Source: Clostridia bacterium (GTDB lineage: Bacteria > Bacillota > Clostridia > Oscillospirales > CAG-272). Taken from it: a stretch of 56,717 bases of DNA. Every line of letters begins with the position of its first letter. The first letter of the stretch is position 1. Below, in pieces: positions 1 to 56,717 of the stretch. The position numbers were made by a program, and so were the translations under genes. Under the pieces are notes generated by a model. It searched no databases and had not been told where the DNA came from. It worked only from the letters and a program-made list of their open reading frames with translations. Where the stretch lies: positions 1 through 56,717 of the forward strand of contig JAGBIA010000109.1 in the NCBI GenBank assembly GCA_017935225.1. Reading direction: 5' to 3'.

Positions 1-138
1 ACGGAAGTTCATTTTTTAATCGTTACGACCTTGGACAGTCGGCAACTCGTTGCAGGGACGCACGGTCCCTACAAGCATAGAGATAAGCCTATGCTTTTGG
101 TTACAGACCAAACAAAGATTTAGATCTCACTCTTCACA

Positions 139-177
139 ATAAAAAGAAACACGCGGTAGCGAGCTGTCCGCGTGTTT
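139..177 (-). terminator. Intrinsic terminator-like hairpin read on the minus strand
   Basis: Arms AAACACGCGG (147-156) and CCGCGTGTTT (168-177) with an 11-nt loop. On the minus strand the stem is followed by CTTTTTATT (rc of 138-146). Confidence 0.5.
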
Positions 178-387
178 CCACCTCGCATTTGTGCAAAACT
201 ACCGTCTGTTATGTCCCTACCCTCACAAACATCCCAAACTCCGATCGAGGCAGGCATAACGACCACGCACGCACCCTCGACCAACCCCCATTCAAGTTCT
301 TTGCGCCACTTTCTACGAAAGAAAGTGGCAAAAACACTACTCCAACTAACTACACAAACTAACTTTCAAGATTTCTGCATAAAACTC

Positions 388-416
388 TTGCAAAAGTCAA
401 AAAACTGTGATATAAT
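388..416 (+). promoter_or_regulatory. Sigma-A promoter of prfB
   Basis: TTGCAA (388-393), 17-nt spacer, extended -10 TGaTATAAT (408-416). Confidence 0.6.
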
Positions 417-473
417 AAATTGTTATAGTATGCAAATTTTACGTTAATGTGGCTCTGCCACGGGAGGTTTTAA

Positions 474-1580
474 TTGATAATCGCACTTGAAGAAGCAAAA
501 TATAAGCTTATCGGTATGAGAGCCGATATTGACGATCTCGGTTCCGCGCTCCGCATCGACGAGCTGAGAGTCACCGTCGAGGAGCTTGACAAGCAGACGC
601 TCGACCCTGATTTCTGGTCGAATTCCGAGAATTCCTCGAGCGTTCTCCAGAAGCTCAAGCAGACAAAGGACACAATTGAAAACTACGAAGCACTCAAGTC
701 TCGTCTTGAGGACGCTATCACGCTTGCCGAGATGGCGATCGAGGAGAACGAGGAGGCTTACATTGAAGAGGTCGAGGGCGAGCTCCGCGCGATCACCAAG
801 GAAGCCGAGAACAAGAGAATTGAGATTCTTCTTTCGGGCGAGTACGACAAGAACAACGCCATCGTCTCCTTCCACCCAGGTGCAGGCGGCACGGAGGCTC
901 AGGACTGGGCACAGATGCTTTATCGAATGATCACCCGTTGGGCAGAGCGCAAGGGATACAAGTACAAGCTGCTCGATTGGCTTGACGGCGACGCGGCAGG
1001 CATCAAGAGCGCGACTATTATGGTCGAGGGACTCAATGCGTACGGCTATCTCAAGGCTGAAAACGGCGTTCACAGACTCGTCCGCGTTTCCCCCTTTGAT
1101 GCGGCAGGCAGACGTCAGACTTCCTTTGCATCCATCGAGGTAATGCCCGAGTTCGATCAGCTCGACAAGGTAGAGATCCGCGAGGAAGACATCGAAGTCA
1201 CCGCGCACCGTTCGAGCGGCGCGGGCGGTCAGCACATCAACAAGACCGACTCCGCGATAAGAATTCTCCATAAGCCCACGGGTATCGTCGTCGGCTGTCA
1301 GACCGAGCGTTCTCAGCTTCAGAACAAGGAGACCGCGATGAAGATGCTCAAGGCAAAGCTGATGGAGATCAAGCTCCGCGAGCGTCTTGACACCATCGAG
1401 GACATCAAGGGCAACAAGACCAACATCGAGTGGGGCGCACAGATCTGCTCCTACGTATTTATGCCCTACACTCTCGCAAAAGACACGAGAACCGGCTACG
1501 AGGACGGAAACATCTCGGCTGTAATGGACGGCGAGATCGACGAGTTCATCAATGCCTACCTCAAGATGAACGCGAAATAA
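474..1580 (+). CDS. prfB: Peptide chain release factor 2, single uninterrupted frame
   Basis: TTG start 6 nt after GGGAGG (462-467). SPF tripeptide (VSPFDAAGRR) and GGQ motif (SGAGGQHINKTDSAIRILH). About 368 aa, collinear with RF2 from the N-terminus. Confidence 0.93.
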   Translation: MIIALEEAKYKLIGMRADIDDLGSALRIDELRVTVEELDKQTLDPDFWSNSENSSSVLQKLKQTKDTIENYEALKSRLEDAITLAEMAIEENEEAYIEEVEGELRAITKEAENKRIEILLSGEYDKNNAIVSFHPGAGGTEAQDWAQMLYRMITRWAERKGYKYKLLDWLDGDAAGIKSATIMVEGLNAYGYLKAENGVHRLVRVSPFDAAGRRQTSFASIEVMPEFDQLDKVEIREEDIEVTAHRSSGAGGQHINKTDSAIRILHKPTGIVVGCQTERSQLQNKETAMKMLKAKLMEIKLRERLDTIEDIKGNKTNIEWGAQICSYVFMPYTLAKDTRTGYEDGNISAVMDGEIDEFINAYLKMNAK

Positions 1581-1587
1581 GCAACTG

Positions 1588-1616
1588 TTGACATATCGGC
1601 ATATTTGTGATATAAT
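1588..1616 (+). promoter_or_regulatory. Sigma-A promoter upstream of the LRR operon
   Basis: TTGACA (1588-1593), 17-nt spacer, TGaTATAAT (1608-1616). Confidence 0.6.
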
Positions 1617-1665
1617 AATTAAAGAAGAACAAAGCTTCAACGGTACACCCGCTTGAGCTTTTACG

Positions 1666-1714
1666 AACACACGCGCACGGGTGGACCTGCTCTACCTATG
1701 CGCGTGTGTTTTTT
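1666..1714 (+). terminator. Leader terminator/attenuator hairpin between the promoter and the first LRR gene
   Basis: 12-bp stem AACACACGCGCA (1666-1677) / TGCGCGTGTGTT (1699-1710), 21-nt loop, T-run to 1714. It ends 12 nt before the ATG at 1726. Confidence 0.55.
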
Positions 1715-1725
1715 CGGAGGTCAGT

Positions 1726-3780
1726 ATGAAACGAGCCTTGATAATAATCGCAATAATCCTACTCATCGCGGCGGTCGTGGGGATAGTATTGCTCGGCAAT
1801 CTTATGCTTAATAATTACGCCGAAACGGGCTCGATCTTTGGTTCGAGTTTTGACAAACCCGGCAGCTTTTGGGAGAACGTCATCGGCGACGAAATACTTA
1901 ACGAGGTGCGCCCGGACGAGCCAACCGAAGAAAAGCAAACCTCCGCACCACCCATAGATCAAGGAAACTATATCTTTGAGGAGCTCCCGGACGGAACCTA
2001 CTCGGTAAAGCTCAAGGATCCTTCCGCCGAAGGCGAGATCCTCACTTTTCCCACGAGCTTCAACGGCAAACCCGTGACAATGATAAAAAAATCGGTCGAA
2101 ATAAACGTCACCGTGCGGCAGGTCATCATCCCCGACAGTGTGACGGTAATAAACGACAATGCATTTTGCAATTTTACATCTCTCGAAAGCGTTGTATTCG
2201 GTAAAAACGTGGCACACGTGCGGCCATCGGCGTTTATGAACTGCATTGTACTGAAAAACGTACAATTCAATGAAAATCTGGAACACATTTACGACTCTGC
2301 CTTCGAGAATTGCTATTCTCTTGAGTTCATCGATCTTCCCGAGGGGCTTCAAAGTATTCAAAATAGTGCTTTTTTAAATTGCAGCGGATTGAAGCAGATC
2401 AACATACCGTCGTCGGTATTCTACATCGGACGGTCTGCCTTCGCCAGATGTGATGCTCTGACCCACGTATACGTACCCGGCAACAATATGCAAGAGCTGC
2501 ACGAAGATATTTTCTACGGTTGCCAAAGCCTTGAGACTGCCGAACTTGGAAACGGAATAACCACCGTAGCGCATAATATGTTTGGAGCCTGCACAAATCT
2601 CAAGGAAGTAAAGCTCCCGTCAACACTTAAAACCATTGGATCATTTGCCTTTTTGGATTGTACCTCGTTAAAATATATTACCCTTCCCTACAACCTTTCC
2701 ACTATCAAGGAAGGCGCATTCGCAAACTGCTCGTCGTTAGAAAAGCTTGAGCTTCCTTCTTCGCTTAACCATCTTGAACTCGCATTTACAAATTGCTCCT
2801 CGCTTAAGAGTCTGACCGTAGCCAAGGGCAACGCCACCTACTACGACTCAGACAACTGCATTATCGACCGCACGACGAGAACTTTGGTCTACGGTTTATC
2901 GGGCTGTATCATACCCAATGACAACAGCGTAGTGATCATCGGACCGCAGGCATTGGAAGGTATAACGGCTCTGGCATCGCCTCTTCCCGATTCTCTCAAG
3001 ATCATTGATTTTGCCGCATTCAGATATGCCGAGATCGAAAGCATCGAGCTTCCGCAGGGGCTCAGCGAAATACGAGAACAAGCCTTTTCACAGTCGCAAT
3101 TAAAAAAGATTACTCTCCCCGACAGGCTCACCCTTTTAGGCAGCTCCGCCTTTTCGGGAAGTGCTTTGGAGGAAATGACCCTATCACACATTCCCTATGA
3201 AATGGGATACAATATATTCAGTGGTTGTAAATCCTTGCACACACTTACGGTCAAAGAGAATTTTCCTACCTACAGCGATTCACTATTCGCAGACTGCACT
3301 TCGCTTCAAACCGTGATCTTGTCCGATAAAGTAACAGAGATTCCATCTAAGTGCTTCTATGGATGCACAGCTCTTACGACGATAGAACTTCCCGAGCAAC
3401 TAACCGAGATCGCCAAAAGCGCATTCTCGGATTGCTCTTCTCTCGCGTCGATCGCTCTGCCCGACGCGTTGACGACAATAGGTGCATACGCCTTTAGCGG
3501 TTGCGAAGCGCTGACAGAGATCACAATTCCTAAAAACGTTACAAAGATCAAGGAATATGCTTTCAGAGACTGCACGAACCTTCAGACAATGACGATAAAC
3601 TCAAAAAATGCTGAGCTTTATGCATACGTCATCAAGGATGCCGATAATCTGACAAAGATCAACTACGTTGGCACGCGCGCAGATTGGGAAAGCATCCCGA
3701 AGCACGAAAAGTGGTCTGTGGATGCAGAGATATTCACAGTATTCTGCACCGACGGAGAGATAAATTACCCATTGAAATAA
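1726..3780 (+). CDS. BspA-type leucine-rich-repeat (LRR_5-like) membrane-anchored surface protein, paralog 1/6
   Basis: ATG 1726 after GGAGG (1716-1720). N-terminal MKRALIIIAIILLIAAVVG TM anchor plus the ETGSIFGS..FWENVIGDE motif. Body built of about 23-25-aa repeats (IP.SV..I...AF..C..L..I.L). C-terminal W...CTDGEINY. Confidence 0.85.
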   Translation: MKRALIIIAIILLIAAVVGIVLLGNLMLNNYAETGSIFGSSFDKPGSFWENVIGDEILNEVRPDEPTEEKQTSAPPIDQGNYIFEELPDGTYSVKLKDPSAEGEILTFPTSFNGKPVTMIKKSVEINVTVRQVIIPDSVTVINDNAFCNFTSLESVVFGKNVAHVRPSAFMNCIVLKNVQFNENLEHIYDSAFENCYSLEFIDLPEGLQSIQNSAFLNCSGLKQINIPSSVFYIGRSAFARCDALTHVYVPGNNMQELHEDIFYGCQSLETAELGNGITTVAHNMFGACTNLKEVKLPSTLKTIGSFAFLDCTSLKYITLPYNLSTIKEGAFANCSSLEKLELPSSLNHLELAFTNCSSLKSLTVAKGNATYYDSDNCIIDRTTRTLVYGLSGCIIPNDNSVVIIGPQALEGITALASPLPDSLKIIDFAAFRYAEIESIELPQGLSEIREQAFSQSQLKKITLPDRLTLLGSSAFSGSALEEMTLSHIPYEMGYNIFSGCKSLHTLTVKENFPTYSDSLFADCTSLQTVILSDKVTEIPSKCFYGCTALTTIELPEQLTEIAKSAFSDCSSLASIALPDALTTIGAYAFSGCEALTEITIPKNVTKIKEYAFRDCTNLQTMTINSKNAELYAYVIKDADNLTKINYVGTRADWESIPKHEKWSVDAEIFTVFCTDGEINYPLK

Positions 3781-3799
3781 ACTATAGAGGAGTCAAGCT

Positions 3800-5863
3800 A
3801 TGAAACGAGCTTTGATAATAATCGCAATAATATTGCTCTCTCTGCTGCTCATAGGAGTAATACTTATCGGCAGCCGTATGATGAGCAACTATACTCAGAC
3901 CGGCTCGGTTTTGGGATCGAGCGTTGACCTTTCGGGAGGCTTCTGGCAGGACGTTGGCAATATCGTCGGCGCCGTAATTCCCGGCTTCAAGCCGAACAAT
4001 ACACCGCAGGAAGAGACAGTTGACATCGGAAACAGTAAATATACTTATGAACTCTCTTGGGATGACACTTACGTCTTAGCCATTGAAAAAATTGCGCCTA
4101 CGGACGGAGTCCTGCGCTTCCCCTCAAGCTACGAGGGAAAGCCCGTCTCTGTAATCGTAACGCGCAGAGCGATGATAAGCCAAGAAGATACCTACAAGGT
4201 AAGAGAGATAATTATTCCCGACAGCGTTACCAAGATAGGCGAGAGCGCATTTGACGGGATGAAAAATCTCGAATCGGTTACTTTGGGCGCGAATGTTAAG
4301 ACTATTGCAAACCTTGCTTTTTACGGTTGCCCCAAGCTTAAAACCGTATATACAAGCGAAAAACTTTATTCGATCGATCGCTTCGCCTTTGCCGAGTGCA
4401 CCGCACTTGAGGAATTCAAGCTTCCCGAGGGGCTTCAAAAGATATCAGAGAACGCTTTTGAAAATTGCAGTTCACTTAAAAACGTAGATCTTCCGAAGAC
4501 CCTTACATACCTTGGCACCAATGCCTTTCGCGGATGCGCGTCCATCGAAAGACTTACCATCCCGAAATCTCTGAGTGAAATAGACTCCGGCGTATTCGGC
4601 GTTTGCGATAATCTTAAATTCGTAGAATTCGAATATGGCTCTACGAAAGTCGCTGATTCTATGTTTTTCAGATGTCTGAGTCTTGACACCGTTATTCTTC
4701 CGGACACGATCACTACTATTGAATACGGAGCGTTTCAAGGTTGTTCCAAACTTGAGAGCATAGACATTCCTGACTCCGTCACCACCATTGGTTCATCAGC
4801 ATTTTCAAATTGCAGAAGTCTTAAAAGTATAGATCTTCCCGAGTCGCTTACCACTCTTTCGGAACACACCTTTTCGAGATGCGAATCACTCAGAAGCATA
4901 TCTATTCCCGCAAAAGTCACAAAGATCGGTCAGGGCGCAATATCCTCAGAATTTATTGAAAAGATAAACGTTGACAAGAATAACCCTTGTTTTCGAGTGG
5001 TAAACGGCTGTTTGATAGAAAATGATACTAAAACGATAGTCGCCACCTGTAAATTATGCGCTATTCCCCGCGACGAAAACGTAACCACTATAGGTGCTTT
5101 CGCTTTTAACGGTTCCCCGATGAATAAGATCGTGATCCCCGAAAATATTACCAAGATATCCATGTATGCATTTAGTTCTTGTGCAATAGAAGAAATTCAT
5201 ATTCCGTCAAGTGTCAATGAGATAGAAGAGCATGCATTTGCGTCTTGTGAATATCTTCGCACAGCCGTTTTCGAAGGAGACGTGGACGTATTTGGAAGCT
5301 CTATCTTTCACGGATGCCCCTCTCTTAAAAACGTAACGTTGCCTCAAAATTTAACTTCCATACCGGTCAGAACTTTTTCCTCTTGTTCCTCTCTTGAAGA
5401 AATAATTCTCCCCGAGGGAATAGTAGATATCGGCGATCATACCTTCAGCTCTTGTTCGTCGCTTGAAGAAATAAATCTCCCGGAAGGAATAGTCAATATC
5501 GGTTATGAGGCCTTCGGTGGTTGCGAGTCGCTGAGCTCTTTGGTTCTTCCAAGCAAGCTTAACACGATAGAGATGTACGCATTCAAAGGCTGTAAATCGC
5601 TTAAAGAGATAACCATTCCCGAGGATGTATTGGAAATCGGGCCACACGCTTTTGAAGCTTGCACCTCACTTGAAGCTCTTACGATAAGATCCAAAACTGC
5701 AAAACTCAGCTCGAATATCCTTGTCGGAGCAAGCTTATTGACCGAAATCAGATTTGACGGAACGTGTGAGGAGTGGTACGGACTTGGCAAACACCCGGAT
5801 TGGCTTGCAGAAGATCAGCGTCTGACCATAATCTGCACCGACGGAGAGGTAGAAGAATACTAA
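3800..5863 (+). CDS. BspA-type LRR membrane-anchored surface protein, paralog 2/6
   Basis: RBS GAGGAG, ATG 3800. It has the same MKRALIIIAIILL anchor (this copy is more diverged), LRR_5-like repeats, and a C-terminal EEW....W....CTDGEVEEY. Confidence 0.85.
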   Translation: MKRALIIIAIILLSLLLIGVILIGSRMMSNYTQTGSVLGSSVDLSGGFWQDVGNIVGAVIPGFKPNNTPQEETVDIGNSKYTYELSWDDTYVLAIEKIAPTDGVLRFPSSYEGKPVSVIVTRRAMISQEDTYKVREIIIPDSVTKIGESAFDGMKNLESVTLGANVKTIANLAFYGCPKLKTVYTSEKLYSIDRFAFAECTALEEFKLPEGLQKISENAFENCSSLKNVDLPKTLTYLGTNAFRGCASIERLTIPKSLSEIDSGVFGVCDNLKFVEFEYGSTKVADSMFFRCLSLDTVILPDTITTIEYGAFQGCSKLESIDIPDSVTTIGSSAFSNCRSLKSIDLPESLTTLSEHTFSRCESLRSISIPAKVTKIGQGAISSEFIEKINVDKNNPCFRVVNGCLIENDTKTIVATCKLCAIPRDENVTTIGAFAFNGSPMNKIVIPENITKISMYAFSSCAIEEIHIPSSVNEIEEHAFASCEYLRTAVFEGDVDVFGSSIFHGCPSLKNVTLPQNLTSIPVRTFSSCSSLEEIILPEGIVDIGDHTFSSCSSLEEINLPEGIVNIGYEAFGGCESLSSLVLPSKLNTIEMYAFKGCKSLKEITIPEDVLEIGPHAFEACTSLEALTIRSKTAKLSSNILVGASLLTEIRFDGTCEEWYGLGKHPDWLAEDQRLTIICTDGEVEEY

Positions 5864-5887
5864 GCAAAACTATAAAGGAGTCAAGCT

Positions 5888-7288
5888 ATGAAACGAGCTT
5901 TGATAATAATCGCAATAATATTACTCATCGCGGCGGTCGTGGGGCTGGTATTGCTCGGCGGGCTTATGATGAATAATTACGCAGAAACCGGCTCTGTCTT
6001 CGGCTCGGGCTTTGACCTCTCGGGCGGATTTTGGGAGAACATCATCGGCGACGACACGATAGACGGTATCCCCACCTCGCCGCGTCCGTCTGAGACGGAT
6101 GAAAAATTTACAGATCCCTCACCCGACCGCACCGACGGTGACGAGGATATATACATAGACGATGAAGATCCCTATGTCGACTATGTGGATATATTTATTT
6201 TTAACTACTGCGGCGACGGTAACGTCGAGGTATCGCTAAACAAATATTACTCGGCAGAAGAGATCGTGATCCCGTCCACCTACGATGGAAAGACAGTATT
6301 CAGAATAGCCCAAGATGCCTTTCTGAACCGTTCCGACATAAAAAAGATCGTACTCCCCGATACTATAAAAGCCATTTATGCCAATGCTTTTTCGGGTTGC
6401 TCCTCGCTTTCCGAGATCGTCCTTCCCGACGGTGTAGAGCGCATTAAACAAGGAGCTTTCGAAGGTTGCAGTTCACTCAAGAGCATCAACTTACCCGCAA
6501 ACATAGCCTTTATCGGTAGCAACGCCTTCAAGGGCTGCACCTCTCTGACGTCGGTGATATTGCCGCCGAATTTATACGATTTAGACGCAAGCGCATTTGA
6601 GGGTTGCACTTCTCTCTCGTACGTTGAAATCTACGACGTCCATTCATTTGATGCAAACGTATTCTCGGGCTGCAGCGCACTCGAGACCGTGAAAATATGC
6701 GGCAACAATATAGGAATGGTGAGAGATAACCAATTTGGTCTGGACGTTCCGGTAAAGAACGTGATCTTTGCCGAGGGTCTGACTCGCATATCCGCAGAGA
6801 TCTGTAAGGGATTTTCTGAACTGAGACAAGTAAAGATCCCAGACAGCGTCGTTGAGATAGGCGAACGTGCTTTTTTCAACTGCCAGAATCTTGAAGTTAT
6901 CGAGTTTTCACAAAATCTGACTACGATAGAAAAATTCGCTTTCGGCAGTTGCTCAAATCTGAGATCCGTAACTATTCCCGACAGCGTCAAAGTCATTGAC
7001 GAATCTGCTTTCGCAAGTTGCTCCTCGCTTTCCGAGGTCAGTCTCGGAAGAAGCGTTGAGGTACTTCAAAGCACCGCCTTCTTCCAATGCAGTTCTCTTG
7101 AAAAAATCCACATCTGCGAAAATCTCAAGTTTATAGGTCCCGTTGCGTTTTACGGTTGCGAGAAGCTTGAGATCACTTACGAGGGCAGTGCTGCCGAGTG
7201 GAATGCAATAACAAAAGCAACAGACTGGGCAATCGGAATCGGAGATTATAAGATCATCTGCTCGGATGCAACCCTGACACCAAATTAA
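5888..7288 (+). CDS. BspA-type LRR membrane-anchored surface protein, paralog 3/6
   Basis: RBS AAGGAG, ATG 5888. Conserved 5' module, an acidic linker (DGDEDIYIDDEDPYVDY), LRR_5-like repeats, and a C-terminal AEW..I....W....ICSDATL. Confidence 0.85.
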   Translation: MKRALIIIAIILLIAAVVGLVLLGGLMMNNYAETGSVFGSGFDLSGGFWENIIGDDTIDGIPTSPRPSETDEKFTDPSPDRTDGDEDIYIDDEDPYVDYVDIFIFNYCGDGNVEVSLNKYYSAEEIVIPSTYDGKTVFRIAQDAFLNRSDIKKIVLPDTIKAIYANAFSGCSSLSEIVLPDGVERIKQGAFEGCSSLKSINLPANIAFIGSNAFKGCTSLTSVILPPNLYDLDASAFEGCTSLSYVEIYDVHSFDANVFSGCSALETVKICGNNIGMVRDNQFGLDVPVKNVIFAEGLTRISAEICKGFSELRQVKIPDSVVEIGERAFFNCQNLEVIEFSQNLTTIEKFAFGSCSNLRSVTIPDSVKVIDESAFASCSSLSEVSLGRSVEVLQSTAFFQCSSLEKIHICENLKFIGPVAFYGCEKLEITYEGSAAEWNAITKATDWAIGIGDYKIICSDATLTPN

Positions 7289-7306
7289 CACTCAAAGGAG
7301 GTCAAT

Positions 7307-8842
7307 ATGAAACGAGCTTTGATAATAATCGCAATAATATTACTCATCGCGGCGGTCGTGGGGGTAGTATTGCTTGGTGGGCTTATGATGAACAATTATG
7401 CCGAGACGGGTTCGATCTTTGGCTCGGGCTTTGACCTCTCGGGCGGCTTTTGGGAGAACATCATCGGCGACGAGGTGCTTGGCGGCATAGATACCTCGCC
7501 GCGTCCGACAGAGCCTGACAACGTTTTTACCGGCAAGACTGACGAGACCGACCAAGAACTACCCTCGGACGAGAGCGTGTTTATCTATGAATTGCTCGAC
7601 GACGGCACTTATGCGGTAAAGATCGACCGCACTGTGTCCGAAGACGGCATTTTGCGCATACCTGACAGCTTAAACGGCAAGCCCGTGACTGTGGTGAAGT
7701 CCTCCGCAGTAAGCGAAGCAGACAAGACATCCGCAATAAAAGAGGTGATCATTCCTGACAGCGTTACCACGATAGAGCCAAAGACATTTGCGACTTTTGA
7801 AAATCTTGAGAAAGTCGTGCTCGGCAACCGCGTGACTACAATAGGCGATGCTGCTTTTAACGGCTGCCGCAAATTGAAAAGCATAAACCTGCCCGATAGT
7901 CTTCAGTATATCGGAGTTGCTGCTTTCCAAAGCTGTCGCGGACTTCAAAACATCGTTTTGCCGAAATCGTTGACTACAATAGGCAGTTATGCATTTCAAG
8001 ATTGCATCGCTCTTTCAAGCATAGTTATTCCCGACAGTATCGAGACTATCGAAGAACATTCATTTTCCTACTGTGCCTCACTTGAAAGCGTAACGCTGAG
8101 AAAGGGTGTAAAGAAAATAAAAGACAATGCTTTCTATGAATGCACAGCGCTTTCCGAAATAATACTTAACGAAGGGCTTGAAGAAATAGGTCTCAGCGCA
8201 TTTGCTGCGTCAGCCGTTACATCCATACATATTCCTTCGTCTGTTACGTATGTACAACCCAATTTTTTGTCTTCGCAAAATTTGAACAGCATCACCGTGG
8301 ATCCGCAAAATGCCAAATATCACGCCGCAAACAATTGTTTGATAAAAACGGAATACAAGACGCTTGTTCGTGGCAGTAACACAAGCGTCATCCCGTCAGA
8401 CGGAAGCGTTGAGGTCATCGGAAATTTCGCATTCTACGATTTGACATTATCCGAAATAACTATTCCGGAAACAGTAATACATATTATGCCTTACGCTTTC
8501 GAGAACTGCACGTCTCTTACGAAAGTCAATTGGCACGACAATATACAAGCAATAGGTATCAACACATTTTATGGATGCAGCAGTCTCGGGGAAATAGATT
8601 TTCCCGAGAATCTCACAACACTGGATGGTAACTTTAGCAACTGCACCTCTTTGCATACCGTAAACCTATCTAAAAATATACAAGGGATTGGTGCAAGAAC
8701 GTTTTATGGATGCGAAAGCTTGAAAACTATAAATTACGACGGCACAAAGGAAGAGTGGAATGCTGTCGGGATCAGCCCTGAATGGAAGAATAAAAACATG
8801 CACTTCACCGTCGTTTGCACGGATGGCGAGATAGAATACTAA
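7307..8842 (+). CDS. BspA-type LRR membrane-anchored surface protein, paralog 4/6
   Basis: RBS AAGGAGG, ATG 7307. Conserved 5' module, LRR_5-like repeats, and a C-terminal EEWNAV....W......VVCTDGEIEY. Confidence 0.85.
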   Translation: MKRALIIIAIILLIAAVVGVVLLGGLMMNNYAETGSIFGSGFDLSGGFWENIIGDEVLGGIDTSPRPTEPDNVFTGKTDETDQELPSDESVFIYELLDDGTYAVKIDRTVSEDGILRIPDSLNGKPVTVVKSSAVSEADKTSAIKEVIIPDSVTTIEPKTFATFENLEKVVLGNRVTTIGDAAFNGCRKLKSINLPDSLQYIGVAAFQSCRGLQNIVLPKSLTTIGSYAFQDCIALSSIVIPDSIETIEEHSFSYCASLESVTLRKGVKKIKDNAFYECTALSEIILNEGLEEIGLSAFAASAVTSIHIPSSVTYVQPNFLSSQNLNSITVDPQNAKYHAANNCLIKTEYKTLVRGSNTSVIPSDGSVEVIGNFAFYDLTLSEITIPETVIHIMPYAFENCTSLTKVNWHDNIQAIGINTFYGCSSLGEIDFPENLTTLDGNFSNCTSLHTVNLSKNIQGIGARTFYGCESLKTINYDGTKEEWNAVGISPEWKNKNMHFTVVCTDGEIEY

Positions 8843-8863
8843 ACGAACACAAGGAGTCAAGCT

Positions 8864-10708
8864 ATGAAACGAGCTTTGATAATAATCGCAATAATATTAC
8901 TCACCGCGGCGGTCGTGGGGCTGGTATTCCTCGGTGGGCTTATGATGAATAATTACGCAGAAACCGGCTCTGTGTTTGGCTCGGGATTTGACCTCTCGGG
9001 CGGATTTTGGGAGAACATCATCGGTGACGAGGTGCTTAACGGAGTCGAGGCCGACATGCCCACAGAGCTGCCGAGTGCCGAAGATACTTTCAAGGAAACC
9101 GAGAAAGAAACTACAAAGATCCCGGATGAGATGTACGACGACAACGGAGTGTTCATAAGCGATAACAGTTTCGTTTATGAACCGCTTGAGGACGGCTCTT
9201 ATGCCGTATCGGTCGACGGTTTTCTGGCATCAGACGGAGTGTTACAGTTTCCAAGCAGCTTCAAGGGAAGTCCGATTACTACGATCATAAGATCCCCGAG
9301 TGCTAACAAGAAGGATAAGTTTGACATAGAGAAGATCATTATTCCCGATAGCGTAATAACGATTGAAGCGCAAGCTTTTCAGGGCGTTAAAAATCTTGAA
9401 TCTGTCATACTTGGAGAAAACGTACACAATATTATGGACTACGCTTTTTTCGGCTGCGAATCCTTAAAAACCGTCGTTTTTAACGAAAATCTTGGATTTA
9501 TAATGCCCTATGCATTTGCGGAATGCAAAAATCTTGAAAGTGTCAGCTTTAAAGGCGGGCTTATGGGGATAAACTCTTATGCTTTTGTAAACTGCACCTC
9601 GCTTTCAAGCGTAGAACTGCCGCAGGGTATCATGCATCTCGGCGAGGGAGCGTTTGAGAATTGCCGCTCTCTGCAAAGCATAGTTATTCCCGGGTCGGTA
9701 ACGACGGTACAACCCTCTGTTTTCAAAAATTGCAAGCTCCTCAGCTACGTTTCGTTCGGTGATGGTTCAACGACAGTAGGAAGCAATATGTTTTTTGATT
9801 GCGAGAACTTAGAGACGGTTATTCTCGCCGACACGATAACTTCCATCAAGGAAAACGCGTTTACGGGCTGTAATTCTCTGAAAAGCATTGACCTTCCCCG
9901 CTCCTTGACCTCTTTAGGCGCACTTGCTTTTGCTAATTGTCCTTCCTTGAAGAGCATTCATCTTCCAACATCTCTCGCCAAAATCGAGCAGTCACCTTTC
10001 CGTATGACACAGCTCGAGAGCATAACAGTTGATAAAGATAACCCTAATTTTTACGTTCTCAACAACTGCCTGATAGAGTCGGCTACAAAAACTATACTAT
10101 ACGCTTGTACGACAAGCTCTATACCCACGGATAAGAACGTAAATATCATAGGGCAAGATGCATTTGCTTTTTCACCCTTGAAGAGTATCAGAATTCCCGA
10201 CAATATTACAAAAATAAGCACGTACGCTTTTTCATACAGCACACTGGAGGATATATATATACCGCCGTCCGTAGAGTTTATCGGGACCAATGCCTTTTAC
10301 TCCTGCAAGTCTCTCCACACCGCCTCTATTGATTGTTCACCAAGTCTTGAAGACGGGGTATTCGGCGAGTGCTCTGCACTCAAAAATATAACGCTTCCAA
10401 AGGATATGGATATGATTCCCTCCGCATTCTTTAACGGATGCACTTCACTTGAAGAGATAAATCTTCCCGAAACAGTATCTCATATCAAGATGCTTGCCTT
10501 TGGTTCTTGCACCTCTCTTGACTCGGTCAAATTGCCAGGGTCTCTCAGCGTTATAGGAGAACTTGCGTTCTCTTCTTGTGAAAACTTGCTGCAACTCAGA
10601 TATGACGGAACACTCGAGAAGTGGGATAATATTACGAAACACAAAAATTGGCTTTCCTACGATCAACATCTCACCGTAGTCTGCACGGATGGAAAAATAG
10701 AATACTAA
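8864..10708 (+). CDS. BspA-type LRR membrane-anchored surface protein, paralog 5/6
   Basis: RBS AAGGAG, ATG 8864. Conserved 5' module, LRR_5-like repeats, and a C-terminal EKWDNI....W.....VVCTDGKIEY. Confidence 0.85.
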   Translation: MKRALIIIAIILLTAAVVGLVFLGGLMMNNYAETGSVFGSGFDLSGGFWENIIGDEVLNGVEADMPTELPSAEDTFKETEKETTKIPDEMYDDNGVFISDNSFVYEPLEDGSYAVSVDGFLASDGVLQFPSSFKGSPITTIIRSPSANKKDKFDIEKIIIPDSVITIEAQAFQGVKNLESVILGENVHNIMDYAFFGCESLKTVVFNENLGFIMPYAFAECKNLESVSFKGGLMGINSYAFVNCTSLSSVELPQGIMHLGEGAFENCRSLQSIVIPGSVTTVQPSVFKNCKLLSYVSFGDGSTTVGSNMFFDCENLETVILADTITSIKENAFTGCNSLKSIDLPRSLTSLGALAFANCPSLKSIHLPTSLAKIEQSPFRMTQLESITVDKDNPNFYVLNNCLIESATKTILYACTTSSIPTDKNVNIIGQDAFAFSPLKSIRIPDNITKISTYAFSYSTLEDIYIPPSVEFIGTNAFYSCKSLHTASIDCSPSLEDGVFGECSALKNITLPKDMDMIPSAFFNGCTSLEEINLPETVSHIKMLAFGSCTSLDSVKLPGSLSVIGELAFSSCENLLQLRYDGTLEKWDNITKHKNWLSYDQHLTVVCTDGKIEY

Positions 10709-10728
10709 AAATCACAAAGGAGCACGCT

Positions 10729-12642
10729 ATGAAACGAGCCTTGATAATAATCGCAATAATATTACTCATCGCGGCAGTCGTGGGGTTGGTATTGCTCGGC
10801 GGTCTTATGATGAATAATTATGCCGAGACGGGTTCTGTGTTTGGCTCCGGTTTTGACCTCTCGGGCGGATTTTGGGAGAATATCATCGGAGATGAGGTGC
10901 TTGGCGGAGTGCGCCCCGACGAAGCAACCGAAAATCCGCCAAGCAAGCAACCGATAACGCAGAATAATTTTATCTTTGAAGAGCTGGGAGATGCTACTTA
11001 CGCGGTCAGAGTCGAGAAGTTTTCCGAGAACGACGGTGTTCTGCACATTCCCGAGAGCTACGAGGGCAAACCCGTGACAGCCGTTTTAAAGTGGGTTAAC
11101 CCCAAGATCAAAGACAAATTCAACGTAAAAAAGATCATCGTTCCGGACAGCGTCCTATGGATAGAAGAAGAGGCGTTTGCAGACTTTCGAAAGCTCGAAT
11201 ATATTAAACTCAGCGACAATATGCTCGAGATCGGGCAATCACTTTTCGACAACTGTTACTCTCTCAAAAAAGTTGTCCTCGGAACGAAGATCAGAGAGAT
11301 AGCTCCCAGTGCATTCTCAGGTTGCTCATCTCTTGAGAGCATTGAACTGCCGAGCACTTTAAAGCAAATCGGAAACAATGCATTCCGAGGGTGTAGGTCA
11401 TTGAAGGAAGTGACCCTTCCTCAAAGCTTTGAGCAAATCGGTGATGCCGCATTTAACTCATGCCACTCGCTTGAAAGTATCACTCTTCCAAACTCGGTGG
11501 TCACAATAGGCGCAAATGCTTTTACAGATTGCACTTCTCTTAAATTTGCAAAGCTTCCGGACAACGCTCGTGACGTGCCCAGTGGTATGTTTTTAGGCTG
11601 TAAATCGCTTACCGAGGTGATCATTCCCGACACGGTAACTCATATTTACGCTTCAGCCTTTAGCAACTGTACATCTCTCTCGAGCATTGACCTGCCCGAG
11701 TCGCTGACCACTATCGACGATGCTGTCTTTTGGGGCTGTTCGTCTCTGAAAAGCGTTCATCTGCCTGCCTCACTCAAGGAATTCAAAAACGCCGCCATTG
11801 CCACAAATTACTGTGAGAACATAACGGTGGACGAGCGCAATCCTTACTTTCACGTTTTGGGCAACTGTCTTATAGACACCGCAAACAAAACGATAGTCAA
11901 TTGCTGTACAACCAGCATTATACCCGAGAACGAGAGCGTAAATGCTATCGGTGCTCGAGCTTTTGAAGGCTCAGTCTTTGATGCCATCAAGATTCCAAAA
12001 AATATCAAAACAATAGACGAGTTAGCATTCTGCTCTGCCGAACTGAAAGAGCTTTATATTCCCGCAACAGTAACCAAAATAAATAGTGGTGCCTTTTCGT
12101 CCTGTCAAGCTCTTCACACAGTCGTATTTGAGGACGGCAATTTCGAGCTCGAAGATTCAATCTTTTCAAGTTGCTCCGCACTCAAGAGCGTGACTCTGCC
12201 AAGTACTTTAGGGGTAATCCCCTCCGCTTTTTTCCTGGGTTGCAGCTCGCTTGAGGAAATATCGCTTCCCGACGGCACAACCGAGTTGGGAAATTCTCTG
12301 TTCCGCGGCTGTACCGCCCTGCGCACCATAGATCTACCAATTTCGCTAAAAATTATAGGTGAGTCCGTATTTAATAACTGTGATTCACTCAAAGAGATCA
12401 CCTTGCCCGAGAATACCGAGAAGATAAGCAAGTCCGCCATCATCGCTTGCACTTCACTCGAGCGAATAATTATAAAATCAAAAAAGATAGACCTTAGCGA
12501 GAAATTTATTTTTCCCACTCGTGCATTCAAGGAAATCGTGTTTGAAGGCACTTTGAGCGAGTGGAGTATGCTTTCAAAATATCCGGAATTGGACGTACTT
12601 AATGAGGATTTTGACATAGTCTGCACCGACGGAAAGATATAA
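10729..12642 (+). CDS. BspA-type LRR membrane-anchored surface protein, paralog 6/6
   Basis: The track ORF starts at 10648. The conserved MKRALIII start is the ATG at 10729, after AAGGAG. LRR_5-like repeats and a C-terminal SEW......IVCTDGKI. Confidence 0.85.
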   Translation: MKRALIIIAIILLIAAVVGLVLLGGLMMNNYAETGSVFGSGFDLSGGFWENIIGDEVLGGVRPDEATENPPSKQPITQNNFIFEELGDATYAVRVEKFSENDGVLHIPESYEGKPVTAVLKWVNPKIKDKFNVKKIIVPDSVLWIEEEAFADFRKLEYIKLSDNMLEIGQSLFDNCYSLKKVVLGTKIREIAPSAFSGCSSLESIELPSTLKQIGNNAFRGCRSLKEVTLPQSFEQIGDAAFNSCHSLESITLPNSVVTIGANAFTDCTSLKFAKLPDNARDVPSGMFLGCKSLTEVIIPDTVTHIYASAFSNCTSLSSIDLPESLTTIDDAVFWGCSSLKSVHLPASLKEFKNAAIATNYCENITVDERNPYFHVLGNCLIDTANKTIVNCCTTSIIPENESVNAIGARAFEGSVFDAIKIPKNIKTIDELAFCSAELKELYIPATVTKINSGAFSSCQALHTVVFEDGNFELEDSIFSSCSALKSVTLPSTLGVIPSAFFLGCSSLEEISLPDGTTELGNSLFRGCTALRTIDLPISLKIIGESVFNNCDSLKEITLPENTEKISKSAIIACTSLERIIIKSKKIDLSEKFIFPTRAFKEIVFEGTLSEWSMLSKYPELDVLNEDFDIVCTDGKI

Positions 12643-12654
12643 TACTAATCAGTT

Positions 12655-12696
12655 CACCGCCTTTGCCGTCACATCACGGCAAGGGCGGTGTTTTTA
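12655..12696 (+). terminator. Intrinsic terminator of the LRR operon
   Basis: CACCGCCTTTGCCGT / ACGGCAAGGGCGGTG stem with a 6-nt loop, followed by TTTTT. Confidence 0.8.
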
Positions 12697-12731
12697 TATA
12701 AGAATAAGCTTTCCCTTTCGCTCAAACCAAC

Positions 12732-12760
12732 TTGACAAAAAGAAAGAAATATATTATAAT
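12732..12760 (+). promoter_or_regulatory. Sigma-A promoter of the U32 peptidase gene
   Basis: TTGACA (12732-12737), 17-nt spacer, TATAAT (12755-12760). Confidence 0.6.
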
Positions 12761-12808
12761 ATAGAGTGAAATATTATTGCCAAACTACAAGGAAAGAGAA
12801 GGTTTGAT

Positions 12809-14062
12809 ATGCCCGAACTTTTATCCCCTGCGGGAAATTTTGAAAAGCTGAAGGCGGCGCTCCTTTACGGTGCGGATGCCGTTTATCTTGCAGGCACGCG
12901 CTTCGGTATGCGCTCTGCCGCAGACAATTTTTCAGACGAGGAGCTCTACGCGGCGGCGGAGTACGTCCACGCGCGTGGAAAAAAGCTCTATCTTACGCTC
13001 AACACGATACCCCACGCGCACGAATACGCGCCTCTGCGCGCCTTTCTTGAGAACATCAAGGGCGCGGGCATCGATGCATATATCGTTGCCGACCTCGGCG
13101 TTATGTCGCTTCTCAAGTCGGTAATTTCCGACGCGGAGATCCACATCTCGACTCAGGCAAGCATCGTCAGTCCCGAGGCGGCTCTCGCGTACGTCGCGCT
13201 CGGTGCGAAGCGACTTGTGCTCGCGCGCGAGCTGACACTCTCCGAGATCAAGGCGATCAAGGCGGCTCTTCCCGAGGACATCGAGCTTGAGGCATTCATC
13301 CACGGCTCGATGTGCGTTTCCTACAGCGGCAGATGTATGCTCTCCAACAGCCTCACGGGACGCGACGCAAACCGCGGCGCGTGCGCTCAGCCTTGCAGAT
13401 GGAACTACATCATCACAGAGGAAAAGCGCCCCGATCAGCCCTACCCCATCGAGCAGAACGAGCTCGGCACGTTCATTATGTCCTCGAAGGATATGTGCAC
13501 AGTCTCGATCGTTCCCGAGCTTATAGCGGCAGGCATCGACTCCTTTAAGATCGAGGGCAGAATGAAGAGCGCGTACTATGCCGCCGTCGTCACAAACTCC
13601 TACAGAATGGCGATCGACGCGTATATGCGCGATCCCGAGCATTATGTCTTTGATCAGAGGATAATGCGCGAGCTTGAGAGCGTGTCGCACAGAGAATACT
13701 GCACGGGATTCTATCTTGACGACCCGATGCAAGAGCCGCAGATGTCGACCATCAACGGCTATATTCGCGAAAAGGCATACTTTGCAACCGCGCTTGAAGA
13801 GAGCGAGCTTCCCTTGCCCGAAGGACTTGAGGCAAAGAACGAGAACGGAATTCTCGCGCCCTTTATCCAGCGTAACAAGATAAAGCTCGGCGACTCGGCT
13901 GAGATCATCTCCCCGAACAAGCTCGGACGCGCCTTTGTCGTCACAGAGCTCTACTCCGAGAGCGGCGAGCCGATCGAGTCAGCTCCCCACCCCTCTCAGA
14001 AATTCTTCACTCGTGTGCCCTTCGAGGTGCTTGCGGGCGACATCATCCGCTCGGGAGAATAA
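12809..14062 (+). CDS. Peptidase U32 family protein (YrrO/TrhP-like)
   Basis: N-terminus MPELLSPAGNFEKLKAALLYGADAVYLAG..FGMRSAADNF and the Cys-rich core GSMCVSYSGRCMLS...GACAQPCRW are typical of the U32 family. 417 aa. Confidence 0.85.
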   Translation: MPELLSPAGNFEKLKAALLYGADAVYLAGTRFGMRSAADNFSDEELYAAAEYVHARGKKLYLTLNTIPHAHEYAPLRAFLENIKGAGIDAYIVADLGVMSLLKSVISDAEIHISTQASIVSPEAALAYVALGAKRLVLARELTLSEIKAIKAALPEDIELEAFIHGSMCVSYSGRCMLSNSLTGRDANRGACAQPCRWNYIITEEKRPDQPYPIEQNELGTFIMSSKDMCTVSIVPELIAAGIDSFKIEGRMKSAYYAAVVTNSYRMAIDAYMRDPEHYVFDQRIMRELESVSHREYCTGFYLDDPMQEPQMSTINGYIREKAYFATALEESELPLPEGLEAKNENGILAPFIQRNKIKLGDSAEIISPNKLGRAFVVTELYSESGEPIESAPHPSQKFFTRVPFEVLAGDIIRSGE

Positions 14063-14116
14063 CATAAAACTCAAAGCGCGCTCATAAGATTTTAGCATAG
14101 TCCAAAGTCTCGTGAG

Positions 14117-14965
14117 GTGAGTATGCTCGAATACATCAAAGCGATAATTTTAGGAATAGTCGAGGGGATCACCGAGTGGCTTCCCATAAGCTCGACGGGG
14201 CATCTGATATTGCTCGGAAGGCTGCTGGATCTCTCGTTCGAGGGCGCGGACGCTGAGCTGTCACAGCTTTTGCGCTCGAGCTTTGACGTGGTAATACAGT
14301 CGGGCGCGATACTCGCGGTCGTAGTGCTTTATCTCAAGCGCCTTTTGCACGCTCACATCTCGCTCTACCTCAAGCTCGCGATCGCGACTCTGCCGGCAGG
14401 AGTCGTCGGAATTCTCGCCGACAAGATATGCGAGAAGTATCTCGGGCAGAGCCTCGACTCGCTTCTCTTCAAGCCACACGTGGTCGCGGCGGCGCTGATA
14501 TGCTACGGAATACTCTTCATTCTCGTCGAGCGACTTATGAAGTCGCGCGTAGATACGGTGAGCGACGTCAACGCGATAAGCTTCACTCAAGCCTTTGCGA
14601 TAGGCTGCTTTCAGGCTCTTGCCGTGATCCCCGGCACTTCGCGCTCGGGCTCGACCGTGCTTGGTGCGCGCATTCTCGGAATAGGCAGGAGCGCGGCGGC
14701 TGAGTTTTCCTTTTTTGCCGCGATACCCGTGATAGTAGCGGCGAGCGCGCTCAAAATATACGAGCTTGCAGACTACACCGCAGAGCGTTCGGTGGCACTT
14801 CCGCCGTCGGTCATCCCGATATTCGCGCTTGCGGGCGCGGTCGCGTTCGCGGTATCGATGATATCAATAAAATTTTTGACGGAATTCATAAAAAGGCACA
14901 GCTTTGCGCCCTTCGGTATCTACAGAATACTGCTTGGGGTGATCGTGCTGATGCTATTCAAATAA
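14117..14965 (+). CDS. uppP: Undecaprenyl-diphosphate phosphatase
   Basis: ILGIVEGITEWLPISSTGHLILLG and PGTSRSGSTV motifs in a multi-TM protein. The start could instead be the ATG at 14123, just after GAGGTG. Confidence 0.92.
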   Translation: MSMLEYIKAIILGIVEGITEWLPISSTGHLILLGRLLDLSFEGADAELSQLLRSSFDVVIQSGAILAVVVLYLKRLLHAHISLYLKLAIATLPAGVVGILADKICEKYLGQSLDSLLFKPHVVAAALICYGILFILVERLMKSRVDTVSDVNAISFTQAFAIGCFQALAVIPGTSRSGSTVLGARILGIGRSAAAEFSFFAAIPVIVAASALKIYELADYTAERSVALPPSVIPIFALAGAVAFAVSMISIKFLTEFIKRHSFAPFGIYRILLGVIVLMLFK

Positions 14966-14981
14966 ACGAAAGGAGAAGGAC

Positions 14982-15584
14982 GTGGAAAAGCTGAATATAC
15001 CCTACCCCATCGTCGTCGAGGGCAAATACGACCGCTTGCGCCTGCTTTGCGTGTGCAACGCGCATATCATAACCACAGACGGCTTTGGAATATTCAAAAA
15101 GCACGAGAAGCTCGCGCTCATCCGCAAGCTCGGAAGCGCCTCTCCTATCATTGTCCTTACCGACAGCGACGGTGCGGGCAAGCTGATACGCTCGCATCTG
15201 ACCTCGGCGCTACCGAAAGAGCGCATAATCCAGCTTTATATCCCGAAGGTCGAGGGCAAGGAAAAGCGCAAGGCTGCTCCCTCGGCAGAGGGCACGCTCG
15301 GAGTTGAGGGAATGGAGCAAAAGCTGCTATACGACCTGCTCTCCCCTTTTGAGAACAGTGAGAGAGTCGAGATGGCGGCAAGCAATCCGCTCTCAAAGAC
15401 CGATCTATACCGCGACAGACTTTCGGGTGCGGAGAACAGTGCCGAGCGGCGCGACAGACTCGCCGCGATGCTCGAGCTCCCCTCGGGAATGACCGCAAAC
15501 GCTCTGCTTGCGGCACTGAAAATGATAATCACCTACGAAGAATACGAAAGGCTGATAGAAAAACTCGATGAACAAGGAATTTGA
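14982..15584 (+). CDS. Toprim-domain protein, RNase M5-like (DUF4093-type)
   Basis: GTG start after AGGAGAAGG. IVVEGKYD and VLTDSDGAGKLIR resemble the Toprim E and DxD motifs of RnmV-like proteins. 200 aa. Confidence 0.55.
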   Translation: MEKLNIPYPIVVEGKYDRLRLLCVCNAHIITTDGFGIFKKHEKLALIRKLGSASPIIVLTDSDGAGKLIRSHLTSALPKERIIQLYIPKVEGKEKRKAAPSAEGTLGVEGMEQKLLYDLLSPFENSERVEMAASNPLSKTDLYRDRLSGAENSAERRDRLAAMLELPSGMTANALLAALKMIITYEEYERLIEKLDEQGI

Positions 15585-16293
15585 ACGCGAGGCGCTTCTC
15601 TATGGAGAGGCGGCTATGGAAAAACTGAAAAACGCGCGCGTCGCCCTTTTCGGTGTCGGCGGCGTGGGCTCGTACGCGGCTGAAGCGCTTGCAAGGTCGG
15701 GAATAGGACACATACTGCTCGTCGACTGCGACACGGTGTCGGTCTCGAACATCAACCGTCAGCTCTGCGCTCTGCACAGCACGGTCGGACAGTTCAAGGT
15801 CGACGTGGTGGCAGATCGCCTGCTTGATATCAACCCCGAGCTCGAGGTCGTGACGCGCCGCGATTTCGTTCTGCCCGACAACGTCGACAGCTTTGACTTC
15901 GCGTCCTTTGACTACGTTATCGACGCGATCGACACGGTGTCGGCAAAGATCGCGATAGCAGAGGTCTGCACCTCTCTCGGCGTGCCGCTGATAAGCTCGA
16001 TGGGAACGGGCAATAAGCAGGACCCCACCGCGCTCAAGGTCACCGACATATCTAAAACCAACACCTGCCCGCTTGCAAGAGTGATGCGCCGCGAGCTCAA
16101 GAAGCGCGGAATTTCGCATCTGCGCGTGGTCTACTCCGAGGAAGAGGCGATGACACCGCTTGAACGTATCGTCACCGAGGGCGGAAAGGTGGTGCCGGGA
16201 AGTCTGGCATTCGTTCCGTCGGTGGCGGGGCTTATAACCGCTGGGGAGGCGGTAAAGCACATTATTGCAGAAAAGGATAGAGAAAATGGCTAA
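15568..16293 (+). CDS. tcdA: tRNA threonylcarbamoyladenosine dehydratase (ThiF/E1-like)
   Basis: VALFGVGGVGSYAAEALARSGIGHILLVDCDTVSVSNINRQ Rossmann/E1 signature. About 241 aa, overlapping the previous gene by 17 nt. Confidence 0.8.
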   Translation: MNKEFEREALLYGEAAMEKLKNARVALFGVGGVGSYAAEALARSGIGHILLVDCDTVSVSNINRQLCALHSTVGQFKVDVVADRLLDINPELEVVTRRDFVLPDNVDSFDFASFDYVIDAIDTVSAKIAIAEVCTSLGVPLISSMGTGNKQDPTALKVTDISKTNTCPLARVMRRELKKRGISHLRVVYSEEEAMTPLERIVTEGGKVVPGSLAFVPSVAGLITAGEAVKHIIAEKDRENG

Positions 16294-16882
16294 GCAGAAA
16301 TGGAAGGGCGGCGCGCTCATCGCCCCCGTGCCGCCGGCTATGATAAGCTGTGGCTCAGAAGATGACGGCAGCTCTAACATCATCACGGTCGCCTGGACGG
16401 GAATTATCAACACCATCCCCCCAAAGACCTATATATCGGTGCGCCCCTCGCGCCACTCGTATAAGCTCATACGTGAGCGCGGCGAGTTCGCGATAAATCT
16501 CACCACGGCAGAGTTGGTCAAATCTGCCGACTACTGCGGCATCTATACGGGCGCGAAGGTGAATAAATTCGAAAAATGCGCTCTGCACAAGCAAGAAGCG
16601 AGCGAGATCTCCTGCCCGCTGATCGAAGAGAGTCCGCTCTCGCTTGAATGCAGAGTCACCGACGTTATCGAGCTTGGCTCGCACCATATGTTCCTTGCGG
16701 ACATCGTCGCGGTCGACGTCGACGAGTCACTGATAAACTCCGACGGCAAGCTTTGTCTTGACCGCGCACATCTCGCCGCGTTTGCTCACGGAGAGTATTT
16801 TGCGCTCGGAGAAAAGCTCGGATACTTCGGCTTCTCGGTCAAAAAGAAGAAAAAGAAGCCGAGCGCCAAGAAGCGTTCCTGA
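16286..16882 (+). CDS. Flavin reductase-like (FMN-binding split-barrel) protein with a Lys-rich tail
   Basis: ATG 16286 overlaps the tcdA stop (ATGGCTAA). NIITVAWTG...YISVRPSRHSYKLI pattern. C-terminal KKKKKKPSAKKRS. Confidence 0.7.
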   Translation: MAKQKWKGGALIAPVPPAMISCGSEDDGSSNIITVAWTGIINTIPPKTYISVRPSRHSYKLIRERGEFAINLTTAELVKSADYCGIYTGAKVNKFEKCALHKQEASEISCPLIEESPLSLECRVTDVIELGSHHMFLADIVAVDVDESLINSDGKLCLDRAHLAAFAHGEYFALGEKLGYFGFSVKKKKKKPSAKKRS

Positions 16883-16958
16883 CAGTTTTTGCCTACGTTG
16901 TGCAAAGCGACGAAAATAAACTTTTTTCAAAAAAGGTCTTGACAAGCTTTCTCGGGAG

Positions 16959-17077
16959 TTTTCCACAGGGCAAATTCTATTTACCCATGGAAAAAGCCTT
17001 GATCTGCAAGGTTTTCCACACTTTCCACAGAGTTTTCCACAACTTTGCACTTTTCCACAGAGTTTGGCTGTGGGTAA
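16959..17077. promoter_or_regulatory. Cluster of six DnaA-box-like 9-mers
   Basis: TTTTCCACA at 16959, 17012, 17033 and 17051. CTTTCCACA at 17021. Inverted TGTGGGTAA (= TTACCCACA) at 17069-17077. An AT-rich tract follows (17100-17230). Confidence 0.6.
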
Positions 17078-17223
17078 CTTTAGCCCGATAAACTTTGTCA
17101 GTTTTCACAAACTTTTGATTTTTTTAATATTTTTCGGTCGTTTTTTTATAAAATTTTTCCCCTTTTTCCGTCTCCTCGGCGCAGACGGACAAGAATATTT
17201 TTTGAAAAAAAGAAAATTTCTTA

Positions 17224-17252
17224 TTGTAATATACGCGCCGTAGTGTTATAAT
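17224..17252 (+). promoter_or_regulatory. Sigma-A promoter of the pseudouridine synthase gene
   Basis: TTGTAA (17224-17229), 17-nt spacer, TGtTATAAT (17244-17252). Confidence 0.5.
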
Positions 17253-17278
17253 TATATTACCGATATTTGAGGTCACAA

Positions 17279-18217
17279 GTGAGATATACCGTCACGCAAT
17301 CAGAGGACGGCAAGACCGTAAAAGAGATACTGCTCGGCAGTATCGGGCTCTCGGTCGCCTTTCTCAAGCATCTGAAATTTATGGAAAACGGAATAATGCT
17401 TGACGGCGAGAAGGTCACGGTGCGCCGCGTGGTGCACGCAGGAGATATTCTCTGTCTTGCGACCGAGAACGAAAAGCTCGGCTCGCGCCTGACGCCGACA
17501 GAGCTGCCGCTTGAGATCGTCTACGAGGACGAGGATCTGGTAGTTCCCTCGAAGAGCGCGGATATGCCGACGCATCCGTCGCACAACCACCACGGAGACA
17601 CTCTCGCCGACGCGCTCGCCTACTACTATAAGGATGCGCCTGAGCCATTCGTTTTCCGACCTATTAACCGACTTGACCGCAACACGAGCGGTCTTACGCT
17701 CATAGCAAAAAACCGTATCAGCGCCGCGCGGCTTGCCGCGTCGATGCGAGACGGAAAAATAAAAAAGCAATACGTGGCAATTCTCGATGGCATTCTGCCC
17801 GACGATCGCGGCAGCATCGAGACCTACCTGCGCCGCACGGGCGAGAGCATAATCGTCCGTGAGGTCTGCGACGAGAACGGCGGCGGAGACTACGCGCTGA
17901 CGCATTACGAGGTGATCGCGCGCTCGGATCGCTACACTCTCGTGCTCGCATCGCCTGAGACCGGGCGAACTCACCAGCTCCGCGTTCATTTTGCAAGCCT
18001 CGGATGCGCGATACTCGGCGACGATATGTATGGTGAGGTATCACCTATCATCCCGCGCCACGCACTGCACGCGCTCTCGCTATCCTTTCCGCATCCGTCA
18101 AAGGATGAGACCGTTACCTGCACCTCCCTGCCGCCCGAGGATATGGCAGGAGTGATCCGCGCCGAGTTTGGCGAGGAGACACTCTACGGACTTTCGAGTA
18201 TTACGACCTTCAGCTAA
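17279..18217 (+). CDS. RluA-family 23S rRNA pseudouridine synthase (RluD-like)
   Basis: GTG 17279 after GAGGT (the track ORF starts at TTG 17267). S4-like N-terminus, HRLDRNTSGLTLIAKN catalytic motif, GRTHQLRVH. Confidence 0.85.
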   Translation: MRYTVTQSEDGKTVKEILLGSIGLSVAFLKHLKFMENGIMLDGEKVTVRRVVHAGDILCLATENEKLGSRLTPTELPLEIVYEDEDLVVPSKSADMPTHPSHNHHGDTLADALAYYYKDAPEPFVFRPINRLDRNTSGLTLIAKNRISAARLAASMRDGKIKKQYVAILDGILPDDRGSIETYLRRTGESIIVREVCDENGGGDYALTHYEVIARSDRYTLVLASPETGRTHQLRVHFASLGCAILGDDMYGEVSPIIPRHALHALSLSFPHPSKDETVTCTSLPPEDMAGVIRAEFGEETLYGLSSITTFS

Positions 18218-18233
18218 AAAGGAATTATAAAAT

Positions 18234-19418
18234 ATGGATCAAAAAGATAATCTTTCCGTCGAGGCTGCCGAGGCAGTTGAAGCTATCGAGCAGATCGATG
18301 CCGCAGAGCCGACGGATATACAGAGCATAGAAAAAAAGCCGAGATTGCCGATCGTTTGCATAGTTATCTACGCGATCGCCGCGCTCTGCGCCATTCTCTA
18401 TGTTATCTTCCTGCTCTCCCCCGAGTTTTCGGACTTCTTTAACAAAAATATCTCGCCATTCGTCCGAGTGCCGCTCTCAATGCTCACGGGATGGATCCCC
18501 TTCTCGCTCGCCGAGCTTCTGCTTCTCTTCGCGCCCTTTGCGGTAGTGGCGATCGTGGTTTACGGCATCAAGAAATTCTCGTCGAGCTGGCGACATGTCG
18601 CTGTATACTGTCTTAGCATACTCTCGCTCGCCGCTTACGTTTTCTCGACCTTTACGCTCGGATTCGTGCCTGCTTACAGAGGATCAAGACTCGATCAGAA
18701 GATGGGGCTCGATAAGCAGCCCGTCAGCGCAGAAGAGCTTTACGACACCGCCACTATCGTGGTCAGCGAGCTGAATGAGCTTCACAGCAAGATAAACTAC
18801 AGCGCGAGCACAAATTTCTCGGTAATGCCCTACGGCTACGACGAGCTCAACCGCAAGCTTCTTGACGCTTATGAGATAGCAAGCGAGAAATACGATTTTA
18901 TCGATACCTTTGACAGTCGCGTCAAGCGAGTCATGCTCAGCGAGCCTATGACCTATACGCACATCAGCGGCGTTTACACCTTCTTTACGGGTGAGGCAAA
19001 TCTCAATACCAACTTCCCCGACTACACTCTCCCCTTCACCGCGGCTCACGAGCTTGCGCACCAGAGGGGAATTGCAAGAGAGGACGAGGCAAACTTCGTT
19101 GCTTTCCTCGTCTGCATCTGCTCGGATGACGATTACATTCGCTATTCGGGTTATCTCAATCTCTACGAATATCTCTCGGGTCCGCTCTCGCGTGCAAACA
19201 AGGATTACTACACCGTCATCTACTACGCGATGCCCGAAAATATCCTTCTTGAGATGAGGGCTTACTCCAAGTTCTTCGACAAATACCGCGAGAACATAGC
19301 CGAAAAGGTCTCCGAGAAGGTCAACGATTCTTTCCTCACCATAAACGGCACGGAGGGCACAAAGAGTTACGGCATGGTAGTGGATCTTGCGGTAGCATAC
19401 TACAAGGACCTGGACTGA
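18234..19418 (+). CDS. DUF3810-like membrane metalloprotease-fold protein
   Basis: N-terminal TM helices, then FTAAHELAHQRGIAREDEANFVAFL (HExxH followed by an E). 394 aa. Confidence 0.65.
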   Translation: MDQKDNLSVEAAEAVEAIEQIDAAEPTDIQSIEKKPRLPIVCIVIYAIAALCAILYVIFLLSPEFSDFFNKNISPFVRVPLSMLTGWIPFSLAELLLLFAPFAVVAIVVYGIKKFSSSWRHVAVYCLSILSLAAYVFSTFTLGFVPAYRGSRLDQKMGLDKQPVSAEELYDTATIVVSELNELHSKINYSASTNFSVMPYGYDELNRKLLDAYEIASEKYDFIDTFDSRVKRVMLSEPMTYTHISGVYTFFTGEANLNTNFPDYTLPFTAAHELAHQRGIAREDEANFVAFLVCICSDDDYIRYSGYLNLYEYLSGPLSRANKDYYTVIYYAMPENILLEMRAYSKFFDKYRENIAEKVSEKVNDSFLTINGTEGTKSYGMVVDLAVAYYKDLD

Positions 19419-19451
19419 CGCGGCATATTTTGATTTTTTATGGAGGTAGAT

Positions 19452-20711
19452 ATGGATAATAAACTTATCATCCGCGGCGGAAAACCGCTGTACGGCGACG
19501 TTAAGATCAGCGGAATGAAGAACTCCGCGCTCCCCGTTATCTTTGGCACTATTGCCACGGGCGACGTCTGTACCATAAAAAATCTCCCTGATATCAGCGA
19601 CATCTCGCTCGCACTCGAGACGCTCGAGATGGTGGGCGCGAGCGTTCGCTTCATCGATACCTCTACCGCCATCATAGACACTCGCAAGGTGACTATGAAG
19701 AGTCCGCCGCTCGAATACGTCAGTAAGATGCGTGCCTCGACCTATATGCTGGGAGCTATGCTCGGAAGATTCGGTCGAGCTGAGGTCGGTTATCCCGGCG
19801 GATGCGATTTCGGCGCTCGCCCGATAAATCTGCACCTCAAGGGCTTTGAAACTCTGGGCGCGAAGATCACCTACTCGACGAGCGGTATGATCACCTGCGA
19901 GACTCCTGTCGGACTTAAGGGCAACTTCGTTTACCTCGACATCGCATCGGTAGGCGCGACCATCAACGTTATGCTTGCCGCCGCGCTTGCAGATGGCACT
20001 ACGGTCATTGAAAATGCCGCACGCGAGCCGCATATCGTCGATATGGCTTGCTTCCTCAACGCCTGCGGAGCCAAGATCTCGGGCGCGGGAACAAGTATGA
20101 TAAGAATTCGCGGAGTAGAGTCGCTCCACGGCTGTACTTACGAGCTCGCACCCGATATGATAGAAGCGGGAACTTATATGGTAGCCGCCGCGGCGACCAG
20201 AGGACGCGTGTGTGTTAAGAATATTATTCCGAAGCATATGGAATCTGTCAGCACCAAGCTACGCGAGATCGGAATTCCCGTCCACGTTCAAGACGACTCT
20301 ATCACGGTCACAGGGCTTGAGGGCTTCCGAGGCACCGAGATCAGAACCAACCCCTACCCCGGATTTCCCACCGATATGCACCCTCAGTTCAGCGCACTGC
20401 TCGCGCTCTCAAGAGGTGTCAGCAGAGTATCCGAGGGCATATACCCCGAGAGATTTAAGTATGTTCCCGAGCTCAATAAAATGGGCGCGAACATAGAGGT
20501 CATCGATGGCTCTGCGCTGATAAACGGAGTTGAAACGCTGCACGGAGCAGAGGTCAAAGCAAGCGACCTTCGCGCAGGCGCGTGTCTGGTCATCGCCGCG
20601 CTCGCCGCTGACGGAGTCACGACCATCTCGAGCATTGAGTACATAGACCGCGGCTACGAGGATCTTGTCGAAAAGCTCAAATTCCTCGGTGCTGATATAA
20701 AGAGAGTATAA
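19452..20711 (+). CDS. murA: UDP-N-acetylglucosamine 1-carboxyvinyltransferase
   Basis: ATG 19452 after GGAGG. LIIRGGKPLYGDVKISGMKNSALPV, active-site GGCDFGARPINLHLKG, C-terminal IDRGYEDLVEKL. Confidence 0.93.
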   Translation: MDNKLIIRGGKPLYGDVKISGMKNSALPVIFGTIATGDVCTIKNLPDISDISLALETLEMVGASVRFIDTSTAIIDTRKVTMKSPPLEYVSKMRASTYMLGAMLGRFGRAEVGYPGGCDFGARPINLHLKGFETLGAKITYSTSGMITCETPVGLKGNFVYLDIASVGATINVMLAAALADGTTVIENAAREPHIVDMACFLNACGAKISGAGTSMIRIRGVESLHGCTYELAPDMIEAGTYMVAAAATRGRVCVKNIIPKHMESVSTKLREIGIPVHVQDDSITVTGLEGFRGTEIRTNPYPGFPTDMHPQFSALLALSRGVSRVSEGIYPERFKYVPELNKMGANIEVIDGSALINGVETLHGAEVKASDLRAGACLVIAALAADGVTTISSIEYIDRGYEDLVEKLKFLGADIKRV

Positions 20712-20727
20712 CCGCATAAATATAAAA

Positions 20728-20759
20728 AGCAGAGAATTTTTAGGTTCTCTGCTCTTTTC
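20728..20759. terminator. Bidirectional intrinsic terminator between convergent genes
   Basis: AGCAGAGAA / TTCTCTGCT stem, flanked by an A-run upstream and CTTTT downstream. Confidence 0.65.
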
Positions 20760-20776
20760 ATTGGTTTATTAGTTTA

Positions 20777-21241
20777 TTAGTTTGAAAGCACCTTTACCAC
20801 TGCTTTTCTGACGGGTGCGGGGGTATCTGCCGCGATGGCGGGCGCGTGGGGCTCTTCTGTAAAGAGAATGACGAAATCGCCGCGCGTGAGTCTGACCTTG
20901 TCGTACTCACCGTTCAGCGCGTAAAGCATATAATCCGCGCTCTCGTCGTATTCCTTTGTGAGCGTGAGCTTATCCGCGCTCTCATATCCGATGATTTCCT
21001 CGCCCTCGAGCATAAGCTGGATATCTATGTATCTCTTGTGCGCCTCAAAGCCGCAATCGCTCTCGGGCTTCGAGCTATAGGACTGCACGTTGATAAAAAG
21101 GCTGTCGCCGTCGAGGACTATTTTTCCGTCCTCTGCGCCCTCGGCAAGTATTCTCTTCATTTCCTCAAATGCCTTTGCAAACTGCGGATGAAGCGACGCA
21201 TAGCGTTCAAGATCCTTGGAATTTATATTCGTAACTATCAT
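20777..21241 (-). CDS. YhcH/YjgK/YiaL (EbgC-like, DUF386) family protein
   Basis: 154 aa. HPQFAKAFE..., FEAHKRYIDIQLMLEGEE.IGY, FTEEPHAP pattern of the family. Confidence 0.7.
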   Translation of the reverse strand: MIVTNINSKDLERYASLHPQFAKAFEEMKRILAEGAEDGKIVLDGDSLFINVQSYSSKPESDCGFEAHKRYIDIQLMLEGEEIIGYESADKLTLTKEYDESADYMLYALNGEYDKVRLTRGDFVILFTEEPHAPAIAADTPAPVRKAVVKVLSN

Positions 21242-21254
21242 TTTTTACTCCTTT

Positions 21255-21803
21255 TTAAAAGCAGAAGCTCTTGTATTCCTCGCCCTCAAGCGTGCGGAAG
21301 GAAAATTTACGATCCTCGTAGAGAATATAGCTCTTCGGCGAGCTTTCCTTGGGGATCGAGAGCGAACCGGGGTTGATATAGTAGTTTCCCTCTCCGAATT
21401 CCTCGACCACAGGTACGTGCGTGTGTCCGTGGAGCAGGATGTCGCCCTTTGCGAGCGGCGGAAGCTTTGCAGTGTTGAAATTATGACCGTGAGTCGCGAA
21501 AATACGCAGTCCGTCGACCGAAATATACGCATAATCCGCGAGTATCGGGAACTGAAGCACCATCTGGTCGACCTCGGTGTCGCAGTTGCCGCGCACCGCG
21601 AGGATATCGTTCTTGAGCGGATTGAGCAGCTCTATCACCTTTTTTGGCGCATAACCCGCGGGCAGATCGTTGCGAGGTCCGTGATAGAGCAGGTCACCGA
21701 GCAGAACAAGTCTCTCTGCGCCGCTCTCGCGGTAGATCTCGACAAGTCTCTCGCAGGTCTGTGCGTCTCCGTGAATGTCGGATGCTATAATAAGTCTTGC
21801 CAT
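21255..21803 (-). CDS. YfcE-type metallophosphoesterase (phosphodiesterase)
   Basis: IIASDIHGD, LLGDLLYHGPRN, VRGNCD and THGH motifs. 182 aa. Confidence 0.8.
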   Translation of the reverse strand: MARLIIASDIHGDAQTCERLVEIYRESGAERLVLLGDLLYHGPRNDLPAGYAPKKVIELLNPLKNDILAVRGNCDTEVDQMVLQFPILADYAYISVDGLRIFATHGHNFNTAKLPPLAKGDILLHGHTHVPVVEEFGEGNYYINPGSLSIPKESSPKSYILYEDRKFSFRTLEGEEYKSFCF

Positions 21804-21812
21804 GGTCTCTCC

Positions 21813-23063
21813 TTATCTGACCGCGCCGTCGCCCGTGACGAGATATTTCTCGGTCGTGAGCGCGTAAAGTCCCATCGGTCCGCGAACGTGGAGCTTCTGA
21901 GTCGAAATTCCTATCTCCGCGCCAAAGCCGAACTCACCGCCGTCGGTAAATCTCGTGGATGCGTTTACGTAAACGGCAACCGAGTCGACCTCGCTCTGGA
22001 AACGGTCGGCAGACTTCATATTCTCAGTAACTATCGCCTCGCTGTGTCCCGTGCTGTATTTATTGATATGCTCGATCGCCTCGTCAAGCGAGTCAACGAT
22101 GCCGAGCGCGACGATATAATCGTCAAATTCGGTCTCAAAGTCCTCTTCTGTGGCGAGCTTGATGCCCTCAAGTATCTTGCAGGAGTCGGCACAGCCGCGG
22201 ATCTCCACGCTATATCCGCCAAACGCGCTCTTGAGCATAGGCAAGAAGCTCTCTGCCACCGCGCGATGAACGAGCACCGTCTCGATCGCGTTGCAGACCG
22301 AGGGGCGCGAGCATTTTGCGTTGACGGCAATCTTCAACGCCTTCTCGAGATCTGCGCTCTCGTCGACATAAAGATGGCAGTTGCCTGCTCCCGTCTCGAT
22401 AACGGGCACCTTGGAGTTCTCCACGCACGCGCGGATAAGTCCCTTTCCGCCGCGAGGAATAAGCACATCGACAAGTCCTCTCATCGACATAAGCGCGTTC
22501 GCGCTCTCGCGAGAGGTCGAGGTGATAAGCCCTACCGCGCCCTCGTCAAATCCGCACTCGGAGAGCGCGAGCTTGATCGAGCGCACGAATTCCTTATTCG
22601 TATTTATAGCCTCCTTGCCGCCGCGAAGCACCACTGCGTTGCCCGTTTTGAGACAGAGCGCGGCAGAATCAACCGTTACGTTGGGGCGAGCCTCGTAGAT
22701 CATTCCGACCACACCGAGCGGAACTCTCACGCGGCGCAGAGTGATACCCGACGGGCGCGACCACACGTCGCCCTTACCTATCGGATCGTCGAGTGCTATC
22801 ACGCTGTAGAGCGAGTCGGCAATTCCCTTTATTCTCGAGTCGTTTATCATAAGTCTGTCGAGCATAGCCTTTGCAACGCCGTTCGCCTCGGCAGATGCAA
22901 GGTCGAGCTTGTTGGCAGAGATGATGCTCTCCGCGTTTTCCAAAAGCAGCTCGGCTATGCGCGAGAGCAGTTTGTTTTTCTTGTCCTCAGATGCAAGAGC
23001 GATGCTGTGAGAGGCGCGCTTCGCGCTCTCGCAGAGAGCTCTTACTTCATTTGCTATATCCAT
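21813..23063 (-). CDS. proA: Glutamate-5-semialdehyde dehydrogenase (gamma-glutamyl phosphate reductase)
   Basis: 416 aa. EARPNVTVD, VLRGGKEA and NASTRFTDGGEFG motifs typical of ProA. Confidence 0.92.
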   Translation of the reverse strand: MDIANEVRALCESAKRASHSIALASEDKKNKLLSRIAELLLENAESIISANKLDLASAEANGVAKAMLDRLMINDSRIKGIADSLYSVIALDDPIGKGDVWSRPSGITLRRVRVPLGVVGMIYEARPNVTVDSAALCLKTGNAVVLRGGKEAINTNKEFVRSIKLALSECGFDEGAVGLITSTSRESANALMSMRGLVDVLIPRGGKGLIRACVENSKVPVIETGAGNCHLYVDESADLEKALKIAVNAKCSRPSVCNAIETVLVHRAVAESFLPMLKSAFGGYSVEIRGCADSCKILEGIKLATEEDFETEFDDYIVALGIVDSLDEAIEHINKYSTGHSEAIVTENMKSADRFQSEVDSVAVYVNASTRFTDGGEFGFGAEIGISTQKLHVRGPMGLYALTTEKYLVTGDGAVR

Positions 23064-23067
23064 TATT

Positions 23068-23577
23068 TTATATCCTTTCGTATACCTCTTCTATCTCGCA
23101 AATATAGAAGGTGTGATAATCCTTTGCCTTGTAGGTAGCCATGACCTCGCTCTCAAGGAAGCATTCCTCTTTTAACTCGTCCTCGTAGAGCTTCTTGCAC
23201 ACGAGCAGTATTCTCGCTTCCTCTATCATCGGCACACCGTCAAGCTCGACTGTGTGAAGTCCGCACTCGGAGAGCTTATCGGTATCTCTGCCGCTCTTCG
23301 TACCGCATAGCTTGAGCGCGTCGCGGTATTCTTCGGGCATAAACGCGACCGAAAATCTCTGCTGCTCGTCAAACAGCTTGTGCGTGTGTCTCTGAGGTCT
23401 TACGTAGCAGATGCAAACGTCCTTGTGCCAAAGCACACCGAGCGCGCCCCAGCTCGCCGTCATAGCGTTTGCGCGTCCGCTCTCCTCGTCCTTTACAGTA
23501 ATAAGCATCCAATCGTCGCCTATCAATTTCATTGCGCTCTCAAGCTCGACAGCGCTTATTCTTCTGAAGCCCTCCAT
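23068..23577 (-). CDS. Flavin reductase-like domain protein
   Basis: 169 aa. NAMTASWGALGVLWHKDVCICYVRPQRHTHKL split-barrel pattern. Confidence 0.6.
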   Translation of the reverse strand: MEGFRRISAVELESAMKLIGDDWMLITVKDEESGRANAMTASWGALGVLWHKDVCICYVRPQRHTHKLFDEQQRFSVAFMPEEYRDALKLCGTKSGRDTDKLSECGLHTVELDGVPMIEEARILLVCKKLYEDELKEECFLESEVMATYKAKDYHTFYICEIEEVYERI

Positions 23578-23607
23578 AAGTCCTCCTTGTGATTTACTTT
23601 AATATAT

Positions 23608-23636
23608 AATATAGCAAAAAAATTGCTTTTCGTCAA
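23608..23636 (-). promoter_or_regulatory. Candidate promoter of the proA cluster
   Basis: On the minus strand: TTGACG (rc 23631-23636), 17-nt spacer, TATATT (rc 23608-23613). Confidence 0.4.
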
Positions 23637-23705
23637 TGTTTTTTAAAAATAAAGTGCAAAAAAATCAAAAATGCGGAATTCTGGTTAAAAAAATAACGAA
23701 AAACT

Positions 23706-23734
23706 ATAGACAAATCCCAAAGAAAGTATTATAA
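23706..23734 (+). promoter_or_regulatory. Candidate promoter of the DAHP synthase gene
   Basis: TAGACA (23706-23711), 17-nt spacer, TATAAT (23729-23734). Confidence 0.45.
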
Positions 23735-23789
23735 TAATATTTATAGCTTTTCGCTAACATTCTACGATTACCCCAGAGGAAAACAAATT

Positions 23790-24821
23790 ATGCAACACAA
23801 CATTCAATTTATCAGAAAACTCCCCATTCCCATGGATATAAAGGCTGAGTATCCGCTCAAGGCTGAATATGCCGCAAAGAGAGCGGTCCGCTGCGCAGAG
23901 ATCGCGGATGTGTTCTCGGGCAAGTCCGACAAGCTCATTCTCGTAATCGGTCCTTGCTCTGCAGACCGTGAGGATGCGGTGCTTGACTATGTCTCGAGAC
24001 TTGCCAAGGTTCAGGAGAAGGTTGAAGACAAGATACTCATCATTCCGAGAATATATACCAACAAGCCCAGAACTACCGGTGACGGATACAAGGGTATGGT
24101 GCATCAGCCCGACCCCTCCGCCGCTGAGGATATGCTCGCAGGACTTATCGCGATCCGCCGCCTGCACACAAAGGCGATCGAGGAGACCGGCTTCTTCTGC
24201 GCAGACGAAATGCTCTACCCCGAGAACTACCGCTACCTCTCGGATCTTCTCGCTTACGTTGCAGTAGGCGCGCGCTCGGTTGAAAATCAGCAGCACAGAC
24301 TTGCGGCAAGCGGAATAGACATCCCCGTAGGTATGAAGAACCCCACGGGCGGCGACATCTCGGTAATGCTCAACTCGATCACCGCCGCTCAGCACTCGCA
24401 TACCTTCCTCTATCGCGGTTGGGAGTGTCGCTCCAAGGGTAACCCCCTTACACACGCTATCCTCCGCGGATACGTCAATAAGCACGGAGAATCGCTCCCC
24501 AACTATCACTACGAGGATCTCGAGCACCTTTGCGTAGAGTACGAGGCGCGCAAGCTTCAGAACCCTGCGCTCATCGTTGATGCTAACCACGCAAACTCGG
24601 GTAAGAAATACTACGAGCAGAGCAGAATTTGCAAGGACGTGCTCCACTCTGCCGCACACTCGCCCGAGATCAAGAAGCTCGTCAAGGGCTTTATGATCGA
24701 GAGCTATATCGAGGACGGCTCGCAGAAGACCTGCGATATTTACGGCAAGTCTATCACCGACCCCTGTCTCGGTTGGGAAAAGACCGAAAGACTCATCTAC
24801 GAGCTTGCCGAACTTTCATAA
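23790..24821 (+). CDS. 3-deoxy-7-phosphoheptulonate (DAHP) synthase, class I
   Basis: 343 aa. LVIGPCS, IPRIYTNKPRTTGDGYKGMVHQPDP, VDANHANS. Confidence 0.88.
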   Translation: MQHNIQFIRKLPIPMDIKAEYPLKAEYAAKRAVRCAEIADVFSGKSDKLILVIGPCSADREDAVLDYVSRLAKVQEKVEDKILIIPRIYTNKPRTTGDGYKGMVHQPDPSAAEDMLAGLIAIRRLHTKAIEETGFFCADEMLYPENYRYLSDLLAYVAVGARSVENQQHRLAASGIDIPVGMKNPTGGDISVMLNSITAAQHSHTFLYRGWECRSKGNPLTHAILRGYVNKHGESLPNYHYEDLEHLCVEYEARKLQNPALIVDANHANSGKKYYEQSRICKDVLHSAAHSPEIKKLVKGFMIESYIEDGSQKTCDIYGKSITDPCLGWEKTERLIYELAELS

Positions 24822-24823
24822 AC

Positions 24824-24866
24824 AAAAAACGATCCGATGCGGAGTTCCGCATCGGATCGTTTTTAT
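24824..24866. terminator. Bidirectional intrinsic terminator
   Basis: AACGATCCGATGCGG / CCGCATCGGATCGTT stem with a 4-nt loop. A6 upstream and T5 downstream. Confidence 0.8.
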
Positions 24867-24870
24867 TTAA

Positions 24871-24969
24871 TCAGCAGCCACAACCGCAGCAGAAGAACAC
24901 TATAATAAGTGCGATGATGATCCACCAGATGTTGTTGTCGCCGAAAAGATTGCAAAGACAGTTATTCAT
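24871..24969 (-). CDS. Tiny Cys-rich single-TM peptide (32 aa), YjcZ/tiny_TM-like
   Basis: It is absent from the ORF track because it is too short. GGAGGATATATT-ATG, then MNNCLCNLFGDNNIWWIIIALIIVFFCCGCGC-TGA. It is followed immediately by the bidirectional terminator. Confidence 0.6.
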   Translation of the reverse strand: MNNCLCNLFGDNNIWWIIIALIIVFFCCGCGC

Positions 24970-25048
24970 AATATATCCTCCGTGAAATGTTGGGGGCTTC
25001 GCCCTCTCGATATCATTCTATGCAGAGGATAGATTTTGGTTACAGATT

Positions 25049-26113
25049 TCAGATGGTGTCTTTAAATTCAACAGGCTTTCCTGCCGCATCAGACTCGAAC
25101 GCAGCCTCCATTACCTTCATAACTCTCATAAGCTCCTTGTGAGTTACGATCTGCTCAGCCTTGCCGTCAACAGCGAGGCAGTAGTTGCGGTAGAAATCGT
25201 GAACATCGGACTTGGGAGAAGGAATGCTGTACTCGGTGATGGTATCCTTGTTTCTGGGTGCCATGGTCTTTGTAAGACCTGCCGCGGTAACTACGGGAAT
25301 AACATCCTTGTCCTCCCAGTTCTTGCAGCAAACGACCTCACAGTCCTTGCCCCAGCCGCGAACGATAGCAGTACCGTTAGTACCGTTCATATAGTGTCTG
25401 GGGAGCGAGATAAAGTGCGAGGTTCCAACCTCAACACGCGCAACGAGACCTTCCTCAAAGTAGATATCAAGCTTGAAGCCGTCGTCTACCTCATAGTTTG
25501 TGATGTGGTCGAATACACAGTAGATGCGCTCGATCTTGCGCTCCTTTGTGATCTGAAGGATCTGGTCGATAAGATGTACGCCCCAGTCAAGCATCATTCC
25601 GCCGCCGTGCTCCTTCTTGCCTCTCCAGTCACCGGGGATACCGTGCGAGCCCTGAACTCTGGACTCCATAGTGAATACCTCGCCGAGATCTCCCGACTCG
25701 TAAACCTGCTTCATCATCAGAAAATCTGCATCCCATCTTCTGTTCTGGTGGGTGGTGAAGAGCTTGCCGGTGCGCTCGGATGCCGCGATGATATCTGCAA
25801 GCTCCTGGCTGCTAAGGCATACGGGCTTCTCGGAAATAACGTTCTTGCCCGCTTCAAGTGCCGCGATAGAAAGGGGCATATGAAGCTCGTTGGGAACTGC
25901 AATTGTTACTATATCTACCTTCTCGTCCGCAAGAACGTCCTCAAAGGAAGAATAAACGTGAATATTCTCGTCACGCGCCGCCTGACGTCTGTCCTCTTTT
26001 ATATCCCAAATGCCGCAAAGCTCTGCAACGTCACTCTTGAGGAGCTTGTTCTTGTGCCAGCCGCCCATGCCGCCAAAGCCTACGATCGCTACGCCTTTTT
26101 TGTTGTTAACCAT
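25049..26113 (-). CDS. Gfo/Idh/MocA family NAD(P)-dependent oxidoreductase
   Basis: N-terminal VAIVGFGGMGGWH Rossmann motif, EKP motif (ISEKPV). 354 aa. Confidence 0.85.
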   Translation of the reverse strand: MVNNKKGVAIVGFGGMGGWHKNKLLKSDVAELCGIWDIKEDRRQAARDENIHVYSSFEDVLADEKVDIVTIAVPNELHMPLSIAALEAGKNVISEKPVCLSSQELADIIAASERTGKLFTTHQNRRWDADFLMMKQVYESGDLGEVFTMESRVQGSHGIPGDWRGKKEHGGGMMLDWGVHLIDQILQITKERKIERIYCVFDHITNYEVDDGFKLDIYFEEGLVARVEVGTSHFISLPRHYMNGTNGTAIVRGWGKDCEVVCCKNWEDKDVIPVVTAAGLTKTMAPRNKDTITEYSIPSPKSDVHDFYRNYCLAVDGKAEQIVTHKELMRVMKVMEAAFESDAAGKPVEFKDTI

Positions 26114-26188
26114 ACCCTTTTCCTTTCACTGTCGCACAGTAATATCTTTAGAAATTCAAAGTTTGGGAGAAATATTCCCTACAACAAT

Positions 26189-26217
26189 ATTTTGCCACCT
26201 TTTGTCTTATATGTCAA
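26189..26217 (-). promoter_or_regulatory. Candidate promoter of the oxidoreductase gene
   Basis: On the minus strand: TTGACA (rc 26212-26217), 17-nt spacer, CAAAAT (rc 26189-26194). Confidence 0.35.
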
Positions 26218-26325
26218 GTAAATATATCTAAATGAGCAATATTTGTCTCATTTTTTACAAGTTTATGCGAATAATCCGATAAGTACGCTCAAGTGTCGAA
26301 ATAGGACAACCAAAGCTCATAAGTT

Positions 26326-26445
26326 TTTTGATTTTCACGTCGGCGCGTCCTGTGGACGATGAAGCCGACGCGAAAATAGGAAAAAACAAGGAGTATCGAG
26401 CGGGTGCCACGCGTTCACGCTCGAGACGACTATGTTTTTGACCGA
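26326..26445. repeat. 120-bp intergenic repeat, copy A
   Basis: It differs from 54017-54136 at 5 of 120 positions by my count. It contains the hairpin CGTCGGC...GCCGACG. Confidence 0.85.
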
Positions 26446-26497
26446 ACTCTTTTTTTCAAAAAAGAAGAAAAATATTTAAAAAATTATAAAAACCCTC

Positions 26498-26526
26498 TTG
26501 AGAAATTGCGAAAAATATTATATAAT
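26498..26526 (+). promoter_or_regulatory. Sigma-A promoter of lepA
   Basis: TTGAGA (26498-26503), 17-nt spacer, TATAAT (26521-26526). Confidence 0.55.
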
Positions 26527-26580
26527 ATAGAGTGAAGATTTATTGCAACTTTGAAAGAAATTAAAGACTCGGAGAAAAAG

Positions 26581-28401
<1,821 letters not shown>

Positions 28402-28433
28402 GGCACAGTTTGGCATAAAATTCGCTTTCGCCC

Positions 28434-28462
28434 TTGACATAGAGATTATTTTATGGTAAAAT
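28434..28462 (+). promoter_or_regulatory. Sigma-A promoter upstream of tRNA-Leu
   Basis: TTGACA (28434-28439), 17-nt spacer, TGgTAAAAT (28454-28462). Flanked by the 11-bp inverted repeat CGCTTTCGCCC (28423-28433) / GGGCGAAAGCG (28472-28482). Confidence 0.55.
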
Positions 28463-28486
28463 TTCTTGGTAGGGCGAAAGCGCGCC

Positions 28487-28521
28487 TTCACTTTTCACTT
28501 TTCACTCTTCACTTTTCACTC
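28487..28521. repeat. Heptamer tandem repeat (CTTTTCA/CTCTTCA, about 4.5 units)
   Basis: TTCA-CTTTTCA-CTTTTCA-CTCTTCA-CTTTTCA-CTC, immediately 5' of the tRNA fragment. Confidence 0.8.
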
Positions 28522-28525
28522 AAAT

Positions 28526-28547
28526 GCGGGTGTGGCGGAATTGGCAG
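28526..28547 (+). pseudogene. Orphan duplicate of the first 22 nt of tRNA-Leu
   Basis: GCGGGTGTGGCGGAATTGGCAG is identical to 28692-28713 (acceptor 5' arm through the D-loop). Homology to the tRNA then stops. Confidence 0.8.
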
Positions 28548-28691
28548 CTTGGAAAGCGAGCGCGCCCGGTGGGCGATGAAGCGAGCTCGACAAGGCGCAG
28601 CAACAACGAGTATCGCGAGTGTGAGCGAGTAAGACGACTATGTTGCAAGCCGTACCGCGCAAAACAACAGAACAGCAGACAAATTTTATTC
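28548..28691. repeat. Diverged member of the 120-bp repeat family, between the 22-bp direct repeats
   Basis: It shares GCGCG.CC.GTGG.CGATGAAGC, CAA.GAGTATCG and AGACGACTATGTT blocks, in the same order, with copies A and B. Confidence 0.6.
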
Positions 28692-28774
28692 GCGGGTGTG
28701 GCGGAATTGGCAGACGCGCAAGATTTAGGATCTTGTGTTAATTCGTGCAGGTTCAAGTCCTGTCACCCGCACCA
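28692..28774 (+). tRNA. tRNA-Leu, anticodon UAG, CCA encoded
   Basis: Acceptor GCGGGTG/CACCCGC. Anticodon arm CAAGA-TTTAGGA-TCTTG (TAG). Long variable region. T-arm GCAGG-TTCAAGT-CCTGT. 3' ACCA. Confidence 0.9.
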
Positions 28775-28833
28775 CGTCAAGCGCTCGTAACCGAGCGCTT
28801 GGCGACCATAAAAAACACCTATAAGGAGTTATC

Positions 28834-29616
28834 ATGAAAAGAACAGTTACAGCTATACTCTGCCTCATCCTCACCTTAGGAGCATTCACCTCCTGCGCAG
28901 GCTGCGGCAAGCACCCCACAGATCCTGCAGCAAAGGGTCACGATTACCTTCCCCAGTGGTCCACCAATGCTTCTCACCACTGGCACGCCTGCTCCGAAAA
29001 GACCTGCACCGCGCAGATCGACAGAGCTGAGCATACCTGGGGCGAGGCTACTCTTGTAAAAGAGGCTACGATCGATAGTGACGGCGAGCTCAAGTCGGTT
29101 TGCACGGTCTGCCAGCGTTCCAAGATCGAATACGTAGAGTTCAAGAACTTTGAGTCGTCCTTCTGGGCAGATCTCGCAAAGGCATCTAACTATGAAAATT
29201 ACACCCTCGAGGAAAATACCACAGTCGGTGAGGTTTACGCTTCCGCTATCTATAGCTTCACCGCCGCAACAGTATATCTCACTAACGTTGACGTAAACAG
29301 CAGCGAAATGACCACAGAGGAGGTCGGCGAGGCTACCGCAGATCGACTTCGCAGCTACTACACAAGCCTGTTTGGCACTTTGATCGTGCTTGGCGAGAAG
29401 TGTGAGTTCTTCCCCATCTCGAGAGGCTTCACTTCTGAAGAAACATTCGACGTTACGATCGACGGAAAAGCTTGCAAGGTCTCCGAGCTTATGATCGAAC
29501 TCAACGAAGACCTTAAAGCCAGAAAGCTCGCTTTCGTCCTGACCGACGCAGAGAACAACACCACCAAGTACGAGATCAATCTTCGAAATTACGGCACGAC
29601 TGTAAAACCTGAATAA
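28834..29616 (+). CDS. Hypothetical lipoprotein
   Basis: RBS AAGGAG. Signal peptide with lipobox LGAFTS|C. H.W...C..C / HTW...C..C Cys/His pattern near the N-terminus. 260 aa. Confidence 0.75.
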   Translation: MKRTVTAILCLILTLGAFTSCAGCGKHPTDPAAKGHDYLPQWSTNASHHWHACSEKTCTAQIDRAEHTWGEATLVKEATIDSDGELKSVCTVCQRSKIEYVEFKNFESSFWADLAKASNYENYTLEENTTVGEVYASAIYSFTAATVYLTNVDVNSSEMTTEEVGEATADRLRSYYTSLFGTLIVLGEKCEFFPISRGFTSEETFDVTIDGKACKVSELMIELNEDLKARKLAFVLTDAENNTTKYEINLRNYGTTVKPE

Positions 29617-29620
29617 TTAC

Positions 29621-29660
29621 AAAAGTGGCTGTGTCACTCTGACACAGCCACTTTTTCTTG
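29621..29660. terminator. Bidirectional intrinsic terminator
   Basis: AAAAGTGGCTGTGTC / GACACAGCCACTTTT stem with a 5-nt loop. It overlaps the 3' end of the convergent pnuC ORF. Confidence 0.75.
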
Positions 29661-30335
29661 CCTTTTTTGCATTATTCTCCATCTTATGAAGCTGTAGGTG
29701 TCGTTAAAGAGGAACACAACGAAGCATATAAGGGCCGAAAGATAGGACACGTCTTTGAGTGTAGCGAGCGTCCAGAGAACCATCAGTATCACGTCGTTGC
29801 AGGCATATGCGAGCGCGAAATAGGGGCTTCTGCGGAAGGTCAGATACGCCGCAATAAAGCTCGTCGTGACCGAGAGCGTGCTCGGCAGGAGATTTGCCGT
29901 TCCAAAATGCTTGAGAATGAAATAAAAGACGACCGTGACAACGAGCGATAGAAGGAACATAAGCCCTGCCTCGATCCAGCTTATGCGATTGACCCTCACC
30001 TGCGACTTACCCTTTTCAAAGGGATTTCTCATCCAGGAGACAAGCGCGAATATCGCCATCGGCAGACTCATTCCGACGTAGGTCATCATCTCTCCGTAAT
30101 AACGAAATCCGAACGAGATAATTCCGTACAGTATACTGAAAGCTATCATCAGCGCAGGTCCTAACGGCTCACCGCGCGAGTTGTAGATCAGTGAAGTCGT
30201 GCCGATAAGAGAAGCGGCAAGCGCCATATAGTTTCCGCGGTCGAATATCAGAAAAAAAGATACTATCAGCGTCACAGAGGATATCCAGATGATAAACTCG
30301 GTGCGCGTCAGCTTTATTGCTTCGGCTATTTTCAT
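29634..30335 (-). CDS. pnuC: PnuC-family (nicotinamide riboside-type) transporter
   Basis: 233 aa with about 7 TM segments. Trp/Asn-containing helices (VSWMRNPF, LWTLATL, FLFNDTYSFIRW) resemble the PnuC family. The substrate is not determinable from sequence. Confidence 0.55.
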   Translation of the reverse strand: MKIAEAIKLTRTEFIIWISSVTLIVSFFLIFDRGNYMALAASLIGTTSLIYNSRGEPLGPALMIAFSILYGIISFGFRYYGEMMTYVGMSLPMAIFALVSWMRNPFEKGKSQVRVNRISWIEAGLMFLLSLVVTVVFYFILKHFGTANLLPSTLSVTTSFIAAYLTFRRSPYFALAYACNDVILMVLWTLATLKDVSYLSALICFVVFLFNDTYSFIRWRIMQKRQEKVAVSE

Positions 30336-30441
30336 TATTCCTCCAAAAAAATAAGCATCCGCGCGCCTCTTCTAAGACCTAACGAGACGCAAACGAATGC
30401 AAAAGCATTTCCTACCCGGTGGCAGTTTTTTACCTGTAGAC

Positions 30442-30470
30442 ATTATAACACGAAATCCCAAAAAAGTCAA
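30442..30470 (-). promoter_or_regulatory. Sigma-A promoter of pnuC
   Basis: On the minus strand: TTGACT (rc 30465-30470), 17-nt spacer, TGtTATAAT (rc 30442-30450). Confidence 0.55.
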
Positions 30471-30471
30471 T

Positions 30472-30510
30472 ACAAAACCAAAAAGATCCTGCGCGTCGCG
30501 CAGGATCTTT
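30472..30510 (-). terminator. Intrinsic terminator ending the beta-helix array
   Basis: On the minus strand: AAAGATCCTGCGC-GAC-GCGCAGGATCTTT followed by TTGGTTTTG. Confidence 0.75.
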
Positions 30511-30515
30511 CTGGT

Positions 30516-31940
30516 TTAAAGTATAGGAGTCTTACAATACTGTTCAAGCACGTATCTGTACGTGTTGGTCTTGTTCTGGTGGATAGGATACAGAACAACT
30601 CCCTGTCCTCCGTCCTCTTCGACGAGCAAATAAGCATCGGTCTGGACGTCGTGGTGCTGAGACACCTTAGTGCTGACGATAAGCGAGTTAAACTTACCGA
30701 TCGAGCGGAATCCAACGTGGTAGCCCTGATCTTTAGACCACCAATAAGAGAAACCGCCGTTGTATACCGAACGGGTATGCTCGTGCATAACAAATCCGGT
30801 AGCACCCTGGTCGTTGTAGCAGATGTCGTAGTTGTTACCGTCACTCATATCGTAAAATCCGATACTGTCGTTTCCAAGTGAGGGGGGAATGAGCGGATGG
30901 AGATTACGGAAGATATTTCTCTCGCCCGTCTCTGTTGCCTGAGTTCCGTACATAATGGATGCGATACGCATATTCGCGATGGTGTTGTAGCTTCCCTCCA
31001 CAAGAACTCCTACCGAATCCTTGGTGTCCGAGCCGGTGACGTTCACGTTATCCACGTTTGCCCAAGTTGCTCCAAGCTCGTTGGGGCCCTTCTTGATATG
31101 AATTCCTACCACTGCGGACTTGATAGATACATTGTAAATGTAGGTATCCTTGCTGCCCTCAACCGAGATACCAGAGGCGTAACCACTACCGTAGATACAG
31201 CCGCCGATGATATGAATGCTTCTGTAATTCATCATCTCGACCTCTTCCATGGTAAGAGGCTCAGCACCCTCCTCCTGCTCGGTCACACCGACGCGTATCA
31301 TTGCAAGATTGCGGTCGGGCCATTTGGGATCTGCTCTCAAAACAGCCTGATTGGCAAGTCTGAGCGAAACGCTCTTCTCAGGATCTGCGGGAATTACTAT
31401 CGGCTCGCTCAGCATATAGTTTCCGTCAGGAATATAAATGGTTCTACCGGGGTTCTCGGCGATAAATCTGTTGATGAGCTGTGAATAGGTCTCATCGGTA
31501 TCCTTACGCGCTTCGTCGCAAACCACAACGTAGCCCAGCTCCTCAAAGCTGAGTTCCTTGTCTATATCGTCCTCTTCCTCATCGACTGCATCTGCAGGTT
31601 TCTTATCAAGGACCTTTGCGGTGGTTATGTAGTCACCTACACAGATCTGAGATGCCGCGAACTTGCCGCGAAGTTCGGTTATGTCGCCTATTGATCCTTC
31701 GGGAGCTGCGTCAGCTCTTACCGTTACGGTCTCGATCTTGTCGTTAGTGAATTTTCCGCCGTACTTAATGTCGTCGACCACACGAAGCACCTGCACGTAC
31801 TCACTATTATTCTCCGCGCCGTCCTCTGCGGTGTCATCCACAGAGGTGTTGCAGGAGCTGAGCACTCCAAGTGCAAGCGTCATGCAAAGCACGAGTAATA
31901 ACACGCGCTTTGTTATTTCATTGAATTTTCTCTTGTTCAT
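30516..31940 (-). CDS. SAF-like / right-handed beta-helix (Pectate_lyase_3-like) lipoprotein, array paralog 16/16 in transcription order, subtype A
   Basis: ATG 31940 after AGAGG (the track ORF extends to 32024). Lipobox VLSS|C. SAF-like VQVLRVVDDIKYGGKF...VGDYITTAKVL. GYVVVCDE...RTIYIPDGNYMLSEPIVIP, then beta-helix coils. C-terminus CKTPIL. Confidence 0.75.
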   Translation of the reverse strand: MNKRKFNEITKRVLLLVLCMTLALGVLSSCNTSVDDTAEDGAENNSEYVQVLRVVDDIKYGGKFTNDKIETVTVRADAAPEGSIGDITELRGKFAASQICVGDYITTAKVLDKKPADAVDEEEDDIDKELSFEELGYVVVCDEARKDTDETYSQLINRFIAENPGRTIYIPDGNYMLSEPIVIPADPEKSVSLRLANQAVLRADPKWPDRNLAMIRVGVTEQEEGAEPLTMEEVEMMNYRSIHIIGGCIYGSGYASGISVEGSKDTYIYNVSIKSAVVGIHIKKGPNELGATWANVDNVNVTGSDTKDSVGVLVEGSYNTIANMRIASIMYGTQATETGERNIFRNLHPLIPPSLGNDSIGFYDMSDGNNYDICYNDQGATGFVMHEHTRSVYNGGFSYWWSKDQGYHVGFRSIGKFNSLIVSTKVSQHHDVQTDAYLLVEEDGGQGVVLYPIHQNKTNTYRYVLEQYCKTPIL

Positions 31941-31956
31941 TAGTATACCTCTTGGA

Positions 31957-33357
31957 TCAAAGGATCGGTGTGGGACAATGCTGCTCGAGCATATCTTCGT
32001 ACTTGTCGCTCTGGCTTGAATCAATGGGGTAAAGAACTATTCCCTGTCCGCCTTCCTGCTCGATGTAGAGATAAGCGTCGGTCTCGATGGTGTGTCCGTG
32101 AGATACCTTACCCGAAACGATTATCGAGTTAAATTTACCGATCGCTTTATAACCCACATGATAGTTGTTGGCATCGGAATACCAATAGCAGAAACCGCCA
32201 TTCATTACAGAGCGGGTATTTTCGTGTACAACGTATCCCGCTGCAAACTGGTCGCTGTAGCAAACATCAAAATTGTTACCGTTACTCTTATCGTAGAAGC
32301 CTACAGTTTCCTTGCTGGATGCGCTTGCAAGCGGGTGCAGGTTTCTTAAAATATTTCTCTCTCCCGTCTCAGTGCACTGGATACCGTGTCTGAAGAGATA
32401 GATACGCATATTAGAGAAGGTATTATAGGTTCCCTCAACGAGAACACCTACGGAATCTGCTTTGTCGGTACCGGTGAGATTTACGTTATCTACGTTTACC
32501 CATGTCGCTCCGAGTTCATTGTTGCCTCTGTAAACGTGGATACCGCGGCTGGCAGCCTTTATGGATACGTTATAAATATAGGTATCCTTGCCGCCCTCAA
32601 CAGAAATTCCGCTTGCTACGTTCGAGCCGTAAAGACAGCCGCCGATGATCGAGATGCTTCGATATCCCATCATGTCGATCTCATCCATCGTAAGAGGCTC
32701 ATCGGTCGGTTCCTCAACGCCAACACGAATCATAGCAACGTGGGGATCCTCCCACTTGGGATCAGCCGACAGAACTGCCTGATTTCCGAATCTGAGCGAA
32801 ACGCTCTTCGCGGGATCAGCGGGGATCACGATCGGCTCCTCGATGAAATACGAACCGTCGGGAATATAAATAGTTCTTCCGGGATTTTCCGCGATCACTC
32901 TGTTGATAAGCGCGGCATATCCCTTCTCGGATTCCTGTCTCTCGTAATCCGTGATGACAACGTAGCCGAGAGCTCTATAATCGGGCTTTTCGATCTCCTC
33001 CTCGTCCTCGTCCTCGGTTGCGTCCACAGGTTTCTTATCGAGCAACTTTGCGGGAGTAATGAAGTCTCCCACCAAGATAGCCGAAGCTGCATACTTATTG
33101 TAGAGCTCACCCGTAGTCTTGATAGCGTCAGCAGGAACTGCATCCGCCCTTACTCGAACGGTCTGGAGCTTGTCGCTTGTAAACTTGGCGCCGTATTTGA
33201 TATCATCTACGACTCTGAGGACCTCAACGTATTCGCTCTGCTCTTCTGCGGGTGCTTCTGATGCGCTCGCCATCGGAAACGCACCGAGGAGCATAAAGGC
33301 ACAAAGCAAAAACAAAAGTGCTCTCATTGTGTTTTTCTTAAAAACAAAATTCGTCAT
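31957..33357 (-). CDS. SAF-like / beta-helix secreted protein, array paralog 15/16, subtype A
   Basis: RBS AGGAGGG. SPase-I-type signal (AFPMASA|SEA). VEVLRVVDDIKYGAKF...VGDFITPAKLL. GYVVITDY...RTIYIPDGSYFIEEPIVIP. C-terminus HCPTPIL. Confidence 0.75.
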   Translation of the reverse strand: MTNFVFKKNTMRALLFLLCAFMLLGAFPMASASEAPAEEQSEYVEVLRVVDDIKYGAKFTSDKLQTVRVRADAVPADAIKTTGELYNKYAASAILVGDFITPAKLLDKKPVDATEDEDEEEIEKPDYRALGYVVITDYERQESEKGYAALINRVIAENPGRTIYIPDGSYFIEEPIVIPADPAKSVSLRFGNQAVLSADPKWEDPHVAMIRVGVEEPTDEPLTMDEIDMMGYRSISIIGGCLYGSNVASGISVEGGKDTYIYNVSIKAASRGIHVYRGNNELGATWVNVDNVNLTGTDKADSVGVLVEGTYNTFSNMRIYLFRHGIQCTETGERNILRNLHPLASASSKETVGFYDKSNGNNFDVCYSDQFAAGYVVHENTRSVMNGGFCYWYSDANNYHVGYKAIGKFNSIIVSGKVSHGHTIETDAYLYIEQEGGQGIVLYPIDSSQSDKYEDMLEQHCPTPIL

Positions 33358-33378
33358 ACGTATACCCTCCTGAATTTA

Positions 33379-34785
33379 TTAGTGGAGGATATCGGTAGAG
33401 CAGTACTTCTTGAGTGCGGTCTCGTCAGCGATACCGCTTACAGTCTGATCGATGGGGTAGTAAACAAAGCCTTCGCCGCCCTCGGTCTCAACGAGGATAT
33501 ATGCCTCAGTGGCAACGGTCTCAGTATTTGTTACCTTGCTGTAAGAAATGGTGGAATTGAGCTTACCTTCGGTGCGGAAACCTACGTGATAGTCGTTGTC
33601 AGCAGACCACCAGTTAACTACGCAAGCATTGTAGATCGAGCGAGTGCGCTCGTTAACAAGGAATCCGGTTGCGTACTGGTCGCTGTAGCAGATATCGTAC
33701 TGGTTACCGTCACTGAGATCCCAAAAGCCTGCGTTGTCCTTACCGGAAATACCCGTGCCGATAGCGTGGAGGCTGCGGAATACGTTGTTGGAACCGGTCT
33801 CGGTGCACTTGAATGCGTACTGAGCATCCGAAACTCTCATATTTGTGAGTGTGTTGAGTGCGGACTCAACGAGAACACCGATAGAGCCTTCCTCACCGTT
33901 ACCTACTACGTGTACGTTCTCGATATCAGCAGCGGTAGAGTGCGTGCTGTTCTCGGGATCGATGAGGTGGAGACCTACGTACGCGTTCTTGACGGTAAAG
34001 TTAGCAAACGTAACGTCCTCGTTACCCTCAAGTGTAACACCCGAAGCCACGCCCGATGCGTCGATAACACCGCCCATGATGTAAACGTTTCTTGCATCGT
34101 GGTCGACACCGCCAACAGTTTCCTTATCTTCGCCGTCAGCGTAAACGCCCATACGGATCATAGGCTTGGTCTTGTCGCCCCAGCTTGCTGCCGCCTTGAT
34201 GGTAGCGTAGTTGGAAAGGCGGAAGGAAACGCTCTTGGTAACGTCTGCGGGGATAACGATAGTGTCGGAAATTTCATAAGTTCCGTCGGGGAAATAGATA
34301 GTTGCGTTGGGATTCTCCTCGATCGCCTTCTTGATAGCAGCGGTGTAGTCGTTGCCACTGACGAGCGAAGCATATTCCGTAATAAGAGTATACGCGATCT
34401 CGCCATCGACCTTGTTAATAACCTCGTCCTCCTTGGGCTCCTCAACAGAGAGCTTAGCGGGGGTCACGAAGTCGCCAACGTAAAGATCAACGACTGCATA
34501 CTTGCCGGCTACGTCGGCAATAGTCTTTGCGGCATTGAAGGGCAGGTCCAAAGCTCTGAGAGTTACAAGCTCGAGTGCATCCTCGGGGATGATCTCGCCC
34601 ACCTTGACAGCCTTCTTGACTCTTACGACCTCAACGAGAGTTTCATTCTTCTGTGTTTCGTCGCTGCCTGCGGGCTCTTCTTCCTTATTACAAGCAGTCA
34701 GCGCAAAGAGCGACACTGCCATGCAAAGACAAAGAAGAACTGCGAGTACACGACCGATAATATTCTTAAAATTGTTGTTTTTCAT
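33379..34785 (-). CDS. SAF-like / beta-helix lipoprotein, array paralog 14/16, subtype A
   Basis: Lipobox ALTA|C. VEVVRVKKAVKVGEII...VGDFVTPAKL. ATIYFPDGTYEISDTIVIP. C-terminus YCSTDILH. Confidence 0.75.
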   Translation of the reverse strand: MKNNNFKNIIGRVLAVLLCLCMAVSLFALTACNKEEEPAGSDETQKNETLVEVVRVKKAVKVGEIIPEDALELVTLRALDLPFNAAKTIADVAGKYAVVDLYVGDFVTPAKLSVEEPKEDEVINKVDGEIAYTLITEYASLVSGNDYTAAIKKAIEENPNATIYFPDGTYEISDTIVIPADVTKSVSFRLSNYATIKAAASWGDKTKPMIRMGVYADGEDKETVGGVDHDARNVYIMGGVIDASGVASGVTLEGNEDVTFANFTVKNAYVGLHLIDPENSTHSTAADIENVHVVGNGEEGSIGVLVESALNTLTNMRVSDAQYAFKCTETGSNNVFRSLHAIGTGISGKDNAGFWDLSDGNQYDICYSDQYATGFLVNERTRSIYNACVVNWWSADNDYHVGFRTEGKLNSTISYSKVTNTETVATEAYILVETEGGEGFVYYPIDQTVSGIADETALKKYCSTDILH

Positions 34786-34803
34786 TTTCAGTTACCTCCG
34801 ATC

Positions 34804-36258
34804 TCAGTCTTCCTTTTTAGCAGGAATGGGGCTGAGCACGCTTGTTCCGTCCTCAACGTAAGCAGAGGTGGCATCAGAAGCATCGCAAAGTGCGGGATCG
34901 TATACAGGAGATACTACTCTTCCATTTCCGCCCGCTCCTGCTCTGAGATAGAAGTTCGGGCTCTCTCCGTCAAAGAATTCAGCCTCACAACCAACGATCG
35001 CACTGCCAAGCTTACCGCCGCCGCAGTCGAACATAATGCTGGCTCTTCCGGTGTCCTTAGTCCAGATAGCCAAGCACTGCTTATAGAAGCCGCGCTTTCC
35101 GCCTACCGAGAAAGCTACGTCACAGTTGATAGCAACACAGTTTGAGATCCAAGCCTCGCCTCCGGTATAACCTACCACGTTCTCCATATCGGTAGTATTC
35201 TCTATCGTACAGTTATTGAGGAAAACACCGCCTGTGGTCTGGATGCCCGTCTTTACGTTAGAAATTCTTGCATTGCTGATAGTGTTATCAAGACCTATCA
35301 TCGTGATACCGATAGAATTGGAAAGACCGTTACCGATAATGGTTACGTCATCGATATCAGAGTCAGAGGACTTGTTGTTGGTACCGTCCTTGATGTGAAT
35401 ACCGTAACGGGTATTAACGATAACAACATCCTTGATAAGAGTCTCACGGCCGCCGTCGATAGAGATACCGTCAGCCTTGCCGTTTCCGTCAAAGATACCG
35501 CCCATTACGTAGAAGTTACTTCCGGGAACTCTGATGTTGTTTACGGGTTTTTCCTCTACAGTTCCGAGACAAATAAGCGCTCTGAGCTGTCCATCATTCT
35601 TCCACGCATCTGCTGCCTTAAGAATAGCGCCGCTCGAGAAGTAGAAGGAGATACTGTCCTTAGGCTCGGAGCAGGTCTTAAGCGAGCGGGAGATAATATA
35701 CTCACCGTCGGGGAAGTAAAGAGTTCTTCCGGGATTCTTATTGATAAGCATCTGGAGATTGTCGTAGAGATCCTCACCGGTGTTAGGCTTAACATAGTCG
35801 GTTACGACCAAAAATTCGCTGTCAGACTTGGTGATCTCCTGCCTGATAGTATCGTCATTGATCTCAAGAGGCTTCGTGCCCGAAACTCTCTTGGATATAA
35901 CGTAGTCACCCTTGTAAAAGTCCTTGGTTGCATACTTACCTGTAACCTTGGCACTCTCGGTAACAACGTTTCTGGGAAGATTTTCGGGATCCATCTCGAT
36001 CACGTCAAGCATCTTCTTTGTGATCTTGGTGCCCTTAGGTGCATCGGTGTTGAAAACAAGCACATCGACCATGCCGTTTTCGTTAAGCACGTGAATCGTC
36101 TCGCTCTCGCTTCCCTGCTCTACCTCATCGGTAGCATCGGTATCCGTGGGTTCTTCCTTGTTGCAGGAGCTCATAAATACCGCGCCGCAGATGAGCGTCA
36201 GGCAAAGGAACGCACAAAGCAGACGAGCCATTTTGTTTTTAACGTTTGTCTGTCTCAT
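34804..36258 (-). CDS. SAF-like / beta-helix lipoprotein, array paralog 13/16, subtype B
   Basis: RBS AAGGAGA. Lipobox FMSS|C. RTLYFPDGEYIISRSL. GSNFYVMGGIFDGNGKADGISIDGGRETLIKDVVIVNTRYGIHI. Confidence 0.75.
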   Translation of the reverse strand: MRQTNVKNKMARLLCAFLCLTLICGAVFMSSCNKEEPTDTDATDEVEQGSESETIHVLNENGMVDVLVFNTDAPKGTKITKKMLDVIEMDPENLPRNVVTESAKVTGKYATKDFYKGDYVISKRVSGTKPLEINDDTIRQEITKSDSEFLVVTDYVKPNTGEDLYDNLQMLINKNPGRTLYFPDGEYIISRSLKTCSEPKDSISFYFSSGAILKAADAWKNDGQLRALICLGTVEEKPVNNIRVPGSNFYVMGGIFDGNGKADGISIDGGRETLIKDVVIVNTRYGIHIKDGTNNKSSDSDIDDVTIIGNGLSNSIGITMIGLDNTISNARISNVKTGIQTTGGVFLNNCTIENTTDMENVVGYTGGEAWISNCVAINCDVAFSVGGKRGFYKQCLAIWTKDTGRASIMFDCGGGKLGSAIVGCEAEFFDGESPNFYLRAGAGGNGRVVSPVYDPALCDASDATSAYVEDGTSVLSPIPAKKED

Positions 36259-36338
36259 AAGTTTCTCCTTGTTTTATTGGGTATAATAAAATATTTTTAC
36301 AATAATTTATTCAGAGTTTGTTGTGCCTTCTCTATTTA

Positions 36339-37751
36339 TCAATAGATAGGATCGTTGATCAGATAATCCTTGGAATCGTCATTCTCGGATACCTTGTTGG
36401 GATTGAAGTATACGGTATCGATAGTTCCCTTTCCGCCTTCCTCGCCAACAAGCAGGAAGTTGCACTCGGTTCCCTTGTCAGCGTGTCCGACGTCGGAGCT
36501 GCTGTAACGGATGATACAGTTGAACTGTCCTTCGCAAACGTAGGAGTTGTGTATTCCGTTGTTAGGGGAGTACCAAAAGTTAAAGCAGCAATCAAGCACG
36601 GAAGCGGTGTCCTTGCCGAAGTAGAAGCCGGTTGCGAACTGGTCGTTGTAGCAGTTATCGTAGAAGTTGCGCTTACCTACGTCATAGAACGCTACGCTAT
36701 CCTTGTAAGTCTCATTAGGATTGAGTCCGCCCTCGAAGATGTAAAGCGGATGGAGGTTACGAAGGAAGTTCTCCGAGCCTGTAAGCTTAATAGCGATCTG
36801 GTTACTTGCGATACGCATATTTGTAAGAGTATTGTCGTTAGTATCAAGGACGACGCCGTAGGAGTCTACAGTGCCGCAGCCTACGATATTAACCGTGTGA
36901 ACGTCAGCAGTAGGTCCGTTGCCGTTCTCGTCAGCCTTAACGTGAATACCCACAACGGTATTCTTGATAGAGCTGTATCTGATAGAAACGTTACCTGCGC
37001 CCATTACCCAGATAGCGTCTGCCTTGTCAGAACCGTCAAGGATACCGCCCTCGAGCGAGTAGTGATATGCTGCAGAAGCAAATTCCTCAGTCATATCGGT
37101 AGCGCCGAGCTTAAAGAGAGGCTCACTTCTGGTCTCCCAGGAATCCATAGCCTTAAAGTGAGCAAAGTTGCCAAGCTTGAAGGACACAGTCTTTGCGGGG
37201 TCAGCCGAGGTAGTGATCGGCTTTGCGAGCATATACACGCCGTCGGGGAAATAGAGAGTTCTGTTGGGATTCTCGTCGATAAGCTTCTGGATATCATCCG
37301 AAACGTCCTCACCCGTGTCGGGCTTGAGGTAATCGGTCACCATAACGTAGCCTGCGTCCTCGAAGTTGATGATTCCGTCGTCCTCGTCAACTATCGCATC
37401 ACCGTTTTCGTCTACGTTGGAAGGTCTCTTATCGGCAAGCTTTACGGGGAGGAAATACTCACCTGCGTACATCGCGGTGGTTGTGAACTTACCGAGAACG
37501 TCGTCTATGTTAAGTATAGTTCCTTCAGGAAGATCAGCCTTATTTACCTGAACCTCCTCAAGCTTTGCACTCGTGACCTTAGTACCGTACTTGATATTTT
37601 CCTTGAGTCTTACAACGGTTACTTTTTCTTCGTTGGAAGCACCGTTATCACCTGTGGGCTCATCGTTCTTATTGCAGGAGACGAGGAATCCGCCGCACAG
37701 CATAAGAAGACAAAGCAATATGCAAACTGTATTTCTGAATATATTCTTCAT
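36339..37751 (-). CDS. SAF-like / beta-helix lipoprotein, array paralog 12/16, subtype A'
   Basis: ATG 37751, 9 nt after AAGGAGA (the track ORF extends to 37775). Lipobox FLVS|C. RTLYFPDGVYMLAKPI. C-terminus KDYLINDPIY. Confidence 0.75.
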   Translation of the reverse strand: MKNIFRNTVCILLCLLMLCGGFLVSCNKNDEPTGDNGASNEEKVTVVRLKENIKYGTKVTSAKLEEVQVNKADLPEGTILNIDDVLGKFTTTAMYAGEYFLPVKLADKRPSNVDENGDAIVDEDDGIINFEDAGYVMVTDYLKPDTGEDVSDDIQKLIDENPNRTLYFPDGVYMLAKPITTSADPAKTVSFKLGNFAHFKAMDSWETRSEPLFKLGATDMTEEFASAAYHYSLEGGILDGSDKADAIWVMGAGNVSIRYSSIKNTVVGIHVKADENGNGPTADVHTVNIVGCGTVDSYGVVLDTNDNTLTNMRIASNQIAIKLTGSENFLRNLHPLYIFEGGLNPNETYKDSVAFYDVGKRNFYDNCYNDQFATGFYFGKDTASVLDCCFNFWYSPNNGIHNSYVCEGQFNCIIRYSSSDVGHADKGTECNFLLVGEEGGKGTIDTVYFNPNKVSENDDSKDYLINDPIY

Positions 37752-37771
37752 ATTGATCATTCTCCTTTTAA

Positions 37772-39193
37772 TCATTCAAACCAATGTACCTTACCGCGAA
37801 GGAACTTCTCGTAGGAATTATCCGAAACAGCGTTAACGTCGAATATCGGATCAAGAATAGTTCCGTTTCCGTCCGCACTGGTAAGCGACAAGTACTTACA
37901 CTTCTCCGCAGGAGCCGTATAGAATGCAGATACCGATCTTGCGACCGATCTCCAGCTGTAAGAGGAGATAGCTACCTGAGTATTATCTGCAAAGTCCTCG
38001 GTCCATCTTGCCACGCAAGACATAAGGAATGAGGTAGTGGACGAAATATTGAATGCAACCGCGAAATTGGTCGCGCTACAGTTGTCGAACCAGTTTCTGC
38101 TTCCGTTATCCTGGAAGCCGTAGCAACGTTCGTACATGCCCTGCAGCTTCTTATTCATATTGAAGGTTACGTGGATATCGCGGATGAGGTTTGCCGCGGT
38201 GTCGATCTTAACGCCGACCTGAACGTTTGAAATACGCATATTGGAGTAGGTATTATCCCATCCTGCGATGTGGAGTCCTACCGAGTTTCTCTCACCGTTA
38301 CCGACTATTCTGATATTCTCGATATCAGCGTCTGAAGATCCGCTGTTTGCGCCGTACTTGACGTAAAGTCCCACCTGAGTGTTTACGATGGTAACGTCGC
38401 GGACCGAGGTCTCTCTTCCGTGTGCAACGACAACGCCGTCTGCCTTGCCGTTTCCGTCGATGATACCGCCCTCGATGTAGTAATTACTTCCGGGAACCGT
38501 AATGCTGTTGAGCTGATCCTGTCCGCCGAGAAGGATCATTCCCTCCTGCGAATCATCCCAATCGTCGCTCGCCTTGATTACGGCATTATCCGACAGCTTG
38601 AGTGCCACACTCAGAAGACTGTTGGACGGTGTCGCGATAGGCTTGGAGATGATATACTCACCGTCAGGGAAATAGATGACCTGATTTACGTGATCGTGCA
38701 TATCGATGACCTTCTGGATCTCTGCCGCCACATCCTTACCCGTGTTAGGAGTAAGATACTCGGTTATAACAACATATCCCTGATCCTTAAAGCCCATATC
38801 GTTATCTTCGAGTTCAGCCTTCTTGACAGGCTCTGCAGGCTTCTTTGAGGAGATATACTTAGGAATAAAGAAATCTCCCTCTGCAAGATCCATAAGCGGA
38901 TACTTACCGATAACTTCATCGGGGTCTGAAATAGCGCCGATCCATGTCTCATTGATGTCTATCTTAACAAGTTCAAACTTAGACGAGGTTATTTTGTCGC
39001 CCGCCTTGATTGGTTTCGTTACTCTTAGCACCTCTACCATATTAGGATCAGAGTTGCCTGCATCCTCCGCTGCGGGCTCAGATGCGTATGCATTACACGC
39101 ACTGAGAAGAGTAACGGAAAGCATAGACACGCAAAGCAGAAGTGCGATCATACACAGTCTTTGGTGCTTACGCTTACTGTAGGTTTTGTTCAT
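37772..39193 (-). CDS. SAF-like / beta-helix lipoprotein, array paralog 11/16, subtype B
   Basis: ATG 39193 after AAAGGAGAA (the track ORF extends to 39244). Lipobox LLSA|C. VIYFPDGEYIISKPI. GSNYYIEGGIIDGNGKADGVVV. Confidence 0.75.
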   Translation of the reverse strand: MNKTYSKRKHQRLCMIALLLCVSMLSVTLLSACNAYASEPAAEDAGNSDPNMVEVLRVTKPIKAGDKITSSKFELVKIDINETWIGAISDPDEVIGKYPLMDLAEGDFFIPKYISSKKPAEPVKKAELEDNDMGFKDQGYVVITEYLTPNTGKDVAAEIQKVIDMHDHVNQVIYFPDGEYIISKPIATPSNSLLSVALKLSDNAVIKASDDWDDSQEGMILLGGQDQLNSITVPGSNYYIEGGIIDGNGKADGVVVAHGRETSVRDVTIVNTQVGLYVKYGANSGSSDADIENIRIVGNGERNSVGLHIAGWDNTYSNMRISNVQVGVKIDTAANLIRDIHVTFNMNKKLQGMYERCYGFQDNGSRNWFDNCSATNFAVAFNISSTTSFLMSCVARWTEDFADNTQVAISSYSWRSVARSVSAFYTAPAEKCKYLSLTSADGNGTILDPIFDVNAVSDNSYEKFLRGKVHWFE

Positions 39194-39257
39194 AATCAAT
39201 TCTCCTTTCATAACACAATTTTCACCCAAAGCGAAAGTTCGCATTATGCATCAATGT

Positions 39258-39286
39258 ATTATAACATACGAAATCTGCAAAGTCAA
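39258..39286 (-). promoter_or_regulatory. Internal sigma-A promoter within the array
   Basis: On the minus strand: TTGACT (rc 39281-39286), 17-nt spacer, TGtTATAAT (rc 39258-39266). A hairpin AAAGCTG...CAGCTTT plus a T-run lies just upstream (about 39335-39365). Confidence 0.55.
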
Positions 39287-39374
39287 TACTTTTAATTATT
39301 CACAGATAATTTTTGTGCATCTTGCACAAAAATAAAGCTGCTGCAAAAAGCGACAGCTTTAAGGTAATTTTTAT

Positions 39375-40766
39375 TTAATTGATTATAGGATCATTGATAA
39401 GGTAATCCTTTGCCACATCGCGCTCCGAGACCTTATCTGCCTTGTAAGCAGCACCGTCGATAGTACCACTTCCGCCTTCTTCTCCTACAAGCAGGAAGTT
39501 GCACTCAATTCCCTCTCTGTTGATACCGAATTCAGCGTCAGCCATACGGATCATAGCGTCAAACTTCCCCTCGCACACGAATGCGTTGTGGTAGCCGAAG
39601 CCCTCGGTGTACCAATAGTTGAAGCAACAGTCAAAGATCGATCTATTGCCCTCAACAAGATAAAATCCTGTTGAGAACTGATCGTTGTAGCAGTTATCGT
39701 AGAAGTTGCGCGTACCGCCGTCGTAGAAAGCGATGCTGTCAACGTAGTTCTCTTCAGCATTCAATCCGCTCCTGAAAACGTACAGCGGATGGAGATTGCG
39801 CAAGAAGTTTCCGTCACCGAGCAGCTTTATGCATATCTGGTTTGCCGCGATACGCATATTTGTCAGCGTATTATTATCGGTCTCGAGTATAACGCCGACC
39901 GAATCGAGCGTTCCGCTGCCTACGATATTAGTGGTCACGACGTCAACCGTCGGTCCGTTGCCGTCTGCGTCAGCCTTTACGTGTATGCCGACCACCGCGT
40001 ACTTGATCGCAGAGTATCTGATCGAGACATTTCCGCCTCCCACTACCCAGATAGCGTCCGCACGGCTATCGCCGTTGAGGATACCGCCCTCGAATACAAC
40101 TCCGTTCTCTGCATCGGGCTCCTCGCTCGCCTCGTCCTTCGCCCCTATCTTGAAGAGTGGCTCACCGTAGGTCCAACTCTCCATAGGCTTGAACTGTGCA
40201 TAGTTTGAGAGCTTGAAGGAGACCTTCTTGTCGGGATCTGCCGAGGTCTCGATAGGCTTCGAGAGAAGATAAGTTCCGTCGGGGAAATAGAGCGTGCAGT
40301 TGGGATTTTCGTCGATAAGCTTCTGTATCGCATCTGCCGCATCATTCTTGGGATCGGGCTTGAGGTAGTCCGAGACAAGCACGTAGCCCGCGTCGGCAAA
40401 GTTGAGCTCGTTGTCCTCCTCTTTTTCCTCTTCCTCTTCAACAGGCTTCTTGCCCGAGATCTTCTCAGCGCTGAAGAAATCACCAGCAAAGATCTGCGCG
40501 GTCGCGAACCTTCCCACCACATCTTCGGTAGCGCCCAAAGCGCCTGCGGGGACGACCGCGGCATCCATAACCACGATCTCGACGTTCTCCTCGGATATCT
40601 TGTCACCTGCTTTTATTCCCGTCTTGGCTCTGACGACATTTACCTTGTCGCCGCCGTCTGCCGCCTCGGGCTCGTTGTCGCAGGAGACGAGCGCTCCGCA
40701 AAGCAGCATCGAAAGGCACAGCAAAGCGCTGACGAGGACCTTTGCAAATTTATTTATTTTCATCAT
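39375..40766 (-). CDS. SAF-like / beta-helix lipoprotein, array paralog 10/16, subtype A'
   Basis: Lipobox ALVS|C. VNVVRAKTGIKAGDKI. CTLYFPDGTYLLSKPI. C-terminus KDYLINDPIIN. Confidence 0.75.
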   Translation of the reverse strand: MMKINKFAKVLVSALLCLSMLLCGALVSCDNEPEAADGGDKVNVVRAKTGIKAGDKISEENVEIVVMDAAVVPAGALGATEDVVGRFATAQIFAGDFFSAEKISGKKPVEEEEEKEEDNELNFADAGYVLVSDYLKPDPKNDAADAIQKLIDENPNCTLYFPDGTYLLSKPIETSADPDKKVSFKLSNYAQFKPMESWTYGEPLFKIGAKDEASEEPDAENGVVFEGGILNGDSRADAIWVVGGGNVSIRYSAIKYAVVGIHVKADADGNGPTVDVVTTNIVGSGTLDSVGVILETDNNTLTNMRIAANQICIKLLGDGNFLRNLHPLYVFRSGLNAEENYVDSIAFYDGGTRNFYDNCYNDQFSTGFYLVEGNRSIFDCCFNYWYTEGFGYHNAFVCEGKFDAMIRMADAEFGINREGIECNFLLVGEEGGSGTIDGAAYKADKVSERDVAKDYLINDPIIN

Positions 40767-40785
40767 ATTTTCTCCTTTGCTTCAA

Positions 40786-42183
40786 TCACTTGGTGCTGCT
40801 CGATCTCAGATATTGCTTGTAAACGTCGCCGCTGACGGCATTCTCGTCGAATATCGGATCGTATATATAGCCGCGCCCCTCTCTTTGCACAACGAGGAAC
40901 TCGCATTTCTCTTTAGGTGCTGAAAATTCTGCCACAAACGAGCGCACGACACCGTTGAACTGTCCGTGCGTCGCGGTGAGCGCGACCTGCCGTCCGCTTC
41001 CGTAAACCTCATCCCAGCTTGCCACGCAGTTTGTCATCGTATCACCGTGGTGAGCAAGCGAAAAGGCGGTAGAAAAGCCCTCGCTGACGCAGGTATCGAA
41101 CCAACATCTGTGATCTCGGCTGAGAAATCCGTAGCTTGCCTCATAAAGCGGATCAAGTCTGAAATTGGGTATATACTTTACGCGTATATTGCGGAAGATA
41201 TGCGCAGGAGAGTCGGTTCTGACACCGATCTGCACGTTAGAGATGCGGAAATTCGTAAAGGTGCTGTCCGAACCCTCAACGTGAAGTCCGATAGATCCGG
41301 GCGCGCCGTTTCCGATGATCGTGATATTCTCCGCATCCGAGTCTACCACGTTGCCATATTTATTGAAGTGAACACCCGTCACGGTATTGACGACAGTGAG
41401 GTTTCTTATCGAGGTCTCTCTGCCGCCATCTATCGAAATGCCGTCTGCTCTGCCGTTTCCGTCGATAATTCCGCCCTCAATATAGTAGTTTGCTCCGGCA
41501 ATATCAATATTGTTGGTATTATCCTTTGCACCGAGCTTTATCATCGCGCCGTTATCCTTGCTCCAATCGTCGCTTGCCTTGATGACAGCATTGGGCGCGA
41601 GCTTGAGCGAGATGCTCTTCGTACCCGCTGACGAGGTCGAGATCGGCTTCGAGATGATATACTCGCCATCGGGAAAATAGATAACCTTATTGATGCTTGT
41701 GGGCATACTTATGATCTTTCTGATCTCCTCGATCAGATCGTTGCCACCGTTTGGCGTGAGATAGTCGGTGACTACAATGACTCCCTGTCCACGAAAGCCG
41801 AAATCGTTTTTCTCAAGCTCTACCTCGACCTTCTCGGCTTCAGGCTTTTCGTCAGACAGATATGCGCCGATCAAGTAATCGCCCACTTCAAGATCTATCA
41901 GCGCGTACTTACCTCTGGCCAGAGTCTGATCGCTTATCGCACCCGCTACTGCTTCGTTCTTTCCAACACTCACCTCTTCGTACTTCGCCGAGGTGATCTT
42001 CTCGCCTCTCGCAACGTCCTCTGTCAAGCGTAAGACAGTGACGATAGGATCGTCAGCGAGATCCTCGCCCACATCCTGCTTATTGCAAGCCGAGAGCGCA
42101 AATGTCAGCAGAAGAGCGCAAACGAGAGTAAGTACGAGAGCGCGCGGACTTCTTTTTTCTTTGATTTTGTGAATGAATGCCAT
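40786..42183 (-). CDS. SAF-like / beta-helix lipoprotein, array paralog 9/16, subtype B
   Basis: RBS AAGGAGAA. Lipobox ALSA|C. VIYFPDGEYIISKPIS. GANYYIEGGIIDGNGRADGISIDGGRETSIRNLTVVNT. Confidence 0.75.
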   Translation of the reverse strand: MAFIHKIKEKRSPRALVLTLVCALLLTFALSACNKQDVGEDLADDPIVTVLRLTEDVARGEKITSAKYEEVSVGKNEAVAGAISDQTLARGKYALIDLEVGDYLIGAYLSDEKPEAEKVEVELEKNDFGFRGQGVIVVTDYLTPNGGNDLIEEIRKIISMPTSINKVIYFPDGEYIISKPISTSSAGTKSISLKLAPNAVIKASDDWSKDNGAMIKLGAKDNTNNIDIAGANYYIEGGIIDGNGRADGISIDGGRETSIRNLTVVNTVTGVHFNKYGNVVDSDAENITIIGNGAPGSIGLHVEGSDSTFTNFRISNVQIGVRTDSPAHIFRNIRVKYIPNFRLDPLYEASYGFLSRDHRCWFDTCVSEGFSTAFSLAHHGDTMTNCVASWDEVYGSGRQVALTATHGQFNGVVRSFVAEFSAPKEKCEFLVVQREGRGYIYDPIFDENAVSGDVYKQYLRSSSTK

Positions 42184-42257
42184 ACATTCTCCTTAATTTT
42201 ATTAGGAAAGGCTCGGTCAGCTGCTCGCCGACCGAGCCAAGTGATAAGATCTTTCGA

Positions 42258-43280
42258 TCACTTTCTCCAGACTACTCTGTTTACAAGATATTCGCTGTAA
42301 TCGTCTCCGCCGTCAAGATTTACGTCAAAGTTAGGCAGATCGAGAACTCCGCCGCCGCCAGGCTCTCCAACCTTAAGGAATGCGCGATTGGTAACGTCGC
42401 TGCGAAGGTCAACGCGGTAGCTCTTTACGATAGAATTGAATTTTCCGTCGCTGAGGAATCCCACCTGCTTGTCGCCGCGGTTAGAGTACCAATAAGCATA
42501 GCAGTCGGTATATGTCGACATAGTGTGACCGCTGGTGCGGAATCCTGTCGCAAAGTTATCGGGATAGCAGATCTCGTACCAGTTACCGCCGCTTACGTCC
42601 CAGAAACCGATGCTGTCCTTATAGTCGTAATTATCGCTGTAGATATAGAGATTGTGGAGATATCTCAAGAAGTTGCCTGCACCGCCGAGCTTGATTCCGA
42701 TCTCGAAGCCCGCAACACGCATATCGTTGAAGGTGTTGTCATAGCCGTCGCAGATAACGCCGATAGAGCCGGGGAGATTCATACCTACGATGTGTACGTT
42801 CTCGATGTCCGCGTCGTTAGAGCCGTATTCCTTGTTGTATTTTACGTTAAGTCCCTGAGTTACGAATTTAATGGAAAGATTTCTGATGCAGGTCTCGCGT
42901 CCGCCGTCGATAGAAACGCCCTTTGCAACTCCGCTTCCGTCGATGCATCCGCCTGCGAGGTAATAATTAGTACCTGTCTCCCAGATGGTGAACTTCTTGT
43001 TGAGCGCGCCGAGTCTGATCATAGCCTCGTCACTCGACCAATCCTTAGTTGCCTTGATAACTGCAAAATTGGAGAGGTTGAGCGATACCGCGTACTTTGC
43101 GTCGCTCGAGGTACAGAGCGGCTTCGAGATCATATATTCACCGTCAGGGAAATATATGGTCTTTCTGGGGTTGGAGTCGATGATATTCTGCAGAGCGTCT
43201 GCGAGGTCCTCACCCGTGTTTGCCTTGACGTAATCTGTAACTACTACGTATCCAAGATCCTTTGCGTTTACTTCACTCAT
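42258..43280 (-). CDS. Beta-helix protein, short signal-less form, array paralog 8/16, subtype C
   Basis: RBS GGAGGAA. It starts MSEVNAKDLGYVVVTDYVKANTGEDL..KTIYFPDGEYMISKPL, with no signal peptide or SAF segment. C-terminus RVVWRK. Confidence 0.75.
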   Translation of the reverse strand: MSEVNAKDLGYVVVTDYVKANTGEDLADALQNIIDSNPRKTIYFPDGEYMISKPLCTSSDAKYAVSLNLSNFAVIKATKDWSSDEAMIRLGALNKKFTIWETGTNYYLAGGCIDGSGVAKGVSIDGGRETCIRNLSIKFVTQGLNVKYNKEYGSNDADIENVHIVGMNLPGSIGVICDGYDNTFNDMRVAGFEIGIKLGGAGNFLRYLHNLYIYSDNYDYKDSIGFWDVSGGNWYEICYPDNFATGFRTSGHTMSTYTDCYAYWYSNRGDKQVGFLSDGKFNSIVKSYRVDLRSDVTNRAFLKVGEPGGGGVLDLPNFDVNLDGGDDYSEYLVNRVVWRK

Positions 43281-43347
43281 TTTAAATTCCTCCGTTATTA
43301 TATTTTGTATCGAATACCAATTTTACGGTGTAATATCCGTTTTGTTC

Positions 43348-43407
43348 ATTATACCATATCAAAAAAAGCAAGTCAATTCCTTTTGGAGAAATTAAACTTG
43401 CTTTTTT
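43348..43407 (-). promoter_or_regulatory. Terminator hairpin fused to a sigma-A promoter (module 1)
   Basis: On the minus strand: AAAAAAGCAAGT...AATTGACTTGCTTTTTTT. The 3' arm carries the -35 TTGACT (rc 43371-43376). A 17-nt T-rich spacer leads to TGgTATAAT (rc 43348-43356). Confidence 0.6.
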
Positions 43408-43449
43408 GAAAAATTTTTATATTTTTATGCAGTTTTTACAAAAACCGAC

Positions 43450-44484
43450 TCAGATAATTCTACCCGTAACGAACTTCTTGTAGGTCTTATCGGTAACGAG
43501 GTTATCGTCGATGATGGGATTGTCGATAAATCCGTGTCCGCCTGCGCCCTCGGGAAGAACGAGAACTGCGTTATTGGTAGTGTCGCCTCTGAAGTGGATC
43601 TTGGGGTTGGTGATCGACGCGTTGAAGTCGCCGTCACACTGGAAGCCGACCTCCTTGTTTCCTCTGGGGGAGTACCACATAATGAATGCGTTTACGATAA
43701 CAGCCTTGGAGCCGGGGATGAGCTTGTAGCCTGTAGCCATCTGATCGCTGTAGCAGTAGTCGTACCAGTTGGTGCCCGATACTTCCTCAAGGAACGCGAT
43801 GCTGTCCTCGAAGTTTATATCGTCCTCTGCATACTCGTAGCCGTAGATGAAGAGCGGGTGGATATTGCGCAGGCAGTTTCCGCCGCTGCGGAGCTTGATA
43901 CCTACCTCGATAGCAGCTATACGCATATTGGTAAGAGTATTGTCGTAGCCCTCGATAAGAACGCCAACAGAGCCCTTCTTGTTGTTACCTACGATATTTA
44001 CGGTCTCGATATCAGCGTCGGAAGAGCCGTTGTTTGCGCCGCGCTTGATGTGGATACCGATAAATGTGTGCTTGATGGATACGTTGCGGATAGAGGTCTC
44101 ACGTCCCGAGTCGATGGAAATTCCGTTTGCAACGCCGTTTCCGTCAACGATACCGCCTGCGAAAGAGTAGTTGCTTCCGTTGCGGTAGATGGTGTTATAA
44201 GGCTCAGCCGCGCCGAGTCTTACCATAGCCTCGGTGTGATCCCAACCGTCAGCAGCCTTGAGGACAGCGAAGTTGGAGAGCTGGAGAGATACTGCGGTCT
44301 CAGGCTTGCCCGAGGTGCAGATCGGCTTTGCGAGGATATACTCGCCGTCGGGGAAATATATTGTTCTCATGGGGTTCTCGTCGATGATCTTCTGGATGGC
44401 ATCAGACACGTCCTTACCCGTGTTTGCCTCAAGATAATCTGTCACTACTACGTAGCCGAGAGCGTTTGCGTTGATATCGTTCAT
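43450..44484 (-). CDS. Beta-helix protein, short signal-less form, array paralog 7/16, subtype D
   Basis: RBS GGAGGAAAA. MNDINANALGYVVVTDYLEANTGKDVSDAIQKIIDENPMRTIYFPDGEYILAKPICTS. Confidence 0.75.
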   Translation of the reverse strand: MNDINANALGYVVVTDYLEANTGKDVSDAIQKIIDENPMRTIYFPDGEYILAKPICTSGKPETAVSLQLSNFAVLKAADGWDHTEAMVRLGAAEPYNTIYRNGSNYSFAGGIVDGNGVANGISIDSGRETSIRNVSIKHTFIGIHIKRGANNGSSDADIETVNIVGNNKKGSVGVLIEGYDNTLTNMRIAAIEVGIKLRSGGNCLRNIHPLFIYGYEYAEDDINFEDSIAFLEEVSGTNWYDYCYSDQMATGYKLIPGSKAVIVNAFIMWYSPRGNKEVGFQCDGDFNASITNPKIHFRGDTTNNAVLVLPEGAGGHGFIDNPIIDDNLVTDKTYKKFVTGRII

Positions 44485-44534
44485 TGTTTTTTCCTCCGTT
44501 TAGAGATTTTTCGGCGTGTGCCGTTCTTATAGTA

Positions 44535-44595
44535 ATTATAACATACAAAAAATAGCAAGTCAATCACTTTTTTGCAATTGACCTGCTATTTTTTA
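44535..44595 (-). promoter_or_regulatory. Terminator hairpin fused to a sigma-A promoter (module 2)
   Basis: On the minus strand: TAGCAGGTCAAT-TGCAAAAAAGTG-ATTGACTTGCTA plus a T-run. -35 TTGACT (rc 44558-44563), 17-nt spacer, TGtTATAAT (rc 44535-44543). Confidence 0.6.
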
Positions 44596-44605
44596 GCTTA
44601 AACTC

Positions 44606-45619
44606 TTAATTTCTGTGTACCACGTGGCCTACGAGGTAGTCCTTATAGGTCTCGTCGTCGCAGTTCTCGGGGGTAAAGATCGGGTTCTCTACGATTCCGA
44701 GTCCACCGCTCTCGCTGACCTTAAGGAACGCGCGGTTGGTGCAGTCGCCGCGAAGAGCGATATTTGCGTTGCAGATGCTTGCGGCAAACTTGCCCTCTTC
44801 ACACTCAAATCCCACGTACTTAACTCCGCGGTTGGAGTACCACATACCGAAGCAGTGTTGGAATACGGGGGTTGCGCCGCCCTTGAATCTGAATCCCGTT
44901 GCCATTTCGTCGCTGTAGCAGTAGCTGTACCAGTTGTTGCCCCAGCTCTGATCGTCAAACGCGATACTCTTGGTCTGATCGACCTCTCCGCCGTAGATAA
45001 AGAGCGGATGGATGTCGCGCAGCGAGTTGCCCGCACTCTTCATAAGAATACCTGTCTGAACCGACGCGATACGCATATTGCGCACCGTGTTGTCGTAACC
45101 CTCGAGGAAAACTCCGACAGAATTTTCCTTGTTGTTACCAACGACGTTGACCATCTCGATATCCGAGTCGGACGAGCCGTTGTTTGCGCCGCGCTTTACG
45201 TGAATACCGATCTGTGTATTCTTGATAGAAATGTGAGAGATGAGAGTCTCACGTCCCGAGTCTACCGAGATACCGTTTGCGACACCGTTTCCGTCGATGA
45301 TACCGCCCTTGAAGTGATAGTTGCTTCCGGGGATGGTGATGCTGTTGAACGGATAGATTCCGCCCATGCGTACAAGCGCCTCGGGGCTGTCCCATCCGTC
45401 TGCCGCCTTGATGATAGCGAAGCAGGAAAGCTCGAGAGATACTGCGATCCTCGGGTCTGCGGGGGTGCAGATCGGCTTTGCGAGCAGGTACTCACCGTCG
45501 GGGAAATAGATAGTCTTGTGGGGGTTATCGTTGATTATCTGCTGAAGCGCATCCGAGACGTCCTTACCTGTATTCGCCTCGATATAATCCGTAACTACTA
45601 CGTATCCGTTGTTATTCAT
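44606..45619 (-). CDS. Beta-helix protein, short signal-less form, array paralog 6/16, subtype D
   Basis: RBS AGAGG. MNNNGYVVVTDYIEANTGKDVSDALQQIINDNPHKTIYFPDGEYLLAKPICT. Confidence 0.75.
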   Translation of the reverse strand: MNNNGYVVVTDYIEANTGKDVSDALQQIINDNPHKTIYFPDGEYLLAKPICTPADPRIAVSLELSCFAIIKAADGWDSPEALVRMGGIYPFNSITIPGSNYHFKGGIIDGNGVANGISVDSGRETLISHISIKNTQIGIHVKRGANNGSSDSDIEMVNVVGNNKENSVGVFLEGYDNTVRNMRIASVQTGILMKSAGNSLRDIHPLFIYGGEVDQTKSIAFDDQSWGNNWYSYCYSDEMATGFRFKGGATPVFQHCFGMWYSNRGVKYVGFECEEGKFAASICNANIALRGDCTNRAFLKVSESGGLGIVENPIFTPENCDDETYKDYLVGHVVHRN

Positions 45620-45646
45620 AATCTACCTCTTTTTTTATTCTTAGAT

Positions 45647-46669
45647 TTAAAGATTTGTCATATCCTTGTCTACGACATACTTCTTGTAGGTGTGGTCGTT
45701 ATACTGCTCGGGAACGATAAGCGGATAGCTGATAGTTCCCTGTCCGCCCTCCTGCGTTTCGGTCAGATATGCCTTGAACTCGCACTCGTGGCGGTCGAAG
45801 ACGTTGCAGCTGCGAAGCACCGAGTTAAATCTTCCGTCTGCGTGGAATCCGACAGCCTTACCGCCTCTGCCCGTGTACCAATAGCAGATACAGTCGGTGT
45901 AGATCTGGCGCGCGCCGTCTTTCATACGGAAGCCGACTGCGAACTGATCGCTGTAGCAACAGTTATATATGCTGTGGAACCAGGTGTCGTCCCAGAATGC
46001 GCAGCTTGCCTTGAATACCTCGTCCTTCTCGAGATCGCCTCTGAAGGTGTAGAGAGGATGGATGTTCTTCATAAGCTGAGAGGATGCAAGAATCTTAAAT
46101 CCGAACTGAACGCCCGCGATACGCATATTGGTAAAGCTGTTGTCCGAGCCCTCGATGAGCACGCCGACCGAGCCTTCCTTGCAGTTGCCCACGATGTTTA
46201 CGTTCTGCACGTCAGCGTCCGAGGAGTTCGAGTTTGCGCCGTGCTTGATGTGAATTCCGACGAAGGTATTCTTGATCGACACCTTCTCGATAAGAGTCTC
46301 GCGTCCCGAGTCGATGGAAATTCCCTTTGCAACTCCGCTACCGTCGATAATACCGCCGAAAATGCCGTAATTGCTTCCGTTTATTCTGATATTGTTAAAG
46401 GGCTCAGCCGCGCCGAGACGAACCATAGCCTCGTCGCTGTCCCATCCGTCTGCCGCCTTGAGAGTTGCGAACTTTGAAAGTTCGAGATTTACTGCATTAG
46501 CTCCGTTTGCGGAAGTGCAGATCGGCTTTGCGAGGATATATTCTCCGTCGGGGAAATATATCGTTCTGTGGGGATTTTCGTCAATTATCTTCTGTATTGC
46601 ATCCGATACGTCCTTGCCCGTATTAGCCTCGACGTAGTCGGTTACAACAATATAACCTTTATCGTACAT
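45647..46669 (-). CDS. Beta-helix protein, short signal-less form, array paralog 5/16, subtype D
   Basis: MYDKGYIVVTDYVEANTGKDVSDAIQKIIDENPHRTIYFPDGEYILAKPICTS. The C-terminal third is closely related to the 46691 copy. Confidence 0.75.
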   Translation of the reverse strand: MYDKGYIVVTDYVEANTGKDVSDAIQKIIDENPHRTIYFPDGEYILAKPICTSANGANAVNLELSKFATLKAADGWDSDEAMVRLGAAEPFNNIRINGSNYGIFGGIIDGSGVAKGISIDSGRETLIEKVSIKNTFVGIHIKHGANSNSSDADVQNVNIVGNCKEGSVGVLIEGSDNSFTNMRIAGVQFGFKILASSQLMKNIHPLYTFRGDLEKDEVFKASCAFWDDTWFHSIYNCCYSDQFAVGFRMKDGARQIYTDCICYWYTGRGGKAVGFHADGRFNSVLRSCNVFDRHECEFKAYLTETQEGGQGTISYPLIVPEQYNDHTYKKYVVDKDMTNL

Positions 46670-46690
46670 AATTTACCTCTCTTTTAATGA

Positions 46691-47716
46691 TTATAAGCTT
46701 GTAATTTCCTTATCTATAAGATATTTTTTGTATGTGTGGTCGGTGAACTGCTCTGGTTTGATCAGCGGATGGCTTATCACACCCTGTCCTCCCTCCTCTG
46801 CCACCGCGAGATACGCTTTGACCTCGCACTCGTGACGGTCGTCAACATGGCAACTGCGGAGCACAGAGTTGAATTTTCCGTCGCAGTAAAAGCCGATCGC
46901 CTTACCGCCTCTTCCGCTATACCAATAGCAGAGACAGTCTGTGTATATCAAGCGCGAACCGCCTCTCATACGGAATCCGACCGCGAACTGATCGCTGTAG
47001 CAGGAATTGTACAGTCCGTGCGTCCAGGTATCATCCCAGAACGCGCAGCTCTCCTTATACACCTCGTCCTTTGCGAGATCCCCTCTGAAGCTATAGAGCG
47101 GGTGAATACTTTTAAGATGCTGGGAAGAGGCGAGTATCTTAAAGCCGAACTGAACACCGGCTATACGCATATTTGTAAACGTATTATCACATCCTTCGAC
47201 AAGAACGCCCACAGATCCTTCCTTGCAGTTGCCGACAATATTTACGTTCATAATATCGGCATCGGAAGAATTGACGTTTGCTCCGTGCTTGATGTGTAGA
47301 CCGATCTGTGTATTTTTAATAGACACCTCGCGGATGAGGGTTTCTCTTCCGCTATCAATAGACACGCCGTTGGCAATACCGCTTCCGTCAATGATACCGC
47401 CGATCATTCCGTAGTTGCTTCCGTTTACGGTTATGGTATTGAAAGGCTCTGCCGCGCCAAGACGTACTATAGCCTCATTTTCGGACCACTCTTCAGACGC
47501 CTTAAGCGTCGCAAATTTGGAAAGCTCAAGCGACACCGCGTTAACGGGATTTGCAGGGGTGCAGATCGGCTTTGAAAGGATATACTCACCGTCGGGAAAA
47601 TATACCGTTCTGTGGGGATTTTCGTCAATGATCTTCTGTATCGCGTCGGATACGTCGATACCTGTGTTAGCCTCGATATAATCGGTAACTACTACGTAGC
47701 CTCTGTTTTCGATCAT
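46691..47716 (-). CDS. Beta-helix protein, short signal-less form, array paralog 4/16, subtype D (mosaic)
   Basis: MIENRGYVVVTDYIEANTGIDVSDAIQKIIDENPHRTVYFPDGEYILSKPICT. The N-terminal part resembles the 47735 copy and the C-terminal part resembles the 45647 copy. Confidence 0.75.
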   Translation of the reverse strand: MIENRGYVVVTDYIEANTGIDVSDAIQKIIDENPHRTVYFPDGEYILSKPICTPANPVNAVSLELSKFATLKASEEWSENEAIVRLGAAEPFNTITVNGSNYGMIGGIIDGSGIANGVSIDSGRETLIREVSIKNTQIGLHIKHGANVNSSDADIMNVNIVGNCKEGSVGVLVEGCDNTFTNMRIAGVQFGFKILASSQHLKSIHPLYSFRGDLAKDEVYKESCAFWDDTWTHGLYNSCYSDQFAVGFRMRGGSRLIYTDCLCYWYSGRGGKAIGFYCDGKFNSVLRSCHVDDRHECEVKAYLAVAEEGGQGVISHPLIKPEQFTDHTYKKYLIDKEITSL

Positions 47717-47734
47717 TGCTTTTCTCCTTTGCTT

Positions 47735-48751
47735 TTATATTACTCTGCCAACGAGATACTGCTTGTAGGTCTCGTCGGTCACTCTCTCGGTAATGGGATT
47801 TTCGATAAATCCGTGTCCGCCTTCCTCTGCGACCGTGATATACGCGTTGTTATCGTTGCTGTTGCGGTTAAAGTGAACTCTGCAGTCGCGGATGATCGAA
47901 TTGAACTTTCCGTCTACCTTGAAGCCTCTCTCGAGTCCGTCAGCCTTGTACCAATAGCAGAAGCAGTCAGCATATGTCAGTCTTGCGCCGTCTTTCATAC
48001 GGAAACCTGTCGAGAACTGATCGCTGTAGCAGTTGTTGTACCAGACCTCGTGATTTGTGTCGTCCCAGAATGCACAGCTCTCTGCGTAGCGACCTGCCAA
48101 TCCCGCGTCGTAGGTATAGAGCGGGTGGAGATTTTTGAGAAACTGCGAGGGAGCGAGTATCTTGAAACCGATCTCGATATGAGCGATGCGCATATTCGTA
48201 AAGGTGTTGTCGCAACCCTCTATCAGCACGCCGATAGACTCGGGCTGACCGTTACCCACGATATTTACGTTCATAATATCGGCATCAGAGGAATTGGAAT
48301 TTGCTCCGTGCTTGATGTGGATACCGATATGTGTATTTTTAATAGATACCTCGCGGATGAGAGTCTCTCTGCCGCTGTCGACCGAAACACCGTTAGCGAC
48401 ACCGCTACCGTCGATAATACCGCCGATAATACCGTAATTGCTTCCGTTTACGGTTATGGTATTAAAGGGCTCTGCCGCGCCAAGACGGACGATCGCCTCC
48501 TTCTCGGTCCAATCCTTTGATGCCTTTAAAGTGGCAAACTTAGACAGCTCAAGCGAGACAGCGTTTACGGGGTTCGCCGAGGTGCAGATCGGCTTTGAGA
48601 GGATATATTCGCCGTCGGGGAAATATATCGTTCTGTGCGGATTTTCGTTGATGATCTTCTGAAGCTCGTCCGAGACATCCTTTCCGGTGTTCGCCTCGAC
48701 GTAGTCTGTGACCACTACGTATCCGAATGCGTTTGCGTTGATATCCTTCAT
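47735..48751 (-). CDS. Beta-helix protein, short signal-less form, array paralog 3/16, subtype D
   Basis: ATG 48751 after AAAGGAGG (the track ORF extends to 48817). MKDINANAFGYVVVTDYVEANTGKDVSDELQKIINENPHRTIYFPDGEYILSKPICTS. Confidence 0.75.
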   Translation of the reverse strand: MKDINANAFGYVVVTDYVEANTGKDVSDELQKIINENPHRTIYFPDGEYILSKPICTSANPVNAVSLELSKFATLKASKDWTEKEAIVRLGAAEPFNTITVNGSNYGIIGGIIDGSGVANGVSVDSGRETLIREVSIKNTHIGIHIKHGANSNSSDADIMNVNIVGNGQPESIGVLIEGCDNTFTNMRIAHIEIGFKILAPSQFLKNLHPLYTYDAGLAGRYAESCAFWDDTNHEVWYNNCYSDQFSTGFRMKDGARLTYADCFCYWYKADGLERGFKVDGKFNSIIRDCRVHFNRNSNDNNAYITVAEEGGHGFIENPITERVTDETYKQYLVGRVI

Positions 48752-48793
48752 TTTTTCTACCTCCTTTTGTGGCAAATACCACTTATTGAGTTC

Positions 48794-48853
48794 ATTATAA
48801 CACACAAAAAAAAGCAAGTCAATTCCTTTTGAGAAATTGACTTGCTAAATTTT
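48794..48853 (-). promoter_or_regulatory. Terminator hairpin fused to a sigma-A promoter (module 3)
   Basis: On the minus strand: perfect 12-bp arms AGCAAGTCAATT / AATTGACTTGCT with a 10-nt loop, then T8. -35 TTGACT (rc 48817-48822), 17-nt spacer, TGtTATAAT (rc 48794-48802). Confidence 0.65.
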
Positions 48854-48868
48854 CATCAGAATTTTCTA

Positions 48869-50257
48869 TCAGCCGCCCCAGACTACCTTGCCAACAAGAT
48901 AATCCTTATATGTGTCGTCATCGCACGCGCTCTCGGGGAATGCGGGATATTCAACTATACCGTTGCCGCCCTCCTCGCCGACGATCATAAATCTGCCGTC
49001 GGTCTGCTTTTCAAGGTCAACGCGGTAGTTCTTGAGAACAGAGTTGAACTTTCCGTCGGACGCAAAGCCGTACTGCTTCTGTCCCTCTTCTTTTCTGTAC
49101 CAATAAGCATAGCAGTTGTTGTAGACCGACATAGTGTGACCGCTGGTGCGGAATCCGATAGCGAAGTTATCGGGATAGCAGATATCGTAGGTGTTACCCT
49201 CACTCGTATCCCAGAAGCCTATACTGTCGCTGTAATCGTAGTTACTTGTATAGATGAAGAGCATATGGAGATTGCGAAATATGTTATTCTTTCCGTTAGC
49301 CTTGGTAGCTACCTGGAAGCTTGCTACTCTCATATTGGTAAAGGTGTTTCCGTCGCTGTCAACGAGAACGCCGACAGAGTCGGGAAGATTGCAGCCGACG
49401 ATGTTTACCGTCTCAATATCGGCGTAGCTCGAGGGGCTCTCGTCGTTGAGCGCGATGTGAAGTCCCTGCGTAACGAACTTGATCGATACGTATCTCACCG
49501 AGGTCTCAAGTCCGCCTGCGACCTCAACTCCTCTTGCCTTATTAGAGCCGTCAATGCAGCCGCCCTCCATATAGTAGTTGCTTCCTACCTCGTCGACCGT
49601 AAATGTCTTGTCCTTGCCGCCGAGCTGGATCATATATCCGTTAGCGTCATCCCAATCAGAAGCCGCCTTGATAATAGCAAAGGTCGAAAGTCTGAGCGAT
49701 ACTGCCTTTTCGGGATCGCTCGAGGTGATAAGGGGCTTGGAGATCAGATATTCTCCGTCGGGGAAATAGATAGTGGTATTGGGGTTCTCGTCGATGATCT
49801 TCTGAAGCTCTGCGGAAACGTCCTTACGAGAATTTATTCTTATGTAATCGGTAACTACGACGTAGCCCTTAGCCTTTGCGGTCTCTGCATCAAGCTCCTC
49901 CTCGGGCTCTTCCTTGGAGGATGTCTTTTTCTCAAGCATAGAGTCTGTAATGATATCTCCCGCCTTGACGTCAGCAAGAAGCTTTCTGCCGACAGCGTCG
50001 GTCGTTTTAGCAAGATATCCCTCGGGTACTGTCGATGCATCGACCTCTACCGTCTCAAGTGCGGTAATGCCAAAGAACGAACCCGCAGCCGTGTCCTCTT
50101 TTGCCTTAACGACTCTTACAAGAAGAGTGCTCTCCTGCTCGGAGGGCTGCTGTTCTTCTCCGCCACCGTTGCAAGCGCAGAGCGCAAGCATAACTACCGC
50201 GAGCACTGTGCACACGACAGATCTGAATAATTTATTTACTGAAAATCTGTTTTTCAT
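48869..50257 (-). CDS. SAF-like / beta-helix lipoprotein, array paralog 2/16, subtype C
   Basis: Lipobox LALCA|C. LLVRVVKAKEDTAAGSF...AGDIITDSML. GYVVVTDYIRINS..TTIYFPDGEYLISKPL. C-terminus GKVVWGG. Confidence 0.75.
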   Translation of the reverse strand: MKNRFSVNKLFRSVVCTVLAVVMLALCACNGGGEEQQPSEQESTLLVRVVKAKEDTAAGSFFGITALETVEVDASTVPEGYLAKTTDAVGRKLLADVKAGDIITDSMLEKKTSSKEEPEEELDAETAKAKGYVVVTDYIRINSRKDVSAELQKIIDENPNTTIYFPDGEYLISKPLITSSDPEKAVSLRLSTFAIIKAASDWDDANGYMIQLGGKDKTFTVDEVGSNYYMEGGCIDGSNKARGVEVAGGLETSVRYVSIKFVTQGLHIALNDESPSSYADIETVNIVGCNLPDSVGVLVDSDGNTFTNMRVASFQVATKANGKNNIFRNLHMLFIYTSNYDYSDSIGFWDTSEGNTYDICYPDNFAIGFRTSGHTMSVYNNCYAYWYRKEEGQKQYGFASDGKFNSVLKNYRVDLEKQTDGRFMIVGEEGGNGIVEYPAFPESACDDDTYKDYLVGKVVWGG

Positions 50258-50275
50258 TTCTTCACCTCTTTACAA

Positions 50276-51634
50276 TCAACTGTTCCAGATTACCTTTCCT
50301 ACAAGATGGTTCATATAGCTGGTATTGTTTACCTTACTCTTATCGAATATCGGATATTGAATAACACCCTTTCCGCCCTCGGAACCGAGGTTAAGGAACA
50401 TACAATTCGAGTCCTCTCCGAACTCAGCTCTGAAGTTGGATACTATCGAGCTGAAGCGTCCGTCGGTCGCGATAGCGGTCTGTGAGGTCGCCTCGGGAGA
50501 AGTCCAGCTCGCGATACAGTCGTTCATCATATCAAGCGCTCCGCCTCTGATCCTGTAGCCCGTGCGGAAGCCCTCAGCGTGAAATCCGTCCATCCAGTTG
50601 CTTCCGTTGGAGTCGAGGAAACCTATGCTGTTGTTATAATCCCAGCTGTCTCTGTGCTCGTAGACCGCGTGTACGTTGTGCATAAGGTTTCCGCCCTTGG
50701 TAAGCTGCATTCCGATCTCAAAGCCGCTGATGCGGATGTCGGTCAGAGTGTTGTCAAGTCCGTCAACGTGAACGCCGATCGAACCGGGAAGATAGCAGCC
50801 CTCGATATCGATAGCCTCGAAGTCGCAGTCGTTAGAGCCATACACCTGATTGTACGCGATCTTGAGTCCCTGAGTTACGTTCTTGATCGAGATCTGACGG
50901 ACCGAGGTCTCACGTCCGCCCTCAAGAATAATTCCCTTTGCCTTGCGGTTACCGTCGATAATGCCGCCGTACATATAGTAGTTGCTTCCCGTCTGGCTGA
51001 TGGTAAAGGTCTCGTCTATTGCACCGAGCTGGATCATATGCTCGGCTCCGCCTCTCCAGCGGTCAGACGCCTTGATGACCGCAAAGCCCGAAAGATGCAA
51101 CGAGACCGCCTTCTGAGGATTGCTCGAGGTCATAATAGGCTTTTCTATCGTATAAACTCCGTCGGGGAAGAAGATAGTCTTTCTCGGGTTCTTGTCGATG
51201 ATCTCCTGTATCTTGTCGGTCAGGTTCTCGCCCGTGTTCGGTTCAAGATAGTCGGTGACGACCACGAATCCAAGCTTTTTTGCAAGAGGAATGGTTATAT
51301 TTGACGTATCGACTTTCTTTTTCTCAGCAAGCATAGAGTCACCGATCACGTCGCCCGCCTTAATGTCAACAAGAAACGCGCGCCCTACTATCTCGTTTGT
51401 CTTTATCAGATAATCGTCTGGGGCGAGAGATCTTTCGACTTCAACCACCTCAACATCCTTTACTCCAAGGACCTCTCCCGCCGCCGCATCGACCTTTACG
51501 CGAAGGGCCTTTACGAGCAGCTTGGGAGCCTCGGTACCTGCTTCTTCTCCGCCACCGTTGCACGAACAGCTGAAAAGCACCGTCACGGCAAGAAGTATAA
51601 AGGCAAGCGCCTTGATAACCTTTCTTTTTTTCAT
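50276..51634 (-). CDS. SAF-like / beta-helix lipoprotein, array paralog 1/16, subtype C
   Basis: Lipobox LFSCS|C. LLVKALRVKVDAAAGEV...AGDVIGDSML. GFVVVTDYLEPNTGENL..KTIFFPDGVYTIEKPI. C-terminus GKVIWNS. Confidence 0.75.
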   Translation of the reverse strand: MKKRKVIKALAFILLAVTVLFSCSCNGGGEEAGTEAPKLLVKALRVKVDAAAGEVLGVKDVEVVEVERSLAPDDYLIKTNEIVGRAFLVDIKAGDVIGDSMLAEKKKVDTSNITIPLAKKLGFVVVTDYLEPNTGENLTDKIQEIIDKNPRKTIFFPDGVYTIEKPIMTSSNPQKAVSLHLSGFAVIKASDRWRGGAEHMIQLGAIDETFTISQTGSNYYMYGGIIDGNRKAKGIILEGGRETSVRQISIKNVTQGLKIAYNQVYGSNDCDFEAIDIEGCYLPGSIGVHVDGLDNTLTDIRISGFEIGMQLTKGGNLMHNVHAVYEHRDSWDYNNSIGFLDSNGSNWMDGFHAEGFRTGYRIRGGALDMMNDCIASWTSPEATSQTAIATDGRFSSIVSNFRAEFGEDSNCMFLNLGSEGGKGVIQYPIFDKSKVNNTSYMNHLVGKVIWNS

Positions 51635-51696
51635 AGTTCTTTCCTTTCGAAAATATTTCTACTGAAAGCAGATGCGATATCTGCACATACATAATT

Positions 51697-51725
51697 ATTT
51701 TACCATAAAAAAACGATTATGTCAA
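51697..51725 (-). promoter_or_regulatory. Sigma-A promoter at the head of the beta-helix array
   Basis: On the minus strand: TTGACA (rc 51720-51725, containing the TGA stop of the ATPase gene), 17-nt spacer, TGgTAAAAT (rc 51697-51705). The leader carries the hairpin GCAGAT-ATCGC-ATCTGC. Confidence 0.55.
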
Positions 51726-53572
51726 GACAAACCTCGCATTGAATTTATGACTGCTATAACAAGCACTCCGACGTCGGCAAATATCGCAAGATCCATTCCC
51801 GCCACGCCGATCGCTACGAGCGCAAGGCAGGCTACCTTTACGCCTATCGAGAACACGATATTCTGCTTTGCTATGCGCATACATTTGCGCGAGAGCTTTA
51901 TCGCATCCGCGACCTTCGAGATGTCGTCGTCCATTATGACCACGTCAGCCGCGTCGGTCGCCGCATCCGAGCCGATACCGCCCATCGCGATACCGACGTC
52001 GGCTCTTGCGAGCACGGGCGCGTCGTTGATACCGTCGCCGACAAAGGCGACCTTGCCGCCGCTCTCCATCAATTTTTCAAGCTCTCCGACCTTGTCCTCG
52101 GGCAGAAGCGAGGCGCGCACGTCGCAGATGCCGACCTCGCGCGCCACTGCCCGTCCGACGTCCTCGCGGTCGCCCGTGAGCATTACCGTACGCACTCCGA
52201 GTCGCCCGAGCGCACTGACTGCCGCCGCCGCGTTATCCTTCGGCGCATCCGAAAGAGCTATATATCCCACAAAGACGCCACCTGCCGACACGCAAAGCAA
52301 AGTCGCACCGTCGCTCTCTTTCGCTTGGCATCCGACGAGCTCGGGGCTTCCGACTCTTACCTCGATGCCGTCGACAGTAGCCACGACTCCTCTGCCGCGC
52401 TCCTCGCGTATCTCGCTCACTCTCGCGCGGTCGATCTTTCCACCATAGGCAGAAACGATACTTTTAGCTATCGGGTGAGATGACGCGTGCTCGGCGTGAG
52501 CCGCGTATTCAAGTAAAAGCTCGCGGCTGATCCCGACCGCCTCGACCTCTCTGGGCACAAATCTGCCGCAGGTCAGCGTTCCTGTCTTGTCGGTCGCAAC
52601 ACATCTGATAGCGGCAAGCGTCTCAAGGCAGTTCGAGCCCTTGACGAGTATTCCGCGTTTACTCGCGCCGCCAAGACTCGCAAAAAAGCCCATCGGGATG
52701 CTGATGACGAGCGCACAAGGACAGCTTATAACGAGAAAGCTGAGCGCGCGATATATCCACTCGCCCACGTTCGCGTCTCTGCCCGCAAGATAAAGAGCTG
52801 TCGGCGGAATGAGCGCGAGCAAAAGTGCCGCCGCGCAGACCGCGGGAGTGTATATTTTAGCAAATTTTGATATAAACTTCTCGGACTTCGACTTGCGCGA
52901 GCTTGCGTTCTCTACAAGGTCGAGTATTCTCGCGACCGCCGACTCGCCGTAGACCTTTACCGTGCGGATGCGGAGAGGAGAGGAAAGATTGACCGACGCG
53001 CTGAGTACCTCGTCGCCCACAGATACGTCGCTCGGCATACTCTCTCCCGTGAGCGCGGAGCTGTCGATCGCCGACTCGCCACTCTCGATCACACCGTCAA
53101 TAGCAACTCGCTCGCCCGGGTTGACGACGATTATCTCGCCTATCTCTACCTCGTCGGGAGATATCTCCAAAAGCTCGCCGCCGCGCTCGACGCGCGCAAA
53201 ATCGGGGCGGATATCCATAAGCGCGGATATGCTCTTGCGGCTCTTTCCAAGCGCGATACCCTGAAAAAGCTCGCCTATCTGGTAAAATAGCATTACCGCC
53301 ACCGCTTCGGTGTAGTCTCCCCTGCCCCATATCGCGATAGCGAACGCACCGACCGTGGCTATAGCCATAAGGAAGTTCTCGTCGAGAAGCTGACCGTGTA
53401 TAAGTCCTCGCACCGCCGAGAGCAGAACGTCGTAGCCTATCACAAGATAGGGCACGAGCCAGAGGGCAAGCTCGATATACCACTTAAGCTCAAAATTGAG
53501 AATTAGAAGCGCGAGCATCCATACCGCGCTCACGATTATCCGCAGAAGCCGTTTTTTCTGTTTTCTTGTCAT
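51722..53572 (-). CDS. Heavy-metal (Cd/Zn-type) translocating P1B-type ATPase lacking an N-terminal metal-binding domain
   Basis: 616 aa. SCPCALVISIP (CPC), DKTGTLT, TGD and GDGINDAP motifs. Confidence 0.88.
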   Translation of the reverse strand: MTRKQKKRLLRIIVSAVWMLALLILNFELKWYIELALWLVPYLVIGYDVLLSAVRGLIHGQLLDENFLMAIATVGAFAIAIWGRGDYTEAVAVMLFYQIGELFQGIALGKSRKSISALMDIRPDFARVERGGELLEISPDEVEIGEIIVVNPGERVAIDGVIESGESAIDSSALTGESMPSDVSVGDEVLSASVNLSSPLRIRTVKVYGESAVARILDLVENASSRKSKSEKFISKFAKIYTPAVCAAALLLALIPPTALYLAGRDANVGEWIYRALSFLVISCPCALVISIPMGFFASLGGASKRGILVKGSNCLETLAAIRCVATDKTGTLTCGRFVPREVEAVGISRELLLEYAAHAEHASSHPIAKSIVSAYGGKIDRARVSEIREERGRGVVATVDGIEVRVGSPELVGCQAKESDGATLLCVSAGGVFVGYIALSDAPKDNAAAAVSALGRLGVRTVMLTGDREDVGRAVAREVGICDVRASLLPEDKVGELEKLMESGGKVAFVGDGINDAPVLARADVGIAMGGIGSDAATDAADVVIMDDDISKVADAIKLSRKCMRIAKQNIVFSIGVKVACLALVAIGVAGMDLAIFADVGVLVIAVINSMRGLS

Positions 53573-53574
53573 AC

Positions 53575-53793
53575 TCAGAAATAGATAACGCAGTCGCGCT
53601 CGACCTTCTTCGCCGCCTTCTGCGCCGCCTTCATAACCTTCTGCTCGTCAGCTCCGTCCGAGAAATCGACGGTCAGCTTGAGTGCCATAAAGTTCACGCT
53701 CGCGTCCTGCACGCCCTCAAGCTTTTTGATGCACTCCTCAACCTTGAGCGCACAGTTGGGGCAATCCACTTCAATTTTGTATACCTTTTTCAT
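53575..53793 (-). CDS. Stand-alone heavy-metal-associated (HMA) domain protein
   Basis: 72 aa. YKIEVDCPNCALKVEECIKKLEGVQDASVNF (CxxC ferredoxin-like HMA pattern). Its stop lies 2 nt before the ATPase ATG, in a different frame. Confidence 0.75.
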   Translation of the reverse strand: MKKVYKIEVDCPNCALKVEECIKKLEGVQDASVNFMALKLTVDFSDGADEQKVMKAAQKAAKKVERDCVIYF

Positions 53794-53839
53794 ACCAATA
53801 CCTCACATTCAATTAAATGATTGCTTAATCGTTGAATTT

Positions 53840-53868
53840 ATTATACCACATCCCCCGCCCGATGTCAA
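53840..53868 (-). promoter_or_regulatory. Sigma-A promoter of the HMA/ATPase operon, with a downstream inverted repeat
   Basis: On the minus strand: TTGACA (rc 53863-53868), 17-nt spacer, TGgTATAAT (rc 53840-53848). The ATTCAA...TTGAAT inverted repeat at 53807-53837 is a possible ArsR-family operator. Confidence 0.5.
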
Positions 53869-54016
53869 GGGTAAAAGGAGAAAAAGTTGAAAAATCAAAA
53901 CTATAGATAACGCCACAGGAAAGTTTTGATCAAACTTTTTCAAAAGTTTGTCGCGAGCCGCCGACGAAACGGCGGTCGCTCTCCGCAGAGAGCGAAATCC
54001 TGAAACGGCGTTTCTC

Positions 54017-54136
54017 TTTTGATTTTCACGTCGGCGCGTCCTGTGGACGATGAAGCCGACGCGAAAATAGAAAAAAACAAGGAGTATCGTGCGTGCGCTA
54101 CGCGTTCACGCTCGAGACGACTATGTTTTTGACCGA
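54017..54136. repeat. 120-bp intergenic repeat, copy B
   Basis: Near-identical to 26326-26445. It is embedded in a hairpin-dense 0.6-kb spacer. Confidence 0.85.
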
Positions 54137-54437
54137 TAACTTTTCTCTTTGCGCCTTTCGTGCCAAAGAGAAAAGTGGTCAATAAATATAGATATCGTTA
54201 AAAGCATCGCTCATCATAAAGACATATACACTTTTTATCCGCTTTTTCTTTTGACTCAAAAGGTGCAAAAGAAAAAGCTCAAAAAAAGAAAACACCGAAA
54301 GGAGAGTTTCGCTCGTTGCGACGAGCGACCAAGGCTCTGCCTTTGGAAACCGCAAGCCTTTGAAAAGGCTTGAGCGAAACTTTTCTGCGGTGGTTCCAAG
54401 AAATTTGGGTGGAAACTTCCATTTTTTTAATTATCCC

Positions 54438-54466
54438 TTGATATTTCACTTAAAATTTGATATAAT
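54438..54466 (+). promoter_or_regulatory. Sigma-A promoter of the arsR-family gene
   Basis: TTGATA (54438-54443), 17-nt spacer, TGaTATAAT (54458-54466). Confidence 0.55.
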
Positions 54467-54496
54467 ATATCCGATAACGTCAGAAAGGAGATAAAT

Positions 54497-54871
54497 ATGT
54501 CGATACATCTTCCGCACGACCACGGAAACGCCGAGCGCGAGGAACTTCTCGCTTCAATGTGGAGCCGTGAGAGCTTCGAGACCGTCTCAAACCTCTTCAA
54601 ACAGCTCTCGGACACGACACGCCTGCGCATTTTCTGGGTGCTCTGTCACTCCGAGGAGTGCGTTATAAATCTCGCCGCTATTATGAATATGAGCTCGCCC
54701 GCCGTGTCACATCATCTCCGCCTTCTGAAAGAAGCAGGACTCGTCGTCACGCGCAGAGAGGAAAAAGAGGTCTACTACAAGGTGGCAGACACCGAAGAAG
54801 CCGCACTTTTGCACTCTATGATCGAGCAGCTTGAGCATATGACCTGCCCCGACGAGAAAAAAAGCAACTAA
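54497..54871 (+). CDS. ArsR/SmtB-family metal-sensing transcriptional repressor (CadC-like)
   Basis: RBS AAAGGAG. LSDTTRLRIFWVLCHSEECVINLAAIMNMSSPAVSHHLRLLKEAGLV winged-HTH with Cys residues at the alpha3 position. His-rich N-terminus. Confidence 0.85.
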   Translation: MSIHLPHDHGNAEREELLASMWSRESFETVSNLFKQLSDTTRLRIFWVLCHSEECVINLAAIMNMSSPAVSHHLRLLKEAGLVVTRREEKEVYYKVADTEEAALLHSMIEQLEHMTCPDEKKSN

Positions 54872-54886
54872 ATTTGCAAAAAACTC

Positions 54887-54915
54887 TTGATTTCACGCAA
54901 AGTTTATTATATAAT
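54887..54915 (+). promoter_or_regulatory. Sigma-A promoter of asnA
   Basis: TTGATT (54887-54892), 17-nt spacer, TATAAT (54910-54915). Confidence 0.5.
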
Positions 54916-54955
54916 TATATGGTTATTTCCGTTATTTGAAAGGACACTTTTTACG

Positions 54956-55963
54956 ATGAACAAGACCTTCGCACCCGAGGGCTACCGCCCTCAGCTCGAT
55001 GCCTACCAGACGCAGAGAGCGATCGAATACATCAAAAGAACTTTTCAGGCTGAGTTTTCCTCGGCTCTTCACTTAAAGAGAGTTACCGCTCCCCTCTTCG
55101 TTGCCGAGAATTCCGGTCTTAACGACAACCTCTCGGGCAAGGAGCGCCCCGTATCCTTCGATATCCCCGCGATCGGTCTTGACGCGCAGGTCGTTCACTC
55201 GCTTGCAAAGTGGAAGAGACTCGCGCTCAAGAGATACAATTTCGGTGTCGGTGACGGACTCTACACAGATATGAACGCTATCCGCCGCGACGAGTGGCTC
55301 GATAACGTGCACTCTATATACGTTGACCAGTGGGACTGGGAAAAGATAATCACTCGCGAGACGAGAAATATGGATTATCTCAAGCTCATCGTTACCGCGA
55401 TCGTTGAGGCTATCTGCAACACCAACGACCGCCTGCGCGTGCGCTTCCCTCAGCTCACGACCGAGCTTTGCCGCAAGGTCTCCTTTATCACGACGCAGGA
55501 GCTTGAGGATCTCTACCCCGACCTTTCGGGCAACGAGCGCGAGAACGCGTATCTGCGCGAGCACAAGACTGCGTTTATTATGCAGATCGGCGGTGCGCTC
55601 CGCTCGGGCAAGCCGCACGATAACCGCGCACCCGACTACGACGACTGGTCTCTCAACGGCGATATCTTCTTCTGGGATGACGTGCTTGACAGAGCGCTTG
55701 AGATCTCCTCGATGGGTATCCGCGTTGACGCGGAGACTCTCGACCGCCAGCTCACGATAGCAGGCTGTGACGATCGCCGCGCGCTTCCCTTCCATCAGAT
55801 GCTGCTCAACGACGAGCTCCCCCTCACCATCGGCGGCGGTATCGGTCAGTCGCGCCTTTGTATGCTTATGATGGGCTGTGCTCACATCGGCGAGGTGCAG
55901 TCGAGCATTTGGGACAGCGAAACTATCCGCATCTGCGAGGAAAACGGTATACCGTTGCTTTAA
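54956..55963 (+). CDS. asnA: Aspartate--ammonia ligase (asparagine synthetase A)
   Basis: ATG 54956 (the track ORF starts at 54887). QTQRAIEYIKRTFQ, VTAPLFV, VDQWDWEK, GGGIGQSRLCMLML-like motifs. About 336 aa. Confidence 0.9.
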   Translation: MNKTFAPEGYRPQLDAYQTQRAIEYIKRTFQAEFSSALHLKRVTAPLFVAENSGLNDNLSGKERPVSFDIPAIGLDAQVVHSLAKWKRLALKRYNFGVGDGLYTDMNAIRRDEWLDNVHSIYVDQWDWEKIITRETRNMDYLKLIVTAIVEAICNTNDRLRVRFPQLTTELCRKVSFITTQELEDLYPDLSGNERENAYLREHKTAFIMQIGGALRSGKPHDNRAPDYDDWSLNGDIFFWDDVLDRALEISSMGIRVDAETLDRQLTIAGCDDRRALPFHQMLLNDELPLTIGGGIGQSRLCMLMMGCAHIGEVQSSIWDSETIRICEENGIPLL

Positions 55964-55983
55964 CGTATTTAATATAGAAGCAG

Positions 55984-56028
55984 AAAACGCACCTTTGTCG
56001 GTAGACAAAAGTGCGTTTTTTATTGTCT
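55984..56028 (+). terminator. Intrinsic terminator after asnA; direct-repeat copy 1
   Basis: AAAACGCACCTTTGTC-GGTA-GACAAAAGTGCGTTTTTT. Repeated at 56605-56649 with one mismatch. Confidence 0.8.
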
Positions 56029-56080
56029 TAAACGTTCTAAATGAGGTAAGAACGAACAAAAGGTGTCCTATGAAGATTTA

Positions 56081-56359
56081 TCATTTTTTTGAGAATTTGT
56101 TAAAATACTTTTCAAGTTTTCTTTCAATGAGAGGAGTATATTTTTTATCTAATGCTTTGAAAATAAAGTGCAAGATAATTTCTAATACGATGAATAAAGC
56201 AAAATATCCTCCGATTGTGATCGCATAATATTGCCAAGGAAACGAATTCATTAGGCCGATTATGAGAAACAAGACCGGAAGCGCTAAAAATTCAATAACA
56301 TCAAATATTATCATTCCGATGTAAAGAATATTGCCGATAAAATTCAAAAGCTTGTTCAT
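56081..56359 (-). CDS. Small hypothetical membrane protein in a visibly AT-rich segment
   Basis: ATG 56359 (MNKLLNFIGNILYIGMIIF...). About three hydrophobic helices and a basic C-terminus. Its composition is much more AT-rich than the flanking genes. Confidence 0.6.
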   Translation of the reverse strand: MNKLLNFIGNILYIGMIIFDVIEFLALPVLFLIIGLMNSFPWQYYAITIGGYFALFIVLEIILHFIFKALDKKYTPLIERKLEKYFNKFSKK

Positions 56360-56430
56360 ATAGCACCGCCTTTTACGAGCATTATACCACACCATTGAAA
56401 ATAAATCAAGGCGCAGCCGTACATATTTTC

Positions 56431-56601
56431 AATGATGCATCGCCTGCGGCGATATGATGTTTTTCGCTTCGCTCAAAATGATGTTGCTCCCTTTGGTCGC
56501 AATGATGCGATGTTTGCCCAATGTGCCGTCAGGCACACATCATTAGGCGAAGCCGTCATCATTGGCGGAGCCAACATCATTTGCCGTAGGCAAACATCAT
56601 T
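56431..56601. repeat. Iteron-like array: 4 forward AATGATG-headed units plus 4 inverted CATCATT-tailed units
   Basis: ATGATG at 56432, 56454, 56478 and 56502. CATCAT at 56538, 56557, 56575 and 56595. The units carry mini-hairpins (ATCGCC-TGC-GGCGAT, GGC-GAA-GCC, TTGGC-GGA-GCCAA, TTTGCC-GTA-GGCAAA). Central hairpin TGTGCC-GTCA-GGCACA. Confidence 0.8.
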
Positions 56602-56604
56602 CAA

Positions 56605-56649
56605 AAAACGCACCTTTGTCGGTAGACAAAAGTGCGTTTTTTGTTGTCT
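56605..56649 (+). repeat. Direct-repeat copy 2 of the asnA terminator
   Basis: Same 45-bp sequence as 55984-56028, except for A/G at one position. Confidence 0.85.
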
Positions 56650-56717
56650 ATGGGCTACAAAAAGATATTTTCGTTAGTTTTGTGCATGAATTTGAACTCT
56701 CACAAAAAATGATATAT

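Follow-up and report, generated by a model that had tools for sequence, protein, structure and literature searches.

A tandem array of sixteen beta-helix genes

Sixteen intact paralogous genes (g1 to g16) lie back to back on the minus strand between positions 30516 and 51634 of the window, the whole 56,717-nucleotide stretch of DNA that was analysed, as seen in its open reading frames and their translations (Table 1). Each gene has a ribosome-binding site. Aligned to g1, all 16 proteins show 27-62% identity over the whole core, and the motifs GYVVVTDY, TIYFPDGEY, GGIIDGSG, GRET, CYSDQF and WY were found in the array proteins. A six-frame HMM scan recovered these 16 cores and 10 SAF modules only, and no further core or SAF fragments.

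The array is flanked by housekeeping genes, with a P-type ATPase, ArsR and AsnA on one side, and PnuC, tRNA-Leu and LepA on the other. We found no glycosyltransferase, sortase, recombinase, reverse transcriptase or phage gene inside or beside the array. The original prediction of sixteen co-directional beta-helix paralogues with these core motifs, and with none of these gene types nearby, was thus borne out by the open reading frames, translations, HMM scan and neighbourhood check. It had also seen no transporter next to the array; PnuC and the P-type ATPase do flank it, although neither transports sugars. The bacterium is a gut member of the Clostridia from ruminants, and the window also contains another tandem array, made up of BspA-type LRR genes for surface proteins.

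Table 1. Genes, promoter-like sites and terminators of the array (positions in the window; residues in g10 numbering).
Feature	Position	Strand	Description
Array-end terminator	30475-30517	-	21-nt-arm hairpin, then T-run; ahead of pnuC promoter
g1	30516-31940	-	474 aa; lipoprotein, SAF, beta-helix; Asp positions 114/156/181 are Y/W/Y; ATG start at 31940, TTG ORF extends to 32024
g2	31957-33357	-	466 aa; signal peptide without lipobox, SAF, beta-helix; 114/156/181 are Y/W/Y
g3	33379-34785	-	468 aa; lipoprotein, SAF, beta-helix; R128E, E129D, D156A, D181L
g4	34804-36258	-	484 aa; lipoprotein, SAF, beta-helix; K138V, H209T, D247I; C-terminal domain diverged furthest among the 16
g5	36339-37775	-	470-478 aa; lipoprotein, SAF, beta-helix; R128G, E129N, D156T
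g6	37772-39244	-	Lipoprotein, SAF, beta-helix; K138V, D247T; likely start 39193 (473 aa), with RBS and same start in public gene calls
P5	39258-39286	-	Promoter for g6-g1; TTGACT-17-TATAAT, TG-extended
Hairpin after g7	39340-39357	-	Terminator-like; within the 39258-39357 element
g7	39375-40766	-	463 aa; lipoprotein, SAF, beta-helix; D114N, R128G, E129N, D156T, D181N
g8	40786-42183	-	465 aa; lipoprotein, SAF, beta-helix; K138V, N182S, H209R, D247E
g9	42258-43280	-	340 aa; leaderless canonical core
P4	43348-43405	-	Terminator/promoter module as at P2; after g10, before g9-g8-g7
g10	43450-44484	-	344 aa; leaderless canonical core; own transcription unit
P3	44535-44594	-	Terminator/promoter module as at P2; between g11 and g10
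g11	44606-45619	-	337 aa; leaderless canonical core
g12	45647-46669	-	340 aa; leaderless canonical core
g13	46691-47716	-	341 aa; leaderless canonical core
g14	47735-48751	-	338 aa; leaderless canonical core; 11/11 conserved residues
P2 and hairpin after g15	48794-48853	-	Terminator whose 3' arm holds the P2 -35 box; P2 (TTGACT-17-TATAAT, TG-extended) serves g14-g11
g15	48869-50257	-	462 aa; lipoprotein, SAF, beta-helix; R128L, D156Y, D181G
g16	50276-51634	-	452 aa; lipoprotein, SAF, beta-helix; 10/11 conserved polar residues (D247E); C-terminal Cys/Tyr motif diverged
P1	51697-51725	-	Promoter-like site upstream of g16; TTGACA-17-TAAAAT, TG-extended

All sixteen proteins match the profile PF12708 (best E 2e-11), and the SAF profile PF08666 matches all ten long forms and none of the short forms. 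The ten long forms also contain an acidic linker and a hydrophobic leader, with a lipobox Cys in nine and an Ala-x-Ala type site in g2; no leader was found in g9-g14, with leaders and lipoboxes called by simple rules and not by SignalP or LipoP. AlphaFold models take the form of a right-handed beta-helix, as in the confident AF2 models of g10 (pLDDT 94.5, pTM 0.93) and g15 (pLDDT 87; leader helix at residues 8-27, SAF at 46-112 and the beta-helix at 130-462). The leader and SAF region of the long forms further matches the first ~100 positions of TIGR03177, the model for CpaB/RcpC of Tad pilus assembly (best E 2e-9), as well as the FlgA C-terminal model. The CpaB likeness is partial, however, with 33 versus 71 bits, far under the family cut-offs, and with the beta-helix replacing the rest of CpaB; the window contains no Tad or flagellar genes. 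The Pectate_lyase_3-type helix in every copy, the SAF/CpaB-like module in ten, and the ten signal peptides, nine of them with a lipobox, were all as predicted.

Five promoter sites, each scoring 11/12 with a TG extension, sit precisely in the wider gaps between genes, alongside their partner hairpin terminators, and these terminator/promoter modules are conserved in the related loci L001, L007 and L077. The array can be divided into five ordinary operons, driven by strong sigma-70-type promoters and closed by hairpin terminators; they look constitutive and are not switched by DNA rearrangement.

Family distribution and conserved residues

The core family is mostly single-copy per genome, in herbivore-gut Clostridia, Bacteroidales, Verrucomicrobia and Selenomonadaceae. 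The single-copy homologues (50-55% identity, several phyla) mostly have a plain signal peptide and no conserved neighbours, and in some members the core is joined to a GH43, CBM9 or GDSL esterase domain. In L021 and L022, one leaderless copy each adjoins PnuC. The source names are all "hypothetical protein", bar one automatic "GH55, partial" label, and sequence comparison found no closely similar solved structure. The core family is uncharacterised, and the earlier view that it could not be named stands.

Foldseek places the models among GH55, GH28 and GH87 enzymes, the RbmB lyase, AlgE epimerases, phage tailspikes (Sf6, HK620) and the PfbA adhesin. With the enzymes and tailspikes of the PF12708/pectate-lyase clan, the array family shares the fold (probability 1.0, TMq up to 0.63-0.70), the opening motif x-D-x-x-A-I-Q-x-x-I ... 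Y-F-P-x-G-x-Y, and conserved acidic residues in successive core segments (D114, E129, D156/D158, D181). In contrast, identity to them is only 10-18%, similarity in sequence to solved enzymes covers just ~40 N-terminal residues (E 3e-4), no CAZy family can be assigned, and the compact core carries a Cys/aromatic-rich C-terminal part of its own (CYSDQF, WY). We assign the family, a right-handed beta-helix of ~330 aa, to the pectate-lyase/tailspike superfamily, and consider it probably carbohydrate-active.

Eleven polar residues are near-invariant across phyla (D114, R128, E129, K138, D156, D158, D181, N182, R188, H209 and D247), a conservation that points to a putative catalytic role. All eleven are kept in 65/66 leaderless and 124/129 signal-peptide-only members (96-98%), versus 14/226 SAF-fused members (6%), a contrast made up of non-independent events, as the SAF sequences come largely from the arrays of one clade. 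This contrast between SAF-fused and non-SAF members is a new result. The substitutions in SAF forms are patterned, with D114 replaced by Y/F/N, D156 by Y/W/F and D181 by Y/H/G. N182 and R188 remain conserved in the SAF forms, which indicates that folding does not depend on the lost residues.

Within the window, the six leaderless copies (g9-g14) each keep all eleven residues, and these copies carry no export signal. Of the ten copies with a predicted surface anchor, six (g1, g2, g3, g5, g7 and g15) have lost several near-invariant acidic or basic residues. The other four retain the acidic residues, with two or three other conserved residues lost in each of g4, g6 and g8, and one in g16. A glycan-depolymerase function, as originally suggested, is thus plausible only for part of the array, and sits poorly with the six depleted surface copies.

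Relatives, selection and phylogeny

In related species the locus keeps its syntenic place between housekeeping genes. Copy number varies, with 16 copies here, at least 8 in L007, 13 in the retrieved part of L004, and one short copy fewer in L077. Three further samples of this strain cover 7.6-13.4 kb of the g1-g8 half and its flanks, at 99.96-99.98% identity. Compared with orthologues in a ~88%-identical relative, dN/dS is 0.01-0.14. Every testable gene but g13 has a conserved collinear orthologue under strong purifying selection, which is strongest in g9-g12 and g14 (0.01-0.05 versus L001 orthologues) and reaches 0.06-0.14 in g3-g8, g15 and g16. For g13 the value is 0.09, without a clean orthologue in L001, where the corresponding slot holds a g12-like copy.

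In a neighbour-joining tree, calculated without support values, SAF and leaderless forms are interleaved: g9 groups with the SAF forms g15 and g16, and some SAF forms of L002, L004 and L007 fall with the g10/g11 clade. This suggests that N-terminal modules have been gained or lost more than once, an exchange that belongs to evolutionary timescales.

Two classes of paralogue

We favour, with a probability of roughly 0.5, a lineage-specific tandem expansion of one family, comprising enzyme-like leaderless copies and tethered copies that would mostly be non-catalytic glycan binders. Against this reading, six cytoplasmic paralogues of a usually secreted fold, with no sugar transporter nearby, are odd, and "binder" does not fit all ten SAF forms, given the acidic residues of g4, g6, g8 and g16.

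The same four copies could instead belong to a battery in which all sixteen proteins are active glycan depolymerases of different specificities, working on multiple substrates at the surface and in the cytoplasm, the SAF copies by means of displaced or different catalytic residues. Many GH/PL enzymes and phage depolymerases have this fold and Pfam family, catalytic residues are placed differently between beta-helix enzyme families, and purifying selection acts on all copies. We nevertheless think this doubtful, as 94% of SAF forms have replaced residues that 96-98% of non-SAF members retain, and often three Asp positions have changed together to aromatic or neutral residues, the usual sign of a loss of catalysis and not of retuning.

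Loss of conserved sites at the surface would fit any non-enzymatic role, including one without glycans, in which the SAF lipoproteins are envelope or adhesion proteins (with host or microbial proteins as ligands, or with a part in wall organisation) and the beta-helix is a mere rigid scaffold. PfbA of Streptococcus pneumoniae, the second-ranked structural match, is a surface protein of a Gram-positive bacterium, has an enzyme-like beta-helix and is called an adhesin, not an enzyme, by its depositors; the chlamydial Pmp autotransporters are likewise beta-helical paralogues encoded together, and the BspA-type array shares the window. PfbA is a single LPXTG-anchored protein, whereas the array has ten genes in one locus with a lipobox and SAF anchor and 11-13% identity to PfbA, and the array proteins lack an autotransporter domain. 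The fusions to carbohydrate-related and esterase domains speak against such a role, the aromatic gains at former acidic positions would be typical of sugar-stacking platforms, and an adhesin is hard to square with leaderless and periplasmic or secreted canonical forms. We consider this role unlikely.

A locus for phase or antigenic variation, as implied by the original "surface-variation" reading, would use the leaderless genes as silent cassettes recombining into SAF-bearing expression sites, or on/off promoters. The interleaved tree and the variable copy number are compatible with this, and mycoplasma Vlp/Vsa lipoproteins are similarly encoded as many paralogues together. Unlike those families, the array has no switching features, and six members have no export signal. 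Around the promoters the only inverted repeats are terminator hairpins, none of them invertible elements, and there are no homopolymer or simple-sequence tracts; the longest exact DNA match between any two paralogues is 30 nt; each leaderless copy has its own ribosome-binding site and ATG in an operon led by a strong promoter; the g1-g8 half is near-identical between samples; and diversifying selection is not seen. Such variation is highly improbable. A prophage tail or depolymerase remnant, or an anti-phage defence locus, is largely refuted: tail-spike PHROG families match 6/16 proteins weakly (best E 6.5e-10), the structures resemble tailspikes and a distant family member (P0319) lies within a phage baseplate protein, but phage genes, an integrase and defence-model matches are all absent from the window, 50,697 phage records gave one weak tblastn match only, and the locus is syntenic.

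A tandem expansion of paralogues in five ordinary operons describes the locus better than a dedicated "system". Under the expansion that we favour, the ancestor likely had a lone leaderless gene immediately upstream of pnuC, a state still seen in related MAGs; this gene would have multiplied in place to 8-16 copies in the array clade and split into two classes. The proposed logic is like that of the surface glycan-binding lipoproteins of Bacteroidota polysaccharide-utilisation loci, in which lipid-anchored non-catalytic binders stand beside catalytic relatives, and of chitinase-like lectins, in which an enzyme fold becomes a binder by loss of catalytic residues; in contrast to the former, this clostridial locus, with its putative glycan binding, has another fold and no SusC/SusD pair, transporter or regulator. 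The first class (g9-g14), with no export signal, all eleven residues, the strongest conservation and strong promoters, may represent active intracellular enzymes, probably acting on imported oligosaccharides. The second (g1-g8, g15 and g16) would have acquired, at the N-terminus, a module akin to the beginning of CpaB (lipoprotein signal, SAF and acidic linker), which would hold the helix at the membrane's outer face. Among these, g4, g6, g8 and g16 may still be enzymes, and g1, g2, g3, g5, g7 and g15, with aromatic residues at the three Asp positions in g1 and g2, would be non-catalytic, lectin-like glycan binders of diversified specificity.

Composition and transcription signals of the array

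The locus represents an uncharacterised beta-helix family that has expanded in place, and is made up of six leaderless copies with an intact putative site (g9 to g14) and ten SAF fusions that are predicted to be lipid-anchored (g1 to g8, g15 and g16). We identified 16 consecutive open reading frames, encoding proteins of 337-484 aa each, whose alignment contains the motifs quoted in the original prediction, confirming the array; identity to g1 is 27-62% over the whole core. A six-frame HMM scan gave a total of 16 cores and 10 N-terminal SAF modules, and no core or SAF fragments beyond these. All 16 genes have an ATG start, and a Shine-Dalgarno sequence at normal spacing precedes all of them except g5, whose ATG overlaps the g6 stop and follows only a weak ribosome binding site, and the upstream ATG of g6. 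The latter gene likely starts at an internal ATG, as in public gene calls.

Coordinates of features in the window and in related or other loci
Feature	Sequence	Coordinates	Strand
ORF resembling peptide chain release factor 2	window	474-1580	+
Tandem array of BspA-type LRR proteins	window	1681-12642	+
260-aa predicted lipoprotein	window	28834-29616	+
Beta-helix array, g1 to g16	window	30516-51634	-
g1	window	30516-31940	-
Likely start of g6 (internal ATG)	window	39193	-
Terminator/promoter module	window	43348-43405	-
Terminator/promoter module	window	44535-44594	-
Terminator/promoter module	window	48794-48853	-
g16	window	50276-51634	-
Copies at and after the g13 slot	L001	6769-8836	
Split g15 orthologue	L077	2644-4032	
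Split g15 orthologue	L078	2881-4269	
Leaderless member upstream of PnuC homologue	L021	2591-4483	
Two tandem copies of the core on a stalk	L051	9737-12387	

Five promoter-like sites, each matching at 11 of 12 positions with a TG extension, were found on the minus strand; their positions coincide with the five larger gaps, ahead of g16, g14, g10, g9 and g6. The predicted transcription units are g16-g15, g14-g11, g10, g9-g8-g7 and g6-g1. We additionally identified three copies of a terminator/promoter module, in which a hairpin terminator (AGCAAGTCAATT...AATTGACTTGCT and a T-run) carries the -35 box of the next promoter within its 3' arm. With up to two mismatches allowed, the module has six occurrences where 0.02 would be expected, and four of these are arms of the three copies; it is conserved at matching places in four related loci (L001, L007, L077 and L078), and may in addition serve a dimeric regulator as operator. 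The sole Rfam match was tRNA-Leu; the search detected neither a riboswitch nor another regulatory RNA within the array.

Fold, N-terminal module and family placement

The predicted beta-helix was borne out by PF12708 (Pect-lyase_RHGA_epim), which matches all 16 proteins at E <= 0.01 (best 2.1e-11), although this evidence is superfamily-level because at least g1, at 16.5 bits, falls below the 27-bit gathering score. The AF2 model of the leaderless g10 has a pLDDT of 94.5 and a pTM of 0.93, while that of the SAF fusion g15 (pLDDT 87) consists of a leader helix (residues 8-27), a SAF domain (46-112, modelled at a pLDDT of about 90), a disordered acidic linker and a beta-helix (130-462). Foldseek searches with the two models returned 41-80 PDB matches each at E <= 1e-3, and among the best 50 listed per model every one is a right-handed beta-helix, be it an enzyme, a tailspike or the adhesin PfbA. 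The enzymes include GH55 Lam55A, GH28, GH87, RbmB lyase, AlgE epimerases and DFA-IIIase, and the tailspikes Sf6, HK620 and phi29, at 10-18% identity; tailspikes in BFVD and predicted phage 'pectate lyase superfamily' proteins are further structural matches. A profile search of PDB sequences found no likeness across the catalytic domain of GH55, GH28, GH87 or PL-type lyases, matching only the opening motif of about 40 residues in GH55 (E 3e-4 to 3e-3) and GH87 (E 0.014). The proteins therefore belong by fold to the pectate-lyase-like right-handed beta-helix superfamily, but lie outside any characterised family. Their description as unnamed holds in the source annotations, all 'hypothetical protein' with the exception of one automatic 'GH55, partial'.

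For the N-terminal module, the expected SAF domain (PF08666), a compact domain of the beta-clip type, was detected in all ten long forms and in these only (best E 6.3e-9), with weak PDB sequence matches to the SAF domain of pseudaminic acid synthase and to FlgA. The N-terminal 100 or so residues of the long forms also gave weak, sub-threshold NCBIfam matches to the FlgA C-terminal model and to TIGR03177 (CpaB). A full-length CpaB/RcpC match was not reached, since the best score, about 33 bits, is below the cut-off of 71 and comes from positions 3-101 of 262 only, and no Tad/Flp pilus genes were found among the scanned window ORFs. By rule-based checks, a hydrophobic leader is present in the ten long forms and absent in g9 to g14; nine of the ten leaders have a lipobox (L/M-x-[SAG]-C after the hydrophobic stretch, by pattern alone), and that of g2 has a signal-peptidase-I type site in its place. 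A profile search with the SAF module found the same anchor otherwise only in 11 truncated fragments, all of the core family, one of which led to the split g15 of a related strain described below. In the literature searched on the lipobox, SAF and beta-helix architecture or on tandem PF12708 paralogues, nothing relevant was found.

Distribution, variation and genomic context

Genome contigs were searched for the family with an alignment of the six short forms as query. The strain of the window, an uncultured Clostridia bacterium, is also present in three other metagenome assemblies (99.96-99.98% identity), with the g1 to g8 half unchanged. Only the close relatives L001-L004 and L006-L008 have arrays of at least 7 to 14 copies (at least 8 in L007 and 13 in the retrieved part of L004); shorter runs of 3-4 copies occur in L010, L011 and L018, and wherever a flank was retrieved the arrays adjoin the same P-type ATPase. 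Among related genomes, copy number varies. The locus of the roe-deer caecum MAG RGIG3900 (L001) is 86-92% identical to the window and collinear with it.

Differences between relatives were noted at individual positions. L077 and L078, from a relative of about 91% identity, have one short copy fewer than the window, the g12/g13 pair being one gene, and their g15 orthologue is split into ORFs of 163 and 254 aa, whether through a frameshift, a stop codon or misassembly. In L001, a relative of about 88% identity, the g13 slot is occupied by a copy 98% identical to g12, and the slot after it by a short copy absent from the window, which is evidence that leaderless copies were recently gained, lost or replaced. 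A neighbour-joining tree, built without support values, interleaves SAF and leaderless forms, suggesting that the N-terminal module was occasionally gained or lost over evolutionary time.

Outside the close relatives, the family is represented nearly always by one gene only (330-400 aa), with 50-55% identity to the short forms and usually a plain signal peptide directly ahead of GYVVVTDY. Such genes were found in Acutalibacteraceae, Oscillospiraceae, Alistipes/Rikenellaceae, other Bacteroidales, Prevotella, Verrucomicrobia and Selenomonadaceae, next to DapB, TruA, UvrC, RpsF/SSB, nitroreductase, HAD phosphatase, PnuC and similar genes, with no conserved neighbours found. In two Clostridia MAGs (L021 and L022), a PnuC homologue is directly preceded by one leaderless member; this is the junction found at the end of the array in the window, making a single leaderless copy directly upstream of pnuC the probable ancestral state. 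Members of the core family from at least four phyla share about 50% identity, and the family is common in herbivore-gut metagenomes, with 1,777 clusters at 90% identity (E <= 1e-10, Bacteroides-type query) and 232 representatives at 50% identity (E <= 1e-30). Rare fusions of the core in distant members (P0254, P0274 and P0323) to GH43, CBM9 and a GDSL esterase with collagen repeats point to carbohydrate work. One further member, P0319, has the core inside a phage baseplate protein (BppU_N ... Gp10_C).

Site-intact cores are tethered in other ways elsewhere (L051, L039, L040, L046 and L054), by a lipobox and stalk or by a TM helix with a linker of about 50 aa; in L051, two tandem copies stand on a lipobox and an Ala/Glu-rich coiled-coil stalk. 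Membrane anchoring of this helix has thus evolved more than once.

Against the L001 orthologues, dN/dS is 0.01-0.05 for g9 to g12 and g14 (98-100% amino-acid identity, dS 0.15-0.3), 0.06-0.14 for the SAF forms g3 to g8, g15 and g16, and 0.09 for g13, at 79% identity and with no clean orthologue there. These are therefore all functional genes, and none shows diversifying selection in this comparison. The surface-variation reading of the original prediction was not upheld, as the orthologues are collinear and under purifying selection and we found no invertible promoters (no inverted repeats flank the promoters apart from the hairpin terminators), no simple-sequence tracts in the array, and no exact DNA stretch longer than 30 nt between paralogues. 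A phase- or antigenically variable family with silent cassettes is thus not supported, and a gene-conversion or cassette model was rejected because of the shortness of the exact paralogue matches.

The array is flanked upstream (higher coordinates) by genes for a P-type ATPase, ArsR and AsnA, and downstream by PnuC, a 260-aa predicted lipoprotein, tRNA-Leu and LepA. The array does not qualify as a polysaccharide-utilisation locus: these flanks do not supply the expected combination of glycan transporter, regulator and other CAZymes, and the single-copy homologues keep no common neighbourhood. A prophage tail module or anti-phage defence system is not indicated: the searches gave weak tail-spike PHROG matches, one weak phage tblastn match and no PADLOC match, and no phage, recombinase, glycosyltransferase or defence gene was found in the window. 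A genomic island was rejected because the GC content of the array resembles that of its flanks, relatives show synteny at the locus, and an integrase is absent.

Besides housekeeping genes, the remainder of the window has another tandem array, whose six members are BspA-type LRR proteins (PF13306, E as low as 5e-144). All six open with a nearly identical membrane anchor, MKRALIIIAIILL...NNYAETGS; these N-termini look homogenised between copies, unlike the beta-helix array. From a reading of its sequence, one further ORF resembles peptide chain release factor 2, in which a programmed frameshift near the start is usual. The 260-aa lipoprotein (leader ...LGAFTSCAGC) contains several Cys and His residues, and has no Pfam match and a very weak match to the SAF-module profile (E 0.0025).

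A putative functional site and its frequent loss in SAF fusions

Eleven polar residues (D114, R128, E129, K138, D156, D158, D181, N182, R188, H209 and D247 in g10 numbering) are near-invariant in single-copy members across several phyla, and are best read as a putative functional site because they are invariant elsewhere yet dispensable for the fold. We scored 513 family members for these positions. All eleven are kept in 65 of 66 leaderless members, in 124 of 129 with a signal peptide or TM segment only, and in 14 of 226 SAF-fused members, 80% of which keep eight or fewer, although the SAF sequences are phylogenetically clustered and these counts are not independent events. Substitutions in the SAF fusions follow a pattern, with D114 to Y/F/N, D156 to Y/W/F, D181 to Y/H/G, E129 to D/N, D158 to N and R128 to K, while N182 and R188 remain conserved.

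The array itself spans this range. All eleven residues are kept in g9 to g14; g16 has a single change (D247 to E); g4, g6 and g8 have lost K138 and H209 and/or D247 and retain the acids; three to five of the eleven are gone in g3, g5, g7 and g15; and in g1 and g2 the three Asp positions (D114, D156 and D181) read Y/W/Y. The beta-helix family of the array is probably carbohydrate-active. Six of the ten SAF fusions, having lost several conserved acidic or basic site residues, are probably glycan binders, and g4, g6, g8 and g16, with their acids kept, may still be enzymes. Aromatic replacement of site residues is a classic route from enzyme to sugar-binding protein, and we infer such a change in the substituted SAF copies.

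We tentatively propose, at a probability of about 0.3, that the array is a pseudoenzyme radiation. A widespread uncharacterised gut glycosidase or lyase fold would have been joined to a CpaB-derived lipoprotein-SAF anchor, and its three active-site Asp would then have been repeatedly exchanged for aromatic residues, giving a tandem repertoire of membrane-tethered lectin-like receptors that would work with leaderless catalytic siblings. If this is true, the array would be to a Gram-positive bacterium what surface glycan-binding proteins are to Bacteroidota, with a different fold and without a polysaccharide-utilisation locus. Both the lipobox-SAF-beta-helix architecture and the enzyme-to-binder pattern are variations on known themes.

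As the core family is still without a name, a structure or an assigned substrate, establishing what it does would add a carbohydrate-active family. One locus gives a natural series from intact to aromatic-substituted sites, which suits the study of enzyme-to-binder change. Should the surface copies prove to be glycan receptors, this would be relevant to substrate capture by uncultured ruminant Clostridia in the absence of cellulosomes and polysaccharide-utilisation loci.
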